Positions 1-64,000 of a stretch of 64,000 bases of DNA are shown in pieces. A program made the position numbers and the translations under genes. The DNA comes from a virus. How positions within the stretch are numbered: position 1 is the stretch's first letter; every line of letters starts with the position of its first letter. The stretch is from IMG/VR virus record IMGVR_UViG_3300003323_000950, positions 1 to 64,000 of that record. One strand, 5' to 3'. The notes beneath the pieces are model-generated. The model ran no database searches, was not told where the DNA came from, and was given only the letters and a program-made list of their open reading frames with translations.

Positions 1-90
1 GAGCAGTCGGAGCAGCGGGAGCAGCCGGAGCAGCCGGAGCAGCGGGAGCAGCCGGAGCAGCCGGAGCAGCGGGAGCAGTCGGAGCAGTTC
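1..90. repeat. 9-bp tandem repeat GAGCAGNNN, 10 units
   Basis: Units GAGCAGTCG/GAGCAGCGG/GAGCAGCCG; encode Cys-Ser-(Asp/Arg/Gly) on the minus strand. Confidence 0.95.
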
Positions 91-224
91 CAGCACGCCT
101 CGTTAGACTCGTTTTGCTTCTCGAAATCCGGATGCACCTTAGCGAATTCTTCGCTTACGCCGTTTACTTTCTTGTCTTCGCGATCATAAAATTCTGAGTA
201 AGTTTTGAAAATTTGGGTCTGCAT
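1..224 (-). CDS. Cys-rich (CSx)n repeat protein, runs off the left edge (not in ORF track)
   Basis: ATG at 224 gives MQTQIFKTYSEFYDREDKKVNGVSEEFAKVHPDFEKQNESNEACWNCSDCSRCSGCSGCSRCSGCSGCSRCSDCS..., open to the window edge; operator/promoter motif directly upstream. Confidence 0.8.
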   Translation of the reverse strand, partial: MQTQIFKTYSEFYDREDKKVNGVSEEFAKVHPDFEKQNESNEACWNCSDCSRCSGCSGCSRCSGCSGCSRCSDC

Positions 225-243
225 GATGGTTATGTTTTTGTAA

Positions 244-259
244 TGTAACGTGAAGTTAC
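244..259 (-). promoter_or_regulatory. Palindromic operator GTAAC-N5-GTTAC overlapping a -7-like box
   Basis: TGTAACGTGAAGTTAC; member of a motif family seen about 12 times upstream of minus-strand genes. Confidence 0.7.
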
Positions 260-1257
260 TACAATGACGGCTTCGGTGCAACATTTTGTGCAGGTAAATT
301 TAATAGGCCCTCCGCGCGGGCCTCTTCCACTATGTTCCACAGTGCCTCGTCGGTCATTTCGTCAAGCTCGTCGTTTGGCATAGTTGCCCGGCCATCGCTG
401 GTACGCTTGAATACTTTCAGCCAATCTTCCGGATTACGGTTCGTCAGAGCGAAGATGATCGCCATCGGGCTCGGGCCGTACCACTTTTCCTGCGTTTTCT
501 TCTCAATAGGTATCTCCAGACGCTTGCCTGTGGGCGCCATCTTGTAATGGTAGCGAACAGTCTCCAGGACCTTGGTATGGCCGGTTATCAATTTCTTAAG
601 GTTGGCTTTGGCGATGTCCCGGATAATGATGTTGTATGCTTTGCGGGACTTCTGGTAGGTCTCTTCGAATAAGGCCTCAAAAATAGGCCGGCTGAATATC
701 CACTCCCAGAAATGGCGATACTCGATGTTATTTCGGACCATGCATTCCAGCAATCCGAAGTGCCCGCTCTTAAAATCCTGCATGGCGAAGGCGAACCGCT
801 GGTATTCCTCGCGCTGATCCATCGGTATGGCGTCGTATTTATCTAGGAATTCCTTATCCAGGCTCATAGCTGCCGAGATGTCGCTTACGATGCCGTCCCG
901 GCCTTCCATGCTGGCCATCCTGTCGCGCATAGCTTGCGCCTCTTCTTCAGCTATCTGCTTCTCCACACGCTCCTGAATCTGCTTGGCTTTGACCTGCTCT
1001 GAGGTTTTTTTGCGGGCTTCCATCTGCTCGGGCGTGAGCTCGGAAGGCGTTATGGTGCCGGACATAACCGCCAGAATGCGGGGGTCGTAAAGGATCTTGC
1101 CGCGGTCGCGGGGCTTATGGGTGAGGAACTTGAATACCTCCGGGTGATTTGCTTTTAGGTTGTCTAAGCGTCTATCGAGGGTGCGTCTGGTGACTTTGGC
1201 CAAAGCGGCCAGCTGCTTTATATCCAGAAAATCCATTAAAAGTTGAGGTTTTGACAA
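259..1257 (-). CDS. Probable terminase small subunit with N-terminal HTH-like and coiled-coil extension
   Basis: C-terminal AIIFALTNRNPEDW resembles the TerS A.IF.LKNR.P..W motif; N-terminal IKQLAALAKVTRRTLDRRL is HTH-like; TTG start (ATG alternative at 1236). Confidence 0.6.
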   Translation of the reverse strand: MSKPQLLMDFLDIKQLAALAKVTRRTLDRRLDNLKANHPEVFKFLTHKPRDRGKILYDPRILAVMSGTITPSELTPEQMEARKKTSEQVKAKQIQERVEKQIAEEEAQAMRDRMASMEGRDGIVSDISAAMSLDKEFLDKYDAIPMDQREEYQRFAFAMQDFKSGHFGLLECMVRNNIEYRHFWEWIFSRPIFEALFEETYQKSRKAYNIIIRDIAKANLKKLITGHTKVLETVRYHYKMAPTGKRLEIPIEKKTQEKWYGPSPMAIIFALTNRNPEDWLKVFKRTSDGRATMPNDELDEMTDEALWNIVEEARAEGLLNLPAQNVAPKPSL

Positions 1258-1368
1258 ATATCAAGCGCCTCGTTTTTTGATGCAACTTTTCCTCAAAAAA
1301 CCTTGGACATTTCGACGTTAGACAAAACGTGTCCATGTCCAAGGGCTTTGAAAGATGTTGGACATGTC

Positions 1369-2445
1369 CTATGTCAAAGGTTCGTTTTGGCGCGATTTTA
1401 AGTACTTTTCTTGGATTTCAAGATACAATTTTGATGGTGAATTTTCCTCTTCTACCTCCATTTCGTTAAGGTTTATGATGCGAAACTCGCGGGTGAGGAT
1501 GCTGTGTACGAGCGTCGTTATCTGGGTTGTTGGTGACTCGATCTGCGCGTTGATGGTGGCTTTGAGCATGCGGTACATGCGTAGGACGATATCGGTTTTG
1601 TTGAGCCTTTCTTCGAGAATAATGATACCGTAGTCGTATCCAGCATAGATGCAATTGTCTTTGGTTCCCATGAGGAAGATGTAATCTTCGAAAGACTGCT
1701 CCAGGGCTTCTATTAACGAGAATTTGTTCTTGAGCATGAAGGCGTCGAGATTGAGGTGTTTTATTGGTCGCTTTGAATGTGGAACCTTTGATAGGACAAA
1801 ATCCTTTGTGAACCGCTGGCGTGTGCCGGATATCTTGACGGGCTTGTAATAACCTGCTGGCTTGTCGTCGCGGTTTACAATTTTGTTGTCTTTGAAATCC
1901 CATGTGGCGTCTGCCTGGGCGGCTGTGAATGGCTGTGGAATCTTGCTGAGGTCGTCCGATGATAGACCGAAATTATAAATGGCGAAGGTGCCGTGATTCT
2001 GCCTGAAGGCTTCAGCTTGTTTTGAAATCGGGAACGTTGGATATTTGTATTTGTCGCCTGACTTGCCGCTGGTTATGGTGATGCCACCAAGTATTCCGTT
2101 TAGAATACCTTCGTGAATCTGTGATCCGGCTTGCATGGCTGGCGGAACATATGTTTGCTCATTTATGACGGCGTCCCGCTGTTCGTTCGGGGTTACACCA
2201 AAGTCGCATGATGTTACGAGCTCTGAATTACTGAATGCGTCGATTGCGTCATGGAATGCGGCGGCGGCGACCTCGTTACCACTTCCTTCGGGAAACATGC
2301 CGTAAATGCGCGGTCCTTCGGCGGGTGGCATGTCTGATAGCTGCTTTATGACGGCCAAGCGGTCAGCGTCGTTTTTGAAGAGCAGAAGGATTTCATCGCC
2401 CTGGCGGTCGGCATCGAATAGATACCGGTTGATCATTACTTTCAT
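1369..2445 (-). CDS. Hypothetical protein (358 aa)
   Basis: Long ORF in operon orientation; no recognised motif. Confidence 0.75.
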   Translation of the reverse strand: MKVMINRYLFDADRQGDEILLLFKNDADRLAVIKQLSDMPPAEGPRIYGMFPEGSGNEVAAAAFHDAIDAFSNSELVTSCDFGVTPNEQRDAVINEQTYVPPAMQAGSQIHEGILNGILGGITITSGKSGDKYKYPTFPISKQAEAFRQNHGTFAIYNFGLSSDDLSKIPQPFTAAQADATWDFKDNKIVNRDDKPAGYYKPVKISGTRQRFTKDFVLSKVPHSKRPIKHLNLDAFMLKNKFSLIEALEQSFEDYIFLMGTKDNCIYAGYDYGIIILEERLNKTDIVLRMYRMLKATINAQIESPTTQITTLVHSILTREFRIINLNEMEVEEENSPSKLYLEIQEKYLKSRQNEPLT

Positions 2446-2479
2446 TGGAGATGCGGTTTAAGTTTGATTGATTGTTGAA

Positions 2480-2522
2480 ATAAATAAAGGGCCGTACCTG
2501 GCGTCTCCTGGTCGTGCCCTTT
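2480..2522 (-). terminator. Possible intrinsic terminator
   Basis: AAAGGGC...GCCCTTT stem followed by ATTTATTT on the minus strand. Confidence 0.4.
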
Positions 2523-2539
2523 GGTCTATAGTTGAGTTG

Positions 2540-2917
2540 CTAAATAAGCCGTTTGAAGAATAAATTTACTTTATTTGGTTGTCCTGCCGGTACGGCAGAA
2601 ACAAGCTCCCAACCAATCGAACCCAAGTCATTCATGGCCTCGTGTATTCGTGAATAAAAGCATTCCTCCCATTGATACTTCCATCTTGGGCCACGGTACT
2701 TGACTTCAGCCGGGTCGCCATAGCCGAACTCCTGCCGGAACTTGTGGACACGTATTTTGCCCATAATCCGAATTTTCATCATCTCATCGTCTGTGAGAGT
2801 AAGAAGTTCCTGGCAAGTTGTGGCGCCATACATTTCAAATGCTTGGGCTGCAATGTAACGCGACTTGAAGAACTCTTCAATAGTGGTTTGGTTGGTTATA
2901 GGTGTTTCTGTTTTCAT
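2540..2917 (-). CDS. RNA polymerase alpha-CTD-like HhH domain fused to a DUF4177-like domain
   Basis: AAQAFEMYGATTCQELLTLTDDEMMKIRIMGK aligns by eye to alpha-CTD (..[29 protein letters not shown]); C-terminal WKYQ...MNDLGSIGWELVSAV...LFFKR is DUF4177-like. Confidence 0.55.
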   Translation of the reverse strand: MKTETPITNQTTIEEFFKSRYIAAQAFEMYGATTCQELLTLTDDEMMKIRIMGKIRVHKFRQEFGYGDPAEVKYRGPRWKYQWEECFYSRIHEAMNDLGSIGWELVSAVPAGQPNKVNLFFKRLI

Positions 2918-3032
2918 TGGATTTATGGTTTGACGTGATTGATCGGATAGAGAACCCGGGGCGGCCGCCGGCGATTGGGTTTTCCGGCGGCGCTGATCCG
3001 GGCGGGGCGCAAGACGTGGGCCTGCGATGTCT

Positions 3033-3200
3033 TTAGTTTAGGTGGAGCATTGATTTGATCTCCATGAAGCCGACGTGCGCTGGAAAGCATAATCTGAAAA
3101 GCTGGGCGTCAGACCATCTACCGCTCAGATTATAGAATCTAGTGTTTCTCTGTTTAAAGGCTTCACGCATGGCGCCATAAACGTATATGTCGAGTTTCAT
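3033..3200 (-). CDS. Small hypothetical protein (55 aa, MKLDIYVYGAMREAF...)
   Basis: ATGA overlap with the upstream small ORF; below ORF-track cutoff. Confidence 0.55.
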   Translation of the reverse strand: MKLDIYVYGAMREAFKQRNTRFYNLSGRWSDAQLFRLCFPAHVGFMEIKSMLHLN

Positions 3201-3376
3201 GGCCGTGCTTTCTTTTGCCGGCGAGCTTTTCCTTGTGATCCGTGATCCTTACGAGGACGGCCTGCCGTATGTAGGCTCTTCCATATAGCCATCAACTTTA
3301 TTTCATTCGCGTTTTTTGGACCCCCGCAAGCAATTATTAAAGATGCTTCTTTTTCAATTTTTTCTATTGTGCTCAT
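3197..3376 (-). CDS. Small basic hypothetical protein (59 aa, MSTIEKIEKEASL...)
   Basis: Directly downstream of a consensus promoter; ATGA-coupled to the next ORF. Confidence 0.6.
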   Translation of the reverse strand: MSTIEKIEKEASLIIACGGPKNANEIKLMAIWKSLHTAGRPRKDHGSQGKARRQKKARP

Positions 3377-3401
3377 GTTTTCCGTTCGTTGATTGATGAT
3401 G

Positions 3402-3433
3402 TAAATGTAACGTCAGATTACATGAAAAGCAAA
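3402..3433 (-). promoter_or_regulatory. Bacteroidota housekeeping-sigma-type promoter with operator
   Basis: Minus strand TTTG-N20-TACATTTA; plus strand TGTAAC-GTCAG-ATTACA. Confidence 0.75.
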
Positions 3434-3435
3434 TA

Positions 3436-3669
3436 TCAAGACGGATATTTTTTGACGCGTCCGCCAGTCTTGGGGCGTTTGCCTCTTTTTGTGCGTTTTT
3501 CAGCCTTTGCCTCCATCATGATTTGATAGTTAGGGCGGCCGTTGTTCGGGCAGGCGCTGATGTATGCGTCTGGATCGTTGGGGATATTGGCGATGAACTC
3601 TTCGTGTAAGGCATCGACTTTGGTTATCGGCTTATGGCAGCCGGGGCATATGGTAATTCTGCTCGGCAT
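3436..3669 (-). CDS. Small Cys-containing, basic-tailed hypothetical protein
   Basis: CPGC...CP motif and Lys/Arg-rich C-terminus. Confidence 0.55.
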   Translation of the reverse strand: MPSRITICPGCHKPITKVDALHEEFIANIPNDPDAYISACPNNGRPNYQIMMEAKAEKRTKRGKRPKTGGRVKKYPS

Positions 3670-3703
3670 AAGATTTTGGGGTTACATTGAAAAATATAAG
3701 GAT

Positions 3704-3892
3704 ATGTCACTTTTAAGCATAATTGTAGCGTTGATCGTTATCGGTATCGTGCTGTGGCTGATCAACAATTACATACCGATGGATCAGAAGATTAAGACCA
3801 TCCTGAACGTGGTGGTAATTCTTGTAGTTGTTATTTGGCTGCTGAGTGCTCTTGGGGCTCTTTCTTATCTGAATCGGCCGGTTCACTTTTAG
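3704..3892 (+). CDS. Thivi_2564-family-like two-TM membrane protein (moron-like, opposite strand)
   Basis: MSLLSIIVALIVIGIVLWLINNYIPMDQKIKTILNVVVILVVVIWLLSALG; start set at ATG 3704. Confidence 0.75.
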   Translation: MSLLSIIVALIVIGIVLWLINNYIPMDQKIKTILNVVVILVVVIWLLSALGALSYLNRPVHF

Positions 3893-4163
3893 TGAAATGG
3901 ATCGGCATTTCAATGAGCGTACCAAGTAAGCCAATGTTGTATGCGATTAAATGGCCGTTCTTTAGCTTTTGAACATTGCAGTGGTATTCAAAATCGCGGT
4001 TATTATACATTGATGATTTTGATAATACCGATCCTACGTGAATCTGGTCAATTTCTGATGGCGGGTTAGGCTGAAATTTAAATAGCCCGTCATTTCGCTT
4101 AAACTCTTCACCGGCAAGGAACCGTTCCTTTGTTATCGGTATTTCAATTCTTCCACTATTCAT
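3831..4163 (-). CDS. Hypothetical protein
   Basis: ORF coupled to the upstream gene. Confidence 0.6.
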   Translation of the reverse strand: MNSGRIEIPITKERFLAGEEFKRNDGLFKFQPNPPSEIDQIHVGSVLSKSSMYNNRDFEYHCNVQKLKNGHLIAYNIGLLGTLIEMPIHFTKSEPADSDKKEPQEHSAAK

Positions 4164-4458
4164 GATGCAATTGTGGGTTGTCGATTAAAAACCAGTGTCC
4201 GTTCGGCCAGCGGCGCCAGGTCTTGGGCTCGGGTTGTTGTCTATGCTGTATGCGAATGTAGAGCCGCGTGTAAAGCCAGTTATCCTTTACTGCCTTGGCA
4301 GAATCCATTTTCTCTTGGTAGTATTCTTCCGATATCTGCCCTCTCATTCGCCGCCTGAGCAGCTGGCGGATGTATTCAGCCTGTTCGGCTATCCGCCTGG
4401 TGCAGAACTCCTCGCTGTCGAGGAGCTCTGCAGCGGTTGGTAATAGGTTATCGGGCAT
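4156..4458 (-). CDS. Hypothetical protein
   Basis: ORF in operon. Confidence 0.6.
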   Translation of the reverse strand: MPDNLLPTAAELLDSEEFCTRRIAEQAEYIRQLLRRRMRGQISEEYYQEKMDSAKAVKDNWLYTRLYIRIQHRQQPEPKTWRRWPNGHWFLIDNPQLHHE

Positions 4459-4551
4459 TGAGACAGGCGTTTAAGAATACTACGGCGCCAGTGATGGCAG
4501 CTGCCGCCAGGATCCGCAGCAGGATCAGGAGAGCGAATGCAGTCGTGTGTT

Positions 4552-4953
4552 TCATGGCTTCAGTATTTTAGCTCCATGCTCAATAACTGCCCGTATGTAC
4601 ATTTTCTGTATGATCGCAGCGAAAGTCGGCTCTGGATACTTGATACGGCGCGGTAAGACATTCTTACGGTAGTAGTCCAATGCGAATACCTCACCCAGTA
4701 AGAAGTGTGTGATCTTTACCAGGGCGTCGCCGTGACCGTATATCGTAAGCCCGAGCTTGTCGTAATAGAACAAGTCGTCCGGAAGGATGTCGTTTATCTG
4801 GAGGTTAAACTCGCCGCGGACTCCGGTCTTTTCCTGTAGTGCTTTGACGTCGCTGATGTCCTTCGCGAGCATGTCCAGGCCTGCGAGGTTAATAGCGATC
4901 GGGTCGCGGCCGTCGAAGCGGCGAGTTTTAGGGTCGTATTGGAAGCGTTGCAT
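4552..4953 (-). CDS. Hypothetical protein
   Basis: ORF in operon. Confidence 0.65.
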   Translation of the reverse strand: MQRFQYDPKTRRFDGRDPIAINLAGLDMLAKDISDVKALQEKTGVRGEFNLQINDILPDDLFYYDKLGLTIYGHGDALVKITHFLLGEVFALDYYRKNVLPRRIKYPEPTFAAIIQKMYIRAVIEHGAKILKP

Positions 4954-4957
4954 GGTT

Positions 4958-5386
4958 CTATTTAACCGTAACGGCTGATACTACCGTCTTGAATTGCTCA
5001 AACATCGTATCTGATATCGCCTTCGACTGACTGGAAAGGTATTTTGAAATCTCTTCCTTTACAGTTCTGTCGAACATCCTGGAAATGTCAGATGCCGTAA
5101 GACTCTCTTTGAGTTTTATTCTAAAGAAAGACTCGAGTGAATCATAGGTCTTGTTAGACCAGCCATCGGAAACTGTAACCTTATTCTTGAGGTATTCAGT
5201 GATGAGTGTGTTAATTTCCGTATCGACATATTCTTTGGTGAGTCTTGCGGCTGAATTATCAAGCGCTTTCTCAATCCGATCTTTGAACTGCTCGATAATG
5301 GTGTCGCTCACAATTTGCTCGATGTCAATCCGATCAAATTCTTTCTTGATTTGCTTGGTGACGAGTTCTTCGATATTTAATTCCAT
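4958..5386 (-). CDS. Hypothetical helical protein (start MELNIEEL)
   Basis: Start moved to ATG 5386 because a promoter lies at 5414-5445. Confidence 0.7.
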   Translation of the reverse strand: MELNIEELVTKQIKKEFDRIDIEQIVSDTIIEQFKDRIEKALDNSAARLTKEYVDTEINTLITEYLKNKVTVSDGWSNKTYDSLESFFRIKLKESLTASDISRMFDRTVKEEISKYLSSQSKAISDTMFEQFKTVVSAVTVK

Positions 5387-5413
5387 AAAAAGTTGGGGTT
5401 TATATTGATTAGT

Positions 5414-5445
5414 CAAATGTAACACGAAGTTATATACAAGGCAAA
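5414..5445 (-). promoter_or_regulatory. Consensus promoter with operator
   Basis: TTTG-N20-TACATTTG; GTAAC-ACGAA-GTTAT. Confidence 0.8.
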
Positions 5446-5456
5446 CATCCAAAGAA

Positions 5457-5915
5457 CTATATTTTAAAACCGTTCTCTATTAGCCACTGAACGACCTTGT
5501 CGTCATCATAAATTCGGCGTAAAAGGTCTGTTTCCGACATAGCCATCGCAGTTGCCACTTCGGCGAGTGTCTTGTAACGGTGGATTGCCAGGGTAAAGTT
5601 TTCAAATGAAAATTCCTCTGGGCTGCAGAAGTCACCCCAGAGCGCGAGCTCAACGATAAAGGATTGGGAAAAATCTCGCTGTTTGGCCCACTTGTCCCAC
5701 CGGCTTTTATTCTGGGATTCGTTTATGGCATTTAGAAGCGCCTGGTATCCTTGTGTTATGAATGCCTTGCATTGGTGGAGCGTTGTGGGATTATCGACTA
5801 TGTAAGCGGATACCTCCTTGGGGTCCAACTGTAAGCCCTTGCAGGCGTGCGTAAGGCCTAGCCCGTTGCAAAGGGCGGCATAGATAGTCTGGTGCTGTAG
5901 CTCGTTCAGGATCAC
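5457..5915 (-). CDS. Hypothetical protein, possible duplicated HTH
   Basis: GLGLTHACKGLQLDPKEV and TLAEVATAMAMSETDL segments are HTH-like. Confidence 0.6.
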   Translation of the reverse strand: MILNELQHQTIYAALCNGLGLTHACKGLQLDPKEVSAYIVDNPTTLHQCKAFITQGYQALLNAINESQNKSRWDKWAKQRDFSQSFIVELALWGDFCSPEEFSFENFTLAIHRYKTLAEVATAMAMSETDLLRRIYDDDKVVQWLIENGFKI

Positions 5916-6379
5916 GTTTTGCTTTTTAGGATATCAATGATGGCTTGCGGCGCCCATTTATCGAACCGGCGTTCGTCGATGTTCAGAACGACTACTGATG
6001 GCTCTACTTGGCTACTGGAAAACATTACCATGTATTTGTATCCGCCGTTCTTAAACCTGGTTCCCTGCTTAATGGGTAATCCCTCGATGGTGTACATGTC
6101 GCGGCGCGGCCACTTGCCTTTAGCGATAAAATGCAGGGCATTTAACTTCTCAGCCATGACATAGTCCGGAAAAGGTTGGTAGCCCACGGCGTTGTAGCAG
6201 TTTTCGAGCGTCAGGATACCGGTAAGGAAGTTTGTCAGAGCATCATAAAGGAACTGATAATTGCCGCACTCGAAGCGGACCAACTCGGGGTTTTTGAAGT
6301 CTTTATGGTAGACGAAATTGGAAAGCATGTCGCCCAGTGGGGGCACGGTCTTAGGGCTTGCAGTCTTCAAATTCTTCAT
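5912..6379 (-). CDS. Hypothetical protein
   Basis: ORF with coupled overlaps. Confidence 0.65.
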   Translation of the reverse strand: MKNLKTASPKTVPPLGDMLSNFVYHKDFKNPELVRFECGNYQFLYDALTNFLTGILTLENCYNAVGYQPFPDYVMAEKLNALHFIAKGKWPRRDMYTIEGLPIKQGTRFKNGGYKYMVMFSSSQVEPSVVVLNIDERRFDKWAPQAIIDILKSKT

Positions 6380-6578
6380 CGGGTGAAATTGTGCTGGTGA
6401 TCATCGTAGGGTTTTTGCCGCAGAAATATAGTTCGCCGGCAGGCCATGAAGCAAGGCTTTCACCTGGTTGTAATGGCGGATAGAAGCTTACATTTTCATA
6501 ATCAACGATAGCCAATCCGCATACTATGCAAAACTGCTTAACGCCATCAAACTCGCCGGCTATGTGTCGTATGTTCAT
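6351..6578 (-). CDS. Small hypothetical protein with CxxC (start MNIRHIAG)
   Basis: Start moved to ATG 6578; QFCIVCG motif. Confidence 0.55.
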   Translation of the reverse strand: MNIRHIAGEFDGVKQFCIVCGLAIVDYENVSFYPPLQPGESLASWPAGELYFCGKNPTMITSTISPDEEFEDCKP

Positions 6579-6714
6579 TTTTTTCGTATTGGCGTTTTTG
6601 AATAGAAATAATGTCCAATCTCGTACACGTGGACAATATTCCAAGTGAACAGGAATAAAACAATATGGTAAGCTATTCGGCGAATGTATAGCCAGCAGAT
6701 TGGATCTCGTTTCT

Positions 6715-7161
6715 TCACATCCCCAGCTGTTTAAACCCGTTGTCCTTGAGCGTTTCGTAGAACGTCTGGCCCTTATCCAGGACATAGACGTATGGCATGA
6801 ACACTTCCATAAATTCTACCTGCTCAAGCTTGATCATGGTTGCCTGGAGCTCAACCCATTCTTTGATGTTCTTCCAGGCTGTACGGTCAGCCTGCTCTTC
6901 AGCGGACTTCTCCTGCAGTCGGGTTGGCCGACGGTACTGCTGCATGAAAATCTTCTTCAGCGGGCCGCGCTTGGCTGGCAGCTTGAACGGAATCACGCCG
7001 CCGCCCATGGTTGGATGTGATATTGAGAAAGTGATGCTATCTACCTTTCCAAACCCGTCGTATTCTTTGGCAATGTTGCGCGCGCCCATGCCGATCAGCG
7101 TCTTTTCAATCTGGTTGATTGACTTCTCCGGCGCTACGGAGGATGTTCTATTTTTGATCAT
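6715..7161 (-). CDS. Conserved phage hypothetical protein (start MIKNRTSSVAPEKS)
   Basis: SINQIEKTLIGMGA...QADRTAWKNIKEWVELQ...EVFMPY pattern recurs in many phages. Confidence 0.7.
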   Translation of the reverse strand: MIKNRTSSVAPEKSINQIEKTLIGMGARNIAKEYDGFGKVDSITFSISHPTMGGGVIPFKLPAKRGPLKKIFMQQYRRPTRLQEKSAEEQADRTAWKNIKEWVELQATMIKLEQVEFMEVFMPYVYVLDKGQTFYETLKDNGFKQLGM

Positions 7162-7894
7162 GAAGTTTGATTGGTAAACGTTCTGGTATTTCATCGTATG
7201 TTCTGCCCTGCAGAAGTCGGCCGCTTTCTTTCTTGTTCTTACCTCCCCATTGTTTGAAGAAGAACTTTACGCCGGCGCGAGCACACTGGTCTCGTATTGA
7301 TGTAACCCACTCTTCGCGCATTGGCCGAGGCTTACGGCCACTTTCTCCGCCGACAATTACCCAATCTATCATGCCCAATTGCATATTCTCTATAGGTCCT
7401 AAAAGTGGCTCTAAAGAAAGAAATTTTGTATGGGCAGTTGTGGCAGACAAGTCAGTTATACGTTTGGTGTATAACTCGCTTTCGACACTGACACCAAGCC
7501 ACAAGTTTTCAGGCCATGGTGTTCTTGGACCTATCCATTCATAATCCAAAAGCCTTGAACTGCGCTTGGTTAGAACCTGGAAAGTATGCTGTGGGTTTTC
7601 GCGGATCACCTTCATCACCCGATCTATGAAATCGAATGGAACATCGTGATGAAACAGATCGCTCATTGAATCAACGAAAACCATTCTACTGCCTCGCCAT
7701 TTGTATGGGCGCTTAAGCTCGTCTTCGTGAATGCGCAACTTGAAGCCGTCCTGATACTTTTCCTGGCCCATGCCTTTCAGCCGGCGCGTCATCACTTCGG
7801 CATAGCAGAACTTGCAGCCTGTTGAAATCTTGTCACATCCCGTTGTCGGGTTCCACGTGATTTCTGTCCATTCTATTCTTGAAGATGTGCTCAT
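7148..7894 (-). CDS. Phage Gp37/Gp68 (DUF5131) family protein, radical-SAM-like
   Basis: IEWTEITWNPTTGCDKISTGCKFCYA, SMSDLFH, FQVLTKR, WLGVSVE, SLEPLLG, WVIVGGESG, FFFKQWGG; start at ATG 7894. Confidence 0.93.
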   Translation of the reverse strand: MSTSSRIEWTEITWNPTTGCDKISTGCKFCYAEVMTRRLKGMGQEKYQDGFKLRIHEDELKRPYKWRGSRMVFVDSMSDLFHHDVPFDFIDRVMKVIRENPQHTFQVLTKRSSRLLDYEWIGPRTPWPENLWLGVSVESELYTKRITDLSATTAHTKFLSLEPLLGPIENMQLGMIDWVIVGGESGRKPRPMREEWVTSIRDQCARAGVKFFFKQWGGKNKKESGRLLQGRTYDEIPERLPIKLHDQK

Positions 7895-7906
7895 AATTGA
7901 AATCTT

Positions 7907-7935
7907 AAAAAGAACCCCGACCAGTTGGTCGGGGT
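7907..7935 (-). terminator. Intrinsic terminator downstream of tRNA-like element 1
   Basis: ACCCCGACC-AACT-GGTCGGGGT followed by TCTTTTT. Confidence 0.75.
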
Positions 7936-7955
7936 AGACAAACAACCCATTAACA

Positions 7956-8026
7956 TGCTCCCGTGGACCGATTCGAACGATCACCGCCCGCTTTCGCAGC
8001 GGTTCTGCCAGTTAAACTACACGGGA
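7956..8026 (-). ncRNA. tRNA-like RNA 1 with shrunken anticodon arm
   Basis: TCCCGTG/CACGGGA acceptor, D-arm GTTT-AACTGGCA-GAAC, T-arm GATCG-TTCGAAT-CGGTC; anticodon arm only CGCT-GCGAA-AGCG. Confidence 0.8.
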
Positions 8027-8033
8027 TGACCAT

Positions 8034-8378
8034 TTAATATATTGTTATAGTTCTGTACTGGAAACATCCACCCTGTACGAGCCCGAACTCTGTTTCAATC
8101 CAGGGGCCGCAATTACTGCATGATTGTGATTGGTCTTGGCAGACTGCCCAACCACATCCATAAACAGAACCATAGTTTGCCCACTGGCTACACTGTAGTA
8201 ACATCGGGGCCACAATTTCCTCTTCATCCTCAATTACAAGGATGTAATGCGCGTAGGGCTGAAGTTCTTTTAGATTTTCTACAGTAACCTCGGTTACAGG
8301 TAATGGCTCAGATTTAGTTTGAGCTTGAGAAACAAAAGCGCAAAGCGCCACAACGAGCGTTAAAACTAACTTTTTCAT
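8034..8378 (-). CDS. Secreted protein with Cys-rich C-terminus
   Basis: Signal peptide MKKLVLTLVVALCAFVSQA|Q; 6 Cys in the last ~52 aa. Confidence 0.7.
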   Translation of the reverse strand: MKKLVLTLVVALCAFVSQAQTKSEPLPVTEVTVENLKELQPYAHYILVIEDEEEIVAPMLLQCSQWANYGSVYGCGWAVCQDQSQSCSNCGPWIETEFGLVQGGCFQYRTITIY

Positions 8379-8462
8379 AAAATGCCCTTACTTTACCCCC
8401 GGGCCAGAGGTTAAATTGTTAAATATTCTACCCGTTTCCTGAATCAATGTCGTGTTTCATAT

Positions 8463-8804
8463 CTACTTTCCGGTTGGTGGTTCAGTGTACGTAATGACTA
8501 CTTTTTTGCCGTCGTATTTTACAGTGGTATTGTCGGTGTGCACCTCTCTGGGCAATCCCCCTACGCTATCTATCACGTTGCCTGAGCCGAGATCTTTACT
8601 CCCTTCCTCTGAATTCCATATCCTAGGTTCTTTGGATATCTCTATTGAAGGTGTATTATCACCAAACACCCGCCCAGTGTATGAAGCCAGTGGTATGGGC
8701 CAAATGATAGGCCCTCCAGTATTAGTGTATTTTTTGGCAAATTCGGCCCATGATTCATAGCCCGCATACTGAGCGACTTTATCCTTTGCTTCCTGTAGTG
8801 TCAT
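8463..8804 (-). CDS. Hypothetical protein
   Basis: N-terminal MTLQEAKDKVAQYAGYESW; clean ORF. Confidence 0.65.
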   Translation of the reverse strand: MTLQEAKDKVAQYAGYESWAEFAKKYTNTGGPIIWPIPLASYTGRVFGDNTPSIEISKEPRIWNSEEGSKDLGSGNVIDSVGGLPREVHTDNTTVKYDGKKVVITYTEPPTGK

Positions 8805-8904
8805 GTTATTGTTTTTAACTGGGCCCTATCCGGCGTCAGGCCCGTTGATCCTTGCGCTTTGCCGGATCAGAGTTAATCATTCCCCATAAATTGCCGGGGT
8901 GGCG

Positions 8905-9411
8905 TTATTTTTTTGATTCAGAGATCATAGAATTCATTATGGCTATAAACTCATCAGTATCATGATGCCTGTAATATTTTATACCTCCTTCAAGAGCATT
9001 CCTAACGTTATCACGATGTATGTACCATTTATAACTTTTTGTTGTTGTCTGGATTGCATTTACGCCGAATTTCTTGGCAATATCAATTACGTCCATAGGA
9101 TGGAGACTGCCGCAGAAACTGCAACAACGGTCGCCGTTAGGCATTTTATTCCATACATCTATGTTTTCCTTTTTTTCCCAAGGTCCATATTCAGACATTC
9201 TACGACCACATGTCTGTCTTTCCAACAGATCAATTTCTGATTTATCAATAACAACAAACTCTTTTTCGACTTCGTATTTATGTTGCCGGTACGGCGTACT
9301 ACTATCAGAAAATAAGAATCTGAGCAAATAATCTCCACTTTCGTGAAATCCAACATGCTCTACAATGTGACCAGATCCGTTGTTTCTTTTTAGGTAATTT
9401 AAAATTTCCAT
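8905..9411 (-). CDS. Hypothetical protein with CCSFCGSLHP motif (start MEILNYLK)
   Basis: Start moved to 9411 to clear the tRNA-like element; putative metal-binding Cys/His. Confidence 0.7.
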   Translation of the reverse strand: MEILNYLKRNNGSGHIVEHVGFHESGDYLLRFLFSDSSTPYRQHKYEVEKEFVVIDKSEIDLLERQTCGRRMSEYGPWEKKENIDVWNKMPNGDRCCSFCGSLHPMDVIDIAKKFGVNAIQTTTKSYKWYIHRDNVRNALEGGIKYYRHHDTDEFIAIMNSMISESKK

Positions 9412-9430
9412 TGTTATATGATGATGATTT

Positions 9431-9513
9431 TGGGTGGATGGCCGGATTCGAACCGGCATTGTCACTGCGAATACTTAAATCACAGCTCGTATTACCATTA
9501 TACGACATCCACC
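9431..9513 (-). ncRNA. tRNA-like RNA 2 (His-like acceptor) with elongated, non-canonical anticodon arm
   Basis: G-GTGGATG/CATCCAC-C acceptor, D-arm GTAT-AATGGTA-ATAC, T-arm GCCGG-TTCGAAT-CCGGC; middle arm GCTGTGA-TTTAAGTAT-TCGCAGT (7 bp, 9-nt loop). Confidence 0.8.
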
Positions 9514-9737
9514 TTTTATCGGCCCCGCTATCCGATTACAACTCGGAAGATCATTTAAGACATAATGCTGTACACTCATCAAATCTTAAATAACATTATC
9601 GCAGGGCACTCGCTTTTAGTGTTTCAAAATAAACCGGCGGCTATTAACCCGTTACATGCCTTACCGCCGCCGGCGCCAGTAATCCTCTCTATGAAGAACG
9701 CCGCAGATACCTGGCATATATCCGCGAATAACAACCA

Positions 9738-10013
9738 TCAAACAATATAGTGCTTTCCGTCGCTCAGCGTGTTATGCTTTGCGTGTTGCATATTGATAAA
9801 TTCTTCCTTAACCCATTCTTTCACCTCCAACAGGGTCACCGAGAACTTACCGCTCAAATCTTCAAACTCGGTCCTGGCCAGATCTTCAAGATTGTACTTG
9901 GTATCTTCTGTGATCTCTCCTGTTTCAAGAGCAATCTTAAACAGGCCGGGATACTTCGTAATAAAAGCCTTAGCGCTTTGTCTTGCTTTCTGTTCTGCTT
10001 CCGTCTTATTCAT
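9738..10013 (-). CDS. Hypothetical protein, probably leaderless mRNA
   Basis: ATG only 4 nt after a TACATTTA -7 box. Confidence 0.7.
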   Translation of the reverse strand: MNKTEAEQKARQSAKAFITKYPGLFKIALETGEITEDTKYNLEDLARTEFEDLSGKFSVTLLEVKEWVKEEFINMQHAKHNTLSDGKHYIV

Positions 10014-10017
10014 GATG

Positions 10018-10049
10018 TAAATGTAACTTCAGGTTATTTAGAAAGCAAC
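10018..10049 (-). promoter_or_regulatory. Promoter with operator
   Basis: GTTG-N20-TACATTTA; GTAAC-TTCAG-GTTAT. Confidence 0.7.
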
Positions 10050-10063
10050 AATATTTTTAATTT

Positions 10064-10639
10064 TTATTTCAAAACAGCCGCGTACCCCTCTTCGGTGAGG
10101 CGCTTATGCAATTCCTCAGCCTTATGCATGTCGTTGATCGTTACGGTTACTATCCAACCGTTTTTCACATCTTCAGTTGTTTCGTCGGCCTTTGGGGTCA
10201 GGTTAAACTCGACTCTTCTGTTTTTCTTAAGTGAATCGAAGTTTGTGTTTACCGATAGCCAATCCGGTTGAATGTCAAATGTGAACTTCAAGTAGCCTTC
10301 ATTGGTCACCGTTCCGAATTGGCTACTGATCGCCAGAAGATTCTTTTTCGCTTCTTCAGCGTTGGCGCCGGGAACCAGAAGGTAAGGGATCTTGATCGGC
10401 TCTACATTTTCCATCCGGAAAACATACCGGCGTTGATTGCCATCGATAAGGTATAGCTTTTCGTCCTGCGGATTCTTCCACAGCACGAACGGGGACAGCA
10501 GCCCCTGGTTTATTAAACTGCTTCGAAGGCGGGCGTAATTGCTCTTCTTGAGCTCTTTAAGGCCTCCCTGAATATCCACCGGGTCTCGGTAATCTATAAC
10601 AGGTAGTTGTGATAGGTTTGGGTTGATGTTGATTTTCAT
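10064..10639 (-). CDS. ParB/Srx N-terminal domain protein
   Basis: LRSSLINQGLLSPFVLW...YLIDGNQRR. Confidence 0.8.
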   Translation of the reverse strand: MKININPNLSQLPVIDYRDPVDIQGGLKELKKSNYARLRSSLINQGLLSPFVLWKNPQDEKLYLIDGNQRRYVFRMENVEPIKIPYLLVPGANAEEAKKNLLAISSQFGTVTNEGYLKFTFDIQPDWLSVNTNFDSLKKNRRVEFNLTPKADETTEDVKNGWIVTVTINDMHKAEELHKRLTEEGYAAVLK

Positions 10640-10644
10640 CGTTT

Positions 10645-11103
10645 CTATTCGAGTTTATTGATTCTATCTATTGGCAGCACGATCTCGCTGTCGTATGAGT
10701 TTTTGACTGTTACCCATTTTCCAGATATCTGCTCTTCTGTGATTTTCGGGTATTGAACGGCGAGCCATGCTTCTTTGTCCTTTATGCCAGATATGTGTTT
10801 GAAATCGCGATCGATCGCCATTATTATACCGCATCGGGAAACATCCAGTGAATCGCATACGCGGTCGCCCAAGCGGATGATGTCGTCGCTTTTGCTTACA
10901 AAATCGATGTGGCTAACATCGTCGCTCACTGCTGTAGCGGTGATTGTCGCGCGTATCAGCGAGATGTCCGCATCGAAGAAATCCTCCGACGCGGCAAGAA
11001 TCGCTTTCTTGATAAGTTTTAGATGGTGATTGTTGACTGGAGTATCTGTAACCAGGTCCAATTTATAGCTAGTTTTATACTCGCTGTTGCTTTTCATTTT
11101 CAT
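10645..11103 (-). CDS. Hypothetical protein
   Basis: ORF in operon. Confidence 0.65.
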   Translation of the reverse strand: MKMKSNSEYKTSYKLDLVTDTPVNNHHLKLIKKAILAASEDFFDADISLIRATITATAVSDDVSHIDFVSKSDDIIRLGDRVCDSLDVSRCGIIMAIDRDFKHISGIKDKEAWLAVQYPKITEEQISGKWVTVKNSYDSEIVLPIDRINKLE

Positions 11104-11135
11104 AGTTAAGGATGTTTACAGCGAATATAAACAGG

Positions 11136-11972
11136 CTAGTCCATTTTGTCGTGCGGCAATATTTCATGCTCTGGCGGCGAAGGCGGCAAGATAGTATCGA
11201 AGATGCTGTCGAAGTTCAATGCATGTTTGATCCACATCTTAGTATCAAGCGTGAAATCAGATTTGAGCATCCATTCGGCATATTGCCGGTCCGATGTTAT
11301 CGTTTTGTTAATGTTCTTTCCGAAGTTGTAAACGATGTGTCTGTTCTCGTTCAGCGCAAGCTTACCGGCAAAGTCAACGATCTGTTTGCCGTTTGTTGCT
11401 ATTTTGTGGTACTCTTCGATGCCTTCTCCGATAACATCGGAATGATTGTCTACCTGGCAAGCAAAAACTATTTTTGCTACCTCAGTATCGTACTCAGCGC
11501 CGTGGGCCTTCTTGTCGTCCATCTCCAGGCCGGTGTAGTGCTTGTAACAGGCGCCGAGTGTACGCGGCATGATAACTGATTGATTCTTCAGCGTGTCGAT
11601 GAAACGGGTTTCCTTGTTTATTACACCATGATGGCCAGCGCGTAAAAGCTCTTCGGCCAACAGCGGCAAATCAAAGCCCATGATATTGTGGCCTGCCAGA
11701 TCACAGCCACTAATGAAGTTGGCAATTACAGAAGCGACTTCAGAGAACGGCGGATGGAAAGCAAGTAATTCATCGGTAATACCTGTCACTTCTACGGCGC
11801 CAGGCGACATGGGCACAGTAGGGTTGACATAGAAACTGATTTTGTCGATAATTTCTTCATGACTGAGATAGCGCTGAAGATCAACCTTTACCATGGAAAT
11901 CTCTGCTATCCTGGCGGTGGCTGGATTTGTATCCGTGGCCTCAAGATCGAAGAATACTACTGGTCTACTCAT
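11136..11972 (-). CDS. DnaQ/DEDDh 3'-5' exonuclease (Pol III epsilon-like)
   Basis: FFDLEAT (ExoI), GHNIMGFDLPLL (ExoII), AHGAEYDT (ExoIII). Confidence 0.92.
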   Translation of the reverse strand: MSRPVVFFDLEATDTNPATARIAEISMVKVDLQRYLSHEEIIDKISFYVNPTVPMSPGAVEVTGITDELLAFHPPFSEVASVIANFISGCDLAGHNIMGFDLPLLAEELLRAGHHGVINKETRFIDTLKNQSVIMPRTLGACYKHYTGLEMDDKKAHGAEYDTEVAKIVFACQVDNHSDVIGEGIEEYHKIATNGKQIVDFAGKLALNENRHIVYNFGKNINKTITSDRQYAEWMLKSDFTLDTKMWIKHALNFDSIFDTILPPSPPEHEILPHDKMD

Positions 11973-11981
11973 TGGTTTATT

Positions 11982-13625
11982 TTAGTTTGATTGTGTCTCT
12001 GCAGATGTCTTCTTCGCGCGCATGTCCGCTCGGGCCTTGGCTGAGGCAGCTTTCATAACTGCCTTGTCGTCGATAGAAGTCTGGCCGATCAATAACGCCT
12101 TTGATTTATCCTGTCCGTTGCCCATGGAAGCGAGGAATACAATATCAAGAAGTAAAAATTCAATTCGCTTCTTATCCTTGGCGGGGCTCGTCGATGTGTT
12201 ATTGTTAAGGTTGTCTACGATTTCGTCAAAGTCCAATGTGAAGAATACATCTTCTGATATCTCGACACCTGGTTTGATATCCATCGGCGTCCAGTGTTCA
12301 CCATCAAGCAGCGCCTGAACATTCAAAGTGAGGTCGTACTTTTTACATAGATCATATACAACTTTGTTCTCAAGCTGGATCTCTGACCAAATCTTGGCGA
12401 TGGCGATGATCTGCGCCATGTTATGCAGGCCGGTATCGCGCCGGCATTCATTATCGCGAAAAGCTTCCCAAAGGAGGTTATCGTAATTAGCCTCGGCTGC
12501 TGCTTTGAGATCCATCTGTTCTGCCTGCTCCCGGCTCACTTCTGGCTGAGGCGTTGAATCTATAGGCTCAGGTTTTTTCTCTTCAGTCTTAGATGAATTA
12601 ATAATCCGTATGTATCCGGATTCGATTGCTTTTTCGTGGCTTTTGGATGGACCGACGAAAACGGCATATACCAGATCCTTTAAGCTTTTTTCCTTCTTGG
12701 CATCTACTGGCTGATAATTGTCAATACTTATGATGTCGCCGAGATCTTTGTAGTGTTTTTCAGCACCAGGATATCGGGCTGCATAAACCACGGTTCGCAT
12801 TTTTTCGCTGTACTGGCGATGAAGGTCTTGATAATGCGCAATGTGTTTATCTCGATAACAGGAAAGGTCGAGGCATTTATCTGAATCTGTCATATCCTTG
12901 AACAGTCCCGGCATCGTTCGCTTCATGCATGACATGCAAGAACCGCATGCAGCTAATTTTTCAGACGACACATCGAAATCAGCCCAGGCCAAAGGCATAA
13001 GGACATTGTGATCGAAGAAAGCTTTCAAATCCTTCAGTCCCGAAAACATGGGCTGTTCTACGCCGTTTACGATCACATTGACGATTGTCATATTCAGCGC
13101 TTCCTTCTGCAATTTCTGCTCTAGCTGCGAAATCTTTATGGCTGCTGTTACTGGTAGAATATCCTTCTCTAAATACTGCTTAGCCTCGGGAATGAGATTA
13201 ACGAGCCGGATGCGGCTATATACGTACTCCTCTGTCTTGCCAAATTTATTGGCTATATCGATAAGCTGCACGCCTCGGCGCTTCTTCAGTATGCTGTCGT
13301 ATGCCTCTCCTTCATCCAGAGGTGTAAGATCCTCACGGTTCAGGTTTTCAGCCACTTGCATGTCGAATACCTGATCATCGTTAAGCTCCAATATTTTACA
13401 TGAAATATTGGTCCATCCAAGCGCGGTAGCAGCCCTGAATCGACGTTCTCCAAATACAATTTCATAGACCCCTGTAGGCAACAGCCGAACACCAAGCGGC
13501 TCCAGAAGACCATGCTGGTTCATACTGGTCGCAAGCTCTTGAATATTTGATTCTGAGAAGTGTTTACGTGGGTTGGTAGGGCTCGTGCGGATCAGAGCCA
13601 AATGTAGTGATGTGTATTTTTCCAT
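11982..13625 (-). CDS. ParB/RepB/Spo0J family protein with Cys cluster
   Basis: NPRKHF...GLLEPLGVR...YEIVFGERRFRA...ENLNREDLTPLDEG; HTH; CMSCMKRT...CLDLSC. Confidence 0.9.
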   Translation of the reverse strand: MEKYTSLHLALIRTSPTNPRKHFSESNIQELATSMNQHGLLEPLGVRLLPTGVYEIVFGERRFRAATALGWTNISCKILELNDDQVFDMQVAENLNREDLTPLDEGEAYDSILKKRRGVQLIDIANKFGKTEEYVYSRIRLVNLIPEAKQYLEKDILPVTAAIKISQLEQKLQKEALNMTIVNVIVNGVEQPMFSGLKDLKAFFDHNVLMPLAWADFDVSSEKLAACGSCMSCMKRTMPGLFKDMTDSDKCLDLSCYRDKHIAHYQDLHRQYSEKMRTVVYAARYPGAEKHYKDLGDIISIDNYQPVDAKKEKSLKDLVYAVFVGPSKSHEKAIESGYIRIINSSKTEEKKPEPIDSTPQPEVSREQAEQMDLKAAAEANYDNLLWEAFRDNECRRDTGLHNMAQIIAIAKIWSEIQLENKVVYDLCKKYDLTLNVQALLDGEHWTPMDIKPGVEISEDVFFTLDFDEIVDNLNNNTSTSPAKDKKRIEFLLLDIVFLASMGNGQDKSKALLIGQTSIDDKAVMKAASAKARADMRAKKTSAETQSN

Positions 13626-13667
13626 ATAAAAAAAGGGACGTTTCTTTTGTAAGGGGACGGCATTTGG

Positions 13668-14135
13668 CTACTTCAAGTCATCAGAGACTTTATAACCGAG
13701 CTCGCAGAGCAGGAAAATGATAGTGCCGATGTTGTCGGGAAAGTCCAACATCTCGCCATCATTCTTCATGCGGTAAATACTCCAGTTTTTGGTAATGAAT
13801 ACGACAGAGCCATCGTATCCAAGCATAATCTGCTTTTCGCTTGGAATGACGTTTAGCGGTTCGCCAAGGCCTTTACCGCCAAATCTCAGATGCGCGATGA
13901 TGTCGGCCAGATGCTGCTCGGTCAGGGAAGAAAAAGACCTCAGCGCAGGCGTAACCATATCACCATCCACCCACTGCGAGCGCTCGCCAGACTTGATCTG
14001 GACGCCGCTGTCCTCCATATCCACGTTTTCAATCTGCCCAGTCTGGTTGTGCTCCTCGCCAAGGACCATAGCGAAAGCACCGATATAATGCTTTAAAAAG
14101 GTCCACCGGCTTAATTTTTCCATTTGAATGGTCAT
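13668..14135 (-). CDS. Hypothetical protein (start MTIQMEKL)
   Basis: Start moved below the operator/promoter at 14154-14174. Confidence 0.7.
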   Translation of the reverse strand: MTIQMEKLSRWTFLKHYIGAFAMVLGEEHNQTGQIENVDMEDSGVQIKSGERSQWVDGDMVTPALRSFSSLTEQHLADIIAHLRFGGKGLGEPLNVIPSEKQIMLGYDGSVVFITKNWSIYRMKNDGEMLDFPDNIGTIIFLLCELGYKVSDDLK

Positions 14136-14153
14136 AAAAATTGGGGTTTTAGT

Positions 14154-14174
14154 AAAATGTAACTTCGCATTACA
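14154..14174 (-). promoter_or_regulatory. Operator overlapping a -7-like box
   Basis: TGTAAC-TTCGC-ATTACA; minus strand TACATTTT. Confidence 0.65.
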
Positions 14175-14251
14175 AATAAATGCTATTTGCATGCGAAGTC
14201 AAAATATTTTATCTAAAATTTGGAAAAATGACCTGCCAGGAGTATTGCGCC

Positions 14252-14470
14252 CTATTTCTGATAGGCGAGGCTGAAATCTTGGGCTTTCTCGTTCCAGATA
14301 ATGTAACGGAAACGCCCCATAACGGTATAATCAAGCTTGCCGTTTACAAGATTGTAATCTAACGCCTGATTGCTGGTGTAGGTTATGCCGCGGGCAGCTT
14401 TGAACTCCTCGAGGCTCAGTAGCTTATATTCAACTCCATCGATGATGATGTTTGGCCGCGGATATTCCAT
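14252..14470 (-). CDS. Small hypothetical protein, possibly DNA-binding (start MEYPRPN)
   Basis: TAATG coupling with the upstream gene; LSLEEFKAARG...ALDYNLVNGKL resembles excisionase-type wHTH. Confidence 0.55.
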   Translation of the reverse strand: MEYPRPNIIIDGVEYKLLSLEEFKAARGITYTSNQALDYNLVNGKLDYTVMGRFRYIIWNEKAQDFSLAYQK

Positions 14471-15108
14471 TAACGCCTTATGATAATTATTATCACCAAA
14501 AATAGGATGATCGCGATCAGAATCCAAAATAACGACGTTTTCCAAAATTGTTGCCGGCTGCCGTCGAGAGTTACATGCTGCGTTTGAACATCCTTTTTTA
14601 CCGTTTGCTCCTTGATCTTGTAAAAAACTGAAGCAAGCTGCCCGCCCTTGATCGTGGTTTCAATGTTTATTCGATCGTCGTTGAAAACATAGACGCTGTC
14701 GATGGCATACCCGCGCATGAACTTGTCCCGTGCCAGCTTGATCTGCTGATTGACTTTATAGGATTCAGCGAGCGCCCGCTCCCTGGCTGATGCCAGAAGG
14801 TTACCAGACGCTATTGCGCGGCGTAGAGAATCGTTTCTCAGCACGAGGCTGTCATAGTCACCTGCATCCTTATTGAATGCGGCAGAATCGATTTGTGGGG
14901 TTATCAGGACCTCCCGAGTTTCGCCTGGAACGATTATCTCCACGGTGAGCATCTTGTTTACCGAGTCTGCCACGCTGGGATCTAAGCGAATGCCTTTTTG
15001 GATTTTGTCAAAGCCTCGGCGTACTAGGGAACGCGCGCGCTGCTTGGTGGATATGCAGCTGCTGGCGAGTAGCGCAATTAAGAGTACAGAAAGGGTTATT
15101 TTTTTCAT
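14470..15108 (-). CDS. Lipoprotein with C-terminal TM helix, unimolecular-spanin architecture
   Basis: Lipobox LLASSC; C-terminal FWILIAIILFLVIIIIIRR; at the end of the lysis cassette. Confidence 0.65.
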   Translation of the reverse strand: MKKITLSVLLIALLASSCISTKQRARSLVRRGFDKIQKGIRLDPSVADSVNKMLTVEIIVPGETREVLITPQIDSAAFNKDAGDYDSLVLRNDSLRRAIASGNLLASARERALAESYKVNQQIKLARDKFMRGYAIDSVYVFNDDRINIETTIKGGQLASVFYKIKEQTVKKDVQTQHVTLDGSRQQFWKTSLFWILIAIILFLVIIIIIRR

Positions 15109-15563
15109 GTTTGTCGCTCGGTGTAGTCTTTGACAGCCTTACGAACTGAATCGTCGAATATCTTGTATAAGCTTCCCACCATTGTCAATTCTTGATTCCG
15201 CGCTTGGGTTAGGGCCTGAATAATGGATTCTAAATCCCATCCGTACGCCATCGATTTCTTTTTCAATTCGATCAAACAGTTGTCGATCACCATGAAAAGT
15301 ATTTGTATCAGTCCACGCGTGCTGCAGACAATCGGCAAAGGTCCAACGTGGTTGATTCGGTGGATTAAGTCGTTCGACTCGTCTATGTGCTGTTTCTTTA
15401 TTGCCTCCAATTCCTCCAGGTGCTTCTGCTGCATTAAATGCAATTGCATTTGATGTTTGAGTAGAAGCTTTTTTACGGCGCGGGCGAGGAATAGCAGATG
15501 TAGCGGCAAAGAAGCAAGCAAGCCAAGCAAGAACATCCCGAATAGCATCAGGTAAAAGTTCAC
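15105..15563 (-). CDS. Membrane-anchored helical protein (lysis region)
   Basis: N-terminal TM FYLMLFGMFLLGLLASLPLHLLFLA. Confidence 0.65.
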   Translation of the reverse strand: MNFYLMLFGMFLLGLLASLPLHLLFLARAVKKLLLKHQMQLHLMQQKHLEELEAIKKQHIDESNDLIHRINHVGPLPIVCSTRGLIQILFMVIDNCLIELKKKSMAYGWDLESIIQALTQARNQELTMVGSLYKIFDDSVRKAVKDYTERQT

Positions 15564-16015
15564 GGATTAAAAATGTTTCGGATTTCATTACATAATTTTA
15601 AAAATGGTTTCGCGGCTATTAATACGAAGTAGGCAACCAATTTAATGGTGTTGATGTCGAAGCCGCCCGGCAGGACATCGTCATTATAGCGCAAAACGAA
15701 ATCAAAAAGTGTTGCCACCTCCAAAACGATAAAGCAGATCACATTCGTCCTGTTTTTGGGCATGAAAATGCATACCAAAAAAAGAATTGTGGCCTGGTAG
15801 ATAATTCTGGATACATGTTCGGATGACAAGTAAACGACCCACTCGGCTGGTATTTGCTTGTCTGAAAGAGGAAACTTGTACAGTTTTTCTGCCGGCACAA
15901 CGTTATGAATAACCATAACGCCGACGCCGGCATACATCATAATCTGTAGCACCTGTTCCTTATTGCGAACCAGCATTCCCCATACATACGCCGGCCTGCT
16001 CTTCAGCCATCGCAT
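15560..16015 (-). CDS. Multi-pass membrane protein (lysis region; start uncertain)
   Basis: About 4 hydrophobic segments. Confidence 0.6.
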   Translation of the reverse strand: MRWLKSRPAYVWGMLVRNKEQVLQIMMYAGVGVMVIHNVVPAEKLYKFPLSDKQIPAEWVVYLSSEHVSRIIYQATILFLVCIFMPKNRTNVICFIVLEVATLFDFVLRYNDDVLPGGFDINTIKLVAYFVLIAAKPFLKLCNEIRNIFNP

Positions 16016-16122
16016 AAAATTATGGTATACCGCAAAAAATAGCTGTATGACAGCTGCGGTATTATGCTTTACGATATGTACGAGTGTGGTTATCAAAGGG
16101 GAATAAAGAAGGGTCTAAAACT

Positions 16123-16290
16123 TTAATTGCTGCCAGGTGGTTTGGTCGGCGGCGGTGTGATGGGCTTGCCGTTGTCGTCGTCGACACCGTTTGTTTCCGG
16201 CAGCTCGGGCTCAGGCACCGGCGTAGGCGCAGGTACGCAATCTTGAGTCTGTTCGTTTTCCGGTGAGGTCTCTTTAGGATCTGGTTCCAT
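16123..16290 (-). CDS. Pro/acid-rich 55-aa peptide (not in ORF track)
   Basis: MEPDPKETSPENEQTQDCVPAPTPVPEPELPETNGVDDDNGKPITPPPTKPPGSN; A-rich leader. Confidence 0.6.
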   Translation of the reverse strand: MEPDPKETSPENEQTQDCVPAPTPVPEPELPETNGVDDDNGKPITPPPTKPPGSN

Positions 16291-16300
16291 AAATTTTTAA

Positions 16301-16747
16301 TTATTGTTTTGTTCTTGCGACTAGCAAGGTAGCAGATAAAACTGAAAGAAACCCAACACTTCCTTTTAGTAGATTTATGTTATTGATATCGTGCTTTAAA
16401 ATATTAAGGCGTTGTTGGTATTTGGTAGACGACTTCTGATAATACTTCAGACTTTTATTCAGCGTTACGATATCTTCCTGGAGATCGCGTTCGGATGCTT
16501 CATGAACGCGTACTTGATTTGTAAGATATACTATCTGTGATTGTTCCTGAGTACACAATGAAGTTCTCAAGCGCTTATTTTCGGCATTGAGAACGCCGAT
16601 ACTGTCGAATAGATGGACTGATGTTTTTCGCGCGGCGTCGCGTTCTCGGACAAGGCGATTATAATCAGACTCGCTGATGATCCTATCTTGGCACCACGCG
16701 CTGAAGGCTCCGAATATAATTACGCAAAGAATCAACCCTTTTTTCAC
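16301..16747 (-). CDS. Exported coiled-coil protein, spanin-like
   Basis: Signal peptide, coiled coil, hydrophobic C-terminus; overlaps the upstream gene. Confidence 0.55.
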   Translation of the reverse strand: MKKGLILCVIIFGAFSAWCQDRIISESDYNRLVRERDAARKTSVHLFDSIGVLNAENKRLRTSLCTQEQSQIVYLTNQVRVHEASERDLQEDIVTLNKSLKYYQKSSTKYQQRLNILKHDINNINLLKGSVGFLSVLSATLLVARTKQ

Positions 16748-17078
16748 AATCTGTCCTGGTTTTTTCGATGATCTTCTTCTGCTTATTGATGGTGAATGAC
16801 TTGTCTTTTGTGTCCCCCTCGTATATCGTAATCATGATGCTGTCTTCCTTGACACGGAATAAAAGTTCTTTTGTTAGCCGGCTGTATACATAAATGATGC
16901 TGTCCTTTTTCTGCATGACGCTATCCTGAATCTGCAGCGTGCTGTCCGTTTGGATAAGGATTTGATGTGTTTTCAGAGTCGACCGCTTCGCTTCATACGT
17001 CACAATCATGATCAAAATCAATATACCAACGGCAGCTATGACAAATTTATATTCCTTTAAAACATCACTTACTTTCAT
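16683..17078 (-). CDS. N-terminal TM plus periplasmic coiled coil, i-spanin-like
   Basis: FVIAAVGILILIMIVTY followed by a DS-rich helical region. Confidence 0.55.
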   Translation of the reverse strand: MKVSDVLKEYKFVIAAVGILILIMIVTYEAKRSTLKTHQILIQTDSTLQIQDSVMQKKDSIIYVYSRLTKELLFRVKEDSIMITIYEGDTKDKSFTINKQKKIIEKTRTDCEKRVDSLRNYIRSLQRVVPR

Positions 17079-17358
17079 ACTTATCGATTTTTTTACTCAA
17101 TTCTTCTATTCTTTGATCTCTCATCTCGTTGGCTTCTTTGATTTTCTCCTTCATCTCGTTGTCAAACTGTGCACGCTGCCTTCTTCCATCCAAATATTGC
17201 CACACGTTTAAAGCGACAAGAACAGAGCATATCCACTTCATTAGGTCGAAGAGGGCGTTTTGCTTAGCAAGTTCCTCCATGGCTCCGCCATTCATCGAAG
17301 GAATGACGGAACCATCAATTTGAAGAAGGATTGTGTATATGTATAATATAACTATCAC
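17065..17358 (-). CDS. Putative holin
   Basis: Small, 1-2 TM helices, highly charged C-terminus, adjacent to the endolysin. Confidence 0.55.
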   Translation of the reverse strand: MIVILYIYTILLQIDGSVIPSMNGGAMEELAKQNALFDLMKWICSVLVALNVWQYLDGRRQRAQFDNEMKEKIKEANEMRDQRIEELSKKIDKYESK

Positions 17359-17849
17359 ACTACTTTAATGAAGCCCATTACATCAAGGCCGCTTTTATCT
17401 CCGCTGAGTGTGCGTGTGTGCTCAAATACCCGGTCACCGTTCCGTGATCCGCTCGCGCCAGTATTTCCTTCAATCGACATGAATGTTGTGTCGTTGATAG
17501 CCATGGATACTATACCAGCGTGCCCGTTGTAAGTAAGTTTTCCATCTTTGTACAAACCCCATATAACAAGCGATCCGAGAATAGGTTTATCGAATATGGT
17601 ATATCCGGCGGCTTTGAAGTTCTCAAGCGTCTTTCGAGTAGAAGGATCAAATAACTTCTTAAATGCTTCCGATTTCTCGGGGAAAGCCTTTCTGAAAACC
17701 ATCTGCGCAAAGCAGGCGCACCACGCATAGCCTGGCTGCCACTCTCCAAGGGCCTTCATCTCCTTTTCGAATTCAGGATCTTTGAATCCGGCATTGCCGG
17801 GTACCTCCAATTTGCCCAGGTAGGTTCGGGCTATTTCAATTTGCTTCAT
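17355..17849 (-). CDS. CHAP-domain endolysin
   Basis: AWCACFA (catalytic Cys), GHAGIV (His), SIEGNT. Confidence 0.9.
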   Translation of the reverse strand: MKQIEIARTYLGKLEVPGNAGFKDPEFEKEMKALGEWQPGYAWCACFAQMVFRKAFPEKSEAFKKLFDPSTRKTLENFKAAGYTIFDKPILGSLVIWGLYKDGKLTYNGHAGIVSMAINDTTFMSIEGNTGASGSRNGDRVFEHTRTLSGDKSGLDVMGFIKVV

Positions 17850-17854
17850 ATTTT

Positions 17855-18121
17855 TTAATTAACGGCTTGATCCCCGTTATGGCAAAGATAAACATCTCCG
17901 CCGGTAACAGATACAATCCTGCTTACCAGGATCGGATGATATCCTTTCGATAGCGCCACACCTGTCTGCGTCGCGCTGCCACCGGAATCCTTCAGAGTTA
18001 CAGTAGAATCAGCTGTCAGGTAGAATGTCACATTGTTTAACACTTTACCATTGAAGGTGATGTCGGCATCAACTGGAGTGTACTTTGTGAAGTATCGGCA
18101 TTGAAAAATAGGTCCTCCCAT
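17855..18121 (-). CDS. Putative head-spike base protein (RcGTA Rcc01079-like)
   Basis: 88 aa; YTPVDADI...TFYLTADSTVTLKDSGG...ALSKGYHPILVSRIVSVTGGDVY matches the TPSD...LYVG.GG.V...G.LP.RV.RV pattern by eye; adjacent to a fibre gene. Confidence 0.5.
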   Translation of the reverse strand: MGGPIFQCRYFTKYTPVDADITFNGKVLNNVTFYLTADSTVTLKDSGGSATQTGVALSKGYHPILVSRIVSVTGGDVYLCHNGDQAVN

Positions 18122-18133
18122 AAAATTTATTTT

Positions 18134-20701
18134 TTAAGTCATTTTTTCATAAGCAGAGTAAGCGCCTGAAACATCCATCGGCCATTTAACACCTTCATAA
18201 TCGTATTGCGCCATGTGGTGTATTCTGGTGAACGACTGCCGCGCCCGGAATGCTGGCGATGAAGTGCTGGTCAGGTGAAAATCATTATTCGCCTGATCTA
18301 CAAATCCAGGTGTCGCAATGTTCGTAGTGATGTAGTTGTTTACTATCCAGTTCGCCTGTGAGCTCACGTTTCCGTTTACGCCATATTGCGTTGTGTTGGC
18401 CGCAACAATCAAATTGTCCGCAGATATATACGGATTAACTTTTGTTGATCCCATGCCGGAATTGTAGAACATGTAAAAAGGCGGGTTCGTAGCTGAAGCT
18501 GGTATAATAAGCGTATTGTTGAAGAACTTAATAATTATGTCATTGAATCCTTCAACGTTGTTCGACGCCTGGCTAAATATGTTCGATGCAGGATTTGATA
18601 TTCGATTCACGAAAATATTGGAGAACACTTCTACGTTTCTACCCTTCGTTCCGGTTTGAGTCTGCATGAGCTCGGGAGCGGTAAGAATGAGATTTTGGTA
18701 GAATGCCACATCTCTGCACCCAGGGTTTATAACTATGCCGTCGCGCTGGCCGCTGTTGTTACGTAAGCCTGAATTCAAGAAGACGTTATTGTGGGCCTCT
18801 ACGTTATTGCAATTTCCGAACTGTATAGAATCGTTTCCGGAGTTCTCACAAATCACATTGTAAAGGCGGACGTTTGAAAGCGTTCCATAGTTGTCCGTGT
18901 CGCCAGTTCGCCCCAGATATAAGGATTCGTCGAGCATATCGTGGATGTACATCCGAAGCATCCATATCTTATTGAACTGGTAATTCGAATAGTTGATATC
19001 TGAATCGGCGAAGTTTTGTGCCTGTGCCGTGCATGAAGATCCTATTCGAGCATTTGAAGCGCCGCCCCGGCCGTCTACCTCGAATCCGGCCAGCGTAATA
19101 CCTTTTCCGGCGTTGGCCAGCGTAGTCGATCCGTCGTCTTCTATGCCGCGTAGGTATATGGATTGGCCAGCGGTCGATATGCCTGGCCCGAAGGTAAATT
19201 TGACAGCGTACTGCAGCGCGTCATCCGCGCAACCGTCGAAAAGAATATTCTGGCACTCGGTTACATTGAATGGATACGGGTAGCCATTGGTCTCTATGAT
19301 CATCTGTTTACCAGGAGTCTTTGATTTAAATATTACGTGAATAGGCAGGTTTTCATTCGTGCTTTTCGCCTTAATGGTGGTTATGGCGTTGGCGAAGTCT
19401 ATCGTGTTCGCGCCGTTCTTACCGGACCTTGTTCCATTACCGGTAGCCCATATTTTATATCCTTGCCGATCAACATTACCCAAGTCTGCAAAACCGCTAA
19501 ATCCACCCGAGTCCATATCCCATGTTACGTTTGCCTGCGCCTGGGTGAATATTGCGGGGAATACCGTTACCGCCCGCTTGAAATACCGCTCAAATGACAG
19601 CGTTCCTTTCGTAACGACTACACGAAGATCATAAGCCTTCATAGCAGTTGTAAATGTATAAAGAACAGATACGCCAACGCTGCTGGTTTCTTCTGCAAGT
19701 GTCTCAGAGTCTATGAGGGACCAAGTGCAATTATATCCGGTAGGAATATTCAGTGAACATCCGTTTGAAACTCCCACGCGCCATACATCTTTCAAACCAG
19801 TTGTCGTTATTTTCTCTCCTAACAAATTCGGTGTTGAGTCTCCAATGCCGATACCAGAAGATATTGCTGTTGTAGAGCCTCCAGTATTTGTTGCGGTTAC
19901 TGCGCAAGTAATCGTGGTGCCATCGTCTGCCCCAACGAGAAGGTATGTAGAAGATGTAGCGCCAGAAATATTCGTTCCATTACGGCGCCATTGATACGTA
20001 TATGAAAGTGTCGCTTGAGATGTCCATGTGCCGTTTGATGTGGAAAGCGTCTGGCCTACAGCGGGCGTTCCAGTGATTGCTGGCGGCACGGTGTTAACCG
20101 GGTTCGCTGGCAATACTGATGCAGTAGACGCTGATGTTGCCGGCGTCGATCCGCCAGTGTTGGATGCCGTCACGACAACGGTTATGGCTGTATTGTAGTC
20201 GGTGGTTATAAGCGTGTAGTTCGAGGCTGTCGCGCCAGATATATCACTTCCGTTACGCTTCCATTGGTATGTGTATGAAATTGTTCCCTGGCCAGTAAAC
20301 GTTCCATTGTTCGTTGATAGCGTGTTTCCAACTTTAGCGGTACCGCTGATTACTGGCAGCACTGTATTCAACGGATTTGCTGGCAGCGTAGTCAAAGAAT
20401 TAGAATCTGCCGAAGCTGATCCGGATCCATTGGTAGCCGTTACTGTACAGCTTAAAGCAGTATTATAATCAGCAGTAACAGGAGTATAATTTTGACTTGT
20501 CGCGCCGGAAATATTTACTCCATCTCTTTTCCATTGATATGTAAACGTTGGGGAGTTAGTCCAGGAGCCGACGCTTACTGACAAAGATGTTCCAACTTTT
20601 GGTGTTGCTGAAAGGCTGGGGGCAGCCTGATTAACCGGCGGTCCAATTCCGTTATTACCCGTTATTGAACCTGCTATGAATATTGAATTAGAGATCAGCA
20701 T
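18134..20701 (-). CDS. Virion-associated fibre: 3 Ig-like repeats plus right-handed beta-helix (putative depolymerase)
   Basis: Three P.N..P.ISGT..VG.TLS..GTW....YTYQW.R.G..ISGAT...Y units; Asn-rich beta-helix (DESLYLG, NDSIQFGNCNNVEAHNN); start at ATG 20701. Confidence 0.75.
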   Translation of the reverse strand: MLISNSIFIAGSITGNNGIGPPVNQAAPSLSATPKVGTSLSVSVGSWTNSPTFTYQWKRDGVNISGATSQNYTPVTADYNTALSCTVTATNGSGSASADSNSLTTLPANPLNTVLPVISGTAKVGNTLSTNNGTFTGQGTISYTYQWKRNGSDISGATASNYTLITTDYNTAITVVVTASNTGGSTPATSASTASVLPANPVNTVPPAITGTPAVGQTLSTSNGTWTSQATLSYTYQWRRNGTNISGATSSTYLLVGADDGTTITCAVTATNTGGSTTAISSGIGIGDSTPNLLGEKITTTGLKDVWRVGVSNGCSLNIPTGYNCTWSLIDSETLAEETSSVGVSVLYTFTTAMKAYDLRVVVTKGTLSFERYFKRAVTVFPAIFTQAQANVTWDMDSGGFSGFADLGNVDRQGYKIWATGNGTRSGKNGANTIDFANAITTIKAKSTNENLPIHVIFKSKTPGKQMIIETNGYPYPFNVTECQNILFDGCADDALQYAVKFTFGPGISTAGQSIYLRGIEDDGSTTLANAGKGITLAGFEVDGRGGASNARIGSSCTAQAQNFADSDINYSNYQFNKIWMLRMYIHDMLDESLYLGRTGDTDNYGTLSNVRLYNVICENSGNDSIQFGNCNNVEAHNNVFLNSGLRNNSGQRDGIVINPGCRDVAFYQNLILTAPELMQTQTGTKGRNVEVFSNIFVNRISNPASNIFSQASNNVEGFNDIIIKFFNNTLIIPASATNPPFYMFYNSGMGSTKVNPYISADNLIVAANTTQYGVNGNVSSQANWIVNNYITTNIATPGFVDQANNDFHLTSTSSPAFRARQSFTRIHHMAQYDYEGVKWPMDVSGAYSAYEKMT

Positions 20702-20748
20702 TGTAACAAGTTGTTTACTGATCAAAAATAGCCCAAAAGAATCGACAC

Positions 20749-20779
20749 AAAAAAACCCAGGAATTTCTTCCCGGGTTTT
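20749..20779 (-). terminator. Intrinsic terminator
   Basis: AAAACCCGGGAA-GAAA-TTCCTGGGTTTTTTT. Confidence 0.75.
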
Positions 20780-20812
20780 AACCCTACTACTAAATGATGA
20801 TAATTTATATAA

Positions 20813-20844
20813 CAAATGTAACTTCAAATATTGTATCAACCAAA
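20813..20844 (-). promoter_or_regulatory. Consensus promoter (operator half-site)
   Basis: TTTG-N20-TACATTTG. Confidence 0.75.
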
Positions 20845-21093
20845 TGCCCCGCCGACAAAAAGCAGAAAAATACCAACAGATTGAAACACTAAAGTTATTA
20901 TCAGCATTCTGTAGCTGTCTTTAAATTGGTATTTAGCCTGGGTCAGGTTGTGGACAAGCCTCGGGTTATTATTTGGATTATTCATTTGTTGAATCGTCTT
21001 ATGCAAAAGACGGCGGTGAAATTCGAAGTGCCATATGCTGGCAAGCACCGGTAACGCCTGAATTATCAGGAACATGATCAAGTACACGTTCAT
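20836..21093 (-). CDS. Small two-TM membrane protein
   Basis: ATGA-coupled to the KTSC gene; two hydrophobic helices. Confidence 0.65.
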   Translation of the reverse strand: MNVYLIMFLIIQALPVLASIWHFEFHRRLLHKTIQQMNNPNNNPRLVHNLTQAKYQFKDSYRMLIITLVFQSVGIFLLFVGGAFG

Positions 21094-21314
21094 TGTATTA
21101 CTTCTGTGGTTTTGATCCAATCGTGCTGGTTTTTGATCTTGTTGGAAACATACGATCCAGCCGAATCAGAGGCTATTAACTCCTCCCATTTGTCAATGGT
21201 GACGCGGAGATAGTTATACAACTTACCTCCTTTGTATTGAACTTGAAGAGTGGACGTTTTTTCATCGTATGCCACCCTTTCTACATTCGATGAATTTTCG
21301 ATTTTCTTGTACAT
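21090..21314 (-). CDS. KTSC domain protein
   Basis: SSNVERVAYD...TLQVQYKGGKLYNY...ELIASDSAGSY. Confidence 0.9.
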   Translation of the reverse strand: MYKKIENSSNVERVAYDEKTSTLQVQYKGGKLYNYLRVTIDKWEELIASDSAGSYVSNKIKNQHDWIKTTEVIQ

Positions 21315-21319
21315 GGTTT

Positions 21320-21808
21320 TTAGTACTTAAGTCCGAAAACAAGCTTGGCGGCGTCACGGTTGTGTTCGTTTGAAGAGCCCTGCCAGCCGGTGAATTTTTT
21401 CATCTCCTCGGCATCCCACTTCCTGGTCTTGGGCTGCACCTGGCGGAAACGTATTCTCCTTTTATTCATGTATTCCATGAACAGAAATGCGTTCTCCTTA
21501 TTGCGGCCGACATCCTGGGCGATCTTCCGCATCATGCGCTCTGTAGTTCCTGGCCTTACGAATGCGGGCTCGTTAAGTTGCGGATCTTCGATGACGATCT
21601 CTAAATCGGTTTCGAAATCCAGTTCGCCTGGAAGAACGGTTTCTTTGGCGAGCTCTTCCTTGATTACCTTTTCGAATGTATCAAGCAGCTTGATAGTGCC
21701 CCAGAAGTCCAGTAGCATCAGCTTAACAAGGCGCTTCTTGCTGACCTGGTATATGGCAATCCCGGTGTTGCGGCCGGGATCTATACCTAAAAAAAATTTC
21801 TCTTTCAT
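21320..21808 (-). CDS. RuvC-like Holliday junction resolvase
   Basis: LGIDPGRNTGIA, IVIED, NEHNRDAA. Confidence 0.75.
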   Translation of the reverse strand: MKEKFFLGIDPGRNTGIAIYQVSKKRLVKLMLLDFWGTIKLLDTFEKVIKEELAKETVLPGELDFETDLEIVIEDPQLNEPAFVRPGTTERMMRKIAQDVGRNKENAFLFMEYMNKRRIRFRQVQPKTRKWDAEEMKKFTGWQGSSNEHNRDAAKLVFGLKY

Positions 21809-22638
21809 CGTCTGCTCTTTGCGTCTTTACTGAATCGAATGACGTTGTATGACTCGCGCAGGCGGTCCCGGAAACGGGTACCATAACGCTCTTCCAGTTC
21901 ATCGGGACCAAGATTAGTAACGATGTGCGTGGCGTTTTGCGGTAGCTTGTTGTCATACCGATTCATGATAATCTCAGCCATCACATTCTTCTGGGTACCA
22001 AAAGAGTTTTGCCGCTCTTCTGTGCCAAGGTCATCGAAACATAGTCCTATCGAGGTCTGGCGCCATGGATTCGCGTTGGTTGGAACATCGATCATTCGAC
22101 TGTACCGGTTGATAACTGTCTCACTTTCTTCAACCATATCCTTAATCTTTCCCTCCATTAACCATTCGTTGCACACGTCGCGGCATTGCGCCATCCGATA
22201 CGACAAATTCTGGTTGTGAAAGAAGAACGACATAATGTGCGACTTGCCGCAGCCGGATGGACCCATGAGAAGTATTCCCTTTTTGAGGTCGTATTTTTCG
22301 GTGTTAAACGCCGGATCCTTCGCGAAATAAAGGCAAAGCCTGTGCACGAGCTCGTTGTTGTCATCATCGACCTTGTATGGCTTTCCAGTTCTGGATCGAG
22401 TCAAAAGAAGCTGCTGGTACATGTGACTGGCGGTGACGTATCCGATAGGCTGTTGCTTGATTTTCTCAAACCATTCTTTCTTGTTCTGCTCTACCCACTT
22501 TTCCTCGCGGGCAAGGCGCAGGGCCTCCGCAGTCTCCTCGGGCGTCAGGACTATATCGCTATATTGGTTTTTCGTAGTCAATTGACCCGGGTCTGATAAC
22601 GGCGCTAATTGCTCCATTCGTGCTTTTAGTGGATGCAT
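21805..22638 (-). CDS. DnaC/IstB-like ATPase (helicase loader)
   Basis: GILLMGPSGCGKS, LCFDDLGTE, THIVTNL...LEERYGTRFRDRL. Confidence 0.9.
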   Translation of the reverse strand: MHPLKARMEQLAPLSDPGQLTTKNQYSDIVLTPEETAEALRLAREEKWVEQNKKEWFEKIKQQPIGYVTASHMYQQLLLTRSRTGKPYKVDDDNNELVHRLCLYFAKDPAFNTEKYDLKKGILLMGPSGCGKSHIMSFFFHNQNLSYRMAQCRDVCNEWLMEGKIKDMVEESETVINRYSRMIDVPTNANPWRQTSIGLCFDDLGTEERQNSFGTQKNVMAEIIMNRYDNKLPQNATHIVTNLGPDELEERYGTRFRDRLRESYNVIRFSKDAKSRR

Positions 22639-23362
22639 AATTGTTTTTGTTTTCTTCGTAGATACCTGTATAACCGTTTCCAGCGCTGTGGATAAGTGCG
22701 GCGATCGCGCGAGCTTCGCCCAGATCGCTGCATTTTTTTAACTGAAGGCGGCGGGCCGTTGGGGTTCGTTTTGTTTTTAGTTTCTCACCAATATGCTTCT
22801 CCCAAATAGCCCATGCCTCTTTAAATTCCAAACTTTTAAAAGGCAAATCCGGTTCCGCAGGACTATTATCACTGATAGTATGATTGATAGTATTATCTAT
22901 GATACTATAATTGTCCGAATTTTCATCCGTAGGTCCATCGGCGTTTGATCCGGTGGTTGGCCGATTTTCGTCCATAGGTTCTGATTTCAAGGCCCGATGG
23001 GTCGGTTTTCCATCCGTAGGTTTTGCGGTTGAAAAAGCCAGCAGATGAAACTTCCGCCCGAATGTGTAGAATGGTTTATTGAGTTCCTTATTTGAAGGAT
23101 GAGCTTCGAGTAATTCCTGTTCACACATTGACTTTATGCGGCGATAAACACCATCTTTACTTTTTATGCCAAGCATCGGCATCTCCTCGATTATTTTTTT
23201 GTAATCAAACCAGTAATAGCTTTTGTTATTGTGATACAGGGTAGCCATTTTACCGGTATGTACAAAAGACTCGAAGAAATCCAATATGGCGGCATCGATA
23301 AGATCCAAGTCAAAGCCATTGTTAATGATGGCATACTGATTAATACGAATGTTGTATTTCAT
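22559..23362 (-). CDS. Phage replication initiator (wHTH N-terminus, iteron-bearing linker, C-terminal helical domain)
   Basis: LDLIDAAILDFF...YYWFDYKKIIEEMP; AWAIWEKH...QLKK...SAGNGYTGIY; upstream of the DnaC-like gene. Confidence 0.8.
   Translation of the reverse strand: MKYNIRINQYAIINNGFDLDLIDAAILDFFESFVHTGKMATLYHNNKSYYWFDYKKIIEEMPMLGIKSKDGVYRRIKSMCEQELLEAHPSNKELNKPFYTFGRKFHLLAFSTAKPTDGKPTHRALKSEPMDENRPTTGSNADGPTDENSDNYSIIDNTINHTISDNSPAEPDLPFKSLEFKEAWAIWEKHIGEKLKTKRTPTARRLQLKKCSDLGEARAIAALIHSAGNGYTGIYEENKNNYASTKSTNGAISAVIRPGSIDYEKPI
22860..23021. repeat. Putative replication origin: three iterons plus AT-rich tract
   Basis: TTTTCATCCGTAGGT (22920), TTTTCGTCCATAGGT (22965), TTTTCCATCCGTAGGT (23006); AT-rich GATAGTAT repeats at 22860-22910. 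Confidence 0.6.
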
Positions 23363-23377
23363 GGTTAAGTAGGGTTT

Positions 23378-23397
23378 AAAATGTAACTGCAAGTTAT
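23378..23397 (-). promoter_or_regulatory. Operator upstream of the replication initiator
   Basis: GTAAC-TGCAA-GTTAT; minus strand TACATTTT. Confidence 0.65.
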
Positions 23398-23425
23398 GCG
23401 CGAGAATGCGCATAGTAATCCACAA

Positions 23426-24139
23426 TCAATCCACAAAGAATCCACAATCCTCTGCCGGCTTGTCTTTCCGCAGGATATAATCCATCACGCCATTAAACTC
23501 GCAGAAGGTAATCAGCCCGCGCAAGTTGGAATTAAGCTCGTGATGCATTTCTCTGTTCGGGAAGAAACTAAAGTCCGACGGGGTGATCTCTCGGTAATCC
23601 CGCGACTCAGTTGGCTCCTTGTATGAAAAAACGTGGTAGGTAATGCGCTGCGCTTCGCTGCCAATAAGGTAGCACCGCCACTGCATGGATGATTCGAAGA
23701 AACCGTAATTCATCGGCCTGGAGGATGTCTTATGCTCATGTAGGCAGTCGCCCTCTATTCCATCAAATCGCATACGGAATTCAATCTCATACCGATCATC
23801 AAGAACATATAGGAACGTGTGCCAAGTCTCCCAGGTCATATTCGGATGCGCATGGTGATAGGCATCCGCATACTTCGCTTCCTGCTCTTTCAGGACGACT
23901 ATATCGGGCATGTCATCAGCCTTTACGAGGTATAGGCCGGTCTTTGGATCGAAGAATCGTTTCTTTCCATACTGCATAACAGCATGGAAGGCCGTCCCAA
24001 ATTCGGCCTTAGCAGAATACTTCGATTCGCCGGTGATTGTTTCTATGACATTCTCCCGGGTGATAGTACCGTTATACTCCTCTTCGTTGTATAAGCGGTA
24101 CTTCTCTACCTTACTGGGGGAAAGCTTCAGCTTTATCAC
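23426..24139 (-). CDS. PD-(D/E)XK-family exonuclease
   Basis: LSPSK...FGTAFH...RFDGIEGDCLHEHKT...SMQWRCY. Confidence 0.75.
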   Translation of the reverse strand: MIKLKLSPSKVEKYRLYNEEEYNGTITRENVIETITGESKYSAKAEFGTAFHAVMQYGKKRFFDPKTGLYLVKADDMPDIVVLKEQEAKYADAYHHAHPNMTWETWHTFLYVLDDRYEIEFRMRFDGIEGDCLHEHKTSSRPMNYGFFESSMQWRCYLIGSEAQRITYHVFSYKEPTESRDYREITPSDFSFFPNREMHHELNSNLRGLITFCEFNGVMDYILRKDKPAEDCGFFVD

Positions 24140-25587
24140 TGGGCTGCAGATGATCCAACCGTATTGGGCTCGGGTTGGTTATCAAATTCTTGCTGTATTG
24201 ACTGTTCCGTAGGCGCCTTGAATGGCATGTCGCTAAAGACATAATTCCGCATGTTCTGGTTGACGTTGAACAGGTGCGTGGCGTGGTCGGCATCCGTGAT
24301 GGTCATCGGACCATTGAACTTTTCAGAATTTGCCATTACTGTCTTACCAACCCGGTTTAAAAACCACTCTTCGTGTTTCAGAAGGTCGCCATCAATTTCA
24401 ACTGATGTGGTGGGCTTGGCTGGTGGTGCTTCAACTTTAGCCGGCTCAGGATCTGGTTTTGCCGGTATTTCTGCGGGCGCCTCCTGCTTCGGAATAGCGG
24501 GCGTTTTTTTGCCCTTGGCTGCATTATCTGCCTTAAGCGCATACTTCTTTGTAGCTCCATCGAATCGTACGCCTACAGCCTCCATAAGCGCCTTAAATGC
24601 ATCGCGCAATTCCGACTGCACATGCTTCGGTAGAGCCGTAATGCGATCACCAAGACGGTCGAAATCTTCTGGCGTCTTCATATGCTCGGAATCCATGTTC
24701 TCAGCAGCCCACAGCTCGGCATACTTCTTACCCCAGAACTGCAGCACTTGAGCTTTGTAGATCGGCGATAGCTTCTGAATGTCATTATCCATGACCTTTA
24801 ATTCTTCAACGTTCTGAATACCGATAATCAGGTCCTTGTATTCTTCGACCTTCTTCATGGCTTCAACCTGCTTGTCGCCTTGCCGGCGCATGTGCGCTTT
24901 CGTCTCACTGATTATCTTACCGAGGAAATTAGGCCATTCGGGTGCGGTAAAGTGCGGAAGATTAAACTTTGCAAAGCCTGCACAGTTTTTACCGGTGTGA
25001 ACGCTGGTAGGGTTGAAATCCAACGTTGCCTTTTCTCCAACCATCGACACGTACCCTACCAGATCAGCTTTTGATAGCAGGATATCGAATGAACCACCGG
25101 TCATCTGCGGGAAGAATTTAGAGGTATCCCCATCGTTTTCCTTTTTGGAATGGCAGACAAAAACGATATCTATTTTCAGTTCCCTTAGTTTGTTGAAAAA
25201 CTTTAAGCAGATATCTTTCATTACTCCAAAACCTTTCAATCCAAGTGCTCCGGTCTCTGTTGCGATGCCCTTACCGCCGATTTTCAGAATGTGGGCTGCT
25301 ATGTAATCGTCAAGCATTGTGCCTGCGGTATCGGCAATAATGGTCTTGATACCCTCCTCCTGAATGGTCTTGCTCTCAATGAGGTCCAGCGCATCAGGCC
25401 AGTTGTCGAACTTTACCGAAAGCTTCCGGCCGACAGCCCGCTGCAGACCTTTGTCAAAGTCCAAGCATATTGGATCATCGGCCGTGAAAGCTAGGGAAGA
25501 TTTACCCGTACCCGGGTCTCCGAAGATTATCACTACAATGCTTCCTACATCGAGCGCTTCATCCTCATAAATTAGTTTGTAAGCCAT
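24136..25587 (-). CDS. AAA_24/Sak4-like ATPase (single-strand annealing recombinase) with long C-terminal extension
   Basis: IFGDPGTGKSS, LDFDKG, TIIADT, IVFVCH, ADLVGY. Confidence 0.85.
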   Translation of the reverse strand: MAYKLIYEDEALDVGSIVVIIFGDPGTGKSSLAFTADDPICLDFDKGLQRAVGRKLSVKFDNWPDALDLIESKTIQEEGIKTIIADTAGTMLDDYIAAHILKIGGKGIATETGALGLKGFGVMKDICLKFFNKLRELKIDIVFVCHSKKENDGDTSKFFPQMTGGSFDILLSKADLVGYVSMVGEKATLDFNPTSVHTGKNCAGFAKFNLPHFTAPEWPNFLGKIISETKAHMRRQGDKQVEAMKKVEEYKDLIIGIQNVEELKVMDNDIQKLSPIYKAQVLQFWGKKYAELWAAENMDSEHMKTPEDFDRLGDRITALPKHVQSELRDAFKALMEAVGVRFDGATKKYALKADNAAKGKKTPAIPKQEAPAEIPAKPDPEPAKVEAPPAKPTTSVEIDGDLLKHEEWFLNRVGKTVMANSEKFNGPMTITDADHATHLFNVNQNMRNYVFSDMPFKAPTEQSIQQEFDNQPEPNTVGSSAAQ

Positions 25588-25611
25588 AATAAAAAGTTTG
25601 GTTTTGTGTTT

Positions 25612-25947
25612 TTAGTCCTGGCCGTCGCTCAGGAGTTTTTCTTCGTACTTCCGTAGATCTTCGATGGCGATCTCTGCCTTCGCACGCAGTTTCACCCATT
25701 TATCGTTCTTGCTGAACTCCTTCTGCTTGTCGGCGGGCGTGTAAATAGCGCCGTTGCGATACTTGATTCCGTCCTCTACAAGCTCGGGAAGTATATCCTT
25801 CATGGCCTTTTTCTGGCCCCGGCCTACCAAGCCAAGCCGATCGTTTTCTGCATTCATGAGGCGTTCAGCCGCCTGGTACACCCCTTTTGGAAAATCCAAT
25901 TGCCGCTTAATTGTCGCGCCGTCCCGGTCAATAGTGTCTTGTTTCAT
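25612..25947 (-). CDS. Putative ribbon-helix-helix DNA-binding regulator
   Basis: beta strand IKRQLDF, helix PKGVYQAAERLM, helix MKDILPELVEDGI; start moved to 25947 below its promoter. Confidence 0.5.
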   Translation of the reverse strand: MKQDTIDRDGATIKRQLDFPKGVYQAAERLMNAENDRLGLVGRGQKKAMKDILPELVEDGIKYRNGAIYTPADKQKEFSKNDKWVKLRAKAEIAIEDLRKYEEKLLSDGQD

Positions 25948-25968
25948 AATTAATCGTAAAATATTATA

Positions 25969-26000
25969 CAAATATAACACGACGTTACACCCTAACCAAA
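25969..26000 (-). promoter_or_regulatory. Consensus promoter with operator
   Basis: TTTG-N20-TATATTTG; ATAAC-ACGAC-GTTAC. Confidence 0.75.
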
Positions 26001-26429
26001 ACAGATTTTTTCTTCGGTTTCACGTGGAACATTTAATAGGCCGAGATTCCCCTTTACCGGAAAGGATACTACCGGCCGGATGTTGTCCAGGCAAATGGAC
26101 TTAAGACCGGGCTGCCACCTTACAAAGGCTTCCTTCTGATCTTCGACTTTATTCATGTCCCGATAATCGTAAGCGTTAACGACAGCAATAGCGATCCCGC
26201 AGGCACCGTAGATATCAAAATGCAACTTTTTACGTATGGCGTTGAAATCGTTCCATTGCTCCTGCGTCATTATCGCCCGCACTTCGTCCGGCGTTTTCGG
26301 CTTCTTAGAAGAAGCTATCAGAATGTCGCCGCGGTATGCCATATTCCTGTTCCACATCCTTGTCTCAATTGTCTTCACCTTCATCGCTATCAGGCTGGCG
26401 AAAGGCTGCTGCACCATTAAAAGCTTCAT
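25992..26429 (-). CDS. ASCH domain protein
   Basis: VQQPFASLIAMKVKTIETR...YRGDILI...PVKGNLGL. Confidence 0.9.
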   Translation of the reverse strand: MKLLMVQQPFASLIAMKVKTIETRMWNRNMAYRGDILIASSKKPKTPDEVRAIMTQEQWNDFNAIRKKLHFDIYGACGIAIAVVNAYDYRDMNKVEDQKEAFVRWQPGLKSICLDNIRPVVSFPVKGNLGLLNVPRETEEKICFG

Positions 26430-26431
26430 CC

Positions 26432-27001
26432 TTACGCCATGTATTGTTCAAATACGGAAATGAATTGCTCTTTGGCTTCCATAGGGTCCATGCCCCAGGG
26501 CGCTTTTTTGAGCGGGTGGCTGGCGGGAAGCGTTTTCCGGCCATCTCCGGTAACAAATGAACGCTCCAGCTTGTAAACATCCTTGTCCGCTTCTTTGATA
26601 TGATCGTGAAGTGCGGTTAACTGGCTAAATCGCAAGCCAAAAGCTTGCATAATAGCCCAATCCGCCTTATCACATATACCGGAATAAACAGTGTTGACCT
26701 TGTTTTCCTGGCCGCTGTTGAACATCAGGAACCGTTTTAATGGTGAAGTGAGGTCCTGGTAATAGGCTTCGTGGGCATCATGTAGCAGGAAATACGCCGC
26801 ATACATCTTGCTTGGGGACAGCATGGACACGTAGATGCTGTGCTCTGCAACTGAGTAGAACTTATTGACGTGGCCGGCGTATCGGCACTGGTGCGCCAGC
26901 GAATGCGCGATGTCTTCAATGTTTATTTTTTCAACCGGCGGACCTTCCTGCAGGTTGATCATATGACCTGTGTAGGTCCTGATCAAGAAATCTGAATCCA
27001 T
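26432..27001 (-). CDS. HD-domain phosphohydrolase (YfbR/YfdR-like 5'-deoxynucleotidase)
   Basis: IEDIAHSLAHQCRYAGH...YSVAEHS...LLHDAHEAY.QD...IKEAD. Confidence 0.9.
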   Translation of the reverse strand: MDSDFLIRTYTGHMINLQEGPPVEKINIEDIAHSLAHQCRYAGHVNKFYSVAEHSIYVSMLSPSKMYAAYFLLHDAHEAYYQDLTSPLKRFLMFNSGQENKVNTVYSGICDKADWAIMQAFGLRFSQLTALHDHIKEADKDVYKLERSFVTGDGRKTLPASHPLKKAPWGMDPMEAKEQFISVFEQYMA

Positions 27002-27033
27002 AAAAGTTGTGATTTAAGTCTGATTTGTGATAA

Positions 27034-27064
27034 CAAATGTAACTTGAAATTACATAAACACAAA
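27034..27064 (-). promoter_or_regulatory. Consensus promoter with operator heading the recombination/replication block
   Basis: TTTG-N19-TACATTTG; TGTAAC-TTGAA-ATTACA. Confidence 0.8.
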
Positions 27065-27093
27065 TATTTTTCGTAGAATTGCTAACACAAAAC

Positions 27094-27122
27094 AAAAAGG
27101 GCCAGCGTTAGCCGACCCTTTT
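27094..27122 (-). terminator. Intrinsic terminator ending tail-gene transcription
   Basis: GGGTCGGC-TAAC-GCTGGCCC-TTTTT. Confidence 0.7.
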
Positions 27123-27193
27123 ACCCCAAACTTCTTAGTAATACTTAGATGTGCGAAGAAAAGTCTTACCGGTACAAATATAACATTACAACT

Positions 27194-27634
27194 ATGAAAA
27201 CATCAATCATCCTCACTCTTCTCATTATCACTCTCGGCAGCTGTATGTATTCTGGTATGGATGATGATTATACCAGTATAGATCCAAAACTGCGGCCATA
27301 TTTGAAACTATTTATTAAAGAAGCTTCAAGTCGAGGAATCTATGTTGATACCGTCAATTTGAAATTGGTTTTTGGGAAAAGTGGAAAAGAGGGAGTGACA
27401 TACTACGATACCAAAACAATAATTATTGATAGCACATCTTATTCATGGAAACATCTTCCGGAATGCCTACTCATGCATGAGTTCGGACACCTTTTTTTAT
27501 ATAGAAAACATGATGACCGACTATTGCAAAATGGCCTACCGAAATCGTTAATGACATCGAAGGCTATTCCGATTTTATATATTGAAAATAATATGGGTTA
27601 TTATTTTGATGAATTATTTACACTTCATAAGTAA
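27194..27634 (+). CDS. Lipoprotein with metzincin-like zinc motif (moron, opposite strand)
   Basis: Lipobox TLGSC; HEFGHLFLYRKH with downstream SLM (Met-turn-like); AT-rich. Confidence 0.7.
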   Translation: MKTSIILTLLIITLGSCMYSGMDDDYTSIDPKLRPYLKLFIKEASSRGIYVDTVNLKLVFGKSGKEGVTYYDTKTIIIDSTSYSWKHLPECLLMHEFGHLFLYRKHDDRLLQNGLPKSLMTSKAIPILYIENNMGYYFDELFTLHK

Positions 27635-28763
27635 TGTACACGGTTCCTCTATCTATAGAAGTCGAACTAAATATTGATGCATCGAATTGATTGCCGCCAT
27701 GTATAATTTTTAAACCGATGGTGCTGGGTGTTAATTCATATAGTCCCGCAGTTGTAGCGCTGGAATTTTCCCTGCCTCCAATCAAACTATATCTTCTATC
27801 CTGAGCATCGTTAAATACCATTACATCTACAGCGATAACCTTGTTCCAGGAAGCACCAAGTCCATGAGTTATAACTTTGTCGGCACCTTGCATATTCCAA
27901 ACGCCGATCGGAATTTTCTTAACTACTTTCCTAACGTTGTCATCAGATGATGTAGATACAATAACGTTAAGACTTGGCAATTTGAGTAAATCTGCGGCAG
28001 CAACTGTAGACGATATAAGCTTACCAGTACCATTTGATATAACAGCCCTATCAGGAATCAAATTACTTGTTAAAACAGTTGTTATTGCTCCTGTTATAAT
28101 ATCCTGTTTGGTGCCTAAAGCAGTATTTAAACTATTTATTTGTCCCTGAACATTACCGGTAAGCCCTGAAAGGTTTGATGTCAGCGATGGAGATGTTGTT
28201 AGATTTCCGTCAGTATCCGTTACAGCAATTTCATTTGCTGCAAAATTTATCAGCCCAAATTCCTTTCTGCCAGCCCTTGTATATGTAACTCCGGTGTCAT
28301 CCAGCGCTGTCGCAGCAGCTGGCATATAGAGGTACCCCAGTATAATTTGTTTGTTTGGATCGGTGAGCGCCGGAGCTACCGGGCTCGCGGCTGGTGTACC
28401 TTGGATGATCGAGTACAGCGCCTGCTGACCGCCGACAACAAGGACGTATTGATGTTCAGCAATGACTATATCAATGCGCGGATTGATTCCGTTACCTGGT
28501 GCTATGGAACCTATCGTCAGGGAGTCATCCTGCTTTATTACGATCCCCTGTTTTGTTATAAAGCATCCCATCTTCGCAGATGCTTCACCATCCTTATCAA
28601 CATCGGTAAACCCTGTTGTTTGGTGGTTTAATTGAAGGTTCAGGTCAGAAGCCGGAACAAAATCAAATCCGTGATAAAGCCCCCATGGTATTATTCCAGT
28701 AAAGCAGCGATTGAAAAGTGCAGTTGCATCATCGTCTTTGTAGTTCCATCTTCTGTCTTGCAT
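27618..28763 (-). CDS. Tail fibre / baseplate-attached receptor-binding protein
   Basis: N-terminal NPRIDIVIA...IIQGTPAASPVAP...ILGYLYMPA baseplate-docking pattern; beta-rich C-terminus. Confidence 0.7.
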   Translation of the reverse strand: MQDRRWNYKDDDATALFNRCFTGIIPWGLYHGFDFVPASDLNLQLNHQTTGFTDVDKDGEASAKMGCFITKQGIVIKQDDSLTIGSIAPGNGINPRIDIVIAEHQYVLVVGGQQALYSIIQGTPAASPVAPALTDPNKQIILGYLYMPAAATALDDTGVTYTRAGRKEFGLINFAANEIAVTDTDGNLTTSPSLTSNLSGLTGNVQGQINSLNTALGTKQDIITGAITTVLTSNLIPDRAVISNGTGKLISSTVAAADLLKLPSLNVIVSTSSDDNVRKVVKKIPIGVWNMQGADKVITHGLGASWNKVIAVDVMVFNDAQDRRYSLIGGRENSSATTAGLYELTPSTIGLKIIHGGNQFDASIFSSTSIDRGTVYITYEV

Positions 28764-28806
28764 GACTTTTTATTTATAATGTAAAAATAAATGTTGCCGA
28801 GTTTAA

Positions 28807-31800
28807 TTAATGTCCGCCTTTATAAATTCTGCCTATTTCCTTGATAAGGTCACCTGTTGCAGTGCCCTGGCCTGTAACTTTCAGTATCTGAGAACTTGCC
28901 GTTGATATACTGCTTGTATTATAGCTTATTGTTGAAACAAGAACGGAAGAAGAAGTCTGCAAAACCACGATACATTTTTGGGAGTTAGTGCCAAGGCAGC
29001 AAATAAGAACGCTTAATCTCCAGGTGTTTATTGTATTTATGGATAGGGCCCCTGAATCGAATATGGTAGTGCCTCCCCATTTTACTCGCAATGTTTTGGC
29101 GTTAACGGTAGCTGCGAAAGTTCCCGCTGATATAAGCTCCAACGAATCTGCCAATATTCCTATCGTTCCAGATCCTATCGTATACGAATATAAATCTGTT
29201 TCAGTTGATCCGGAGTTGTTAACCGTACTCAGATCTGTATTAAGATGGGTATATGAATTTGTTATACCAAAACCTTCCATCGTGGTTGGCTTGTTCAACA
29301 ATGTCTGATATGCCAAAGAACCTGTTATTACGACAGTTGTGGTAGATGTATACCTAACAACCACTGTTTCGCCAGGCTGTATTGATGTTAAACCAGTTAT
29401 TGATGCTCCGTTGTTAGCAAACGTCCATGATGCAGCACCAATATTTACTACAGTTATATAACTATCAATTACCAACGTAGGTATCTGAAGAACTGGAGAC
29501 CCTGACGGTGCATTCAAATACAATACGCACTCACTGTCATTTTGAATTAGCGTATCCCCTGTAGTAACTGTTCGGTTAGCTCTCAATTTTAACCTTAGCA
29601 CGTCTGGCCTTATTGCCAGGGCGGCCGATGAACTACCCGTCTGGGTACCAGCCAGTGCTTCTGTCGATGTCGCTATTTCCACCATACCTTTATCAGCCTG
29701 CGAAGCGGATACAGCGACAGCGGCCAGTCCGTTAAATACCGCCTGGGATGTCGGATATGTGGTATTGTTAGGTGAAGTGAAATCTGTTACCCTGTTCGAT
29801 ATCGACTCGTAATTGTTTGATCCGCCAACCTGTATAATTGCAATCGATGATGTCTTGAAATATATCAGCGCTGTACTCGGTCCTGCTATAAGGCTTGTTG
29901 ATCCAACAATTGTTACACCGCTGCCGGTAAAGTTTATGCCTCCAGTACCCAAATTCAAAATTGAAACAAAACCATTCGCAGGAATTGTGTTTACTGTACA
30001 AGCAACCGTCGATGCCGAATCTACAACAATCGTATACTGATCATCGGCGCTGGTTATGCTAAACGATGTTGCTGATACATCCCTGCGTACGGCAACCTTC
30101 GTTTTTAACTTCAGCGGCGTTATTATTCTTAAATCATCAGTACCTGCATTCGCCTCTGCTTGCGTCGCGAGCTCGGCAATACCTGCAACCGTTTCAGTAG
30201 CCTGGGAAGAACTGGAACCGGTAACATTTCCGCCGATTATGACTACTATGGTCGACGTTTTGAAATACAACAGCGCCGATCCGACACCGCCCGCCAAACT
30301 GGTAACGCCTTGTATGGTAACACCCGATCCCGTGAAGTTGATACCTCCGGCGCCTACATTGACAATTGTTACGAACCCGTTCGCGGGGATTGTATTCACT
30401 GTACAGGTTACTGTGGACGCTGACTCGACGATAACGTTCACCTGATCATCAGCGCTGGTTACTGAGAAATTGGCCGTGACATCCCTTCTGGCGGATATCT
30501 TCGACTTAACCTTCAAAGGTGTAACAATCCTTAAATCGTCGGTACCGGTATTGGTTTCTGCCTGGGTAGCCAGTTCGGCGCCGCCTACAGCCGTTTCAGT
30601 TGCCTGCGGGATATTTGCCGGCAGAAGCTTCGAAGAAGAATCAAGCGCCGGGTATCCGCTTGCCTGCCCCTTGTTAGCCGCGTTCTCTGGAACAAATCCG
30701 ATGTTGTTCTGAATTATCGACCAGTTTGCCTGAGTATTGCCAGGTGTATCAATAAGCGCGCGGACTATGTCGCCCACTTCAACCACTTGCCCGGTGGGTA
30801 AGGTGCCAGCAACGGAAATAGTCCAGATGTCACCTTTTAAAATGGCACCAGCTGTTCCGGATCCGCCAGTGCTGGGGTAAGCTCCACCCGCAGCGCTGAA
30901 ATTCCCGCGATCATCCCATATGCCCACCACAAGCGCATCAGCATACGTTTTTACCGCCTGCACGGTCGGGTAAAGCGTATCATTTACCGTCGAGAAGTTT
31001 GTTGCCTTATTGGCGATAAGCTCACGGGCAGACAGCGCCGAGTTAAGATCCGTTTGGGAAGCAAGTGTTCCCGTGATACTTCCCCATGTGGCGGATCCTG
31101 GCGCGCTGGTTCCGCTGGCCTGAATGACGCATATAGCCCCTGTTTTGAAGTACAAGAATGCTGATCCAATGCCGCCGTTCATAGACGATACACCCTGAAG
31201 GGTCATTCCAGATCCAGCTACAAAAGAAATTCCACCCGCGCCGAGGTTTATAATAGATGTAAATCCGTTGGCTGGAATTGTATTTACCGTACAGGTGACG
31301 CCCGTGGCAGATTCTAAAACAATGGTCACCTGATCATCCGCGGATGTAACCGAGAAATTTGCTGTCACATCCCTGCGCTTGGCAATCTTGGTTTTAAGCT
31401 TTAGCGGCGTTACCACAGTGAGGTCGTCGGTGCCGGCATCCGTTTCTGCCTGCGTGGCGAGCTCAACCTTGCCTTTTACAGTCTCGGATGCATCAGGCGT
31501 CGTAGATCCAGAAGACGCCGCATTGATGGCCCAGTTGCCCGCCGTCTGCCCGGGCGTATCAGCAAGCGCCCGCACGGTGTCGCCGGGAGATACCGCCGTA
31601 CCGCCTAAAGTTCCGGCTACCGTTATTGTCCAGATGTCACCCTTCAAGACTGCGCCAGCGGATCCCGAGCCACCCGTAGCCGGGAACAAGTTTGTCGATG
31701 CGTTGTAGTTACCGCGATCATCGTAAAGACCGGTTACGGCGTTTTGTATGGCCGTATTCCGATTCGTTACCTCGGTGGCTATGGCATTATTTATAGCGGT

Positions 31801-32442
31801 ACTTTGCGCCGTCGATACCGGTTTATTGGCATCCGATGTATTGTCAACATTTCCGAGACCAACATCAGATTTTGTAAGCGCCAGGTCTGTTTTTACCTGG
31901 GCAGGCGTGCGATTGGACCATGCGCCGGATTTACGCTGCATGAAGTCATCATTAGCTGGAGTGAGCGCAGAAATAGCTGTAAGATCAGTATCCAATGGCT
32001 GTTTGCCATTCAAAGCCGAGGATAAGTCTGTTTGGTCTGTAATTGTTCCGCCAATCGATCCCCAGCTTGCGCTTCCGCCAGTTGCCCCGGCTACCCATCC
32101 ATCCTGCGCATCCCAGATATATTGTTGAGCATCGGAAGAACCGCCTGCATCAACTATTGCATAATCCCCTATGCTACCTGTTGGAACACCAGCCTGTAAA
32201 TTCGCAAGACTTGTAAAGTATCCTCTAAAATGTGTAGGCGCCAGATACGACGGATCGATTTGCCCTGACGAATTCAATGGCGCGACACCGTTAACAGCAC
32301 CTTTCTGATTATTATTAATCTTGCTGTCGATCAAGTTTTCGAGCATCGTACCGACGCGCGTCGCGGTGTTTGCTTCCGGTAGCGTTTCGGTCTTTATTAT
32401 TTCCTTTTCTGAACTTAATTGCGCATCTGATCTCTGTGCCAT
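28807..32442 (-). CDS. Long modular tail fibre
   Basis: ELATQAET..GTDD...TPLK repeats, DDRGN..GDIWTI modules, WGSI.GT..QTDL; start at ATG 32442. Confidence 0.8.
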   Translation of the reverse strand: MAQRSDAQLSSEKEIIKTETLPEANTATRVGTMLENLIDSKINNNQKGAVNGVAPLNSSGQIDPSYLAPTHFRGYFTSLANLQAGVPTGSIGDYAIVDAGGSSDAQQYIWDAQDGWVAGATGGSASWGSIGGTITDQTDLSSALNGKQPLDTDLTAISALTPANDDFMQRKSGAWSNRTPAQVKTDLALTKSDVGLGNVDNTSDANKPVSTAQSTAINNAIATEVTNRNTAIQNAVTGLYDDRGNYNASTNLFPATGGSGSAGAVLKGDIWTITVAGTLGGTAVSPGDTVRALADTPGQTAGNWAINAASSGSTTPDASETVKGKVELATQAETDAGTDDLTVVTPLKLKTKIAKRRDVTANFSVTSADDQVTIVLESATGVTCTVNTIPANGFTSIINLGAGGISFVAGSGMTLQGVSSMNGGIGSAFLYFKTGAICVIQASGTSAPGSATWGSITGTLASQTDLNSALSARELIANKATNFSTVNDTLYPTVQAVKTYADALVVGIWDDRGNFSAAGGAYPSTGGSGTAGAILKGDIWTISVAGTLPTGQVVEVGDIVRALIDTPGNTQANWSIIQNNIGFVPENAANKGQASGYPALDSSSKLLPANIPQATETAVGGAELATQAETNTGTDDLRIVTPLKVKSKISARRDVTANFSVTSADDQVNVIVESASTVTCTVNTIPANGFVTIVNVGAGGINFTGSGVTIQGVTSLAGGVGSALLYFKTSTIVVIIGGNVTGSSSSQATETVAGIAELATQAEANAGTDDLRIITPLKLKTKVAVRRDVSATSFSITSADDQYTIVVDSASTVACTVNTIPANGFVSILNLGTGGINFTGSGVTIVGSTSLIAGPSTALIYFKTSSIAIIQVGGSNNYESISNRVTDFTSPNNTTYPTSQAVFNGLAAVAVSASQADKGMVEIATSTEALAGTQTGSSSAALAIRPDVLRLKLRANRTVTTGDTLIQNDSECVLYLNAPSGSPVLQIPTLVIDSYITVVNIGAASWTFANNGASITGLTSIQPGETVVVRYTSTTTVVITGSLAYQTLLNKPTTMEGFGITNSYTHLNTDLSTVNNSGSTETDLYSYTIGSGTIGILADSLELISAGTFAATVNAKTLRVKWGGTTIFDSGALSINTINTWRLSVLICCLGTNSQKCIVVLQTSSSVLVSTISYNTSSISTASSQILKVTGQGTATGDLIKEIGRIYKGGH

Positions 32443-32443
32443 G

Positions 32444-33085
32444 TTAATTGAATGTTGTGTCGAATGTTGAATCGAATATTCCTTCAGGGCTGCCAGGTGT
32501 AAGTGGATTACCATTATAGGTGATCTGCACTACCTCAGCATTAATTGGATTGTTAAAATCTACAATTTTATATATAGCTGATATAACGTCATCGTTTATC
32601 GAAATCGAACCGGAAAGAACAAGATTGTATTTTATGCATCCACATCCATTGTTACTGTCCAGCGTTCTGTTTGGATCATCCAGCGGACCTGAATCAAGCG
32701 TTCCAGTACCCGAAAGCAAGTCGATGATAACTGAGGTGATCCCTATCATGTTGAACAATACAATGTAGCCTCTCAGTGTTCCTTTAATATCGTAAAGGCG
32801 CTGGGCAAACCTGAGTATCTTCCTTCTGAGGTTGTCATTATTCAGCGGGACCACTATTCCACCGAGATTGTATTCAGCCAGCGGAATAATATTCGATTTC
32901 ATGGTTGCCGGAACAATTATATTATTCAGCAGATTATCAATCAAGTCGCTCACATCGTCGTCGTATTCCCATCCCAAAGATTCCTGATAGCGCTCCTTTA
33001 CGCCTTTACCATTGACATCCTTGTAGGTGTCTTGGCGTTTGGCGTATACGCCGAAGAACTTGAATATTCTATAACGCAGCTGCAT
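32444..33085 (-). CDS. Baseplate wedge protein (P2 gpI-like)
   Basis: RRKILRFAQRLYDIKGTLRG; follows the gpJ-like gene. Confidence 0.8.
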   Translation of the reverse strand: MQLRYRIFKFFGVYAKRQDTYKDVNGKGVKERYQESLGWEYDDDVSDLIDNLLNNIIVPATMKSNIIPLAEYNLGGIVVPLNNDNLRRKILRFAQRLYDIKGTLRGYIVLFNMIGITSVIIDLLSGTGTLDSGPLDDPNRTLDSNNGCGCIKYNLVLSGSISINDDVISAIYKIVDFNNPINAEVVQITYNGNPLTPGSPEGIFDSTFDTTFN

Positions 33086-34749
33086 TACACACCCCCTGTT
33101 ACGTTTACAGTTATATCGGAAATATTTATTGATGGTATCGACTGCTCCACCAACTGCAGCACGTTTTTGTTGTATGGATACGTGTAAAACTCGTAGTTGT
33201 CACCTGATACGTGGTTGCCGTTGATCTGAAACTCGATCTCAGGATAGCTGTGTAATGTGTTAACCGTAAACTGCCCGAGGAATACACCGCTTTTATACAA
33301 CTCATAGTTCGAAACCGTCAAAAATCGGATCAGCCATTTGATTGTAAATGCGCTTCCTGGTAACTGCGTTCTTGTCCAGTTTAGGACATTCGTCGGTGTC
33401 ACGAGGTTCTTGGCGTACGGACGTATCGAAATTATTGTAATGTCCGAATAACTCACGCCCGATACGGCTTCGATAACCTCGTACAGATTACCAACGACTA
33501 TTATTCCACCTATAGCCTGATTCTCCGGCTCAAATAAATCAACCAGTGCATCTTTTACATCCGATGCGACCACCGAGTTTGAAAAACCTGGATAGGCGAC
33601 AACATTTATGGTTAAAATGATGTCTATAACGCCTGCGCGCTCAGCTTTCACCTTCAGTGAAAGAATCTTGCGTTCATCTATGAATACCTGGACTGCGGAA
33701 ATAAGTGTAGGTGTGGCGACACCGCCTCCTTCCGGTACAATATACACGTGTACTATATCGTCAGTATCGCAGTTGAAGGATACGCCCGCGCGCTCCACAC
33801 CGGCGACAAGCTCTGCCAGATCAATGAAATCAGGCTTTGTCACGCCTCTGTACTTTGTTCTTATGGACAGCGGAATACGCTTTTGAAGCTTAGTGAGATC
33901 CTCGAAGGAGGCCGCACCGTTGGCGGAAGCGTCGTTGGTAACAGACAAAACCTCTGCCCCAGGTACAACAATCGTCGAGTTTATGGTGTTTATAAGGCCT
34001 GCACCGACCTGGCCATCTACGCCCAGCGTTACTTTATAATCAACGGTAATAGCCTGTCCGCTGGGAGGAATCTTTCCATTTACGTTATCGCTAAAGTAAA
34101 TGTACATTTTGGTATCCTCGTCTATGGCCTGCACAAAGTGCTCGCTGGCAGGAAGGCTGAACACAAATGTATCCTGCGCCTGCCACGCTATGGCGTTCAC
34201 ATATGCGATAACACTCATGTCGGCTACGTTCTCTTCCAAAGCGAAGACTTGATTTGGATTACCGTTGCTGGTGCCGAGTAGTACCCCGGTAACTTGATCC
34301 CATTGTTTTGACTCCACTTGTACTGACGTGGCTCCGGTTAATATTGTTCCCGAAGTAGTGGTCATATAGACGATGCCATCGTTTGTCTGCACGCGGGTAC
34401 CGATCGGTATTACAATGTTTCCAGTGGCGGGTATACTTGATGTAAACCGAAGTGTCGCGGTAGCAGGCGTTGCTCCTTTTACCCGGTAGTCATAAGACTT
34501 TGCTATTTTAACCGCAGAGGCAAATTCCTGAGCGGTCGATAAGAATCTTTCCCTGGCTGTGGCATCGATGTAATACCCGAGCATCTCAATCAGCGCTGCC
34601 CATATCGATATGCCTTTTACCCATGGGTTGGTTTCGGTATGATCCGTTATCTCTGGAACCAAGCTCTGGAACTTGGTCAAAACGTTCGCTTTTATCTGCT
34701 CGTAGGATCTGTCAAAATATCCTACCCATCCGGGATTCCTTAGTACCAT
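33085..34749 (-). CDS. Baseplate J / T4 gp6-like wedge protein
   Basis: DRSYEQIK...YYID...ERFLSTA...ATATLRF...RGVTKPDF. Confidence 0.9.
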   Translation of the reverse strand: MVLRNPGWVGYFDRSYEQIKANVLTKFQSLVPEITDHTETNPWVKGISIWAALIEMLGYYIDATARERFLSTAQEFASAVKIAKSYDYRVKGATPATATLRFTSSIPATGNIVIPIGTRVQTNDGIVYMTTTSGTILTGATSVQVESKQWDQVTGVLLGTSNGNPNQVFALEENVADMSVIAYVNAIAWQAQDTFVFSLPASEHFVQAIDEDTKMYIYFSDNVNGKIPPSGQAITVDYKVTLGVDGQVGAGLINTINSTIVVPGAEVLSVTNDASANGAASFEDLTKLQKRIPLSIRTKYRGVTKPDFIDLAELVAGVERAGVSFNCDTDDIVHVYIVPEGGGVATPTLISAVQVFIDERKILSLKVKAERAGVIDIILTINVVAYPGFSNSVVASDVKDALVDLFEPENQAIGGIIVVGNLYEVIEAVSGVSYSDITIISIRPYAKNLVTPTNVLNWTRTQLPGSAFTIKWLIRFLTVSNYELYKSGVFLGQFTVNTLHSYPEIEFQINGNHVSGDNYEFYTYPYNKNVLQLVEQSIPSINISDITVNVTGGV

Positions 34750-34750
34750 T

Positions 34751-35146
34751 TCAGTCTTTTAATTGTCTATAATACGGGAATATAAAACTGTCGATTTCAC
34801 TGGATTGTTTAATCCTATAGATTACCGTGCAATTGATGACTGACGGAGTATTGCCGAAATTATATTTTATATCAACGATCGCAATTCTTCTCTCCCACTT
34901 CTCGATGGCGTCTACAATGTAATAATCCAACATGCTGATAAGCACCAAGGTGTTGGGCTCGAATAATGCTTCCCGCAGGCGGCTCCCGTAATGCTCGCGC
35001 ATCAATTCTGAGCCAATCGGTTCATTGAAAAGGATTTCGAGAGATTGTTTTATCAGCGCTGAGTCATCAATCAGCGCAGGGCGGCCAAGGTTTGTAATTT
35101 GCGGCGGGAAGGCCTCTCCAACGCCTAAATATGGTCTATTAGCCAT
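34751..35146 (-). CDS. Baseplate gpW/gp25 family protein
   Basis: IKQSLEILFNEPIGSELMREHYGSRL...LFEP...WERRI. Confidence 0.9.
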   Translation of the reverse strand: MANRPYLGVGEAFPPQITNLGRPALIDDSALIKQSLEILFNEPIGSELMREHYGSRLREALFEPNTLVLISMLDYYIVDAIEKWERRIAIVDIKYNFGNTPSVINCTVIYRIKQSSEIDSFIFPYYRQLKD

Positions 35147-35165
35147 AGACCCAAATATACTGTAA

Positions 35166-35417
35166 TTAACTGATGCTTCCGTTCAAGAGTATAGGACTGG
35201 GATTTGATTGCGTGGTGGATGATCCGGTTACTACAATTGCAGCTGATGGAATCGTTATGGTTATCGTTTTGATGTATACATCCACAGCGTTCGCTATAGC
35301 CAGGCAATATTGATCGCGAATTTGGTTACTGTCGGCTTCTGGATTTTTTGCGGCGTCATAAGCCGAATCTAAAGCCTGCCGTATTGAATTGAAGAGGGTA
35401 GTTTTATCTGCTGGCAT
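35166..35417 (-). CDS. Small baseplate/spike-associated protein
   Basis: LAIANAVDVYIK pattern; between the spike and gp25 genes. Confidence 0.6.
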   Translation of the reverse strand: MPADKTTLFNSIRQALDSAYDAAKNPEADSNQIRDQYCLAIANAVDVYIKTITITIPSAAIVVTGSSTTQSNPSPILLNGSIS

Positions 35418-35419
35418 AT

Positions 35420-36040
35420 TTAACTCGTCTTTAAGAAATCAGTTATCGTATCGCGCATGGCGTTGTAGTCAGCTAAATTATTGAACGGTGCCGGGCCGCC
35501 AGTGGTGGGAACAGTGGTTGCCGCAAAAAGAGCGAAAAGATCATCGAGGAATTTACCAAGGTTAGCGCCGCTCTTCCCAAGGAATATTCCGTCCTGCGAG
35601 ATTTTCATTTCAAAACCTCCTGCATGTTTTATGTTGATGAAGTTTTCAGAATCAGCGTCATTGAGCTCAATACGATGACCGGCTTTAGTCTGCAAAATCC
35701 TGGTAGAAGGATTGGCGCCAAGCGGCGCGCTGCCCCTGGTCCACCAGCCATACCCCCAATACGGGAATCTCGGGTCGCCGCCCTGGCAAGTAACGTAAAT
35801 GGGGTCGCCTATCTCAGGAATCCAGAATATACCGTGCCCGGCGCCGGCCACAGAAGAAGACGGGAACGCCCAATAATCCGGCAAGTCTTCACCATAAAGC
35901 GGCACGCACTTTATCTTAAGCCTGCCCATAGTCTCCGGATCCTGGTTATCAACAACCTCGCCCGGATAGAAGCTATAGAATCTCTTGAATCCCTCTATGC
36001 CTTCATCGCGCATCGTGGTTTTAAACTGCCCGTAATCCAT
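35420..36040 (-). CDS. Baseplate central spike (gpV/Gp5 OB-fold)
   Basis: YPGEVVDNQDPETMGRLKI...WA.P...GIFWIPEIGD...GGDPRFP. Confidence 0.9.
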   Translation of the reverse strand: MDYGQFKTTMRDEGIEGFKRFYSFYPGEVVDNQDPETMGRLKIKCVPLYGEDLPDYWAFPSSSVAGAGHGIFWIPEIGDPIYVTCQGGDPRFPYWGYGWWTRGSAPLGANPSTRILQTKAGHRIELNDADSENFINIKHAGGFEMKISQDGIFLGKSGANLGKFLDDLFALFAATTVPTTGGPAPFNNLADYNAMRDTITDFLKTS

Positions 36041-37353
36041 TATCGTTTGTTCGTTATGAGGTCCCTGCTGAAATCTGATGTATATACCCGCTTCCCGTTC
36101 TCGTCGAAATAGATAGGTGACAATGATGTTTTAACCGGAGTATTGTCTTTTTGATTCGGTGCGGTAGTGTTGTTAACGTTGGTTTGTTTTTTGCTTCCCT
36201 TCTCGATCTGTTTTTTACCAGCGTTTTTCTGCAGCGACAGATGTACCATATACCCGCCACCATAGTCGACAACGTGTTTTGCTCGGACAACGTACCAGTT
36301 ACCAGAATCTTTCTTCGACACATTAGCCATAGATATGATCGTATCGGATTCATAATCTGGATCACCCTCGACAACCAATGTTGCCCGGTAATCCTTCATT
36401 GATTTTTTCTTCTTATTGAAGTTACCAAAATTCACCGCCTCACCTTGATCTTGATTAGGCATGTATGTGTGCTTACCGGCAGACTCCGGCTGTTGCTTGG
36501 CAGCCTGTATATCGCTAGGCCTGGCGTTAGTTATCAGATTATAACTTCTCTGCTGGTTTTGCTCAGATGATACTTGCTCTGCATTTTGGTTGAAGTGGTA
36601 TGCATATTCCCCGAGCTTTACATCATCCTTCGCGCTGGCATCATTGATAACCGTTTGAACAGGCTTATTTGTGAACGGGTCTACAGTGGTTATAACTGTG
36701 TTTCGAGCCTCGGCCTTCTTGAGAACTTCCTGGCTGAATGGATTGAAAGAAATCACGACGCCATCGCCATCGTTATAAGTAATCGTTTTCTTGCTCTTGC
36801 TGTCGAGCGCGATGCGATTAAATACGAGTTTCTCCTGCTGAATAAAAAATCTCCAACTGCCGTTTTTTTCTATCGCTGATAGATGCTTCAAAAATTCATA
36901 GTCATTCTTTCCGCCTTGCGGCATGAAATCATATACTTTTTCAGTGCGGTCAACCTTTGGCGTTAATCCGTTGGCATTTGCAATGGCTACTGCGATATCA
37001 CTGGCTCGAACGTTCTTCCATACCTTTTGCGACTCCTTTTTCTTCAGTACGATACCCATGTCGGTAGCATTGATGGTTAAATCAATTGTATCGCCATACC
37101 TCAGTATGATGTCCGATATGCGAAGCGATATTGTTTTGCTTTGCTTTCCCCCGATATATCCGAATTGTACAGTAATGATATTGCCTTCCTTCAAATCAGC
37201 GCTATCGATCAATTCTGTTGTGATCGTCTTCATATTTATAACAAGAAGTGAATCCTGGTCTGTGGCGTCTTCGAAAGATATCTTGCTGACTTGGTCAGAT
37301 ATATCTCTACCACTTTTCTGGAGCACTATTTTATAGAAAGGCGATCTAGCCAT
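36040..37353 (-). CDS. Baseplate hub (P2 gpD / Mu gp44-like)
   Basis: DISDQVSKISFED...QGGKNDYEFLKHL...VEGDP...SGNWYVVRAKH. Confidence 0.88.
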   Translation of the reverse strand: MARSPFYKIVLQKSGRDISDQVSKISFEDATDQDSLLVINMKTITTELIDSADLKEGNIITVQFGYIGGKQSKTISLRISDIILRYGDTIDLTINATDMGIVLKKKESQKVWKNVRASDIAVAIANANGLTPKVDRTEKVYDFMPQGGKNDYEFLKHLSAIEKNGSWRFFIQQEKLVFNRIALDSKSKKTITYNDGDGVVISFNPFSQEVLKKAEARNTVITTVDPFTNKPVQTVINDASAKDDVKLGEYAYHFNQNAEQVSSEQNQQRSYNLITNARPSDIQAAKQQPESAGKHTYMPNQDQGEAVNFGNFNKKKKSMKDYRATLVVEGDPDYESDTIISMANVSKKDSGNWYVVRAKHVVDYGGGYMVHLSLQKNAGKKQIEKGSKKQTNVNNTTAPNQKDNTPVKTSLSPIYFDENGKRVYTSDFSRDLITNKR

Positions 37354-37357
37354 AAAA

Positions 37358-37699
37358 TCAAAGAGCTATTTTAAACTTCATCACGTCCGGTATCAGGATG
37401 TCTTTCCCAATGAGATAATCTATATCAAGTGGATTTTTAATATTGTTCGCTACCGCAATAAGCCACCAGTACCGCGACGGAAGATCAACTTTGTCTTTGT
37501 ATTCGTTATATGCAATCAACGTTATGCTTTCTCCGATCTTAACGGTGTGATACCAGTCACCCTCTTGCGCGGTATAGCTCGTGAACGTACGGATAAGTTT
37601 TCCTGTACCGTCGGCGAACACGATCATAGATCCGCTGGCATACATGTTGTTTATCGACAGCTCGATAGGGTCAACGGTTTGTATATTATCTATAGCCAT
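37358..37699 (-). CDS. LysM-like baseplate protein (gpX-like)
   Basis: HTVKIGESITLIAYNEY...WWLIAVANNIKNP...GKDILIP. Confidence 0.85.
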   Translation of the reverse strand: MAIDNIQTVDPIELSINNMYASGSMIVFADGTGKLIRTFTSYTAQEGDWYHTVKIGESITLIAYNEYKDKVDLPSRYWWLIAVANNIKNPLDIDYLIGKDILIPDVMKFKIAL

Positions 37700-37700
37700 G

Positions 37701-38243
37701 TTACGCGATGTTACCAGGTGTCACAAAATCGTTGATGTTTCTAACCGGCGTGCTGTAGTTCTCTATTCTGACTTCCATCAGCCTCGGGTTTTCAACCGGG
37801 TCAAGCTCGAGCTCGACGTTTACCGTGGTGTTCATCGGGTTCATTTGGAAATTGGATGAAAAGTCTGTCATTATCCCCGTGACGTTTTTCACAATCCATA
37901 TTTTATGCCGGAATAGCGGCGTAGTGCCCCACACAATTTTCACATTCCTAACCGGTCCTACATACCCGTCGGTCATAATCAAGCTCAACAACCAAGAAAG
38001 CTTTTGCTGACAATGCTCTTTGTTGTCTTCAAATAAGCCTGAGAAATTTAATTGGAAGCTCAGTTTATCCTCTCCACCGGTAAGATGATGGCGGCTGTTG
38101 TTTCTTCCTACAATAGGCACATTTACCCAGTTCCCTGTACGGCTCCAGTTCAGTTCCGGCGGCACAAACTGAAAGTCCATCCTGTCGTAAGGAGGGGACA
38201 ATTCGTGCATAAATATCTGTCCGCTAGTTGTGGATATTCCCAT
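37701..38243 (-). CDS. Tail tube initiator (gpU / CIS tube-like)
   Basis: FQFVPPELNWSR...PIVGR...LSFQL...VKIVWG. Confidence 0.75.
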   Translation of the reverse strand: MGISTTSGQIFMHELSPPYDRMDFQFVPPELNWSRTGNWVNVPIVGRNNSRHHLTGGEDKLSFQLNFSGLFEDNKEHCQQKLSWLLSLIMTDGYVGPVRNVKIVWGTTPLFRHKIWIVKNVTGIMTDFSSNFQMNPMNTTVNVELELDPVENPRLMEVRIENYSTPVRNINDFVTPGNIA

Positions 38244-38643
38244 ATACCAAAATTTGAAGCGTAAGGAACATAATAAACAAAATTACTTTAAGCGATAGCC
38301 TCAGGTATCGCATTTTATACCCGGCCAGTATACTATCAAAGAATCCGCCTTCCCGAGTGTACCACCAATCCCTGTTTGTAAATCGGTTATGGAATGGATC
38401 AAACAATAACCAGTATTCAAATCCAAGCGTAAGAAAAGACAAAACACACAAAACTGATACTCCGATAAAGTCGTTTACACTGTGGTATTGAATTATCGAA
38501 ACAACAGCCCAGGCAATGCCCCTCACGATGGCCGATTGTTCATGATTAATTTTCTCTCCTTTCTTCTGTTTGCGAGCATCAAAGTATGCCTCTACCAATG
38601 ATGCGATCGCGTTCAAAACGATGATTATAATTATGTACCCCAT
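38224..38643 (-). CDS. Multi-pass membrane protein inside the tail operon
   Basis: About 4 TM helices; KINH and YWLLFDPFHN motifs. Confidence 0.7.
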   Translation of the reverse strand: MGYIIIIIVLNAIASLVEAYFDARKQKKGEKINHEQSAIVRGIAWAVVSIIQYHSVNDFIGVSVLCVLSFLTLGFEYWLLFDPFHNRFTNRDWWYTREGGFFDSILAGYKMRYLRLSLKVILFIMFLTLQILVYGNIHN

Positions 38644-38644
38644 A

Positions 38645-40915
38645 CTATTGTCTGGCGTCGGCCATTTGTTGTCTTTTAACTACCTGTGAATGTAATAAAT
38701 CACCATCGAGAAGAACGTTCAGATATATCGGACGATCATCGGTAGTAGTCTTTTGTTGCTCTTGTCCGGCACCCCAATATTCGCCTCGCATTCCCATCAG
38801 CAAAGCCGTCTCGCTACGGTTCTCGTCCATAGCCTTGCCGAATGTATTTGCTACTGAGAACGGAGTAGCGTTCCTAAACATTTCGCCAGTACGCTGATAG
38901 GTATTTTTTATGTTTGCACCTGGAACATAACTCCAGTCTCCGGTTCCAGCAGCTACTGACAAACCAGCTGCCCAGGCATTTAAATCTACCATCCTTGTCA
39001 CTTCTTTAAAGTTTGTGATGATGAATGACATCGTATCAGCGATAGTCGACAATAAAAAAGCAAGTACACGAAAAGGTGTTGTAAGAACATATATAGCGCC
39101 AGCTGCTGTTGTTGCGAGTCCCCTGACAGTACCGAGATTACCAATCGTATCCGAAAAAGGAATATTTAAGTCAGATAGAACCTGCGCCAAATTATCGAAT
39201 GATTCACCTACAACCGAGAACATTTCGCGTGCCACGGTATAGATTGAATATAGTCCATGAACAAACTCCACGATGAATTCTTTAAACCTGACTATCCATG
39301 TGGATAACTTCATCACGAAGTCTAAAATTCCGATACGCTGCAGCGCCGTATACATGTTTTGAGACAACGTAAACGTTTCGCCATTCCATGATGTGAATAT
39401 TTCGAATGCAGCCATGGCAACGCCACCAATCTTCTGCATAAGACCTATGAATCCTGTTAACGGACTTGTTTTACCGCTGAGAACGTCATTGAATTCGTCA
39501 ATCGATTCTTTGATAAATATTATTGATCCAGCCACAGCAGCAACCGCTGCGATAACCGGTAGCAATTCTATTGCTAATGCAGCGCCAGCAGTAACCATCG
39601 CCCACATTTGAGGAATTAAGATAGATGTTACGAATCCAAGAACTACAAGGCTGGACGCCACAAGCGCCACACCTGCTGATATACCTACCAACCATTGGCC
39701 GAACTTCGTGGAGACAATACTCTGAATACCTTGAACCATATCTCTGAAGGTCTGTGCCACTCCGCGGAGCGGACCTTCCTGTATGTCGCCAACCTTAATA
39801 AGCAACGTTTGCCAAGCGGAAGACAGGAGTTTTAGATCCATTTTCAGGTTATCCATGATACCGGCCGATACCGCCGCCGAAACGCCTTTTGCTTCATTGT
39901 TCTTTTTGGTAAAATAATCGAGTGCATCGGCGCCTTTATAAACGACCTTGGTTCCATTCTCCATTGTTTCGAACTCCAGGTTCATCAACTGTGTCATCTC
40001 CTGGATGGCCTCGTTTCCAAATATGGTTGATATGGCCATATCCCGCTGCTGCGGCGTAAGTCCGGTTATTGATCGTTGGAATCTTCTAACCATCTCAGAA
40101 AGACCTACAAACTTGCCCTGTGCATCATAGGAGCTGAAATTCAACTGTGACATCAGATCTGCAGCTTGCTTGGTAGGGTGTGACAGGTTGACCAGCGACG
40201 TGCCGAATGCCCTGGTACCGACAGAACCTCTCATACCGGAGTTCGCCATCATTTCGATGTAGCCAGCCGCCTCTTCAAGACTTATGTTAAATGCCTTCGC
40301 CGTAGGACCTAGGTACTTCATGGCGTTCCCGAAGTTCTCGACGGACATATTCGACATGTTTGCGGCATTCACGATTACGTCGCCTATGCGCTCCATGTCG
40401 GATACCTTCAGTCCGAATTGGAACATGGTATCAGACGCTATGCCCGCTGCGTAATCCAAGCTTACTACGCCGGCTGTAGCCAGGTTTGTAAGGGCGGGTA
40501 ACATTTCCAATTGCTGGTTGACGGCAAATCCAGCCTGCGCAAGCGTAACTTCCGCCTGCGCGATTTCCGTGGCATTGTAGATCGTGGTGTTCCCAAGATC
40601 GAACGCTGCCTCCTTCAGCTTTACTATTTCCTCTGCGGTAGCCTGGCCTATAGCTCCAGCTCGAGCTATCTGGAAATTGAATTCGGTTGATGCGCCCAAA
40701 GCAGCGATAAATGGCCCAAGCAACGCCGTTACCGTTGCCAGCGTTGCTATAAATCCAGATTGTATCTTCTGGGCTGCACCCTGTATGTTGGTCGCTGCTC
40801 TGTCTACAGCACCGGAAAGACCATTTATTGAATCTTGAGCCTGCCTTGCTGGAGCGGAAGCGCCATCCTGAAATACGAAGGAGATACCCATCCCTAGTGA
40901 TCCTGATCCAAACAT
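38645..40915 (-). CDS. Tape measure protein (TP901-family core), about 756 aa
   Basis: ATEIAQAEVTLAQAGF...NLATAG...MKYLGPTAKAFNISLEE...MANSGMRGSVGT; TM segments; start at ATG 40915. Confidence 0.92.
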   Translation of the reverse strand: MFGSGSLGMGISFVFQDGASAPARQAQDSINGLSGAVDRAATNIQGAAQKIQSGFIATLATVTALLGPFIAALGASTEFNFQIARAGAIGQATAEEIVKLKEAAFDLGNTTIYNATEIAQAEVTLAQAGFAVNQQLEMLPALTNLATAGVVSLDYAAGIASDTMFQFGLKVSDMERIGDVIVNAANMSNMSVENFGNAMKYLGPTAKAFNISLEEAAGYIEMMANSGMRGSVGTRAFGTSLVNLSHPTKQAADLMSQLNFSSYDAQGKFVGLSEMVRRFQRSITGLTPQQRDMAISTIFGNEAIQEMTQLMNLEFETMENGTKVVYKGADALDYFTKKNNEAKGVSAAVSAGIMDNLKMDLKLLSSAWQTLLIKVGDIQEGPLRGVAQTFRDMVQGIQSIVSTKFGQWLVGISAGVALVASSLVVLGFVTSILIPQMWAMVTAGAALAIELLPVIAAVAAVAGSIIFIKESIDEFNDVLSGKTSPLTGFIGLMQKIGGVAMAAFEIFTSWNGETFTLSQNMYTALQRIGILDFVMKLSTWIVRFKEFIVEFVHGLYSIYTVAREMFSVVGESFDNLAQVLSDLNIPFSDTIGNLGTVRGLATTAAGAIYVLTTPFRVLAFLLSTIADTMSFIITNFKEVTRMVDLNAWAAGLSVAAGTGDWSYVPGANIKNTYQRTGEMFRNATPFSVANTFGKAMDENRSETALLMGMRGEYWGAGQEQQKTTTDDRPIYLNVLLDGDLLHSQVVKRQQMADARQ

Positions 40916-40931
40916 AGTATCAAAAATATAC

Positions 40932-40962
40932 AAAAAAAGGGTGCCCTATTTATGAGGCACCC
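40932..40962 (-). terminator. Intrinsic terminator between chaperone and tape measure genes
   Basis: GGGTGCC-TCATAAATAG-GGCACCC-TTTTTTT. Confidence 0.75.
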
Positions 40963-41147
40963 GACCTGGTAGTTTTAGCGTTTTCAATCGCATCACGCTC
41001 CTTCTTTTTAGCATTAAGAAGCATTTCCATTAACCGATCTATCTCTTCGAAATACATGTCCTCCAAATCTTGAATTCTCAGCCCTGATAAGCCGCCATAG
41101 TTAAGGTTAAAGAATACATCTATTAGCGACCCAGGGAAGGGAAGAAA
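40950..41147 (-). CDS. Tail assembly chaperone -1 frameshift extension (gpGT-like)
   Basis: Slippery T-TTT-TTC at 41150-41144; -1 frame open for 65 codons: FLPFPGSLIDVFFNLNYGGLSGLRIQDLEDMYFEEIDRLMEMLLNAKKKERDAIENAKTTRSGAS. Confidence 0.75.
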   Translation of the reverse strand, partial: FLPFPGSLIDVFFNLNYGGLSGLRIQDLEDMYFEEIDRLMEMLLNAKKKERDAIENAKTTRSGAS

Positions 41148-41965
41148 AAAGCTGGCACAGTAAGCAGATCAACATTTGCTACATCGCGGCTGTTTAGCTT
41201 CTTGATGGAAAGCATGGTGTCGATATTGCCTTCTACATTCTGGAATTCAACACGCAGGTGCTCTACATCGAGCATGTCAGTCTCTTCTGGATCAATAGCG
41301 CGCCATACTTCCTTACCGTCCTGGGATACGCCGAAAAGATACATCGCCCGGTGTATCGGGAACTGATCATTGATGTTGATTTTGGCTTCCGACTTCGACT
41401 TCTCAAGTTCCCGAGCGCCGGTAATCAGTTCCCATTTATACTGGCAGTCAGCTTCAGGCAGCGTGCCTCTGCGCTCCTTATTGGCCGCAAGCATCTCTTC
41501 ATAAGAGTCGTATAAAATCGGGAACGGTTTATTATGTCCATCAGGATTATAATCGATGCCATCTTCCTTTTGCTTGCTCAAGTATTCGCGCATCCATATC
41601 GGTGGTGTTACCGGGAAATTCTCCGATGTAAAAGAGATATTATGACTGTCTGTTTGCTTGGTCTGATCGCCAGGAGAAACGGGCCAGGTATAGGTAAACT
41701 CGAAGCTTTCCTTGTACTTCAGAGTATGCTGGCGCCCCACGACGAGCATAAATTTTCTGTCTACGCTCGTGAGAGTATTGAAGTAATCAGCCGTTAGCTT
41801 TTGATTGCTGCCTATCCTGCGGATGGAAGACAAAAGCAACTCATTCAATTTCGCATTGGAATTTTCCGGCGTCAATTCAGAAATCAGGCGCTGCTGTTTA
41901 CCTGTATAATTCACCACGGTGAATGCTACACCGGAGGGCGTAACGTAGTCTCTTATCCTTTCCAT
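41123..41965 (-). CDS. Tail assembly chaperone (gpG-like; T4 gp26-like features)
   Basis: Between tube and tape measure genes; ends in AFFFPS. Confidence 0.7.
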   Translation of the reverse strand: MERIRDYVTPSGVAFTVVNYTGKQQRLISELTPENSNAKLNELLLSSIRRIGSNQKLTADYFNTLTSVDRKFMLVVGRQHTLKYKESFEFTYTWPVSPGDQTKQTDSHNISFTSENFPVTPPIWMREYLSKQKEDGIDYNPDGHNKPFPILYDSYEEMLAANKERRGTLPEADCQYKWELITGARELEKSKSEAKININDQFPIHRAMYLFGVSQDGKEVWRAIDPEETDMLDVEHLRVEFQNVEGNIDTMLSIKKLNSRDVANVDLLTVPAFFFPSLGR

Positions 41966-41984
41966 AAAAAGTTTGATTGTATTT

Positions 41985-42004
41985 AAAATGTAACACGAAA
42001 GTAT
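41985..42004 (-). promoter_or_regulatory. Degenerate operator/-7 box upstream of the chaperone
   Basis: AAAATGTAAC-ACGAA-AGTAT. Confidence 0.55.
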
Positions 42005-42006
42005 AT

Positions 42007-42034
42007 AAAAAAACCCCGAGCTAAAAGCCCGGGG
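42007..42034 (-). terminator. Intrinsic terminator after the tail tube gene
   Basis: CCCCGGGC-TTTTA-GCTCGGGG-TTTTTTT. Confidence 0.8.
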
Positions 42035-42088
42035 CCATCAATCAAACTTTCATGCTGACAACGTTGGATTGGCCGCGGTCAGGTCGGT

Positions 42089-42619
42089 TTATCCCAACGA
42101 TGCGCCGGCTAGGAAAGCGACGCCACCAGCGCGAGCAGCTGAGCCTGCAAACAAAGCCTGCAAGCCTGGAGAATCCTTCGGGTAATAGAATTGGGTGGCG
42201 AAAGTAACGGTTTCAATGAAATTTTCGCCGTCACCGTTTGAATTTAAGTTACTCGGGGAAATCTTCATCGGCCATATGTCGCCCAGGAAGAAAGTTTGAA
42301 TGGTAGTAACACCATCGTTGGCCAGGTGCTTCAAGAAGCCTGTTTTAATGAAGTCTTTACGGATGCCGGCCACGCCTTCAGCGAACCAGTCCCATGCCCA
42401 CGTATCAGCCTGGGTTGCCGGGCATAGTTTCTTCACAACCAAATCACCAACCTTCATTCTACCAGGTGTTTTGGCATTGGGGATATTCGCGGGCGCGCCG
42501 TGTTCGATCTTTGCATATTCTACATCCGGTGCCTGCACTTCCTGAATGAGGAACATGTTAATACCATCGATTTCAAGTATGTAGCGGAAGTTTTTCCGCG
42601 GGTTTGCTAATCCTGACAT
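42089..42619 (-). CDS. Tail tube protein (T4 gp19-like)
   Basis: NPRKNFRYILEIDG...KTPGRMKVGDLVVKK...WDW...WPMK...IETVT. Confidence 0.9.
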   Translation of the reverse strand: MSGLANPRKNFRYILEIDGINMFLIQEVQAPDVEYAKIEHGAPANIPNAKTPGRMKVGDLVVKKLCPATQADTWAWDWFAEGVAGIRKDFIKTGFLKHLANDGVTTIQTFFLGDIWPMKISPSNLNSNGDGENFIETVTFATQFYYPKDSPGLQALFAGSAARAGGVAFLAGASLG

Positions 42620-42630
42620 GGTTTTATTGT

Positions 42631-44205
42631 TTAAACTTCGCTTACTACAAATTTAACTGAATTAGAATCCGTGGGCGTCACATCGATCGCTATAGCTTCA
42701 GTAGCTACAATCGGAACGAATACAAAGCGGGCGCGGTACTTGCCGGCGTCGAGGTCCTGCTGAGTATTCAGCTTGGCATCTTCGCGACGATCAGCGTTTT
42801 GATCACCTTGCCAGAACCAGTTCGTGTCTTCGCCTGGTACAATTGCTTGGTTTTCCTCGAGCGATGTAATAAACGGTAGCACTCTGCGGTACATCGCTTT
42901 CCACATGATCGGGTTGTTCGGGTCAAACTGCCCAGGACGAATGAGCGGGCGCAGGCTTCTCATGATGAATACGCAAAGATCCCCGACGTTAGAGAACTTC
43001 AAAAGACTGGATGTATTCTTCCACAGAGACCTGTTGCCGTAGAACATGGTTCCAAAAGAGTCGTCCTGTACTACCGGGTTGATACCTTTCGGGTAAATAC
43101 GATCGAAGTCGGCCGCATTTGCCTGTGATATTAAATTGAACGGGACGCCGTTGTTAGGGCTGATTACCACACCTCGCTCCGAGCCAGCGTCAGACCACCA
43201 CGCGCCATATTTGGCGTCCACGCGCAGACGGTTAGCGAATACGTCTACTACGCCAGGAATGTCAAAAGTCTTGTCTCTGTTTACGCTGTCGGTGATGTTC
43301 ACATCACAAGCCACCAGGCGGCCGACCCATTCATTATGGGCAGTATGCACATAAGGGCTCAAGCCATCGCGGTAGTTCTCAAGACCGGTAGCATTTATGC
43401 CGAGAGGTGTTCCGATGTGGTAGGTAGCATCGCCGCGCGCCACTACATAGGCACGAAGACCCTCGTCTACGTCATCATCACCAACCGCGCCGATGTTCGC
43501 GAAGCGGTATGAATCCGTAATCTTGTCAGCTACAAACCATCCATTTTGGCCCGCTGCAGTTCCTGTCCAGTCAGCCGCTACGATGTCGGTGATTACCTGG
43601 GCACCGGTAGCGAGCGTTCCAGTTCCGTTTTCGATTTGCGTCGCAATGCTCACGAGCTCAACACCAGCGCCTTTGCCCTTAAGAAGGTTGTTGAAATCTG
43701 CAATAGCCGCAGTATTCATAGTGCGGGGTATATCGTATACCGTTACAGATATATCAGAATCGGTCAGCTGGATAGTGATGTCTTTGGCGTTGGCAAGTCC
43801 GGAAGCAGCGTTTACGATTGTGATCGTGGTGCCGTTATAACCGTCTCCAACTTCTTCCGCGCGCCAAACAGAGTTATTGGTAGTTACCGTTATGGTCGCT
43901 GTGGCCTTTGTTCCTGCAAGCGTGGATTTGTCTGTTACCGTAGCGTAATGGCCTGCGCGGATGACATAGAATTTAGCGCCGGCCCTGATCATTCGCAAGG
44001 CGTATGTTACGCCTTTATCATCGGTCCTCTCTCCTCCGAGCTTACGAACAAAACTCTGCGGGTCACCGACAAAAATAGGTGTGCCGATTTTGCCTCGCTT
44101 CGTTATCAGCTGAATGACACCGATACCTCCTATCGGCGTGTCTTTAAGGATTGACCTGTCTACAACGCCGATAATTACTTTCGGCGCACCAGTTAATTCT
44201 GCCAT
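42631..44205 (-). CDS. Contractile tail sheath protein
   Basis: GINPV...FYGNRSL...FDPNNPIMW...GKYRARFVFVP. Confidence 0.92.
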   Translation of the reverse strand: MAELTGAPKVIIGVVDRSILKDTPIGGIGVIQLITKRGKIGTPIFVGDPQSFVRKLGGERTDDKGVTYALRMIRAGAKFYVIRAGHYATVTDKSTLAGTKATATITVTTNNSVWRAEEVGDGYNGTTITIVNAASGLANAKDITIQLTDSDISVTVYDIPRTMNTAAIADFNNLLKGKGAGVELVSIATQIENGTGTLATGAQVITDIVAADWTGTAAGQNGWFVADKITDSYRFANIGAVGDDDVDEGLRAYVVARGDATYHIGTPLGINATGLENYRDGLSPYVHTAHNEWVGRLVACDVNITDSVNRDKTFDIPGVVDVFANRLRVDAKYGAWWSDAGSERGVVISPNNGVPFNLISQANAADFDRIYPKGINPVVQDDSFGTMFYGNRSLWKNTSSLLKFSNVGDLCVFIMRSLRPLIRPGQFDPNNPIMWKAMYRRVLPFITSLEENQAIVPGEDTNWFWQGDQNADRREDAKLNTQQDLDAGKYRARFVFVPIVATEAIAIDVTPTDSNSVKFVVSEV

Positions 44206-44253
44206 TGTGATGAATTGGGTTTTGGTTATTCAAATGTAGTAATTTTTATATCC

Positions 44254-45633
44254 CTAAGATATAACACCGATTTTGCGCATGTACTTGGTTATCTCTCTGT
44301 TAAACTCCTTGATTTCAATGCCCTTCAGGCCGGCGCCACATGCTGAAAAGAGGATGCTTCCAGAGGTGCTATCGCCGATTGCCGTACCGTTTTCATCTCC
44401 GATATTCAGTTCATATATGTTGCCGTTCGGTATTAACGTCGGCTCTTCCTGCAAGAATCCTATAACGTCATCTCCTTCATATAGCTCCATCACAAATCTA
44501 TCCCTACGGTTAAGTGTATACAAAGTGTTAGGCTTGATTTCGCGCGCAACGGATAAATCGTCTGTAGAATTACCTTGCGCAATAATGTTAGTGAGATCAC
44601 GCTGTAATAAAAAAGACGTATATCCTTGGGAAGAGTCTTGAATTCCAAACAGATCTAATATCTGACCTGCCGGCGCTTCACCGACCCATATCATGTACGA
44701 ATAGCTTGTTAGATTAAATTGGCTGGCTGCATTACGGCGCGTGTTCAAATACTGGCCGATGGCCGACTTACGATACCCACGAAACGGAAAAAACGTGAGC
44801 CCTAAATTGACAGCCACAGAATTGGGATTCAGGATATCGACCAGCGCTTCTGCCTCGGTGTTCCTGGTGTAAAGGCGCGCCGAGAACATTTTATTCCACG
44901 CTGCGAGATCGTGCACCAAGCCGTGAAAGTAATCAAACGGTCTCTGCGAAACAGATAACACATCATTGCCGGCATCTGGATACTGAACATCATATCCGCG
45001 CGGGCCGATGTTTTCCACCAATCCGATTTCTTTCGCCGCTGGAATATTCTCTTCCGCGGTGCCGAGTCCTTCATCCAGGATTACATCCGAAACGGTGAAC
45101 ATGAAAACTCGCTCGATGTAGTCTCCATCAGATAAATCTGCCGGTTCACCCGTGCTGAATAACCAGAAGCTTTCCGACAAGTTCGTGAGATTATCATCAT
45201 CGGTAATGCCAAATATGGATACTCGATCCATTTGGACAAGCATATTTATAATTCGATCCAACTTCACATTGTCGCATACGAATCGAATCTCATAGTCTAT
45301 GTTTTTTGATGCCTCTGGCGTAACGAGTTTATCGTAGGTCAGATCGCTATTCAATTGGAATTCGAACGGATGCGCATATCCAACACTACCACCATACACC
45401 GCTGTCCGGCTGATGATTATGTTGTTCTTCTTTAGTTCGCTACGGTCCTTAAAATTGCCTACGCTAAACACATCAATTCTGTCGTCTTCGGGAATCGCTG
45501 CGAGGGCAGCATCAAAACCAACCTGGTCGTTTGCTGCAATAAAGGCTCTCTCGTTTGGCCAACGTCCAGTTTTAATAACCTTGTCTTTGAGATACCAAAA
45601 TATGGCCCGATCTATGTTTTCAAGCGTAAGCAT
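44254..45633 (-). CDS. Tail completion/terminator-like protein fused to a C-terminal lectin-like beta-sandwich
   Basis: Position upstream of the sheath; C-terminal half resembles the C-terminus of 58771..60627. Confidence 0.55.
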   Translation of the reverse strand: MLTLENIDRAIFWYLKDKVIKTGRWPNERAFIAANDQVGFDAALAAIPEDDRIDVFSVGNFKDRSELKKNNIIISRTAVYGGSVGYAHPFEFQLNSDLTYDKLVTPEASKNIDYEIRFVCDNVKLDRIINMLVQMDRVSIFGITDDDNLTNLSESFWLFSTGEPADLSDGDYIERVFMFTVSDVILDEGLGTAEENIPAAKEIGLVENIGPRGYDVQYPDAGNDVLSVSQRPFDYFHGLVHDLAAWNKMFSARLYTRNTEAEALVDILNPNSVAVNLGLTFFPFRGYRKSAIGQYLNTRRNAASQFNLTSYSYMIWVGEAPAGQILDLFGIQDSSQGYTSFLLQRDLTNIIAQGNSTDDLSVAREIKPNTLYTLNRRDRFVMELYEGDDVIGFLQEEPTLIPNGNIYELNIGDENGTAIGDSTSGSILFSACGAGLKGIEIKEFNREITKYMRKIGVIS

Positions 45634-45636
45634 AAT

Positions 45637-46224
45637 TTATCCTTTGCCTCCTGTTCTTCTCTTAAACTGGTCCAATACCTCGCGGCTGAAAAGTTCTGTC
45701 TTTATCAGCCATTCTCTCACTTCTTTGTAAACCGGCCTCCATAGCGGTCTGGCTGGGATACCCTTCTTTACTGAACCATACTCCATAGTTTTAGCTATAT
45801 CTGAAATGGCTAATTTTTTGGATGATGATTCTGAAGGTCTATTCCTTTTCGGATTCTTGCGCCGGCCGTTCTTAGACTTTGGCGTCTTCATCACACCTGA
45901 GTTTTTATAGAAAGACTTTCTAAATACCCCAGCGTAAGATTTTTTACCACCTGTATCAATATCACTTGTTATAGCTTGCATCATTTGTGAAGATGATATA
46001 AGCGTTTTTTCGCTCAATCCGGAGGCTATTTTTGATTTTAAATATTCTTCGCTCAGTGGTTTCCATCCAAGATCCTGATCGCGTAAATGCCGGACAGCCC
46101 TGGCTTCAGCCTCTGCTGCCGTTTTAATAAGAGCCCGCCGAGCGCCAACTGAAATATCTTCCGGGAAACTGTTCACCAGTCTATGAACAATATTCCAGTC
46201 GCCAGTTTTCTTAAGATCAATCAT
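45637..46224 (-). CDS. Neck/tail-completion protein (HK97 gp10 / Mu gpG-like)
   Basis: WKPLS...TLI.S..M...MEYGS...IPARPLWRP. Confidence 0.8.
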   Translation of the reverse strand: MIDLKKTGDWNIVHRLVNSFPEDISVGARRALIKTAAEAEARAVRHLRDQDLGWKPLSEEYLKSKIASGLSEKTLISSSQMMQAITSDIDTGGKKSYAGVFRKSFYKNSGVMKTPKSKNGRRKNPKRNRPSESSSKKLAISDIAKTMEYGSVKKGIPARPLWRPVYKEVREWLIKTELFSREVLDQFKRRTGGKG

Positions 46225-46688
46225 TTCAAGTCCTTTTTGTACCTCACCTTTATAAGCTGATAATTAGCTACGGATGGACCAGACGTAGGGCCAACGAGAT
46301 TTACTCCCATGATGGTTACCTCTTCGCCAGAATCCAACTTGAACGAGTCTTTATTGGCAACGAATACAGGCTCACCGCCAACTATTAGCGGCGGATTGTG
46401 CATAAGTAAATCATCGTAATAAAAGTATAGCACACCCATTGAATTATCCACGGCTCCGCTCTTGCTTATCGTTATCTCCGAGTCCGTGTCGTCTTTATTT
46501 TCAGGCACTTGAAGCGCCGATAGCGGATACTCAACAGCTTCCAGATCCTCGGACCTGTCTTCATGAAATTTAGATAGCGTGCGCGTGCGGCGCTGTATAT
46601 AGATTATCGGGAACTTAAAAAACGTATCTCGTAAATCTTTAATGGCCGACCTGAAAGAGTTCCAATCATTTGCTGATAGTAAATCCAT
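46221..46688 (-). CDS. Putative head closure protein
   Basis: Position and beta-rich composition. Confidence 0.55.
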   Translation of the reverse strand: MDLLSANDWNSFRSAIKDLRDTFFKFPIIYIQRRTRTLSKFHEDRSEDLEAVEYPLSALQVPENKDDTDSEITISKSGAVDNSMGVLYFYYDDLLMHNPPLIVGGEPVFVANKDSFKLDSGEEVTIMGVNLVGPTSGPSVANYQLIKVRYKKDLK

Positions 46689-46689
46689 T

Positions 46690-47223
46690 TTATGACGGGT
46701 TGTGGTGCCACAAGTTCAAATCACAAGCAGGGAAATCACTCCCTTTCACGAATGCTGGTATAACAGGGTCATCGCATACGCACCATGGTATAGAATACGA
46801 TAGCTTTCTGGCCATTCCACATATCTCCAGCAGCAGATCCGCCATAAACGCATCTGAAGCCATCAGGAACGAGCTCCCATCACTTGCCTTTATGATCTGG
46901 AATTCGGCTTCAACAACGTCGGCTTTGGCTCTCTTGAGTACCTTGGAACCGCCACCTGAAGATCCGCTTGTTCCGTCGCCAGCCATGTTGAGAACGATTT
47001 TGTTCTTGAGCAACTGGTAGCAGACCATCGCGGCAATGAGCATGTTTTGATACGCCGTGTAGTTCGACTCTGTCTCTACATCAGCAGCATCGCTCTTTCC
47101 GGTTTCGCTCTGTATCAAATAGCAGATCATTACCCGTTGCCGCTCAATTATGGGATCGTTCGAAGGATCGCTCAAATACGGCAATCGGTCCTTAACCATT
47201 ACAACTACGCTCGAAATAGCCAT
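46690..47223 (-). CDS. Putative head-tail adaptor
   Basis: Position after the capsid block; VLKRAKADVVEAEF beta-hairpin pattern. Confidence 0.6.
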   Translation of the reverse strand: MAISSVVVMVKDRLPYLSDPSNDPIIERQRVMICYLIQSETGKSDAADVETESNYTAYQNMLIAAMVCYQLLKNKIVLNMAGDGTSGSSGGGSKVLKRAKADVVEAEFQIIKASDGSSFLMASDAFMADLLLEICGMARKLSYSIPWCVCDDPVIPAFVKGSDFPACDLNLWHHNPS

Positions 47224-47260
47224 ATATCCATAATTTTTTGATTGCGTAAGGTACCAAAAG

Positions 47261-47283
47261 AAAATGCCCTTGCGGGCATTTTT
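47261..47283 (-). terminator. Terminator after the capsid block
   Basis: AAAATGCCC-GCAA-GGGCATTTTCTTTT. Confidence 0.7.
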
Positions 47284-47550
47284 CTACTTCTTCAGTTTTG
47301 CTTCCTTGGGCGGATCGATAAAGGCTGTGCCGCTGAGGTTCATGCCATCGTCTTCTGTGTTATCCTCCGATTCCTTCAGAAGATTAGGCGGTAGGTCATA
47401 GGCTGGCACTTTTTCAATCAAGTTGATGGAAATGGCGTCTTTCAGCCTCTGCGTTTCTTCGACGTGAAAAATTTCGTGACCCGTCAAAACCACGCCATCA
47501 TTCTTGAACTTGTTCCGCGGATCTTTCATCCGGACATATACCTTCCCCAT
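47284..47550 (-). CDS. Hypothetical protein (capsid block)
   Basis: ORF in operon. Confidence 0.65.
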   Translation of the reverse strand: MGKVYVRMKDPRNKFKNDGVVLTGHEIFHVEETQRLKDAISINLIEKVPAYDLPPNLLKESEDNTEDDGMNLSGTAFIDPPKEAKLKK

Positions 47551-47557
47551 AACCTAC

Positions 47558-48013
47558 CTATTTTTTAGGAGCTGATGCGTTGGCGGCTGCAGCCTCGAGC
47601 TCGTTGATACGGGCGCGTAGCTTATCGTTCTCGGACTTGGTAGCTTCGGCATCGGCTTGTGCCTTTTTAGCTTCTTCAAGCTTTATTTCAGCCTCCTTCA
47701 ATGCTACCCGGTTTTCTTCTTCTTTGACGGCTGCAGCCTCCAAAGTTTTGTTTGCTGCGCTGATTTCTTTTGCAGCCTTAGCGTCAGCCTCAAAGCGATT
47801 TTTGTCATAGCGCTCAGCCTTTTCTTTCGCTTCGGATTCACTTAAAGAAATCAGACCTCCGGCACGGCGGGCGTGCATAACCCTTTCGGTTTCTGCTAAC
47901 TGCTTTACCTGACCACGGTAAAGCGTTTGCTGATCCTCGCGTGGCTGGGTGGGGTCCCAGAATATCGACGCCGATCCACCGAGCTCATAGTATTTTTCGT
48001 TTTCGTTTTCCAT
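47558..48013 (-). CDS. Hypothetical protein with coiled-coil tail (capsid block)
   Basis: Ala/Glu/Lys-rich C-terminus; directly after the MCP. Confidence 0.7.
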   Translation of the reverse strand: MENENEKYYELGGSASIFWDPTQPREDQQTLYRGQVKQLAETERVMHARRAGGLISLSESEAKEKAERYDKNRFEADAKAAKEISAANKTLEAAAVKEEENRVALKEAEIKLEEAKKAQADAEATKSENDKLRARINELEAAAANASAPKK

Positions 48014-48065
48014 AATTGGTTTTTAGTGACTAAAAATAAATTATAATACCCTGGTCTATCAGGTC

Positions 48066-49364
48066 TTACAGTTGAGAGAATGCCTGATTGATACGAGCAT
48101 CGATATCCATGTATGCCGGGAACGGAGTAGAGGCGTAGGTTACGGCCTTGCTCTGTATAACACGGGCGCTACGGTTGATGATGCCGAAATTGATCCAGTC
48201 GCTCATGAACATTTCCTCAGTCTGGTTCTGCGGATTGCGGCGGCGCTCAGTCATGAAACCGCGGTAAGTCAGCTTCATCATCGCACGTTGAGGGTTCAGA
48301 TACAACATCTGGTTAGCAGGCGTGATGTACGCATCAATATCGAAAGCATCAGGAACACCAACGATCGAGCGAATGGTTGCCAGTCTGGTATCGCCATTGA
48401 AGCCTTCGAAGCGGTCAATGCCGGTGATATTGATAGCGTCGTCTTCAGAAGTGATCAGGCGGGTAGCAGGTGTACCCAGGCGGCGCATGCGGGTAAATAC
48501 ACGTTTGATATCGGCGTATGTGAATCCATTCGCAGTCACGTTTACACCAACAACAGGAGCCGATTCAGAGAGGTCAGCTTGCTCACCGTTCACCAGGACA
48601 CTGAATGCCAAAGCATCTGCGCCGATCGCCATGTCGTTACCAACTTCCTGGAGGAAGGTGTAGATCATGTCGATAGAAGATGCCATCACCATCTCGTCCG
48701 TGATCGCGAAACCGGTACCGATCTTGAAGATGTTCAGGTCCTTTTTACCGAATTTAACCGATCCGAAAGGAATGTTTGCACCTTCATTCACGCGCGACGG
48801 CATGCCATCGCCGCGTAAAATCATCGGCATGGTCACCTTCTGCTGGGCCATGTTCTGAGTCGTGGCAATCCAGTTCTGATGCAGCGACGCGTGCTGATAA
48901 CCAGTGCGCACAGCGCTCATGAAGATCTCAGGAATGATGAACCGGAAAGAGGAATCAACGCTTTGAGTGTTCACCGGCGCTGAATCGGCATATCTCATTT
49001 TCGAGTGATCGATCAGGAATTCTTCCACAGTGGACTTGTCCAGGCGGTGCATGCCGAGAGCAGCTGATACGTCGGAGAGGGAATCTTCACCGGGTGACAG
49101 GTCAAAGCAACGCAGGAACTGGCGTGTGTCTTTGAAACCGTAGACTTTGTTTAAGGCGTCGTCAAACGATACGTCTTTAGCCCGCAGCTTATTGCCTTTT
49201 TTGTCTACGGCAAGCCCGAGACGTGTTTCTGTGATCTGCTTACAGAATTCACCGAGTGTTTCTTCGACCGTGTGCCGTACTCTGGTGTCATCTTCCTTTC
49301 CAATGCCACCTTTCGCGAGTTCCATATTGTGCGCCTTTACGGCGCCCAGTTCTAATTTTTCCAT
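48066..49364 (-). CDS. Major capsid protein (HK97 fold)
   Basis: FIIPEI...VNEGANIP...KIGTGFAITDE...TERRRNPQNQ; position after scaffold and decoration genes. Confidence 0.88.
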   Translation of the reverse strand: MEKLELGAVKAHNMELAKGGIGKEDDTRVRHTVEETLGEFCKQITETRLGLAVDKKGNKLRAKDVSFDDALNKVYGFKDTRQFLRCFDLSPGEDSLSDVSAALGMHRLDKSTVEEFLIDHSKMRYADSAPVNTQSVDSSFRFIIPEIFMSAVRTGYQHASLHQNWIATTQNMAQQKVTMPMILRGDGMPSRVNEGANIPFGSVKFGKKDLNIFKIGTGFAITDEMVMASSIDMIYTFLQEVGNDMAIGADALAFSVLVNGEQADLSESAPVVGVNVTANGFTYADIKRVFTRMRRLGTPATRLITSEDDAINITGIDRFEGFNGDTRLATIRSIVGVPDAFDIDAYITPANQMLYLNPQRAMMKLTYRGFMTERRRNPQNQTEEMFMSDWINFGIINRSARVIQSKAVTYASTPFPAYMDIDARINQAFSQL

Positions 49365-49410
49365 GTGATGAAATTTAAAAAATTGGGTTTTGGTTTATTC
49401 CGGTTAGGTC

Positions 49411-49863
49411 TTAGTTCAGCTGGTACGGTGTTCTGAGTATTCCGATCTCGATTACAGTGTCCACTGCGCCGCCACTGATTACAACGCCGCTTACGTAATC
49501 ACCGGCAGCCGTTGCTGTGTACTCGGGAAGACCCTCAGCAACAATGGCGGTGTTCCAGTTGCCGTTTGGTTTAACAGTAGCGCCGGCAGCAATTGTACCG
49601 CCCTTGGCGATTCCTTTTACGGTGCGCTGGAAAGCTGTGAACACTGAAACTCTTTCTCCAGTGCCTTTGCCTACTGTCACTACGCCAATCGGGAGTTGTG
49701 TTCCAGTGGTACGTTTTGTAACGGACAAGTTTGCGCTCATGATAACCTCCTGACCCTGGAAAAGGGTGCCAGCGAACGCATTAGTAAGCGTCAAAATTAC
49801 GCCGGTAGGTTCAGCATGCTTGGAGATGGTGACGGATGCCGGCATTATTGATTCGGTAGCCAT
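49411..49863 (-). CDS. Capsid decoration/cement protein
   Basis: Small Gly/Val/Thr-rich beta protein directly before the MCP. Confidence 0.7.
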   Translation of the reverse strand: MATESIMPASVTISKHAEPTGVILTLTNAFAGTLFQGQEVIMSANLSVTKRTTGTQLPIGVVTVGKGTGERVSVFTAFQRTVKGIAKGGTIAAGATVKPNGNWNTAIVAEGLPEYTATAAGDYVSGVVISGGAVDTVIEIGILRTPYQLN

Positions 49864-49915
49864 AAAAATATTGGGTTTTGGTAAAAATGATGACTAAAAA
49901 GTATATGATACCGGT

Positions 49916-51370
49916 TTACCGGAGTGATTCTGCAAGGTGCTTGTTACCCAGCACGGTCTTTGACTTCGGTGGTGTATTCGGATCGTCAGTCTGCTTGCTG
50001 CTGCGGAAGCTGATGTCTGTTGATCCGCATTTTGCGCAGTGGCCACCGAACTCAGTAACCGCCTTTCCGCCGAACAATTTAAGTTTCGCGTTGACTGCCT
50101 CAAGGCTTGTCGCTGCATCGATCTCAGCTTCGATCGTAGGATCAACTTTATCGCCTGCAAACACGCCGTACAAACGCTTCGCTTCTTTCTTCGAAGCTTC
50201 CAGTACTTCAGTGCCTACTTTGGCCAGCGCTGCAGAAGCTGTCTTCTCGGCTTCCAACGTTGTCTTAGCTGCCTTAATGGTTGCTATCTCAGCTTCAAGG
50301 CTCACCACCTTAGCATCCGCTGCTTCCTTCTCGGCGGTAACCTTCTGGAAGTTTTCTGCATTCGTTTTCATTTGGGTGAAGGCTTCTTTTGAAGCGATCA
50401 CTTTTTCGGCGTCTGCTTTCGAAAACTTACCGGTGCCGATGTCCGCAGCCGTTGTACCGAAAATGCTCGCCAAGAGTTCTAACAGATCCTTGTTCATTTT
50501 TAAATTGTCGTTTTGTTCTTTATCAAAATGTAATGCGGAGTTTTGTAAATGTAATAGCTTTTGATCGTCGAAGCAATCGCACACAAAGTACTTGCGGTTA
50601 GGTTCATATATACGATTCTCTGGATCATCGGAGAACTTGTTCTTCGCGTACATGCTGGCATGATCTATATTAATCAACTCACCGTTTGGCGAAAGCATCT
50701 TCGCATAAGGATCAGCGCCTGCCCAAACCAAAGAGCTTTCTTCGTAACCGATGATCTTTGTGGCTATACGGCGAACCATCTCGTCGTCGATAATTTCACC
50801 AAGGTGCCAGTAAAAGTCTCCGTTAAATTCGAACTCGTGTGATGCTTCCCAGTCGAACAATACGGTAACCGATGCAGATGTTATAGGCGATACAGGTGAA
50901 GACATCCGGCGCACCAATTCGGGGTTTAAGATACCATCTATAACGAATGGAGCCTCAATGCCGCCAGGTACTTCGTCACCATTTGAGTTTTTATATCCAG
51001 GAACCCATTCGGTTTCCCCCACATTGCCTATTTCTTTGCCTACCATTTGAATGTGATTCAAGTAAGCAGGTTTATCTCTCAGCAAAGAGGTAGATTTCTT
51101 CAGCACCGTACCTTCAGAGAAATCTGTTGCTTTCCAGGAACCGCCGCCTACTATTGTCGCAGATATGTGCCGGAAAGGAAACATATAGAAGTCTTCCTTC
51201 TTTGGTATAAGCGGTATATCAAAGCTCTGCGCCGATGTCTTTCGATCCTTCGGCAACTCAAGCCCCATGCTTTCGAATATTCTCTTCGCTGCCTGTTCCT
51301 GAAGCAGCTTATCTGTATCGGATTGGACGCGGAATAACGTCAATGAACCCTTACCTCCGAACTTTGCCAT
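49916..51370 (-). CDS. Prohead protease/scaffold
   Basis: N-terminal protease-like region (YLNH, SASV, EESSLVWAGADP); C-terminal Ala/Glu/Lys coiled coil; start at ATG 51370. Confidence 0.75.
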   Translation of the reverse strand: MAKFGGKGSLTLFRVQSDTDKLLQEQAAKRIFESMGLELPKDRKTSAQSFDIPLIPKKEDFYMFPFRHISATIVGGGSWKATDFSEGTVLKKSTSLLRDKPAYLNHIQMVGKEIGNVGETEWVPGYKNSNGDEVPGGIEAPFVIDGILNPELVRRMSSPVSPITSASVTVLFDWEASHEFEFNGDFYWHLGEIIDDEMVRRIATKIIGYEESSLVWAGADPYAKMLSPNGELINIDHASMYAKNKFSDDPENRIYEPNRKYFVCDCFDDQKLLHLQNSALHFDKEQNDNLKMNKDLLELLASIFGTTAADIGTGKFSKADAEKVIASKEAFTQMKTNAENFQKVTAEKEAADAKVVSLEAEIATIKAAKTTLEAEKTASAALAKVGTEVLEASKKEAKRLYGVFAGDKVDPTIEAEIDAATSLEAVNAKLKLFGGKAVTEFGGHCAKCGSTDISFRSSKQTDDPNTPPKSKTVLGNKHLAESLR

Positions 51371-51467
51371 GATGATTATATTGGTTTGATATTGCGAAAC
51401 TACCAAAAAAATATATAATCGTTAAATCAATGCTTTTCATAACATCATCATTGACGTATATTTAAGT

Positions 51468-51962
51468 ATGAAAACAGCTATCGATATTACTGGTCAAAAG
51501 TTTGGAAGGCTTACCGTTTTGAAAAGAAACGGTGAAAGCAAGAACGGCATGTCTTTATGGTTATGCGTTTGCGAATGTGGTAGGAAAATAACTACTCGAT
51601 CGAATGGATTGAGAAGCGGAAGGGCGAAAAGTTGTGGCTGTCATAGGAAAGATCGAATGAAGACATTAAATCTTGATCATGGTTTAAGAAACCATTATAT
51701 CTATAACATTTGGAGAGGCATTAAAAAGCGTTGCTATAATAAGAAACATAAAAGCTATAATGATTATGGAGGTCGTGGAATCACGATGGCTCCTGAATGG
51801 CTAGATGACATAGTGGCTTTTTATAATCATGTTGGTGAAAGGCCATCGTCAACTCATCAAATTGATAGGGAAAATAATAATGGAAATTATGTTCCAGGAA
51901 ACGTTCGATGGGTAACACCTAAAGTCAATTCAAATAATAGAAGGAAATCTAAACGGCCTTGA
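51468..51962 (+). CDS. Free-standing HNH homing endonuclease
   Basis: GQKFGRLTV...WLCVCECG...SCGC...WRGIKKRC...YGGRGI...IDRENNNGNYVPGNVRW; AT-rich, opposite strand. Confidence 0.9.
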   Translation: MKTAIDITGQKFGRLTVLKRNGESKNGMSLWLCVCECGRKITTRSNGLRSGRAKSCGCHRKDRMKTLNLDHGLRNHYIYNIWRGIKKRCYNKKHKSYNDYGGRGITMAPEWLDDIVAFYNHVGERPSSTHQIDRENNNGNYVPGNVRWVTPKVNSNNRRKSKRP

Positions 51963-54507
51963 AGTAGGCAATACATCTTCCTCTGCAATGCGGGTGATAC
52001 GACGGCAGTGCAATACCTTTCGCCTGCAGTGATTTCGGATCCATGGTCACAAACTGATCAAGCTTAATCGTGGTGGCGAATGGCGTATATTCCGGTGTTT
52101 TCGCTATGCCTTCCCGAAACAATGTCTCGTATTGCTGCACACTGTTTTTAACGCTGAATATTTTGCCATTCATATGCTTGCAGTATCCGCACGTGAGTCT
52201 ATCCATCACCTCAACAACCTGGTACTCGGCAATATCTGCCTGATTCAGGTATAGAAGGTTTCCGATGTTTCGCGCTTTGTTGGATGTAGTCTCTATGATT
52301 CGGCGGATCTTCCACGCTTCAAGTAGTACCTCCCTGGCAAATTCGAGTATAAATTCCTGTATCAAGCTACTGCCCTTGCCAATCGGAACATCGCCCTGTT
52401 CAAATTTCTGCTTCACCCAGTTTACAATTCGCTCTTGGGTATCCGGATCAGTTATAAATTTGCCCAAATAGGTATGGTCTACTTCTTCCAGGAAGGCAAT
52501 CGCGCGGGCATCCAACAGATTGAATGCAGCATCCGGGACGGTTACGAACGATACAGGTGATCGGGAGTATTCACTCGATTCAGAAAATATCGATTTGTCC
52601 TGGCGGTAAAAGCTGTAGATATCTTCTATGTTATTTGTGACAATGTCATGAACCGGCGTCACGAAATTGTTTTCCCAGCCCTCCAGAAGGCCGTAATACA
52701 TAGCTGCTTGAACTTCACCAACTAATGCGGTTTCGCCTAAAGCTTTGAATTCTCTGGTTATTGACTTCTTTGACTTGTTAACGAAGGTTTCGAACTGGGT
52801 ATTAACAGCGCCCAGATATGCCTTCAGAAAATCCACCAGATGGGCATCGTGATAATTGCCTATTTCGTCGAAAGAAGCGGCCCCGGAGCAATCTTCCGGG
52901 ACCGCATAATCAAAAGGGGGCGCTTCGATGTTAAGCTTTTTACGGATACGGTCCAGCTTTTTTTCAGCGGTGGTCTGCGCTTTATTATCTTCCGATCCTC
53001 CTACTGCCTTCGACGGTAATATATTGGTTATTGGTGCATCAAGCTCAGGATCGTCGACTCCTGCGTAATTGGCTGCTGCTTTCTGGCTCATAAAGCCTGA
53101 GAAATAATACCTGGCGGCATTTTCAATGCGCTCTTTCTTGGCCTGTTCGTCTTTGAGTTCATCGGTTATCGATGCCCGCTTGTATCGGATATTGCATACC
53201 GCCGGTCTAAATCCAGCCAGGCGGAGCTCGAGCATAAACACCCGTGATTTGAATTCAGCGAGTGTGCGCTGGAAATTGGCAACCTGCTGCGTCATCTTGG
53301 TAAGCACTACGCGGCCGAACGTCTCCGTAGTCGCGTAGTTCTCGCCGTGCATATTCGGGTCCTGCTTGAGACCTGAATAGATCAGGGATTTGACCATCTT
53401 CATTAATTGCTCACCGGACGCGCCGTTCAGTTCAGATCCCTGTAGGGTGAACTCGTGATTATCTTTGTAACCCACCGTGAACCCACGAGAAAAACCATTT
53501 TCAACATCCTGTCTTACGCTGTTCAGATAGTTCCTGAGATAATTTTCATACTCTTCAGGTGATTTTTGTTGCTGTGGAGGTGCTTTCAACAATACCGACA
53601 GAAAGCCCATCATCCCGAGCCGGCGCATCATGTTCTTGAAGTTACCGATCATATCCTTTTCCGTCAGCAGGTCTTCAAGCGCTGAAGCGAAAGGTGGAAC
53701 GGCAACCGGCGATATGCCCAGCCGGCGTATACCAAGGTAGGTGTACGTCGCCGGATTGAGCTGTATATAGCCAGGATATAGCCCGGTTCCGTTATTTGAG
53801 TTTACGCCTACTATTTGCTGCAGGGGAACGTGAACAGACTTAACCTTGTCGTAGCCAAACCGGATGTAATATGGATCAACTCGAACAATGCTCTGGATGC
53901 CTTTAAGATTCGGCATGATCACAGCCTCTGCGCTTAGTGCGCCGGAGTACGCCATTTGGGTAAGAAGATCATTGTCGAGGGAGTCTTCGCCAGAGGCAAA
54001 TTCGTACCAGCTCTTTACTCGAGTCTGGAGATACTTGCGCATCTCAACGCTTTGTTTCTCGCCGGTCTCGCCGAAGTCTATGTCATAATCTGTATTGCCG
54101 AGGGCAACGATATTTTCAACGGCCATAGATACGTGGCGATCCTGGAAAGCGTACTTCTGTAGGGTTTTGAGTATGGTGTAGTCGAACTCGTTATCCACCG
54201 GGGCGTTCATGTTGCCGAAGCCATAGTTCCCTTCGTACAGAGAGACCCGTCCGCTGGCGATTGGAGCCATGACGTTATTCGTCGTGTCATCCACCTTGTT
54301 CGACATCGCTGCGTACTTCTGTTCCTCTTCCTGGAAAACCTTGCGGATTATGTCACCATATACCCTTTCGAATTCCGCTTCATTGATCTGCTGCGGGCTT
54401 GGTTCAGAAACAACTGCGGCTGATACGGCCGCTGGCTGGGATTCTTTTTCCGGCGCAGCCTTCACAGACTTACCCCAGCCGAAAGAAAAATTGACATTGA
54501 AACCCAT
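51949..54507 (-). CDS. Portal protein fused to a MuF/SPP1 gp7-like minor head domain
   Basis: Portal-like central region; C-terminal RRIIETT...MDRLTCGYCKHMNG...LPSYHPHCRG MuF signature. Confidence 0.8.
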   Translation of the reverse strand: MGFNVNFSFGWGKSVKAAPEKESQPAAVSAAVVSEPSPQQINEAEFERVYGDIIRKVFQEEEQKYAAMSNKVDDTTNNVMAPIASGRVSLYEGNYGFGNMNAPVDNEFDYTILKTLQKYAFQDRHVSMAVENIVALGNTDYDIDFGETGEKQSVEMRKYLQTRVKSWYEFASGEDSLDNDLLTQMAYSGALSAEAVIMPNLKGIQSIVRVDPYYIRFGYDKVKSVHVPLQQIVGVNSNNGTGLYPGYIQLNPATYTYLGIRRLGISPVAVPPFASALEDLLTEKDMIGNFKNMMRRLGMMGFLSVLLKAPPQQQKSPEEYENYLRNYLNSVRQDVENGFSRGFTVGYKDNHEFTLQGSELNGASGEQLMKMVKSLIYSGLKQDPNMHGENYATTETFGRVVLTKMTQQVANFQRTLAEFKSRVFMLELRLAGFRPAVCNIRYKRASITDELKDEQAKKERIENAARYYFSGFMSQKAAANYAGVDDPELDAPITNILPSKAVGGSEDNKAQTTAEKKLDRIRKKLNIEAPPFDYAVPEDCSGAASFDEIGNYHDAHLVDFLKAYLGAVNTQFETFVNKSKKSITREFKALGETALVGEVQAAMYYGLLEGWENNFVTPVHDIVTNNIEDIYSFYRQDKSIFSESSEYSRSPVSFVTVPDAAFNLLDARAIAFLEEVDHTYLGKFITDPDTQERIVNWVKQKFEQGDVPIGKGSSLIQEFILEFAREVLLEAWKIRRIIETTSNKARNIGNLLYLNQADIAEYQVVEVMDRLTCGYCKHMNGKIFSVKNSVQQYETLFREGIAKTPEYTPFATTIKLDQFVTMDPKSLQAKGIALPSYHPHCRGRCIAYFKAV

Positions 54508-54544
54508 TTCGAATACTTTTTAGGGAGTAAATGTAACCAAAAAC

Positions 54545-54817
54545 TTAGTGGCTTGCTGACCACTGGAACCCCAGGTAGATCGCGAGTAATATGAATGAAA
54601 TTGATAGCGCCCAGAATAAAGGCACGTGTTTATCTGTAAAGGTGATCTTTTTTACAACGGTGGCGATTACCAAAGCGAGGAAGAGAGCGCCGGCGATCGG
54701 CCACGCGGCGCTATCTGATACGTCGTTTATGTACGGGCTGGCGATGGTGCCTGAAACGATTATGCCGGCCACAATCCGGAATATAAAGTTGTTCAATGCT
54801 GCTATTAAAGTGCTCAT
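54545..54817 (-). CDS. Small three-TM membrane protein
   Basis: Three hydrophobic helices. Confidence 0.7.
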   Translation of the reverse strand: MSTLIAALNNFIFRIVAGIIVSGTIASPYINDVSDSAAWPIAGALFLALVIATVVKKITFTDKHVPLFWALSISFILLAIYLGFQWSASH

Positions 54818-54832
54818 GGTTTTTTGAGCAAG

Positions 54833-56125
54833 TTACGGAAACATGGACAACTGCATGTCTCTGTTGCGGATAGCAAATTCAATCCGGGCGCGGGATATAT
54901 TGATGTTGTGTTCGTCGAGCTCTATCCCGGTATATAGCATTTTCTCGAACATGCATGCTTTGCCGGTTGAGCCGCTGCCTGAGAATGGGTCTATGACGTG
55001 GCCTCCTTTCGGCGTAACCAGATTGATCAGGTACCGCATTAGCGCGGTTGGCTTAACGGTCGGGTGATTGTTTGGGCTTGATTTGTCAGTACCTTCAGAC
55101 TGAAAGGAACCCGGGTTTTTGGTGCCGCTGCTCCAGAGCAGTGGCATAGATGCTAAAGCCTCACATCCTTCGTTTCTATCGAGGCGTGATGTCTTTGCGC
55201 AGTAAAAGAAGCGGGCTGCAGAACCTTCGTCGCCATAGCTTACATTTTCAGAACCGAAAGCTCTCACATGCTTGCCGTAGGTATTATTACCAGAATATCC
55301 GGTGGCTGTTTCGTTGGTAAAATTGGAATCGCCTGACTTAGTATATGGGAACATCTCCATTATGCATTCTGAACCGTCGTGAATGAGGTTTGCCGGCCAG
55401 CGGCCATTCTCACCACCAGATACAGCTTCAGCGTGCTTCTCACCGTTGTTGTTGCCTGGTGTATACGATGCGTTGTTAAGTTTTGGCTGGCTGCTTACAG
55501 TCCACGGTCCTAAGCCTTTTATGGATGACTCAGCGATGTTCAGCGCTCCCACACCGAAATGATCCATATTACTCTTAACGGTCCCATTCAAAGGCTTTCG
55601 GGCGACAAGGATAGGTTCATGAGCAGGCTTAAGCGCAGTGCCATAACCCTCGTGTTTACCTTCCAGATTGTGAGACTTGGGGAAGCCAGAACCGAATACC
55701 CAAAATATTTGATCGCGTACTTCGAAACCTGCTTCCTCGACGCCGCATACCATCCGGTGATATGTGCGCGGGCTCGCGAATACGATCATGTGCGCACCGG
55801 GTTTCAATATGCGGTACATCTCCGAAGCCCATGTAAATGTGAAGTCCTGGAACTGGCGCATCGCTACTATATCGTTTTTGTAGGTGCCGGCTGAAAGAGA
55901 CTTTCCAAAACCATTACTAACTCTGCCTTCGCGGACGGCTTCACTTTTGGCTTTATTGTCTCGAATAGCATGTTGCTTTTCGATATCGAACTTATCCCAG
56001 GCCTTGCCCATGAAGCGGATCCCGTACGGCGGATCAGTAACGCAAGAATCAAAATGATCTGCGGGCAGCTGCTTCATTACCTCCTCGCAGTATCCGGTGT
56101 AAAGTGTGTAGGGTTTAGCGGTCAT
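54833..56125 (-). CDS. Orphan DNA amino-methyltransferase (N6-A/N4-C, beta class)
   Basis: VTDPPYG, GSGFPKS, ALKPAHEPI, GRWPAN, ARFFYCAK, HPTVKP, IDPFSGSGSTG. Confidence 0.93.
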   Translation of the reverse strand: MTAKPYTLYTGYCEEVMKQLPADHFDSCVTDPPYGIRFMGKAWDKFDIEKQHAIRDNKAKSEAVREGRVSNGFGKSLSAGTYKNDIVAMRQFQDFTFTWASEMYRILKPGAHMIVFASPRTYHRMVCGVEEAGFEVRDQIFWVFGSGFPKSHNLEGKHEGYGTALKPAHEPILVARKPLNGTVKSNMDHFGVGALNIAESSIKGLGPWTVSSQPKLNNASYTPGNNNGEKHAEAVSGGENGRWPANLIHDGSECIMEMFPYTKSGDSNFTNETATGYSGNNTYGKHVRAFGSENVSYGDEGSAARFFYCAKTSRLDRNEGCEALASMPLLWSSGTKNPGSFQSEGTDKSSPNNHPTVKPTALMRYLINLVTPKGGHVIDPFSGSGSTGKACMFEKMLYTGIELDEHNINISRARIEFAIRNRDMQLSMFP

Positions 56126-56165
56126 TTTATTTTACTCTGGCTCCTGGATCTATTGAAGTGTCATA

Positions 56166-56450
56166 TCAATATGCCCCATGATCAAGCATATCACTTGACT
56201 TTACAGATTTTTCAAACTCGTACTCTTTTAGAATTTTAACCAGATAGATCTTTCCGGTGGTCTCTTTGTGGTACTTATTCAAAAGGTCATCATACTCTGC
56301 CGGCAAAGCCGATCGAACTTTATCTGGCTGCGTGAGCAGCGCATACGCGACTAAAGTATCGCTTTCGCTTAGTTCCTGGTGCACTGGGCCTCTGTCGTCG
56401 AAGATCGCCATAACGCGCTCCGGAATGTTAATAACGGGAAGTTTATTCAT
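56166..56450 (-). CDS. Hypothetical protein
   Basis: ORF in operon. Confidence 0.6.
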   Translation of the reverse strand: MNKLPVINIPERVMAIFDDRGPVHQELSESDTLVAYALLTQPDKVRSALPAEYDDLLNKYHKETTGKIYLVKILKEYEFEKSVKSSDMLDHGAY

Positions 56451-56674
56451 CGTCGTAAGGGGTTAAAAGAAACCGGCCACCATCTGAACCTAAGTTTCTT
56501 CCTATGGCAGCCGGAAATTCATAAAAGTGTAAGTGGTCGTCATGGGGCCATTGCTTGTTAAGAACGTCGGTGCGAATCATGACCTTCGCATTGTGCCCAG
56601 GTGTTGGCTTTCGCTGAACCCGGGCGGATGTAGTTTAAAGTTATCAATCAATCAAACAGCATCCATATCTTAAA

Positions 56675-56773
56675 GGCGCACGGCAGGATTGTCTGTTTTT
56701 ACTGGACTTATACAATTTGCCAGTGCCTTACCTGCAAATGTGTCCGGCGCATTTGATCGCCGCCACGTGCGCC
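56675..56773 (-). ncRNA. tRNA-like RNA 3: no anticodon arm, expanded T-loop
   Basis: GGCGCACG/CGTGCGCC terminal stem contiguous with GCAGG/CCTGC stem; 5' TGGCG...CGC as in tRNA-Leu D-arm. Confidence 0.55.
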
Positions 56774-56781
56774 ATTAATTT

Positions 56782-57081
56782 TTATTCAGAAACCAGCATT
56801 TCAGCCGGGTAATAAGTCAATTCGAAAATATCAGGTTTGCATGGGTAGAACTCACCTTTAACGCCTTTGATAATATAGTCTCCTGGTAGCGCTTTGTGGT
56901 CGCCTTCAAGTGTTGGGATCGTCACGCTGAAGATAGGAGCGCCTTTACCGGCTTCGTAAGCTGTATCAGACTCCAATTCAGTTTTCAGTTCTGTGCCGAC
57001 AAATCCATTTATCTCGTCGAGATTGTGACCATTGTATTGCACTGCCTCAATGGTGATAGGTTTTTTAGTATATTTTTTCAT
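56782..57081 (-). CDS. Conserved phage protein (KKP..IEA.Q...TLEG...GDYII.G..GEFYPCKPDIF family)
   Basis: Widespread phage motif; start at ATG 57081. Confidence 0.85.
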   Translation of the reverse strand: MKKYTKKPITIEAVQYNGHNLDEINGFVGTELKTELESDTAYEAGKGAPIFSVTIPTLEGDHKALPGDYIIKGVKGEFYPCKPDIFELTYYPAEMLVSE

Positions 57082-57308
57082 AAAGTTGATTTTCAAAGTA
57101 AGCCGCCAGTGTTACCCGGCGGCTTTGACGGTTTTTATGGATCTTACCGACAAACCGATTTGTTTCAAAGAAACGACCTGCGTACACTCTCACTTTCAAT
57201 TTCACCCTCTTTCTATCGAAAGGCTAATTTCCTGGGCAATACTACTACAGATCGTCTTGTCCGTTTCACAGACTTTGTCCGCATGCGCTTTGGACCAGCG
57301 TTGCATGT

Positions 57309-57474
57309 TTACATGCTCGTCCCGGTTAGCCGGGCGACTCCCAATTTAAAGATTAGGCTCTCTTGTCTTCGGCCAGCGGAGGGCTTCAACCTCCTGTCAA
57401 CATTACACGTCTGTTTATCGACCGCCGTTTATTACAGACCTTTAACACGGCCGAATGCAAACGCCAGCATGTAA
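57309..57474 (-). ncRNA. Candidate multi-branched structured RNA
   Basis: Nested helices TTACATGCT/AGCATGTAA, TTCGGCC/GGCCGAA, GTCTGT/ACAGAC, GGAGG-TTGAAGC-CCTCC, CCCGG/CCGGG in a 600-bp region with no credible gene. Confidence 0.5.
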
Positions 57475-57669
57475 CCGATGACAAACTTTCAACACGTTGC
57501 CGGCCTAGTGCCTGCGGGGCTGGGTTCATCACGCCCAGGCCCCTATGTGCCTTTTCATTTTACCAAAACCCAAAGGACACATTCAAATTTATAGCCTTCT
57601 GCTAGTTATCAAAAGAAGCCGATGGCATTAATTTTTATACTATATCAACTGTAAGGGTTACAAAGGGAC

Positions 57670-57702
57670 AAAGCTCGGCGGGCATATACGTCGGGCTTTT
57701 TT
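57670..57702 (+). terminator. Plus-strand intrinsic terminator
   Basis: AAAGCTCGGCG-GGCATATA-CGTCGGGCTTTTTT; two G-U pairs on plus become A-C mismatches on minus. Confidence 0.6.
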
Positions 57703-57709
57703 ATTGCCC

Positions 57710-57952
57710 CTACAGTATTTGTATGCGTGACGGCTCTATGCGCCTGTGTTCATAGGCACCGCTTTCGTTCTTTTCGAACGGCTCGATGATGGCATAGGTC
57801 CTGGAGAAAATCAACCCTACAGGCTGATCTGGCGGCTCAAGATCGCTCACGTATCCGATCAGATAGGCTTTTTTAAGCTTGCCATCCTTTATATCCAGGA
57901 ACAACACGCGCACGTGGGTAATTCTGCGGAGGAATCGAAACAGTCTATTCAT
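57710..57952 (-). CDS. Hypothetical protein (start MNRLFRFL)
   Basis: Start moved to 57952, overlapping the upstream stop. Confidence 0.6.
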   Translation of the reverse strand: MNRLFRFLRRITHVRVLFLDIKDGKLKKAYLIGYVSDLEPPDQPVGLIFSRTYAIIEPFEKNESGAYEHRRIEPSRIQIL

Positions 57953-58409
57953 GTTCAATAAATGAAGTTCTCTTGTTGTTGACCAATTCCATATTGAGAT
58001 CCGCGAACGCTTCGAGCTCGTTCTCACCCACGCCGAACGTACCAATGTGCGGACTGTCAGGCATCCACTCGCCAGCCATGCATGCGACAAAGTCACCTTT
58101 GTAAGCGTACACCATGACACCGCGCTTAATGCAATACTCCTGTATTATTTTACCGAAATGCTTATCCATTTCCTCAAACAGGGTATTTAATTTCTCCCAC
58201 TCTGGCGTGCCCCATACATCTCTGTAGAAGCCAGGTATCGCCATCACATAAAGGAGAAAATCCATCAACGAAAGGTGATTTGTGATGTGGAACAGAGTCT
58301 CAACTCCCTTCCACGTTTTGTACTGGTTTACGCCGATAGCCTGCACTAAATTTTCAGGCACGCACACCGGGGCATTGTCCTTGCCCAGGAAAATATAAAA
58401 TGGTTTCAT
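57945..58409 (-). CDS. Hypothetical protein
   Basis: C-terminal GTFGVGENELEAFADL resembles a HicB-N-like motif. Confidence 0.65.
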   Translation of the reverse strand: MKPFYIFLGKDNAPVCVPENLVQAIGVNQYKTWKGVETLFHITNHLSLMDFLLYVMAIPGFYRDVWGTPEWEKLNTLFEEMDKHFGKIIQEYCIKRGVMVYAYKGDFVACMAGEWMPDSPHIGTFGVGENELEAFADLNMELVNNKRTSFIEHE

Positions 58410-58417
58410 AGTTCGGG

Positions 58418-58684
58418 TTACTTTATGGTGATGTCTTCGTATTTGAAAGATACCTTGGGTGAGTTCGTGCCCTGGTTAAAACCTATCTCGCGGATTACGG
58501 CATCACGCACGGATTCTTTCACAGAATCGGCTGACATCTCGTAGGTAGACCAGGCCAGCGCCTCGCAGTTATCAACAATCGTTTCACGATCACCATTCCT
58601 GGTATCATAGGATATTACCATGGTGAATCCGTTTCCTTTTTCGTCGTCGAAATTTTCGATTATCTGCTTTCTTAAGGTTGCCAT
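58418..58684 (-). CDS. Hypothetical protein
   Basis: First gene after a consensus promoter. Confidence 0.7.
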   Translation of the reverse strand: MATLRKQIIENFDDEKGNGFTMVISYDTRNGDRETIVDNCEALAWSTYEMSADSVKESVRDAVIREIGFNQGTNSPKVSFKYEDITIK

Positions 58685-58712
58685 TTGCTTTTTGTTTGAC
58701 TGATTGATAGAT

Positions 58713-58744
58713 CAAATGTAACACGAAGTTACATGCAAAGCAAA
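58713..58744 (-). promoter_or_regulatory. Consensus promoter with perfect operator
   Basis: TTTG-N20-TACATTTG; ATGTAAC-ACGAA-GTTACAT. Confidence 0.85.
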
Positions 58745-58770
58745 TGTTTTATCTTTTTTATATGAAAATT

Positions 58771-60627
58771 CTACCAGTTGGCCAGTAACCAGTTCAGTCC
58801 ACCCACGCCGGAAACGCCGTTCAGCATGCCGTCTACATCGAAATCAGAATAGCGCGAAATCCATGCAGATTCAAAATCTGCCGCCATACGGGTAGCCATG
58901 CTACCGTTATTATTAAGGGCTCCTATGGAGATGAATTGACTCGGGAGGCCGGTAGATGCTACATTTGCACTGTGTAACACAGAGTTGTTTTTCAATAATG
59001 CCTTTGTGCCGACGTTTCTCGCTATGCCATACCAATTGCCAGATACAAAGGCAGCCTCTCCATTATAAACGGTAGCCGTATTGTCATTAACACGATATAA
59101 CAACCCTGTCGTGCCTGAACTCTGCGCCAGGAAGAAAGCGTTCACGGTATCCGTACAACCGAACATATACGCCGCAGTTCCTGAGGCAGTGGTACGAGTC
59201 TTCAGTTTTACCATCATCATCACATTATCTTGTGTGACCCTGGAAGTATTTATGTTGCCTCTGAAATTAAGCGCGTAGCTGGAAGTGCTGCCGTTTGTTG
59301 ATATATGGCTGTTGGCGGTGAATGTTCCTGAGCTGCTGCTCAAATATGTCAGCATGGACCAATCCAAGAAAACGTTGTTACCATTGCTTGTTTTAAATAC
59401 ACCCAGATATTCAAGCTTAAACCAGTTCCCGAGTGAAATCTGTGTTGACACAAAAGTTTCGATCAGGTTTTTGCGGGCAGTGGTGATATCATCGAAGTGG
59501 TTAGCGATGATCATACGGGCCCATTTACTGTAGCTCGCATTCGCCATCCATCGGGCGCGCATGTTCCCAATATCGTTGTTACCTGTCTGATTTCTGTGCA
59601 GACCGTCAGCACCGTATCCGCCAGATCCGATCAGTGCCGCATTTAAACCAACGATGTGCAGATAATCTCTGGCTACCGTTTCATCTATCAGAGCCTTCCT
59701 AAACGCGTAAATTCTGTCATTAAGAACGCTTGTTTCATATCTGCCCTCTTGTGACCACAGCACTGGAGTGTTCGGGTAGTCCGTGTGCAATCGGTTCATG
59801 TATTCCTGAGTCTTGGCTACAATAGTAGGCATATCTAAAACCGGCGAGACCGTAGTTCCATCTCTTCTGATGTCGTTTATGCCTAAACTTTCATGGATAG
59901 CTATCGGTTCATCTACCGAAGCTGCAGCCAACGCCGCTGTCGTTCTCGTTTTGGCGTCACTGTACAGATTACCACCGCTAATATCCCATGTATTCGTCGT
60001 GGGCACAGACTCAGCCCTGAATACAATCGTTGATCCTGCTGATGCGGCAGGCACAATAATCGCCTTAAGTGTTGTGAGCTCGTTGAATTTAATACCAAAC
60101 TGCGGATGTGGCGTGCCCTGACTGGCCGGGCAATTCCAGGTATCAGCGTTTGTTATCTGAACAATCGCCGAGTCGTTCCATTGGTATACTGTTCCCGCTG
60201 TCGGAGTAGGGCCAGGGCCTGTGGAGTTGTTGGAGCCTCTTTCCCGACTATCACCGTGGATAACCACCACAGCTTGGCCAGTAGCGGATATTTGCGAAGA
60301 ATACACCGGGCCCACCCCGGCCGAGGTAGCGTTCGCGCTCCCTCCTGAATTGGTGGCTGTGACATAAAATGTCAGCGTTTTTAACACATCAGCGTCCTGC
60401 GGGGTGTAGGTGATAGATGTTGCCCCTGATATTGGTGATCCGTCGCGCATCCATTGATAGGTCAGGAGCGGTCCATTTGTCCACGTGCCGCCGTTCCCGG
60501 TTAAAACCTGCCCCTTTTTTGGAGTGCCTGAAATACTGGGCGCTACTGTATTTGCGGGCGGTTGAACTGATGGGCCAGTCTGTGAACCCGTACCGCTGAT
60601 AACAGAGCTGATTATGTTTAACATCAT
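58771..60627 (-). CDS. Fibre-like protein: Ig-like repeat, SGNH esterase, lectin-like domain
   Basis: PPANTVAPSISGT...YQWMRDG; HGDS, LGIND, DGLH SGNH blocks. Confidence 0.75.
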   Translation of the reverse strand: MMLNIISSVISGTGSQTGPSVQPPANTVAPSISGTPKKGQVLTGNGGTWTNGPLLTYQWMRDGSPISGATSITYTPQDADVLKTLTFYVTATNSGGSANATSAGVGPVYSSQISATGQAVVVIHGDSRERGSNNSTGPGPTPTAGTVYQWNDSAIVQITNADTWNCPASQGTPHPQFGIKFNELTTLKAIIVPAASAGSTIVFRAESVPTTNTWDISGGNLYSDAKTRTTAALAAASVDEPIAIHESLGINDIRRDGTTVSPVLDMPTIVAKTQEYMNRLHTDYPNTPVLWSQEGRYETSVLNDRIYAFRKALIDETVARDYLHIVGLNAALIGSGGYGADGLHRNQTGNNDIGNMRARWMANASYSKWARMIIANHFDDITTARKNLIETFVSTQISLGNWFKLEYLGVFKTSNGNNVFLDWSMLTYLSSSSGTFTANSHISTNGSTSSYALNFRGNINTSRVTQDNVMMMVKLKTRTTASGTAAYMFGCTDTVNAFFLAQSSGTTGLLYRVNDNTATVYNGEAAFVSGNWYGIARNVGTKALLKNNSVLHSANVASTGLPSQFISIGALNNNGSMATRMAADFESAWISRYSDFDVDGMLNGVSGVGGLNWLLANW

Positions 60628-60639
60628 AAATTTTAATTA

Positions 60640-62058
60640 TTAAAACGAAGATTGAAGCAATGTTTTACATGCGGCGTGGCCGGATGCATTGAGGTGTATT
60701 CCGTCACCGATGTTGTAAGTAGAATTCAACGTGAAGTTTCCAGCATCTTTTGTGAGTGTGTAGAAGTCGATATCACCGGTTATTCCGGACACGTCTACAT
60801 TGGAGGCTACGGGGCGGCCGGTTACGACGGTTATGTCGGCAGCCTGCAGTGTTGATTTTATGGCGGCTATATTTGAATTAACCGTCGCCGCAGATGCGCC
60901 AGCGTCGATATCATTGCGGCCGATATTCATGTAAACCCGGCGTGGCTTCAAATACAGAATTTCATTAATGTTGGCTGTCACCTCATCGGTTCGGTCGGAG
61001 ATGCCCGCAGATATCTCATAAGTGTATGAATCTGCAACGAATGCCGCCTCTGTGTAACGATTGGCAGATACACCTGGATATATACCGTACATATTTGAAT
61101 CTCCTTTCCCTAAAGCCTCAGCAAAGCGCTGAACGGTACTCGACACTTCCCAGCTGTCAATGACAGTAGTTCCACCAAAATTGTAAATCGCAAAGTTTCC
61201 GGTGTTATGCGCCTGGGCAACGTTCGCAGTAGTGATGTTTATAGAGAATGTCGTTGTGTAAAGCTGAGTGTTTGACGTGTTCAGTATCCTGAAAGTAAAC
61301 TGGTGCACGTTCCTGGTAATCTCTAAAATATAGGTTGTGCTGGCGACTGGCGTGAAGGAAGTGCCCGCTACCATCTGGCCGGTTATCGTGTCTTTGGTGT
61401 AGAGATATACAGCCCCGGAGGCGTTGTCCCATGCCCATCGCACAATGCTGCTGAACGGATCGAAAGAATTGATACTTCTGATTCCGATACCAATACCGTA
61501 TACCGTGCTGCCCAGTGTAGCAGGCGTCGTGCATTGAACGCGCTGAGTCCATTTCTCCAGGCAGGTTACTTTATGCGGGCTCGTTGACTTGGTATAGGTC
61601 AGCGCGCTTGAAAATAGTGTCGGGTTGCCCGTCATGGTAACTGATCCGGAGCCGATGGTAATGCCAGTGCCTACTACGGTGTAATCAGCCAAAGTGCCGT
61701 TAAAGTCTTCGCTGAATATGGTACCGAGTTGAACAGGTACTGGCCACTGCACGGCTGCGGTGGCGGTAGAATACGCCGTAGTCGATCCAAAGGCATTTGT
61801 TGCGGTTACGCCTACGCGTATTACGCTTCCATAGTCAGAAAACAGTATTAGGTAGGTAGAAGCCGTAGCCCCGGAGATATTAACGCCGTTTTTCTGCCAC
61901 TGGTATGTGTATGATGTAGGGGAATTTGCCCAGGTGCCATTCGATGCGGAAAGCGTCTGATCGGCGCGCGCGGTTCCTGAAATAGCAGGTAGAACAGTAT
62001 TTGCCGGTGCGATTCCTGTAGAATTGTTTACTATGGAGGCGACGGCATTTATAATCAT
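60640..62058 (-). CDS. Fibre-like protein: Ig-like repeat, ConA-like sandwich, SGNH/GDSL esterase
   Basis: APANTVLPAISGT...YTYQWQKNG; GDSN, IGRND, DGIH; start at ATG 62058. Confidence 0.75.
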   Translation of the reverse strand: MIINAVASIVNNSTGIAPANTVLPAISGTARADQTLSASNGTWANSPTSYTYQWQKNGVNISGATASTYLILFSDYGSVIRVGVTATNAFGSTTAYSTATAAVQWPVPVQLGTIFSEDFNGTLADYTVVGTGITIGSGSVTMTGNPTLFSSALTYTKSTSPHKVTCLEKWTQRVQCTTPATLGSTVYGIGIGIRSINSFDPFSSIVRWAWDNASGAVYLYTKDTITGQMVAGTSFTPVASTTYILEITRNVHQFTFRILNTSNTQLYTTTFSINITTANVAQAHNTGNFAIYNFGGTTVIDSWEVSSTVQRFAEALGKGDSNMYGIYPGVSANRYTEAAFVADSYTYEISAGISDRTDEVTANINEILYLKPRRVYMNIGRNDIDAGASAATVNSNIAAIKSTLQAADITVVTGRPVASNVDVSGITGDIDFYTLTKDAGNFTLNSTYNIGDGIHLNASGHAACKTLLQSSF

Positions 62059-62174
62059 GGCATTACTGTTTGTGCCATAAAAATACGAAGGGCTATGCAT
62101 TTCCGCTTTAATGCATAGCCCGTTTAAACGTGACGTCATTTTTAATACCGTCACTTCTCTATATGTGCTTTGTG

Positions 62175-62411
62175 CTAATCGAACGATATTTTGGAGGTAC
62201 CGGAAATGGCACTGACCTTTTTCAGATGCTCTTCGGACTCGGCTTCCAACTTGGCATTTGCCTCGTCAGTTTCCTGCTTCAGCTTTTTCATAGCCTTTTC
62301 CTGCGCTTGCCTGGCTTCCTCGGCGGCTATGTCGGCCTTTTCCTTTAGATCCTGAAGCTGCTTCTTTTTCTCTTCGGATAGCTCTTCAAGTGGTTTTTCC
62401 TCGTTTTCCAT
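62175..62411 (-). CDS. Small highly charged coiled-coil protein
   Basis: E/K-rich; ATG 4 nt after TATTTTTG. Confidence 0.7.
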   Translation of the reverse strand: MENEEKPLEELSEEKKKQLQDLKEKADIAAEEARQAQEKAMKKLKQETDEANAKLEAESEEHLKKVSAISGTSKISFD

Positions 62412-62427
62412 AGGTCAAAAATAGCTT

Positions 62428-62706
62428 TTATTGATAGCATTGCAAAGAGTCGCGGGTGAGGTTGGCGACTTGTATCGAGCTGTGTGAACCTCTCACGTAT
62501 ATCCACACTCCGAATTTCATGCCATCGTGAAATTCTTCTATGTAATGGATTTCACCGTCGGCGATTGGAGCGACGTATCCCGATAGTTTCGATTCGATTA
62601 TGTTTTGTTTCATATCGGATCGTGAATGCGTCAAAAGAACCACGCCATAAGATGTGAGGCCAATTGCTAATGTAATTATCAATACGAGCCAAAAATCAAA
62701 TTTCAT
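62428..62706 (-). CDS. Membrane-anchored hypothetical protein
   Basis: N-terminal TM; start at ATG 62706. Confidence 0.6.
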   Translation of the reverse strand: MKFDFWLVLIITLAIGLTSYGVVLLTHSRSDMKQNIIESKLSGYVAPIADGEIHYIEEFHDGMKFGVWIYVRGSHSSIQVANLTRDSLQCYQ

Positions 62707-62719
62707 AAATGTATATTTT

Positions 62720-63058
62720 TTAGTTGATGTTCGGGATATCGGCAGGCTTGCCGGAATGGAGTCCTCTGTTTCTCGCAGTCTCATACTCCATGAAGTTGTC
62801 GTAAACCGTAACGGTGTCGATTCTTACAGCTATCTCCACTTTAGTTTTAAGCCACGCCGATGTCTGATAGGATATGTAAAGGTTATTGCCCATGAACACG
62901 AAATACTCAGATCGAACGCATAGGTCTTTAACATTTCGCTTCTTACGAAGCGTTTTTTTGTCGTGATCAGCTACCTTATGATTAGCGCGGATGATGGACC
63001 ACAGTTTGCCCATCACTTCATCTTTTGCCCAGTCTTCCTTTTTGAATGTTGCTGCCAT
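62720..63058 (-). CDS. Hypothetical protein
   Basis: ORF in operon. Confidence 0.65.
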   Translation of the reverse strand: MAATFKKEDWAKDEVMGKLWSIIRANHKVADHDKKTLRKKRNVKDLCVRSEYFVFMGNNLYISYQTSAWLKTKVEIAVRIDTVTVYDNFMEYETARNRGLHSGKPADIPNIN

Positions 63059-63231
63059 TATATTTTCCTTAAAAGCCTTGTAATAACTACTACCTTTTTT
63101 CCGTCGAAATCGACCAGCATGCTACCGTTGCGGCCGCGTATGCATTTGCCGTCAGGTCTTAGCACGGCACTGCATATCGCATTTTTATAGTGTGACGCTG
63201 TAAATCGATCACCAATATATCGATACATCAT
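63058..63231 (-). CDS. Small hypothetical protein (57 aa, MMYRYIGDRFT...GKCIRGRNGSMLV)
   Basis: Coupled overlaps on both sides. Confidence 0.6.
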   Translation of the reverse strand: MMYRYIGDRFTASHYKNAICSAVLRPDGKCIRGRNGSMLVDFDGKKVVVITRLLRKI

Positions 63232-63373
63232 GCTTTATCTGATTTTCTGTATTTCAAAGACGGTCCACGCTGCCATGCGACAATATCACTACTGAAGAAG
63301 AAATCGTCGTACGTTTTCAGCGGCCGCTTCGGCTTAGGCTGGTGAATGAAGGTGCGCTTCTGCTGCTGTGAGG

Positions 63374-63586
63374 TCATTCTGCCGAAGTTTGAATGTCTCT
63401 CTTACCTTCGACCGGCACGTATCCAGATCCACCGCAATTGGGGCAGTGTTCTTCGTTGCCATGAATGTCGAATATTGATCCAAACCCGTCGCAATCAGGG
63501 CATTCTTTGGATAAAGCGGGCACGGCTCTTTTGCCGTGCGCCGCCTTTGGATAGGCTCCTGCGAAAAATGCTTTTTTATTGATCAT
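63374..63586 (-). CDS. Small DnaJ-type zinc-finger protein
   Basis: CPDCDGFG...CPNCGGSG. Confidence 0.65.
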   Translation of the reverse strand: MINKKAFFAGAYPKAAHGKRAVPALSKECPDCDGFGSIFDIHGNEEHCPNCGGSGYVPVEGKRDIQTSAE

Positions 63587-63786
63587 CAGCTTGCTGAGTT
63601 TAAAAACCATTGCTTGCCGAGTTTGAATATGAGACTCCCTTTCTTGTTGCCGTGGTCGGCAATCAGAATACCAAGGGTTGAACGCTCGATCTTCTTTTCA
63701 GATTTCTTGCGCGGCCGCTCCGGGTTTTGCTCGTTGATCGCAGCTACGCGGGCTTCCTGGTATAGCTGGTGATAGGTCTTTTCCAT
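63586..63786 (-). CDS. Small hypothetical protein
   Basis: ORF coupled to the next gene. Confidence 0.55.
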   Translation of the reverse strand: MEKTYHQLYQEARVAAINEQNPERPRKKSEKKIERSTLGILIADHGNKKGSLIFKLGKQWFLNSAS

Positions 63787-63809
63787 TACGAAAGAAGGGT
63801 TGGTTTTTT

Positions 63810-63836
63810 AAAACCCAGCCCTACACGAGGGCCGGG
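63810..63836 (-). terminator. Possible terminator
   Basis: CCCGGCCCT-CGTGT-AGGGCTGGG-TTTT. Confidence 0.5.
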
Positions 63837-63880
63837 AGTTTGTTCAAAATAAATTACTACTACAATTGCGCGGCATAGGG

Positions 63881-64000
63881 TCACGCTTCCGTCCCATACC
63901 CGGCTTTGTTTAGAGCTTTGATGGCTTGCCCTTCGGCGAAGTCGCAACCGCCGAAATTTATGTCCACATTTAATTCCAATAGCATTACATCGGCCGGTAT
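63881..64000 (-). CDS. 3' end of a gene entering from the right edge
   Basis: ...IPADVMLLELNVDINFGGCDFAEGQAIKALNKAGYGTEA stop. Confidence 0.55.
   Translation of the reverse strand: MPADVMLLELNVDINFGGCDFAEGQAIKALNKAGYGTEA

What the first reader, a model, noticed from the sequence alone, without database searches (positions are those of the whole stretch)
7956..56773. A set of tRNA mimics that keep acceptor and T stems but lack a usable anticodon arm
Seen: none of the tRNA-shaped elements here is canonical. Element 1 (7956-8026) has a shrunken anticodon arm, element 2 (9431-9513) an elongated one with a 9-nt loop, and element 3 (56675-56773) has none; a fourth T-arm-like hairpin lies at 57378-57394. 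Acceptor and T stems are fully paired in the first three although their sequences are unrelated. Random decay should not spare those stems while changing only the decoding arm. Inference: selected non-decoding tRNA mimics, e.g. decoys for tRNA-targeting defence toxins or sensors, or RNase P/Z processing signals.
Basis: partly seen in the sequence, partly recalled or inferred. Interest (0 to 1): 0.75.

Follow-up and report, generated by a model that had tools for sequence, protein, structure and literature searches.

The report
Anticodon-less tRNA look-alikes in a phage
A 76-kb phage that has no normal tRNA gene carries two RNAs that keep the tRNA body but have lost the loop that reads codons; two distant relatives carry three more of the same kind, so these look like maintained tRNA mimics, although what they do is untested.

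Summary
Two of the four elements are real. Element 1 (7957-8026) and element 2 (9432-9513) lie on the minus, coding strand of a complete 75.7-kb myovirus, probably of Bacteroidota. Both keep a 7-bp acceptor stem, a 5-bp T stem with loop UUCGAAU, and a D arm with GG.

- Element 1 looks like tRNA-Gln (U1:A72, G73). A GAAA tetraloop replaces its 7-nt anticodon loop.
- Element 2 looks like tRNA-His (G-1:C73). It has a 7-bp anticodon stem and a 9-nt loop, and scores 42 bits on Rfam tRNA.
- Elements 3 and 4 have no T-loop and no model support; they are not shown to be tRNA-like.

Together, elements 1 and 2 bracket a three-gene cassette.

No orthologues were found, so covariation could not be tested. 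However, distant relatives defined by the portal protein (G316, G312) carry three more tRNA-shaped elements whose anticodon stems end in 3-4-nt loops. All 33 tRNA-shaped hits in 553 kb of unrelated phage loci were canonical.

Best reading (about 0.5): these are maintained, non-decoding tRNA-derived RNAs handled by host tRNA enzymes. Their role is open: processing or stability marks, decoys, or amino-acid carriers. The main rival is recent pseudogenes. There is no expression evidence.

The parts
7957..8026 (-). Element 1: a tRNA-Gln-like body (U1:A72, G73) whose anticodon stem is capped by a GAAA tetraloop. It starts 7 nt after the stop codon of ORF114.
   Evidence: Sequence and fold. ARAGORN -ps calls tRNA-??? 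(aa). Strict scan. 24 of its first 25 nt match tRNA-Gln(CTG) of Streptomyces phage Satis.
7914..7935 (-). Intrinsic-terminator-like hairpin (9 bp, 7 G-C, followed by TCTTTTT), about 20 nt after element 1.
9432..9513 (-). Element 2: a tRNA-His-like body (G-1 at 9513 pairs with C73 at 9433) with a 7-bp anticodon stem and the 9-nt loop UUUAAGUAU. C73 lies 21 nt upstream of the ORF168 start codon.
   Evidence: Rfam tRNA 42.3 bits; ARAGORN; fold z -5.0. The T arm and 3' acceptor strand match host-type and phage tRNA-His.
8905..9411 (-). ORF168: a conserved protein of unknown function, first gene of the bracketed cassette. In several other phages its family sits inside or beside tRNA gene arrays.
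   Evidence: 104 homologues; alignment A1; tRNA arrays near homologues in L123, L131, L132, L150 and L165. No Pfam or PHROG family. AF2 model pLDDT 87.8 with no PDB match.
8463..8804 (-). ORF113: unknown function, middle gene of the cassette.
8034..8378 (-). ORF114: a small Cys-rich protein with a signal-peptide-like N-terminus, last gene of the cassette. Its stop codon lies 7 nt before element 1.
56675..56773 (-). Element 3: a multi-branch fold closed by an 8-bp helix, 8 nt after the stop codon of ORF104. It is not tRNA-like by any model.
57370..57505 (-). Element 4 hairpin (57378-57394) inside a possible 136-nt four-way fold. This is unsupported.

Best explanation
Elements 1 and 2 are tRNA-derived genes, of tRNA-Gln type and tRNA-His type, kept as non-decoding tRNA mimics.

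What the sequence shows:
- The parts that tRNA-handling enzymes read are intact: the acceptor helix, the T arm, the D/T-loop elbow, and an N73-C-A tail of the host-gene kind.
- The anticodon loop has been replaced by a stable cap (GAAA tetraloop) or by an over-long 7-bp helix with a 9-nt loop. Neither can pair with a codon on the ribosome in the normal way.

Inferred mechanism:
- The two elements are transcribed with the three-gene cassette that they bracket.
- RNase P, 3' trimming and the CCA-adding enzyme of the host cut them out. This yields stable small tRNA-shaped RNAs and sets the ends of the cassette mRNA.
- Element 2, with G-1:C73, is probably also charged by HisRS.

Which downstream role matters is not settled. 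It could be mRNA punctuation or stability, titration of a host factor or defence factor that reads the acceptor or elbow, or an amino-acid carrier outside translation.
For: 1. tRNA origin. Rfam scores element 2 at 42.3 bits. The strict scan finds only these two elements in the genome, against 0.245 expected. Canonical U8, A14, G18G19, A21 and T-loop UUCGAAU are present in both. The closest matches are phage tRNA-Gln and host or phage tRNA-His.

2. Non-decoding. The loops are 4 nt and 9 nt, and ARAGORN gives only 2-nt or 4-nt 'anticodons'.

3. Maintenance rather than decay.
- Every stem of element 2 is fully paired, including the lengthened one, and its fold z-score is -5.0.
- The element 1 acceptor differs from its best tRNA-Gln match by a C:G to G:C swap that keeps the pair.
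- Distant relatives that share 17-28 genes with this phage carry three more elements of this type: G316A, G316B and G312. They have intact acceptor and T arms and 3-4-nt caps or a branched insert.
- G316A has A19/U56 in place of G19/C56, which keeps the elbow pair.
- In 553 kb of unrelated phage loci, all 33 hits of the same tRNA-body model are canonical tRNAs. Fisher's test gives p = 1e-5 for 5/6 against 0/33. Without the window's own two elements, and adding three canonical tRNAs from MT121964, it gives p = 0.0035 for 3/7 against 0/33.

4. Processing context.
- Element 1 and the G312 element both start 6-7 nt after a stop codon and precede a terminator-like hairpin.
- All five elements have N73-C-A. 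This is the commonest tail of host-phylum tRNA genes: 15 of 33 have it and only 1 of 33 encodes CCA.

5. Precedent. Irregular tRNAs with G-1 are charged by HisRS but are not used in translation (PMC5389517).
Against: - No orthologue of either element was found, so there is no covariation test.
- The five elements share no sequence or locus, so the family-level pattern rests on few and possibly non-independent cases. Model R1 was trained on them; only the canonical versus non-canonical classification is independent.
- Most relatives have no such element at all.
- No canonical Bacteroidota -7 promoter box lies upstream of element 2.
- Element 1 has one G.G mismatch in its capped stem and fails the Rfam tRNA model.
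- The ORF168 family lives in tRNA arrays elsewhere. The cassette may therefore simply have been imported with two flanking tRNAs that then broke.
Confidence: 0.5

Rival explanations
1. They are tRNA pseudogenes. A tRNA-His gene and a tRNA-Gln gene arrived with the ORF168 cassette from another phage's tRNA array. Each was inactivated by lesions in the anticodon arm, and both are now neutral relics that have not yet decayed further.
For: - ORF168 homologues sit in tRNA arrays in other phages.
- The cassette is not shared with relatives of this phage.
- More distant relatives carry canonical tRNAs: G317 tRNA-Gly, and MT121964 tRNA-Met, Pro and Leu.
- Element 1 has a mismatch and fails Rfam.
- No orthologues show conservation.
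Against: - In element 2 the altered arm is 8 nt longer yet forms a perfect 7-bp helix, which takes several coordinated changes.
- Four of the five family elements end the anticodon stem in a tight 3-4-nt cap, which is not what random lesions give.
- No stem-breaking change is seen in any acceptor or T stem of the five elements.
- G316A shows a compensated elbow pair.
- No pseudo-tRNA of this kind occurs among the 33 control hits.
Confidence: 0.25
2. They are decoys or sponges. The released tRNA-shaped RNAs bind and titrate a host factor or defence factor that recognises the acceptor, T arm or elbow rather than the anticodon. Examples are acceptor-end-modifying or acceptor-cleaving toxins, a synthetase such as HisRS, or EF-Tu. 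Because they cannot decode, they do this without disturbing translation. This is a specific version of the function left open in the best explanation.
For: - The recognition surfaces are intact and decoding is removed.
- The His-type G-1:C73 and Gln-type U1:A72/G73 identity marks are kept.
- The same design recurs in relatives.
- Phage tRNAs are known to counter tRNA-targeting defences (PMC10264068 and PMC11464382, listed; I did not read them in full).
Against: - No defence or toxin partner was identified, and none of the neighbouring ORFs has a known family.
- The known cases use decoding tRNAs with changed anticodon loops, not anticodon-less ones.
- Anticodon nucleases are excluded as targets, because the loop is absent.
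Confidence: 0.15
3. At least element 2 is an odd but decoding tRNA. It would be a His-charged adaptor whose 9-nt loop reads an extended or shifted codon, either as a frameshift suppressor or as a UAA-anticodon reader of UUR codons.
For: - The first seven loop bases, UUUAAGU, look like a normal loop with anticodon UAA and G37.
- ARAGORN reads a 4-base anticodon.
- Expanded loops can decode longer codons in engineered systems (general knowledge; reviews listed).
Against: - The anticodon stem is 7 bp rather than 5, which lengthens the arm.
- Table-11 ORFs tile the window densely, with no sign of recoding or a required frameshift.
- G-1 irregular tRNAs were charged but not used in translation.
- Element 1 and the three elements in relatives cannot decode at all.
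Confidence: 0.05

Closest known systems
Irregular, non-translating tRNAs with G-1 (Mukai et al. 2017, PMC5389517)
   Same: They have a tRNA body with G-1, are charged by HisRS whatever the anticodon, and are not used in translation. They were found in metagenomic polycistrons.
   Different: Those RNAs still have a 7-nt anticodon loop, and some have 8/4 acceptor/T geometry. They are bacterial (Acidobacteria) and lie next to toxin-antitoxin genes. Here the geometry is 7/5, the loop is 9 nt or a tetraloop, and the elements are phage-borne.
YrlA / bacterial Y RNAs (Chen et al. 2014, PMC4201824)
   Same: They are tRNA mimics that carry T- and D-like arms and an acceptor-like stem, are substrates of tRNA enzymes, and are also found in phages.
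   Different: YrlA is encoded next to Ro60 and carries a Ro-binding module. No TROVE gene is present in G000, G316 or G312, and no Rfam Y-RNA hit was found.
Phage tRNAs that escape or neutralise tRNA-targeting defences (PMC10264068, PMC11464382)
   Same: They are phage-encoded tRNA genes whose anticodon loop differs from the host's, with a proposed anti-defence role (titles and abstracts only).
   Different: Those tRNAs still decode. These elements cannot.
mascRNA (MALAT1) and gammaherpesvirus tRNA-like RNAs (from my own knowledge; PMC8457004 listed)
   Same: They are tRNA-shaped, non-aminoacylated elements cut by RNase P/Z that define the ends of a longer transcript. Element 1 and the G312 element likewise sit right after an ORF.
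   Different: Those are eukaryotic systems. No processing data exist here.
Ordinary phage tRNA genes and tRNA pseudogenes
   Same: The origin is the same. ORF168-family genes sit in canonical tRNA arrays in other phages, and more distant relatives have canonical tRNAs.
   Different: There is no 7-nt loop, no U33-NNN-R37 layout, and ARAGORN returns undetermined calls.

Membership tests
tRNA (Rfam RF00005) | Score at or above the gathering cut-off (29 bits) | tested here: inconclusive
   Element 2 scores 42.3 bits, but only because the anticodon arm is treated as a local insert. Element 1 gives no hit at E<=10. Elements 3 and 4 give no hit.
tRNA (Rfam RF00005) | 7-bp acceptor stem, 5-bp T stem, T-loop UUCRANY, and D-loop G18G19 | tested here: met
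   Met for elements 1 and 2. Not met for elements 3 and 4.
tRNA (Rfam RF00005) | 5-bp anticodon stem with a 7-nt loop carrying U33 and a 3-nt anticodon | tested here: not met
   Element 1 has a 4-nt GAAA loop. Element 2 has a 7-bp stem and a 9-nt loop. ARAGORN reports 2-nt and 4-nt 'anticodons'.
tRNA-His identity | G-1 paired with C73 | tested here: met
   In element 2, G at 9513 and C at 9433 pair. The acceptor and T arm are near-identical to Bacteroidota tRNA-His(GTG) and phage Moab tRNA-His. Charging itself is not testable here.
tRNA-Gln identity | U1:A72 and G73, plus the anticodon (U35) | tested here: inconclusive
   Element 1 has U1:A72 and G73, and 24 of its first 25 nt match a phage tRNA-Gln. 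It has no anticodon, which is a main GlnRS determinant (established knowledge).
YrlA / Y RNA | Encoded next to a Ro60 (TROVE) gene, and matches the Rfam model | tested here: not met
   No TROVE match in G000, G316 or G312. No Rfam hit.
tmRNA | tRNA-Ala-like domain plus a tag reading frame | tested here: not met
   ARAGORN finds no tmRNA, and Rfam finds none in the window.
Phage attP carrying a tRNA gene 3' part | An integrase in the genome, with only the 3' part of the tRNA present | tested here: not met
   No tyrosine or serine recombinase was found. Both halves of the cloverleaf are present.
ROOL / GOLLD large RNAs (raised by another reader for 57.1-57.5 kb) | Match to the Rfam models | tested here: not met
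   No hit at E<=10 in 56400-57700.

The most novel reading that the evidence does not exclude
A lineage of roughly 70-kb Bacteroidota-type myophages maintains a class of 'anticodon-capped' tRNA mimics. These are tRNA bodies of defined identity (His, Gln and others) whose decoding loop was deliberately closed off. They would be processed, CCA-tailed and perhaps aminoacylated by the host. They would then act off the ribosome, either as decoys for immune effectors or toxins that read the tRNA acceptor or elbow, or as dedicated aminoacyl carriers.
Probability: 0.2. Interest if true: 0.85.

Novelty: new variant of a known kind. Interest (0 to 1): 0.6.

Why it matters
Phage tRNAs are usually explained by codon supply or, more recently, by escape from anticodon nucleases. 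Both explanations need a working anticodon. A phage lineage that keeps tRNA bodies while closing the anticodon loop would point to a use of tRNA shape that has nothing to do with decoding. Candidate uses are transcript punctuation by RNase P/Z in bacteria, titration of synthetases or EF-Tu, and decoys for defence systems that act on the acceptor end. It would also give annotators a concrete class of elements that tRNA finders skip or label as undetermined. If they turn out to be only pseudogenes, the result is ordinary.

Tried and rejected
- Close relatives. DUF5131, ORF168 and the portal as single queries, plus four DNA patterns, found no orthologous locus in IMG/VR. Megablast against GenBank phages found no match.
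The contigs holding the 60-73% ORF168 homologues and the 50-56% portal homologues, mostly Logan assemblies of about 77 kb, could therefore not be read.
- Sequencing runs: none was listed and no RNA holder was listed.
- The DUF5131-bearing viral contigs L001-L007 are not relatives, since they have no portal match.
- Model R1 found no further elements in the other relatives.
- The ORF168 fold (pLDDT 87.8) has no PDB match at E<=0.001. The protein atlas gave no usable hit. Pfam and PHROGs gave nothing for the cassette genes.
- Loop complementarity. The complement of the element 2 loop occurs once in the genome, which is about the chance level. The anticodon arm has no second copy.
- The attP idea is rejected because there is no integrase.
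- The idea of a Ro60 partner or a phage-encoded CCA enzyme is rejected.
- No canonical TAnnTTTG box lies near elements 1 and 2.
- The 56.4-57.7 kb non-coding stretch has no sequence match in relatives.
- The 11-nt identity of element 2 with the anticodon-stem/variable-arm junction of tRNA-Leu(CAA) was noted but left unexplained.


Full report
**What the window is.** The window is bases 1-64000 of a complete 75,658-bp IMG/VR virus record with direct terminal repeats.
- Nearly all long ORFs lie on the minus strand.
- PHROG matches identify sheath, baseplate, tape-measure, portal and head-protease genes, so this is a myovirus.
- The DUF5131 gene next to element 1 has its best relatives (60-69% identity) in Bacteroidota and Ignavibacteria. 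The host is therefore probably in that group.
- The genome has no integrase of either kind.

**Check of the observation.**
- ARAGORN at default settings reports one gene in the window, at 9432-9512 on the minus strand: 'tRNA-???' with a four-base anticodon.
- Rfam at gathering threshold on the whole window reports nothing. A local search and a genome search both give the tRNA model 42.3 bits at 9433-9512, with the 17-nt anticodon arm replaced by a 25-nt insert.
- At a lowered threshold ARAGORN also reports 7957-8026 on the minus strand as 'tRNA-???' with a two-base anticodon.
- I wrote a strict scan that requires T-loop TTCRANN, a fully paired 5-bp T stem, and a fully paired 7-bp acceptor 55-115 nt apart. 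Over the whole genome it returns exactly these two places. Two hundred shuffles give a mean of 0.245 and a maximum of 2.
- In 579 kb of unrelated loci the same scan gives two ARAGORN-negative hits that lack any other tRNA feature, which is the chance rate.

**Anatomy of element 1** (8026 to 7957, read on the minus strand).
- Acceptor UCCCGUG/CACGGGA, with U8 and A9.
- D stem GUUU/GAAC, with loop AACUGGCA.
- A 4-bp stem plus a G.G mismatch, closed by GAAA.
- A 4-nt variable region.
- T arm GAUCG-UUCGAAU-CGGUC, then discriminator G, then CA.
- The anticodon arm is 14 nt instead of 17. The stem length is kept and the 7-nt loop has become a tetraloop.
- The element starts 7 nt after the stop codon of ORF114. 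A strong terminator-like hairpin follows at 7935-7914.

**Anatomy of element 2** (9513 to 9431, read on the minus strand).
- G-1, then acceptor GUGGAUG/CAUCCAC.
- D arm GUAU-AAUGGUA-AUAC.
- A perfect 7-bp helix with the loop UUUAAGUAU.
- A 6-nt variable region.
- T arm GCCGG-UUCGAAU-CCGGC, then C73, then CA.
- The fold z-score is -5.0.
- C73 lies 21 nt before the ATG of ORF168.

**Elements 3 and 4.**
- Element 3 has only an 8-bp closing helix. Its supposed T arm has 3 bp and no T-loop motif. The fold z-scores are -1.8 and -2.1. Rfam finds nothing, and my tRNA-body model with filters off gives 6.3 bits, E 1.7.
- Element 4 is a 5-bp hairpin with z about 0.
- A larger four-way fold can be drawn around element 4 (57370-57505, z -2.2). 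ARAGORN reports it only at a 90% threshold with a 46-nt 'intron', among 14 mostly absurd calls.
- I do not count either as a tRNA mimic.

**Origin of the two real elements.**
- The 3' third of element 2 matches tRNA-His(GTG) genes of Bacteroidota (24/26 identity in several genomes) and tRNA-His of Streptomyces phage Moab. It also has the His hallmark G-1:C73.
- 24 of the first 25 nt of element 1 match tRNA-Gln(CTG) of Streptomyces phage Satis. It has the Gln-type U1:A72 and G73. At pair 5:68 the two differ by C:G versus G:C, so pairing is kept.
- These database matches are individually marginal (E 0.04-0.06 against 2.3 Gb). They fall at the same tRNA positions, however, and agree with the identity nucleotides.
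- Element 2 also shares an exact 11-mer with the anticodon-stem/variable-arm junction of Bacteroidota tRNA-Leu(CAA). I cannot explain this.

**Context.**
- The two elements bracket ORF168, ORF113 and ORF114, all of unknown function.
- ORF168 belongs to a conserved family of 104 hits with invariant Cys and His residues. In other phages it often lies inside or beside arrays of canonical tRNA genes: L123, L131, L132, L150 and L165. Satis-type Streptomyces phages, where I only examined part of Satis's own tRNA array, also encode it.
- Its AF2 model is confident but has no match among solved structures.
- The cassette is not shared with relatives of this phage. A likely history is import of a piece of a tRNA island.

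**Relatives.**
- No orthologue of either element could be found, so covariation could not be tested.
- A portal alignment reached a family of roughly 70-kb phages that share 17-28 genes with this one in the same order.
- In this family the Rfam tRNA model finds two elements in G316, at 41.4 and 30.4 bits, that default ARAGORN does not call. It also finds a canonical tRNA-Gly in G317.
- My scan finds one more element in G312. Rfam scores it at 16.8 bits, E 0.015.
- All three have fully paired acceptor and T stems.
  - G316A has a 33-nt insert in place of the anticodon arm, ending in a 6-bp helix with a CGGA loop.
  - G316B has a CUGAC-UUA-GUCAG hairpin.
  - G312 has ACAAC-AAAU-GUUGU followed by a long extra arm.
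- G316A has A19 and U56 where tRNAs have G19 and C56. That is a double change which keeps the elbow pair.
- The G312 element starts 6 nt after a stop codon and is followed by a terminator-like hairpin, as element 1 is.
- All five elements have N73-C-A. Among tRNA genes of the host phylum, 15 of 33 have this tail and only 1 encodes CCA.
- A more distant GenBank relative, MT121964, has three canonical tRNAs.

**Control.**
- A covariance model of the tRNA body without the anticodon arm (R1) finds 33 elements in 553 kb of unrelated phage and metagenome loci. Every one is an ARAGORN-canonical tRNA.
- In the family it finds six elements, five of them non-canonical.
- Fisher's test gives p = 1e-5. 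Leaving out the window's own two elements and adding the three canonical tRNAs of MT121964 gives p = 0.0035 for 3/7 against 0/33.
- R1 was trained on the five elements, so detection is circular. The split into canonical and non-canonical is not. The numbers are small and the cases may not be independent.

**Interpretation.**
- Shown: two tRNA-derived elements of His and Gln type with intact enzyme-recognition parts and no usable anticodon loop; the same design in two relatives; and no such design in controls.
- Inferred: they are kept by selection, are cut out by RNase P and the 3' processing enzymes, receive CCA, and in the case of element 2 are charged by HisRS.
- The precedent for the charging step is that G-1 tRNAs with a foreign anticodon are charged by HisRS but are not used in translation (PMC5389517).
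- The role after processing is open. Candidates are punctuation and stabilisation of the cassette mRNA, titration of a factor that reads the acceptor or elbow, or an amino-acid carrier.
- Decoys for anticodon nucleases are unlikely, because the target loop is gone.
- The main rival is that these are young pseudogenes brought in with the cassette. I give this 0.25, because the changed arms are well-formed helices with tight caps rather than broken ones.
- A decoding role for element 2 is unlikely (0.05).

**Limits.**
- There is no expression evidence. No sequencing run was listed.
- No promoter was identified.

Noticed in passing
window 8905-9411 (minus); L123, L131, L132, L150, L165: ORF168 belongs to a conserved protein family of unknown function with invariant Cys68, Cys97 and Cys100 and several invariant Tyr and Lys residues. 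In other phages it often sits inside or beside arrays of canonical tRNA genes. Its AF2 model is confident (pLDDT 87.8) but has no PDB match.
   Followed up: partly
L224 1501-1589 (minus), equal to G316 34140-34228: A tRNA-like element in a distant relative has A19 and U56 in place of the universal G19:C56 elbow pair, which is a compensated tertiary pair. A 33-nt insert replaces its anticodon arm.
   Followed up: partly
L130 10287-10362: ARAGORN calls a 76-nt 'tRNA-Leu(UAA)' of type I length, with no long variable arm and a 6-bp anticodon stem, 5 kb from an ORF168 homologue. This is an unusual tRNA.
   Followed up: no
L131 7087-7172; L132 7250-7335: The tRNA-Gln(UUG) calls are 86 nt long, about 12 nt longer than usual, within large phage tRNA arrays.
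   Followed up: no
window 9465-9475 (minus) against Bacteroidota tRNA-Leu(CAA) in L114 and L117: The 11-mer AAGTATTCGCA in the element 2 anticodon arm is identical to the anticodon-stem/variable-arm junction of host-phylum tRNA-Leu(CAA). This hints at a mosaic origin.
   Followed up: partly
window 56450-57710: This 1.2-kb stretch holds only one convincing gene (56782-57096, PHROG 419, MazG-like). A canonical Bacteroidota -7 box TAAATTTG sits at 57591 (minus). The stretch has no Rfam family and no sequence match in relatives.
   Followed up: partly
window 8064-8084 and 9505-9525: A 21-nt direct repeat (76% identity) includes GGTGGATGT, the 5' acceptor strand of element 2. The second copy lies inside the 3' end of ORF114, 38 nt upstream of element 1. 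This may be chance.
   Followed up: no
L027-L121 (Bacteroidota and related genomes): Only 1 of 33 distinct tRNA genes encodes CCA. 15 of 33 have N73-C-A and most have C74.
   Followed up: partly
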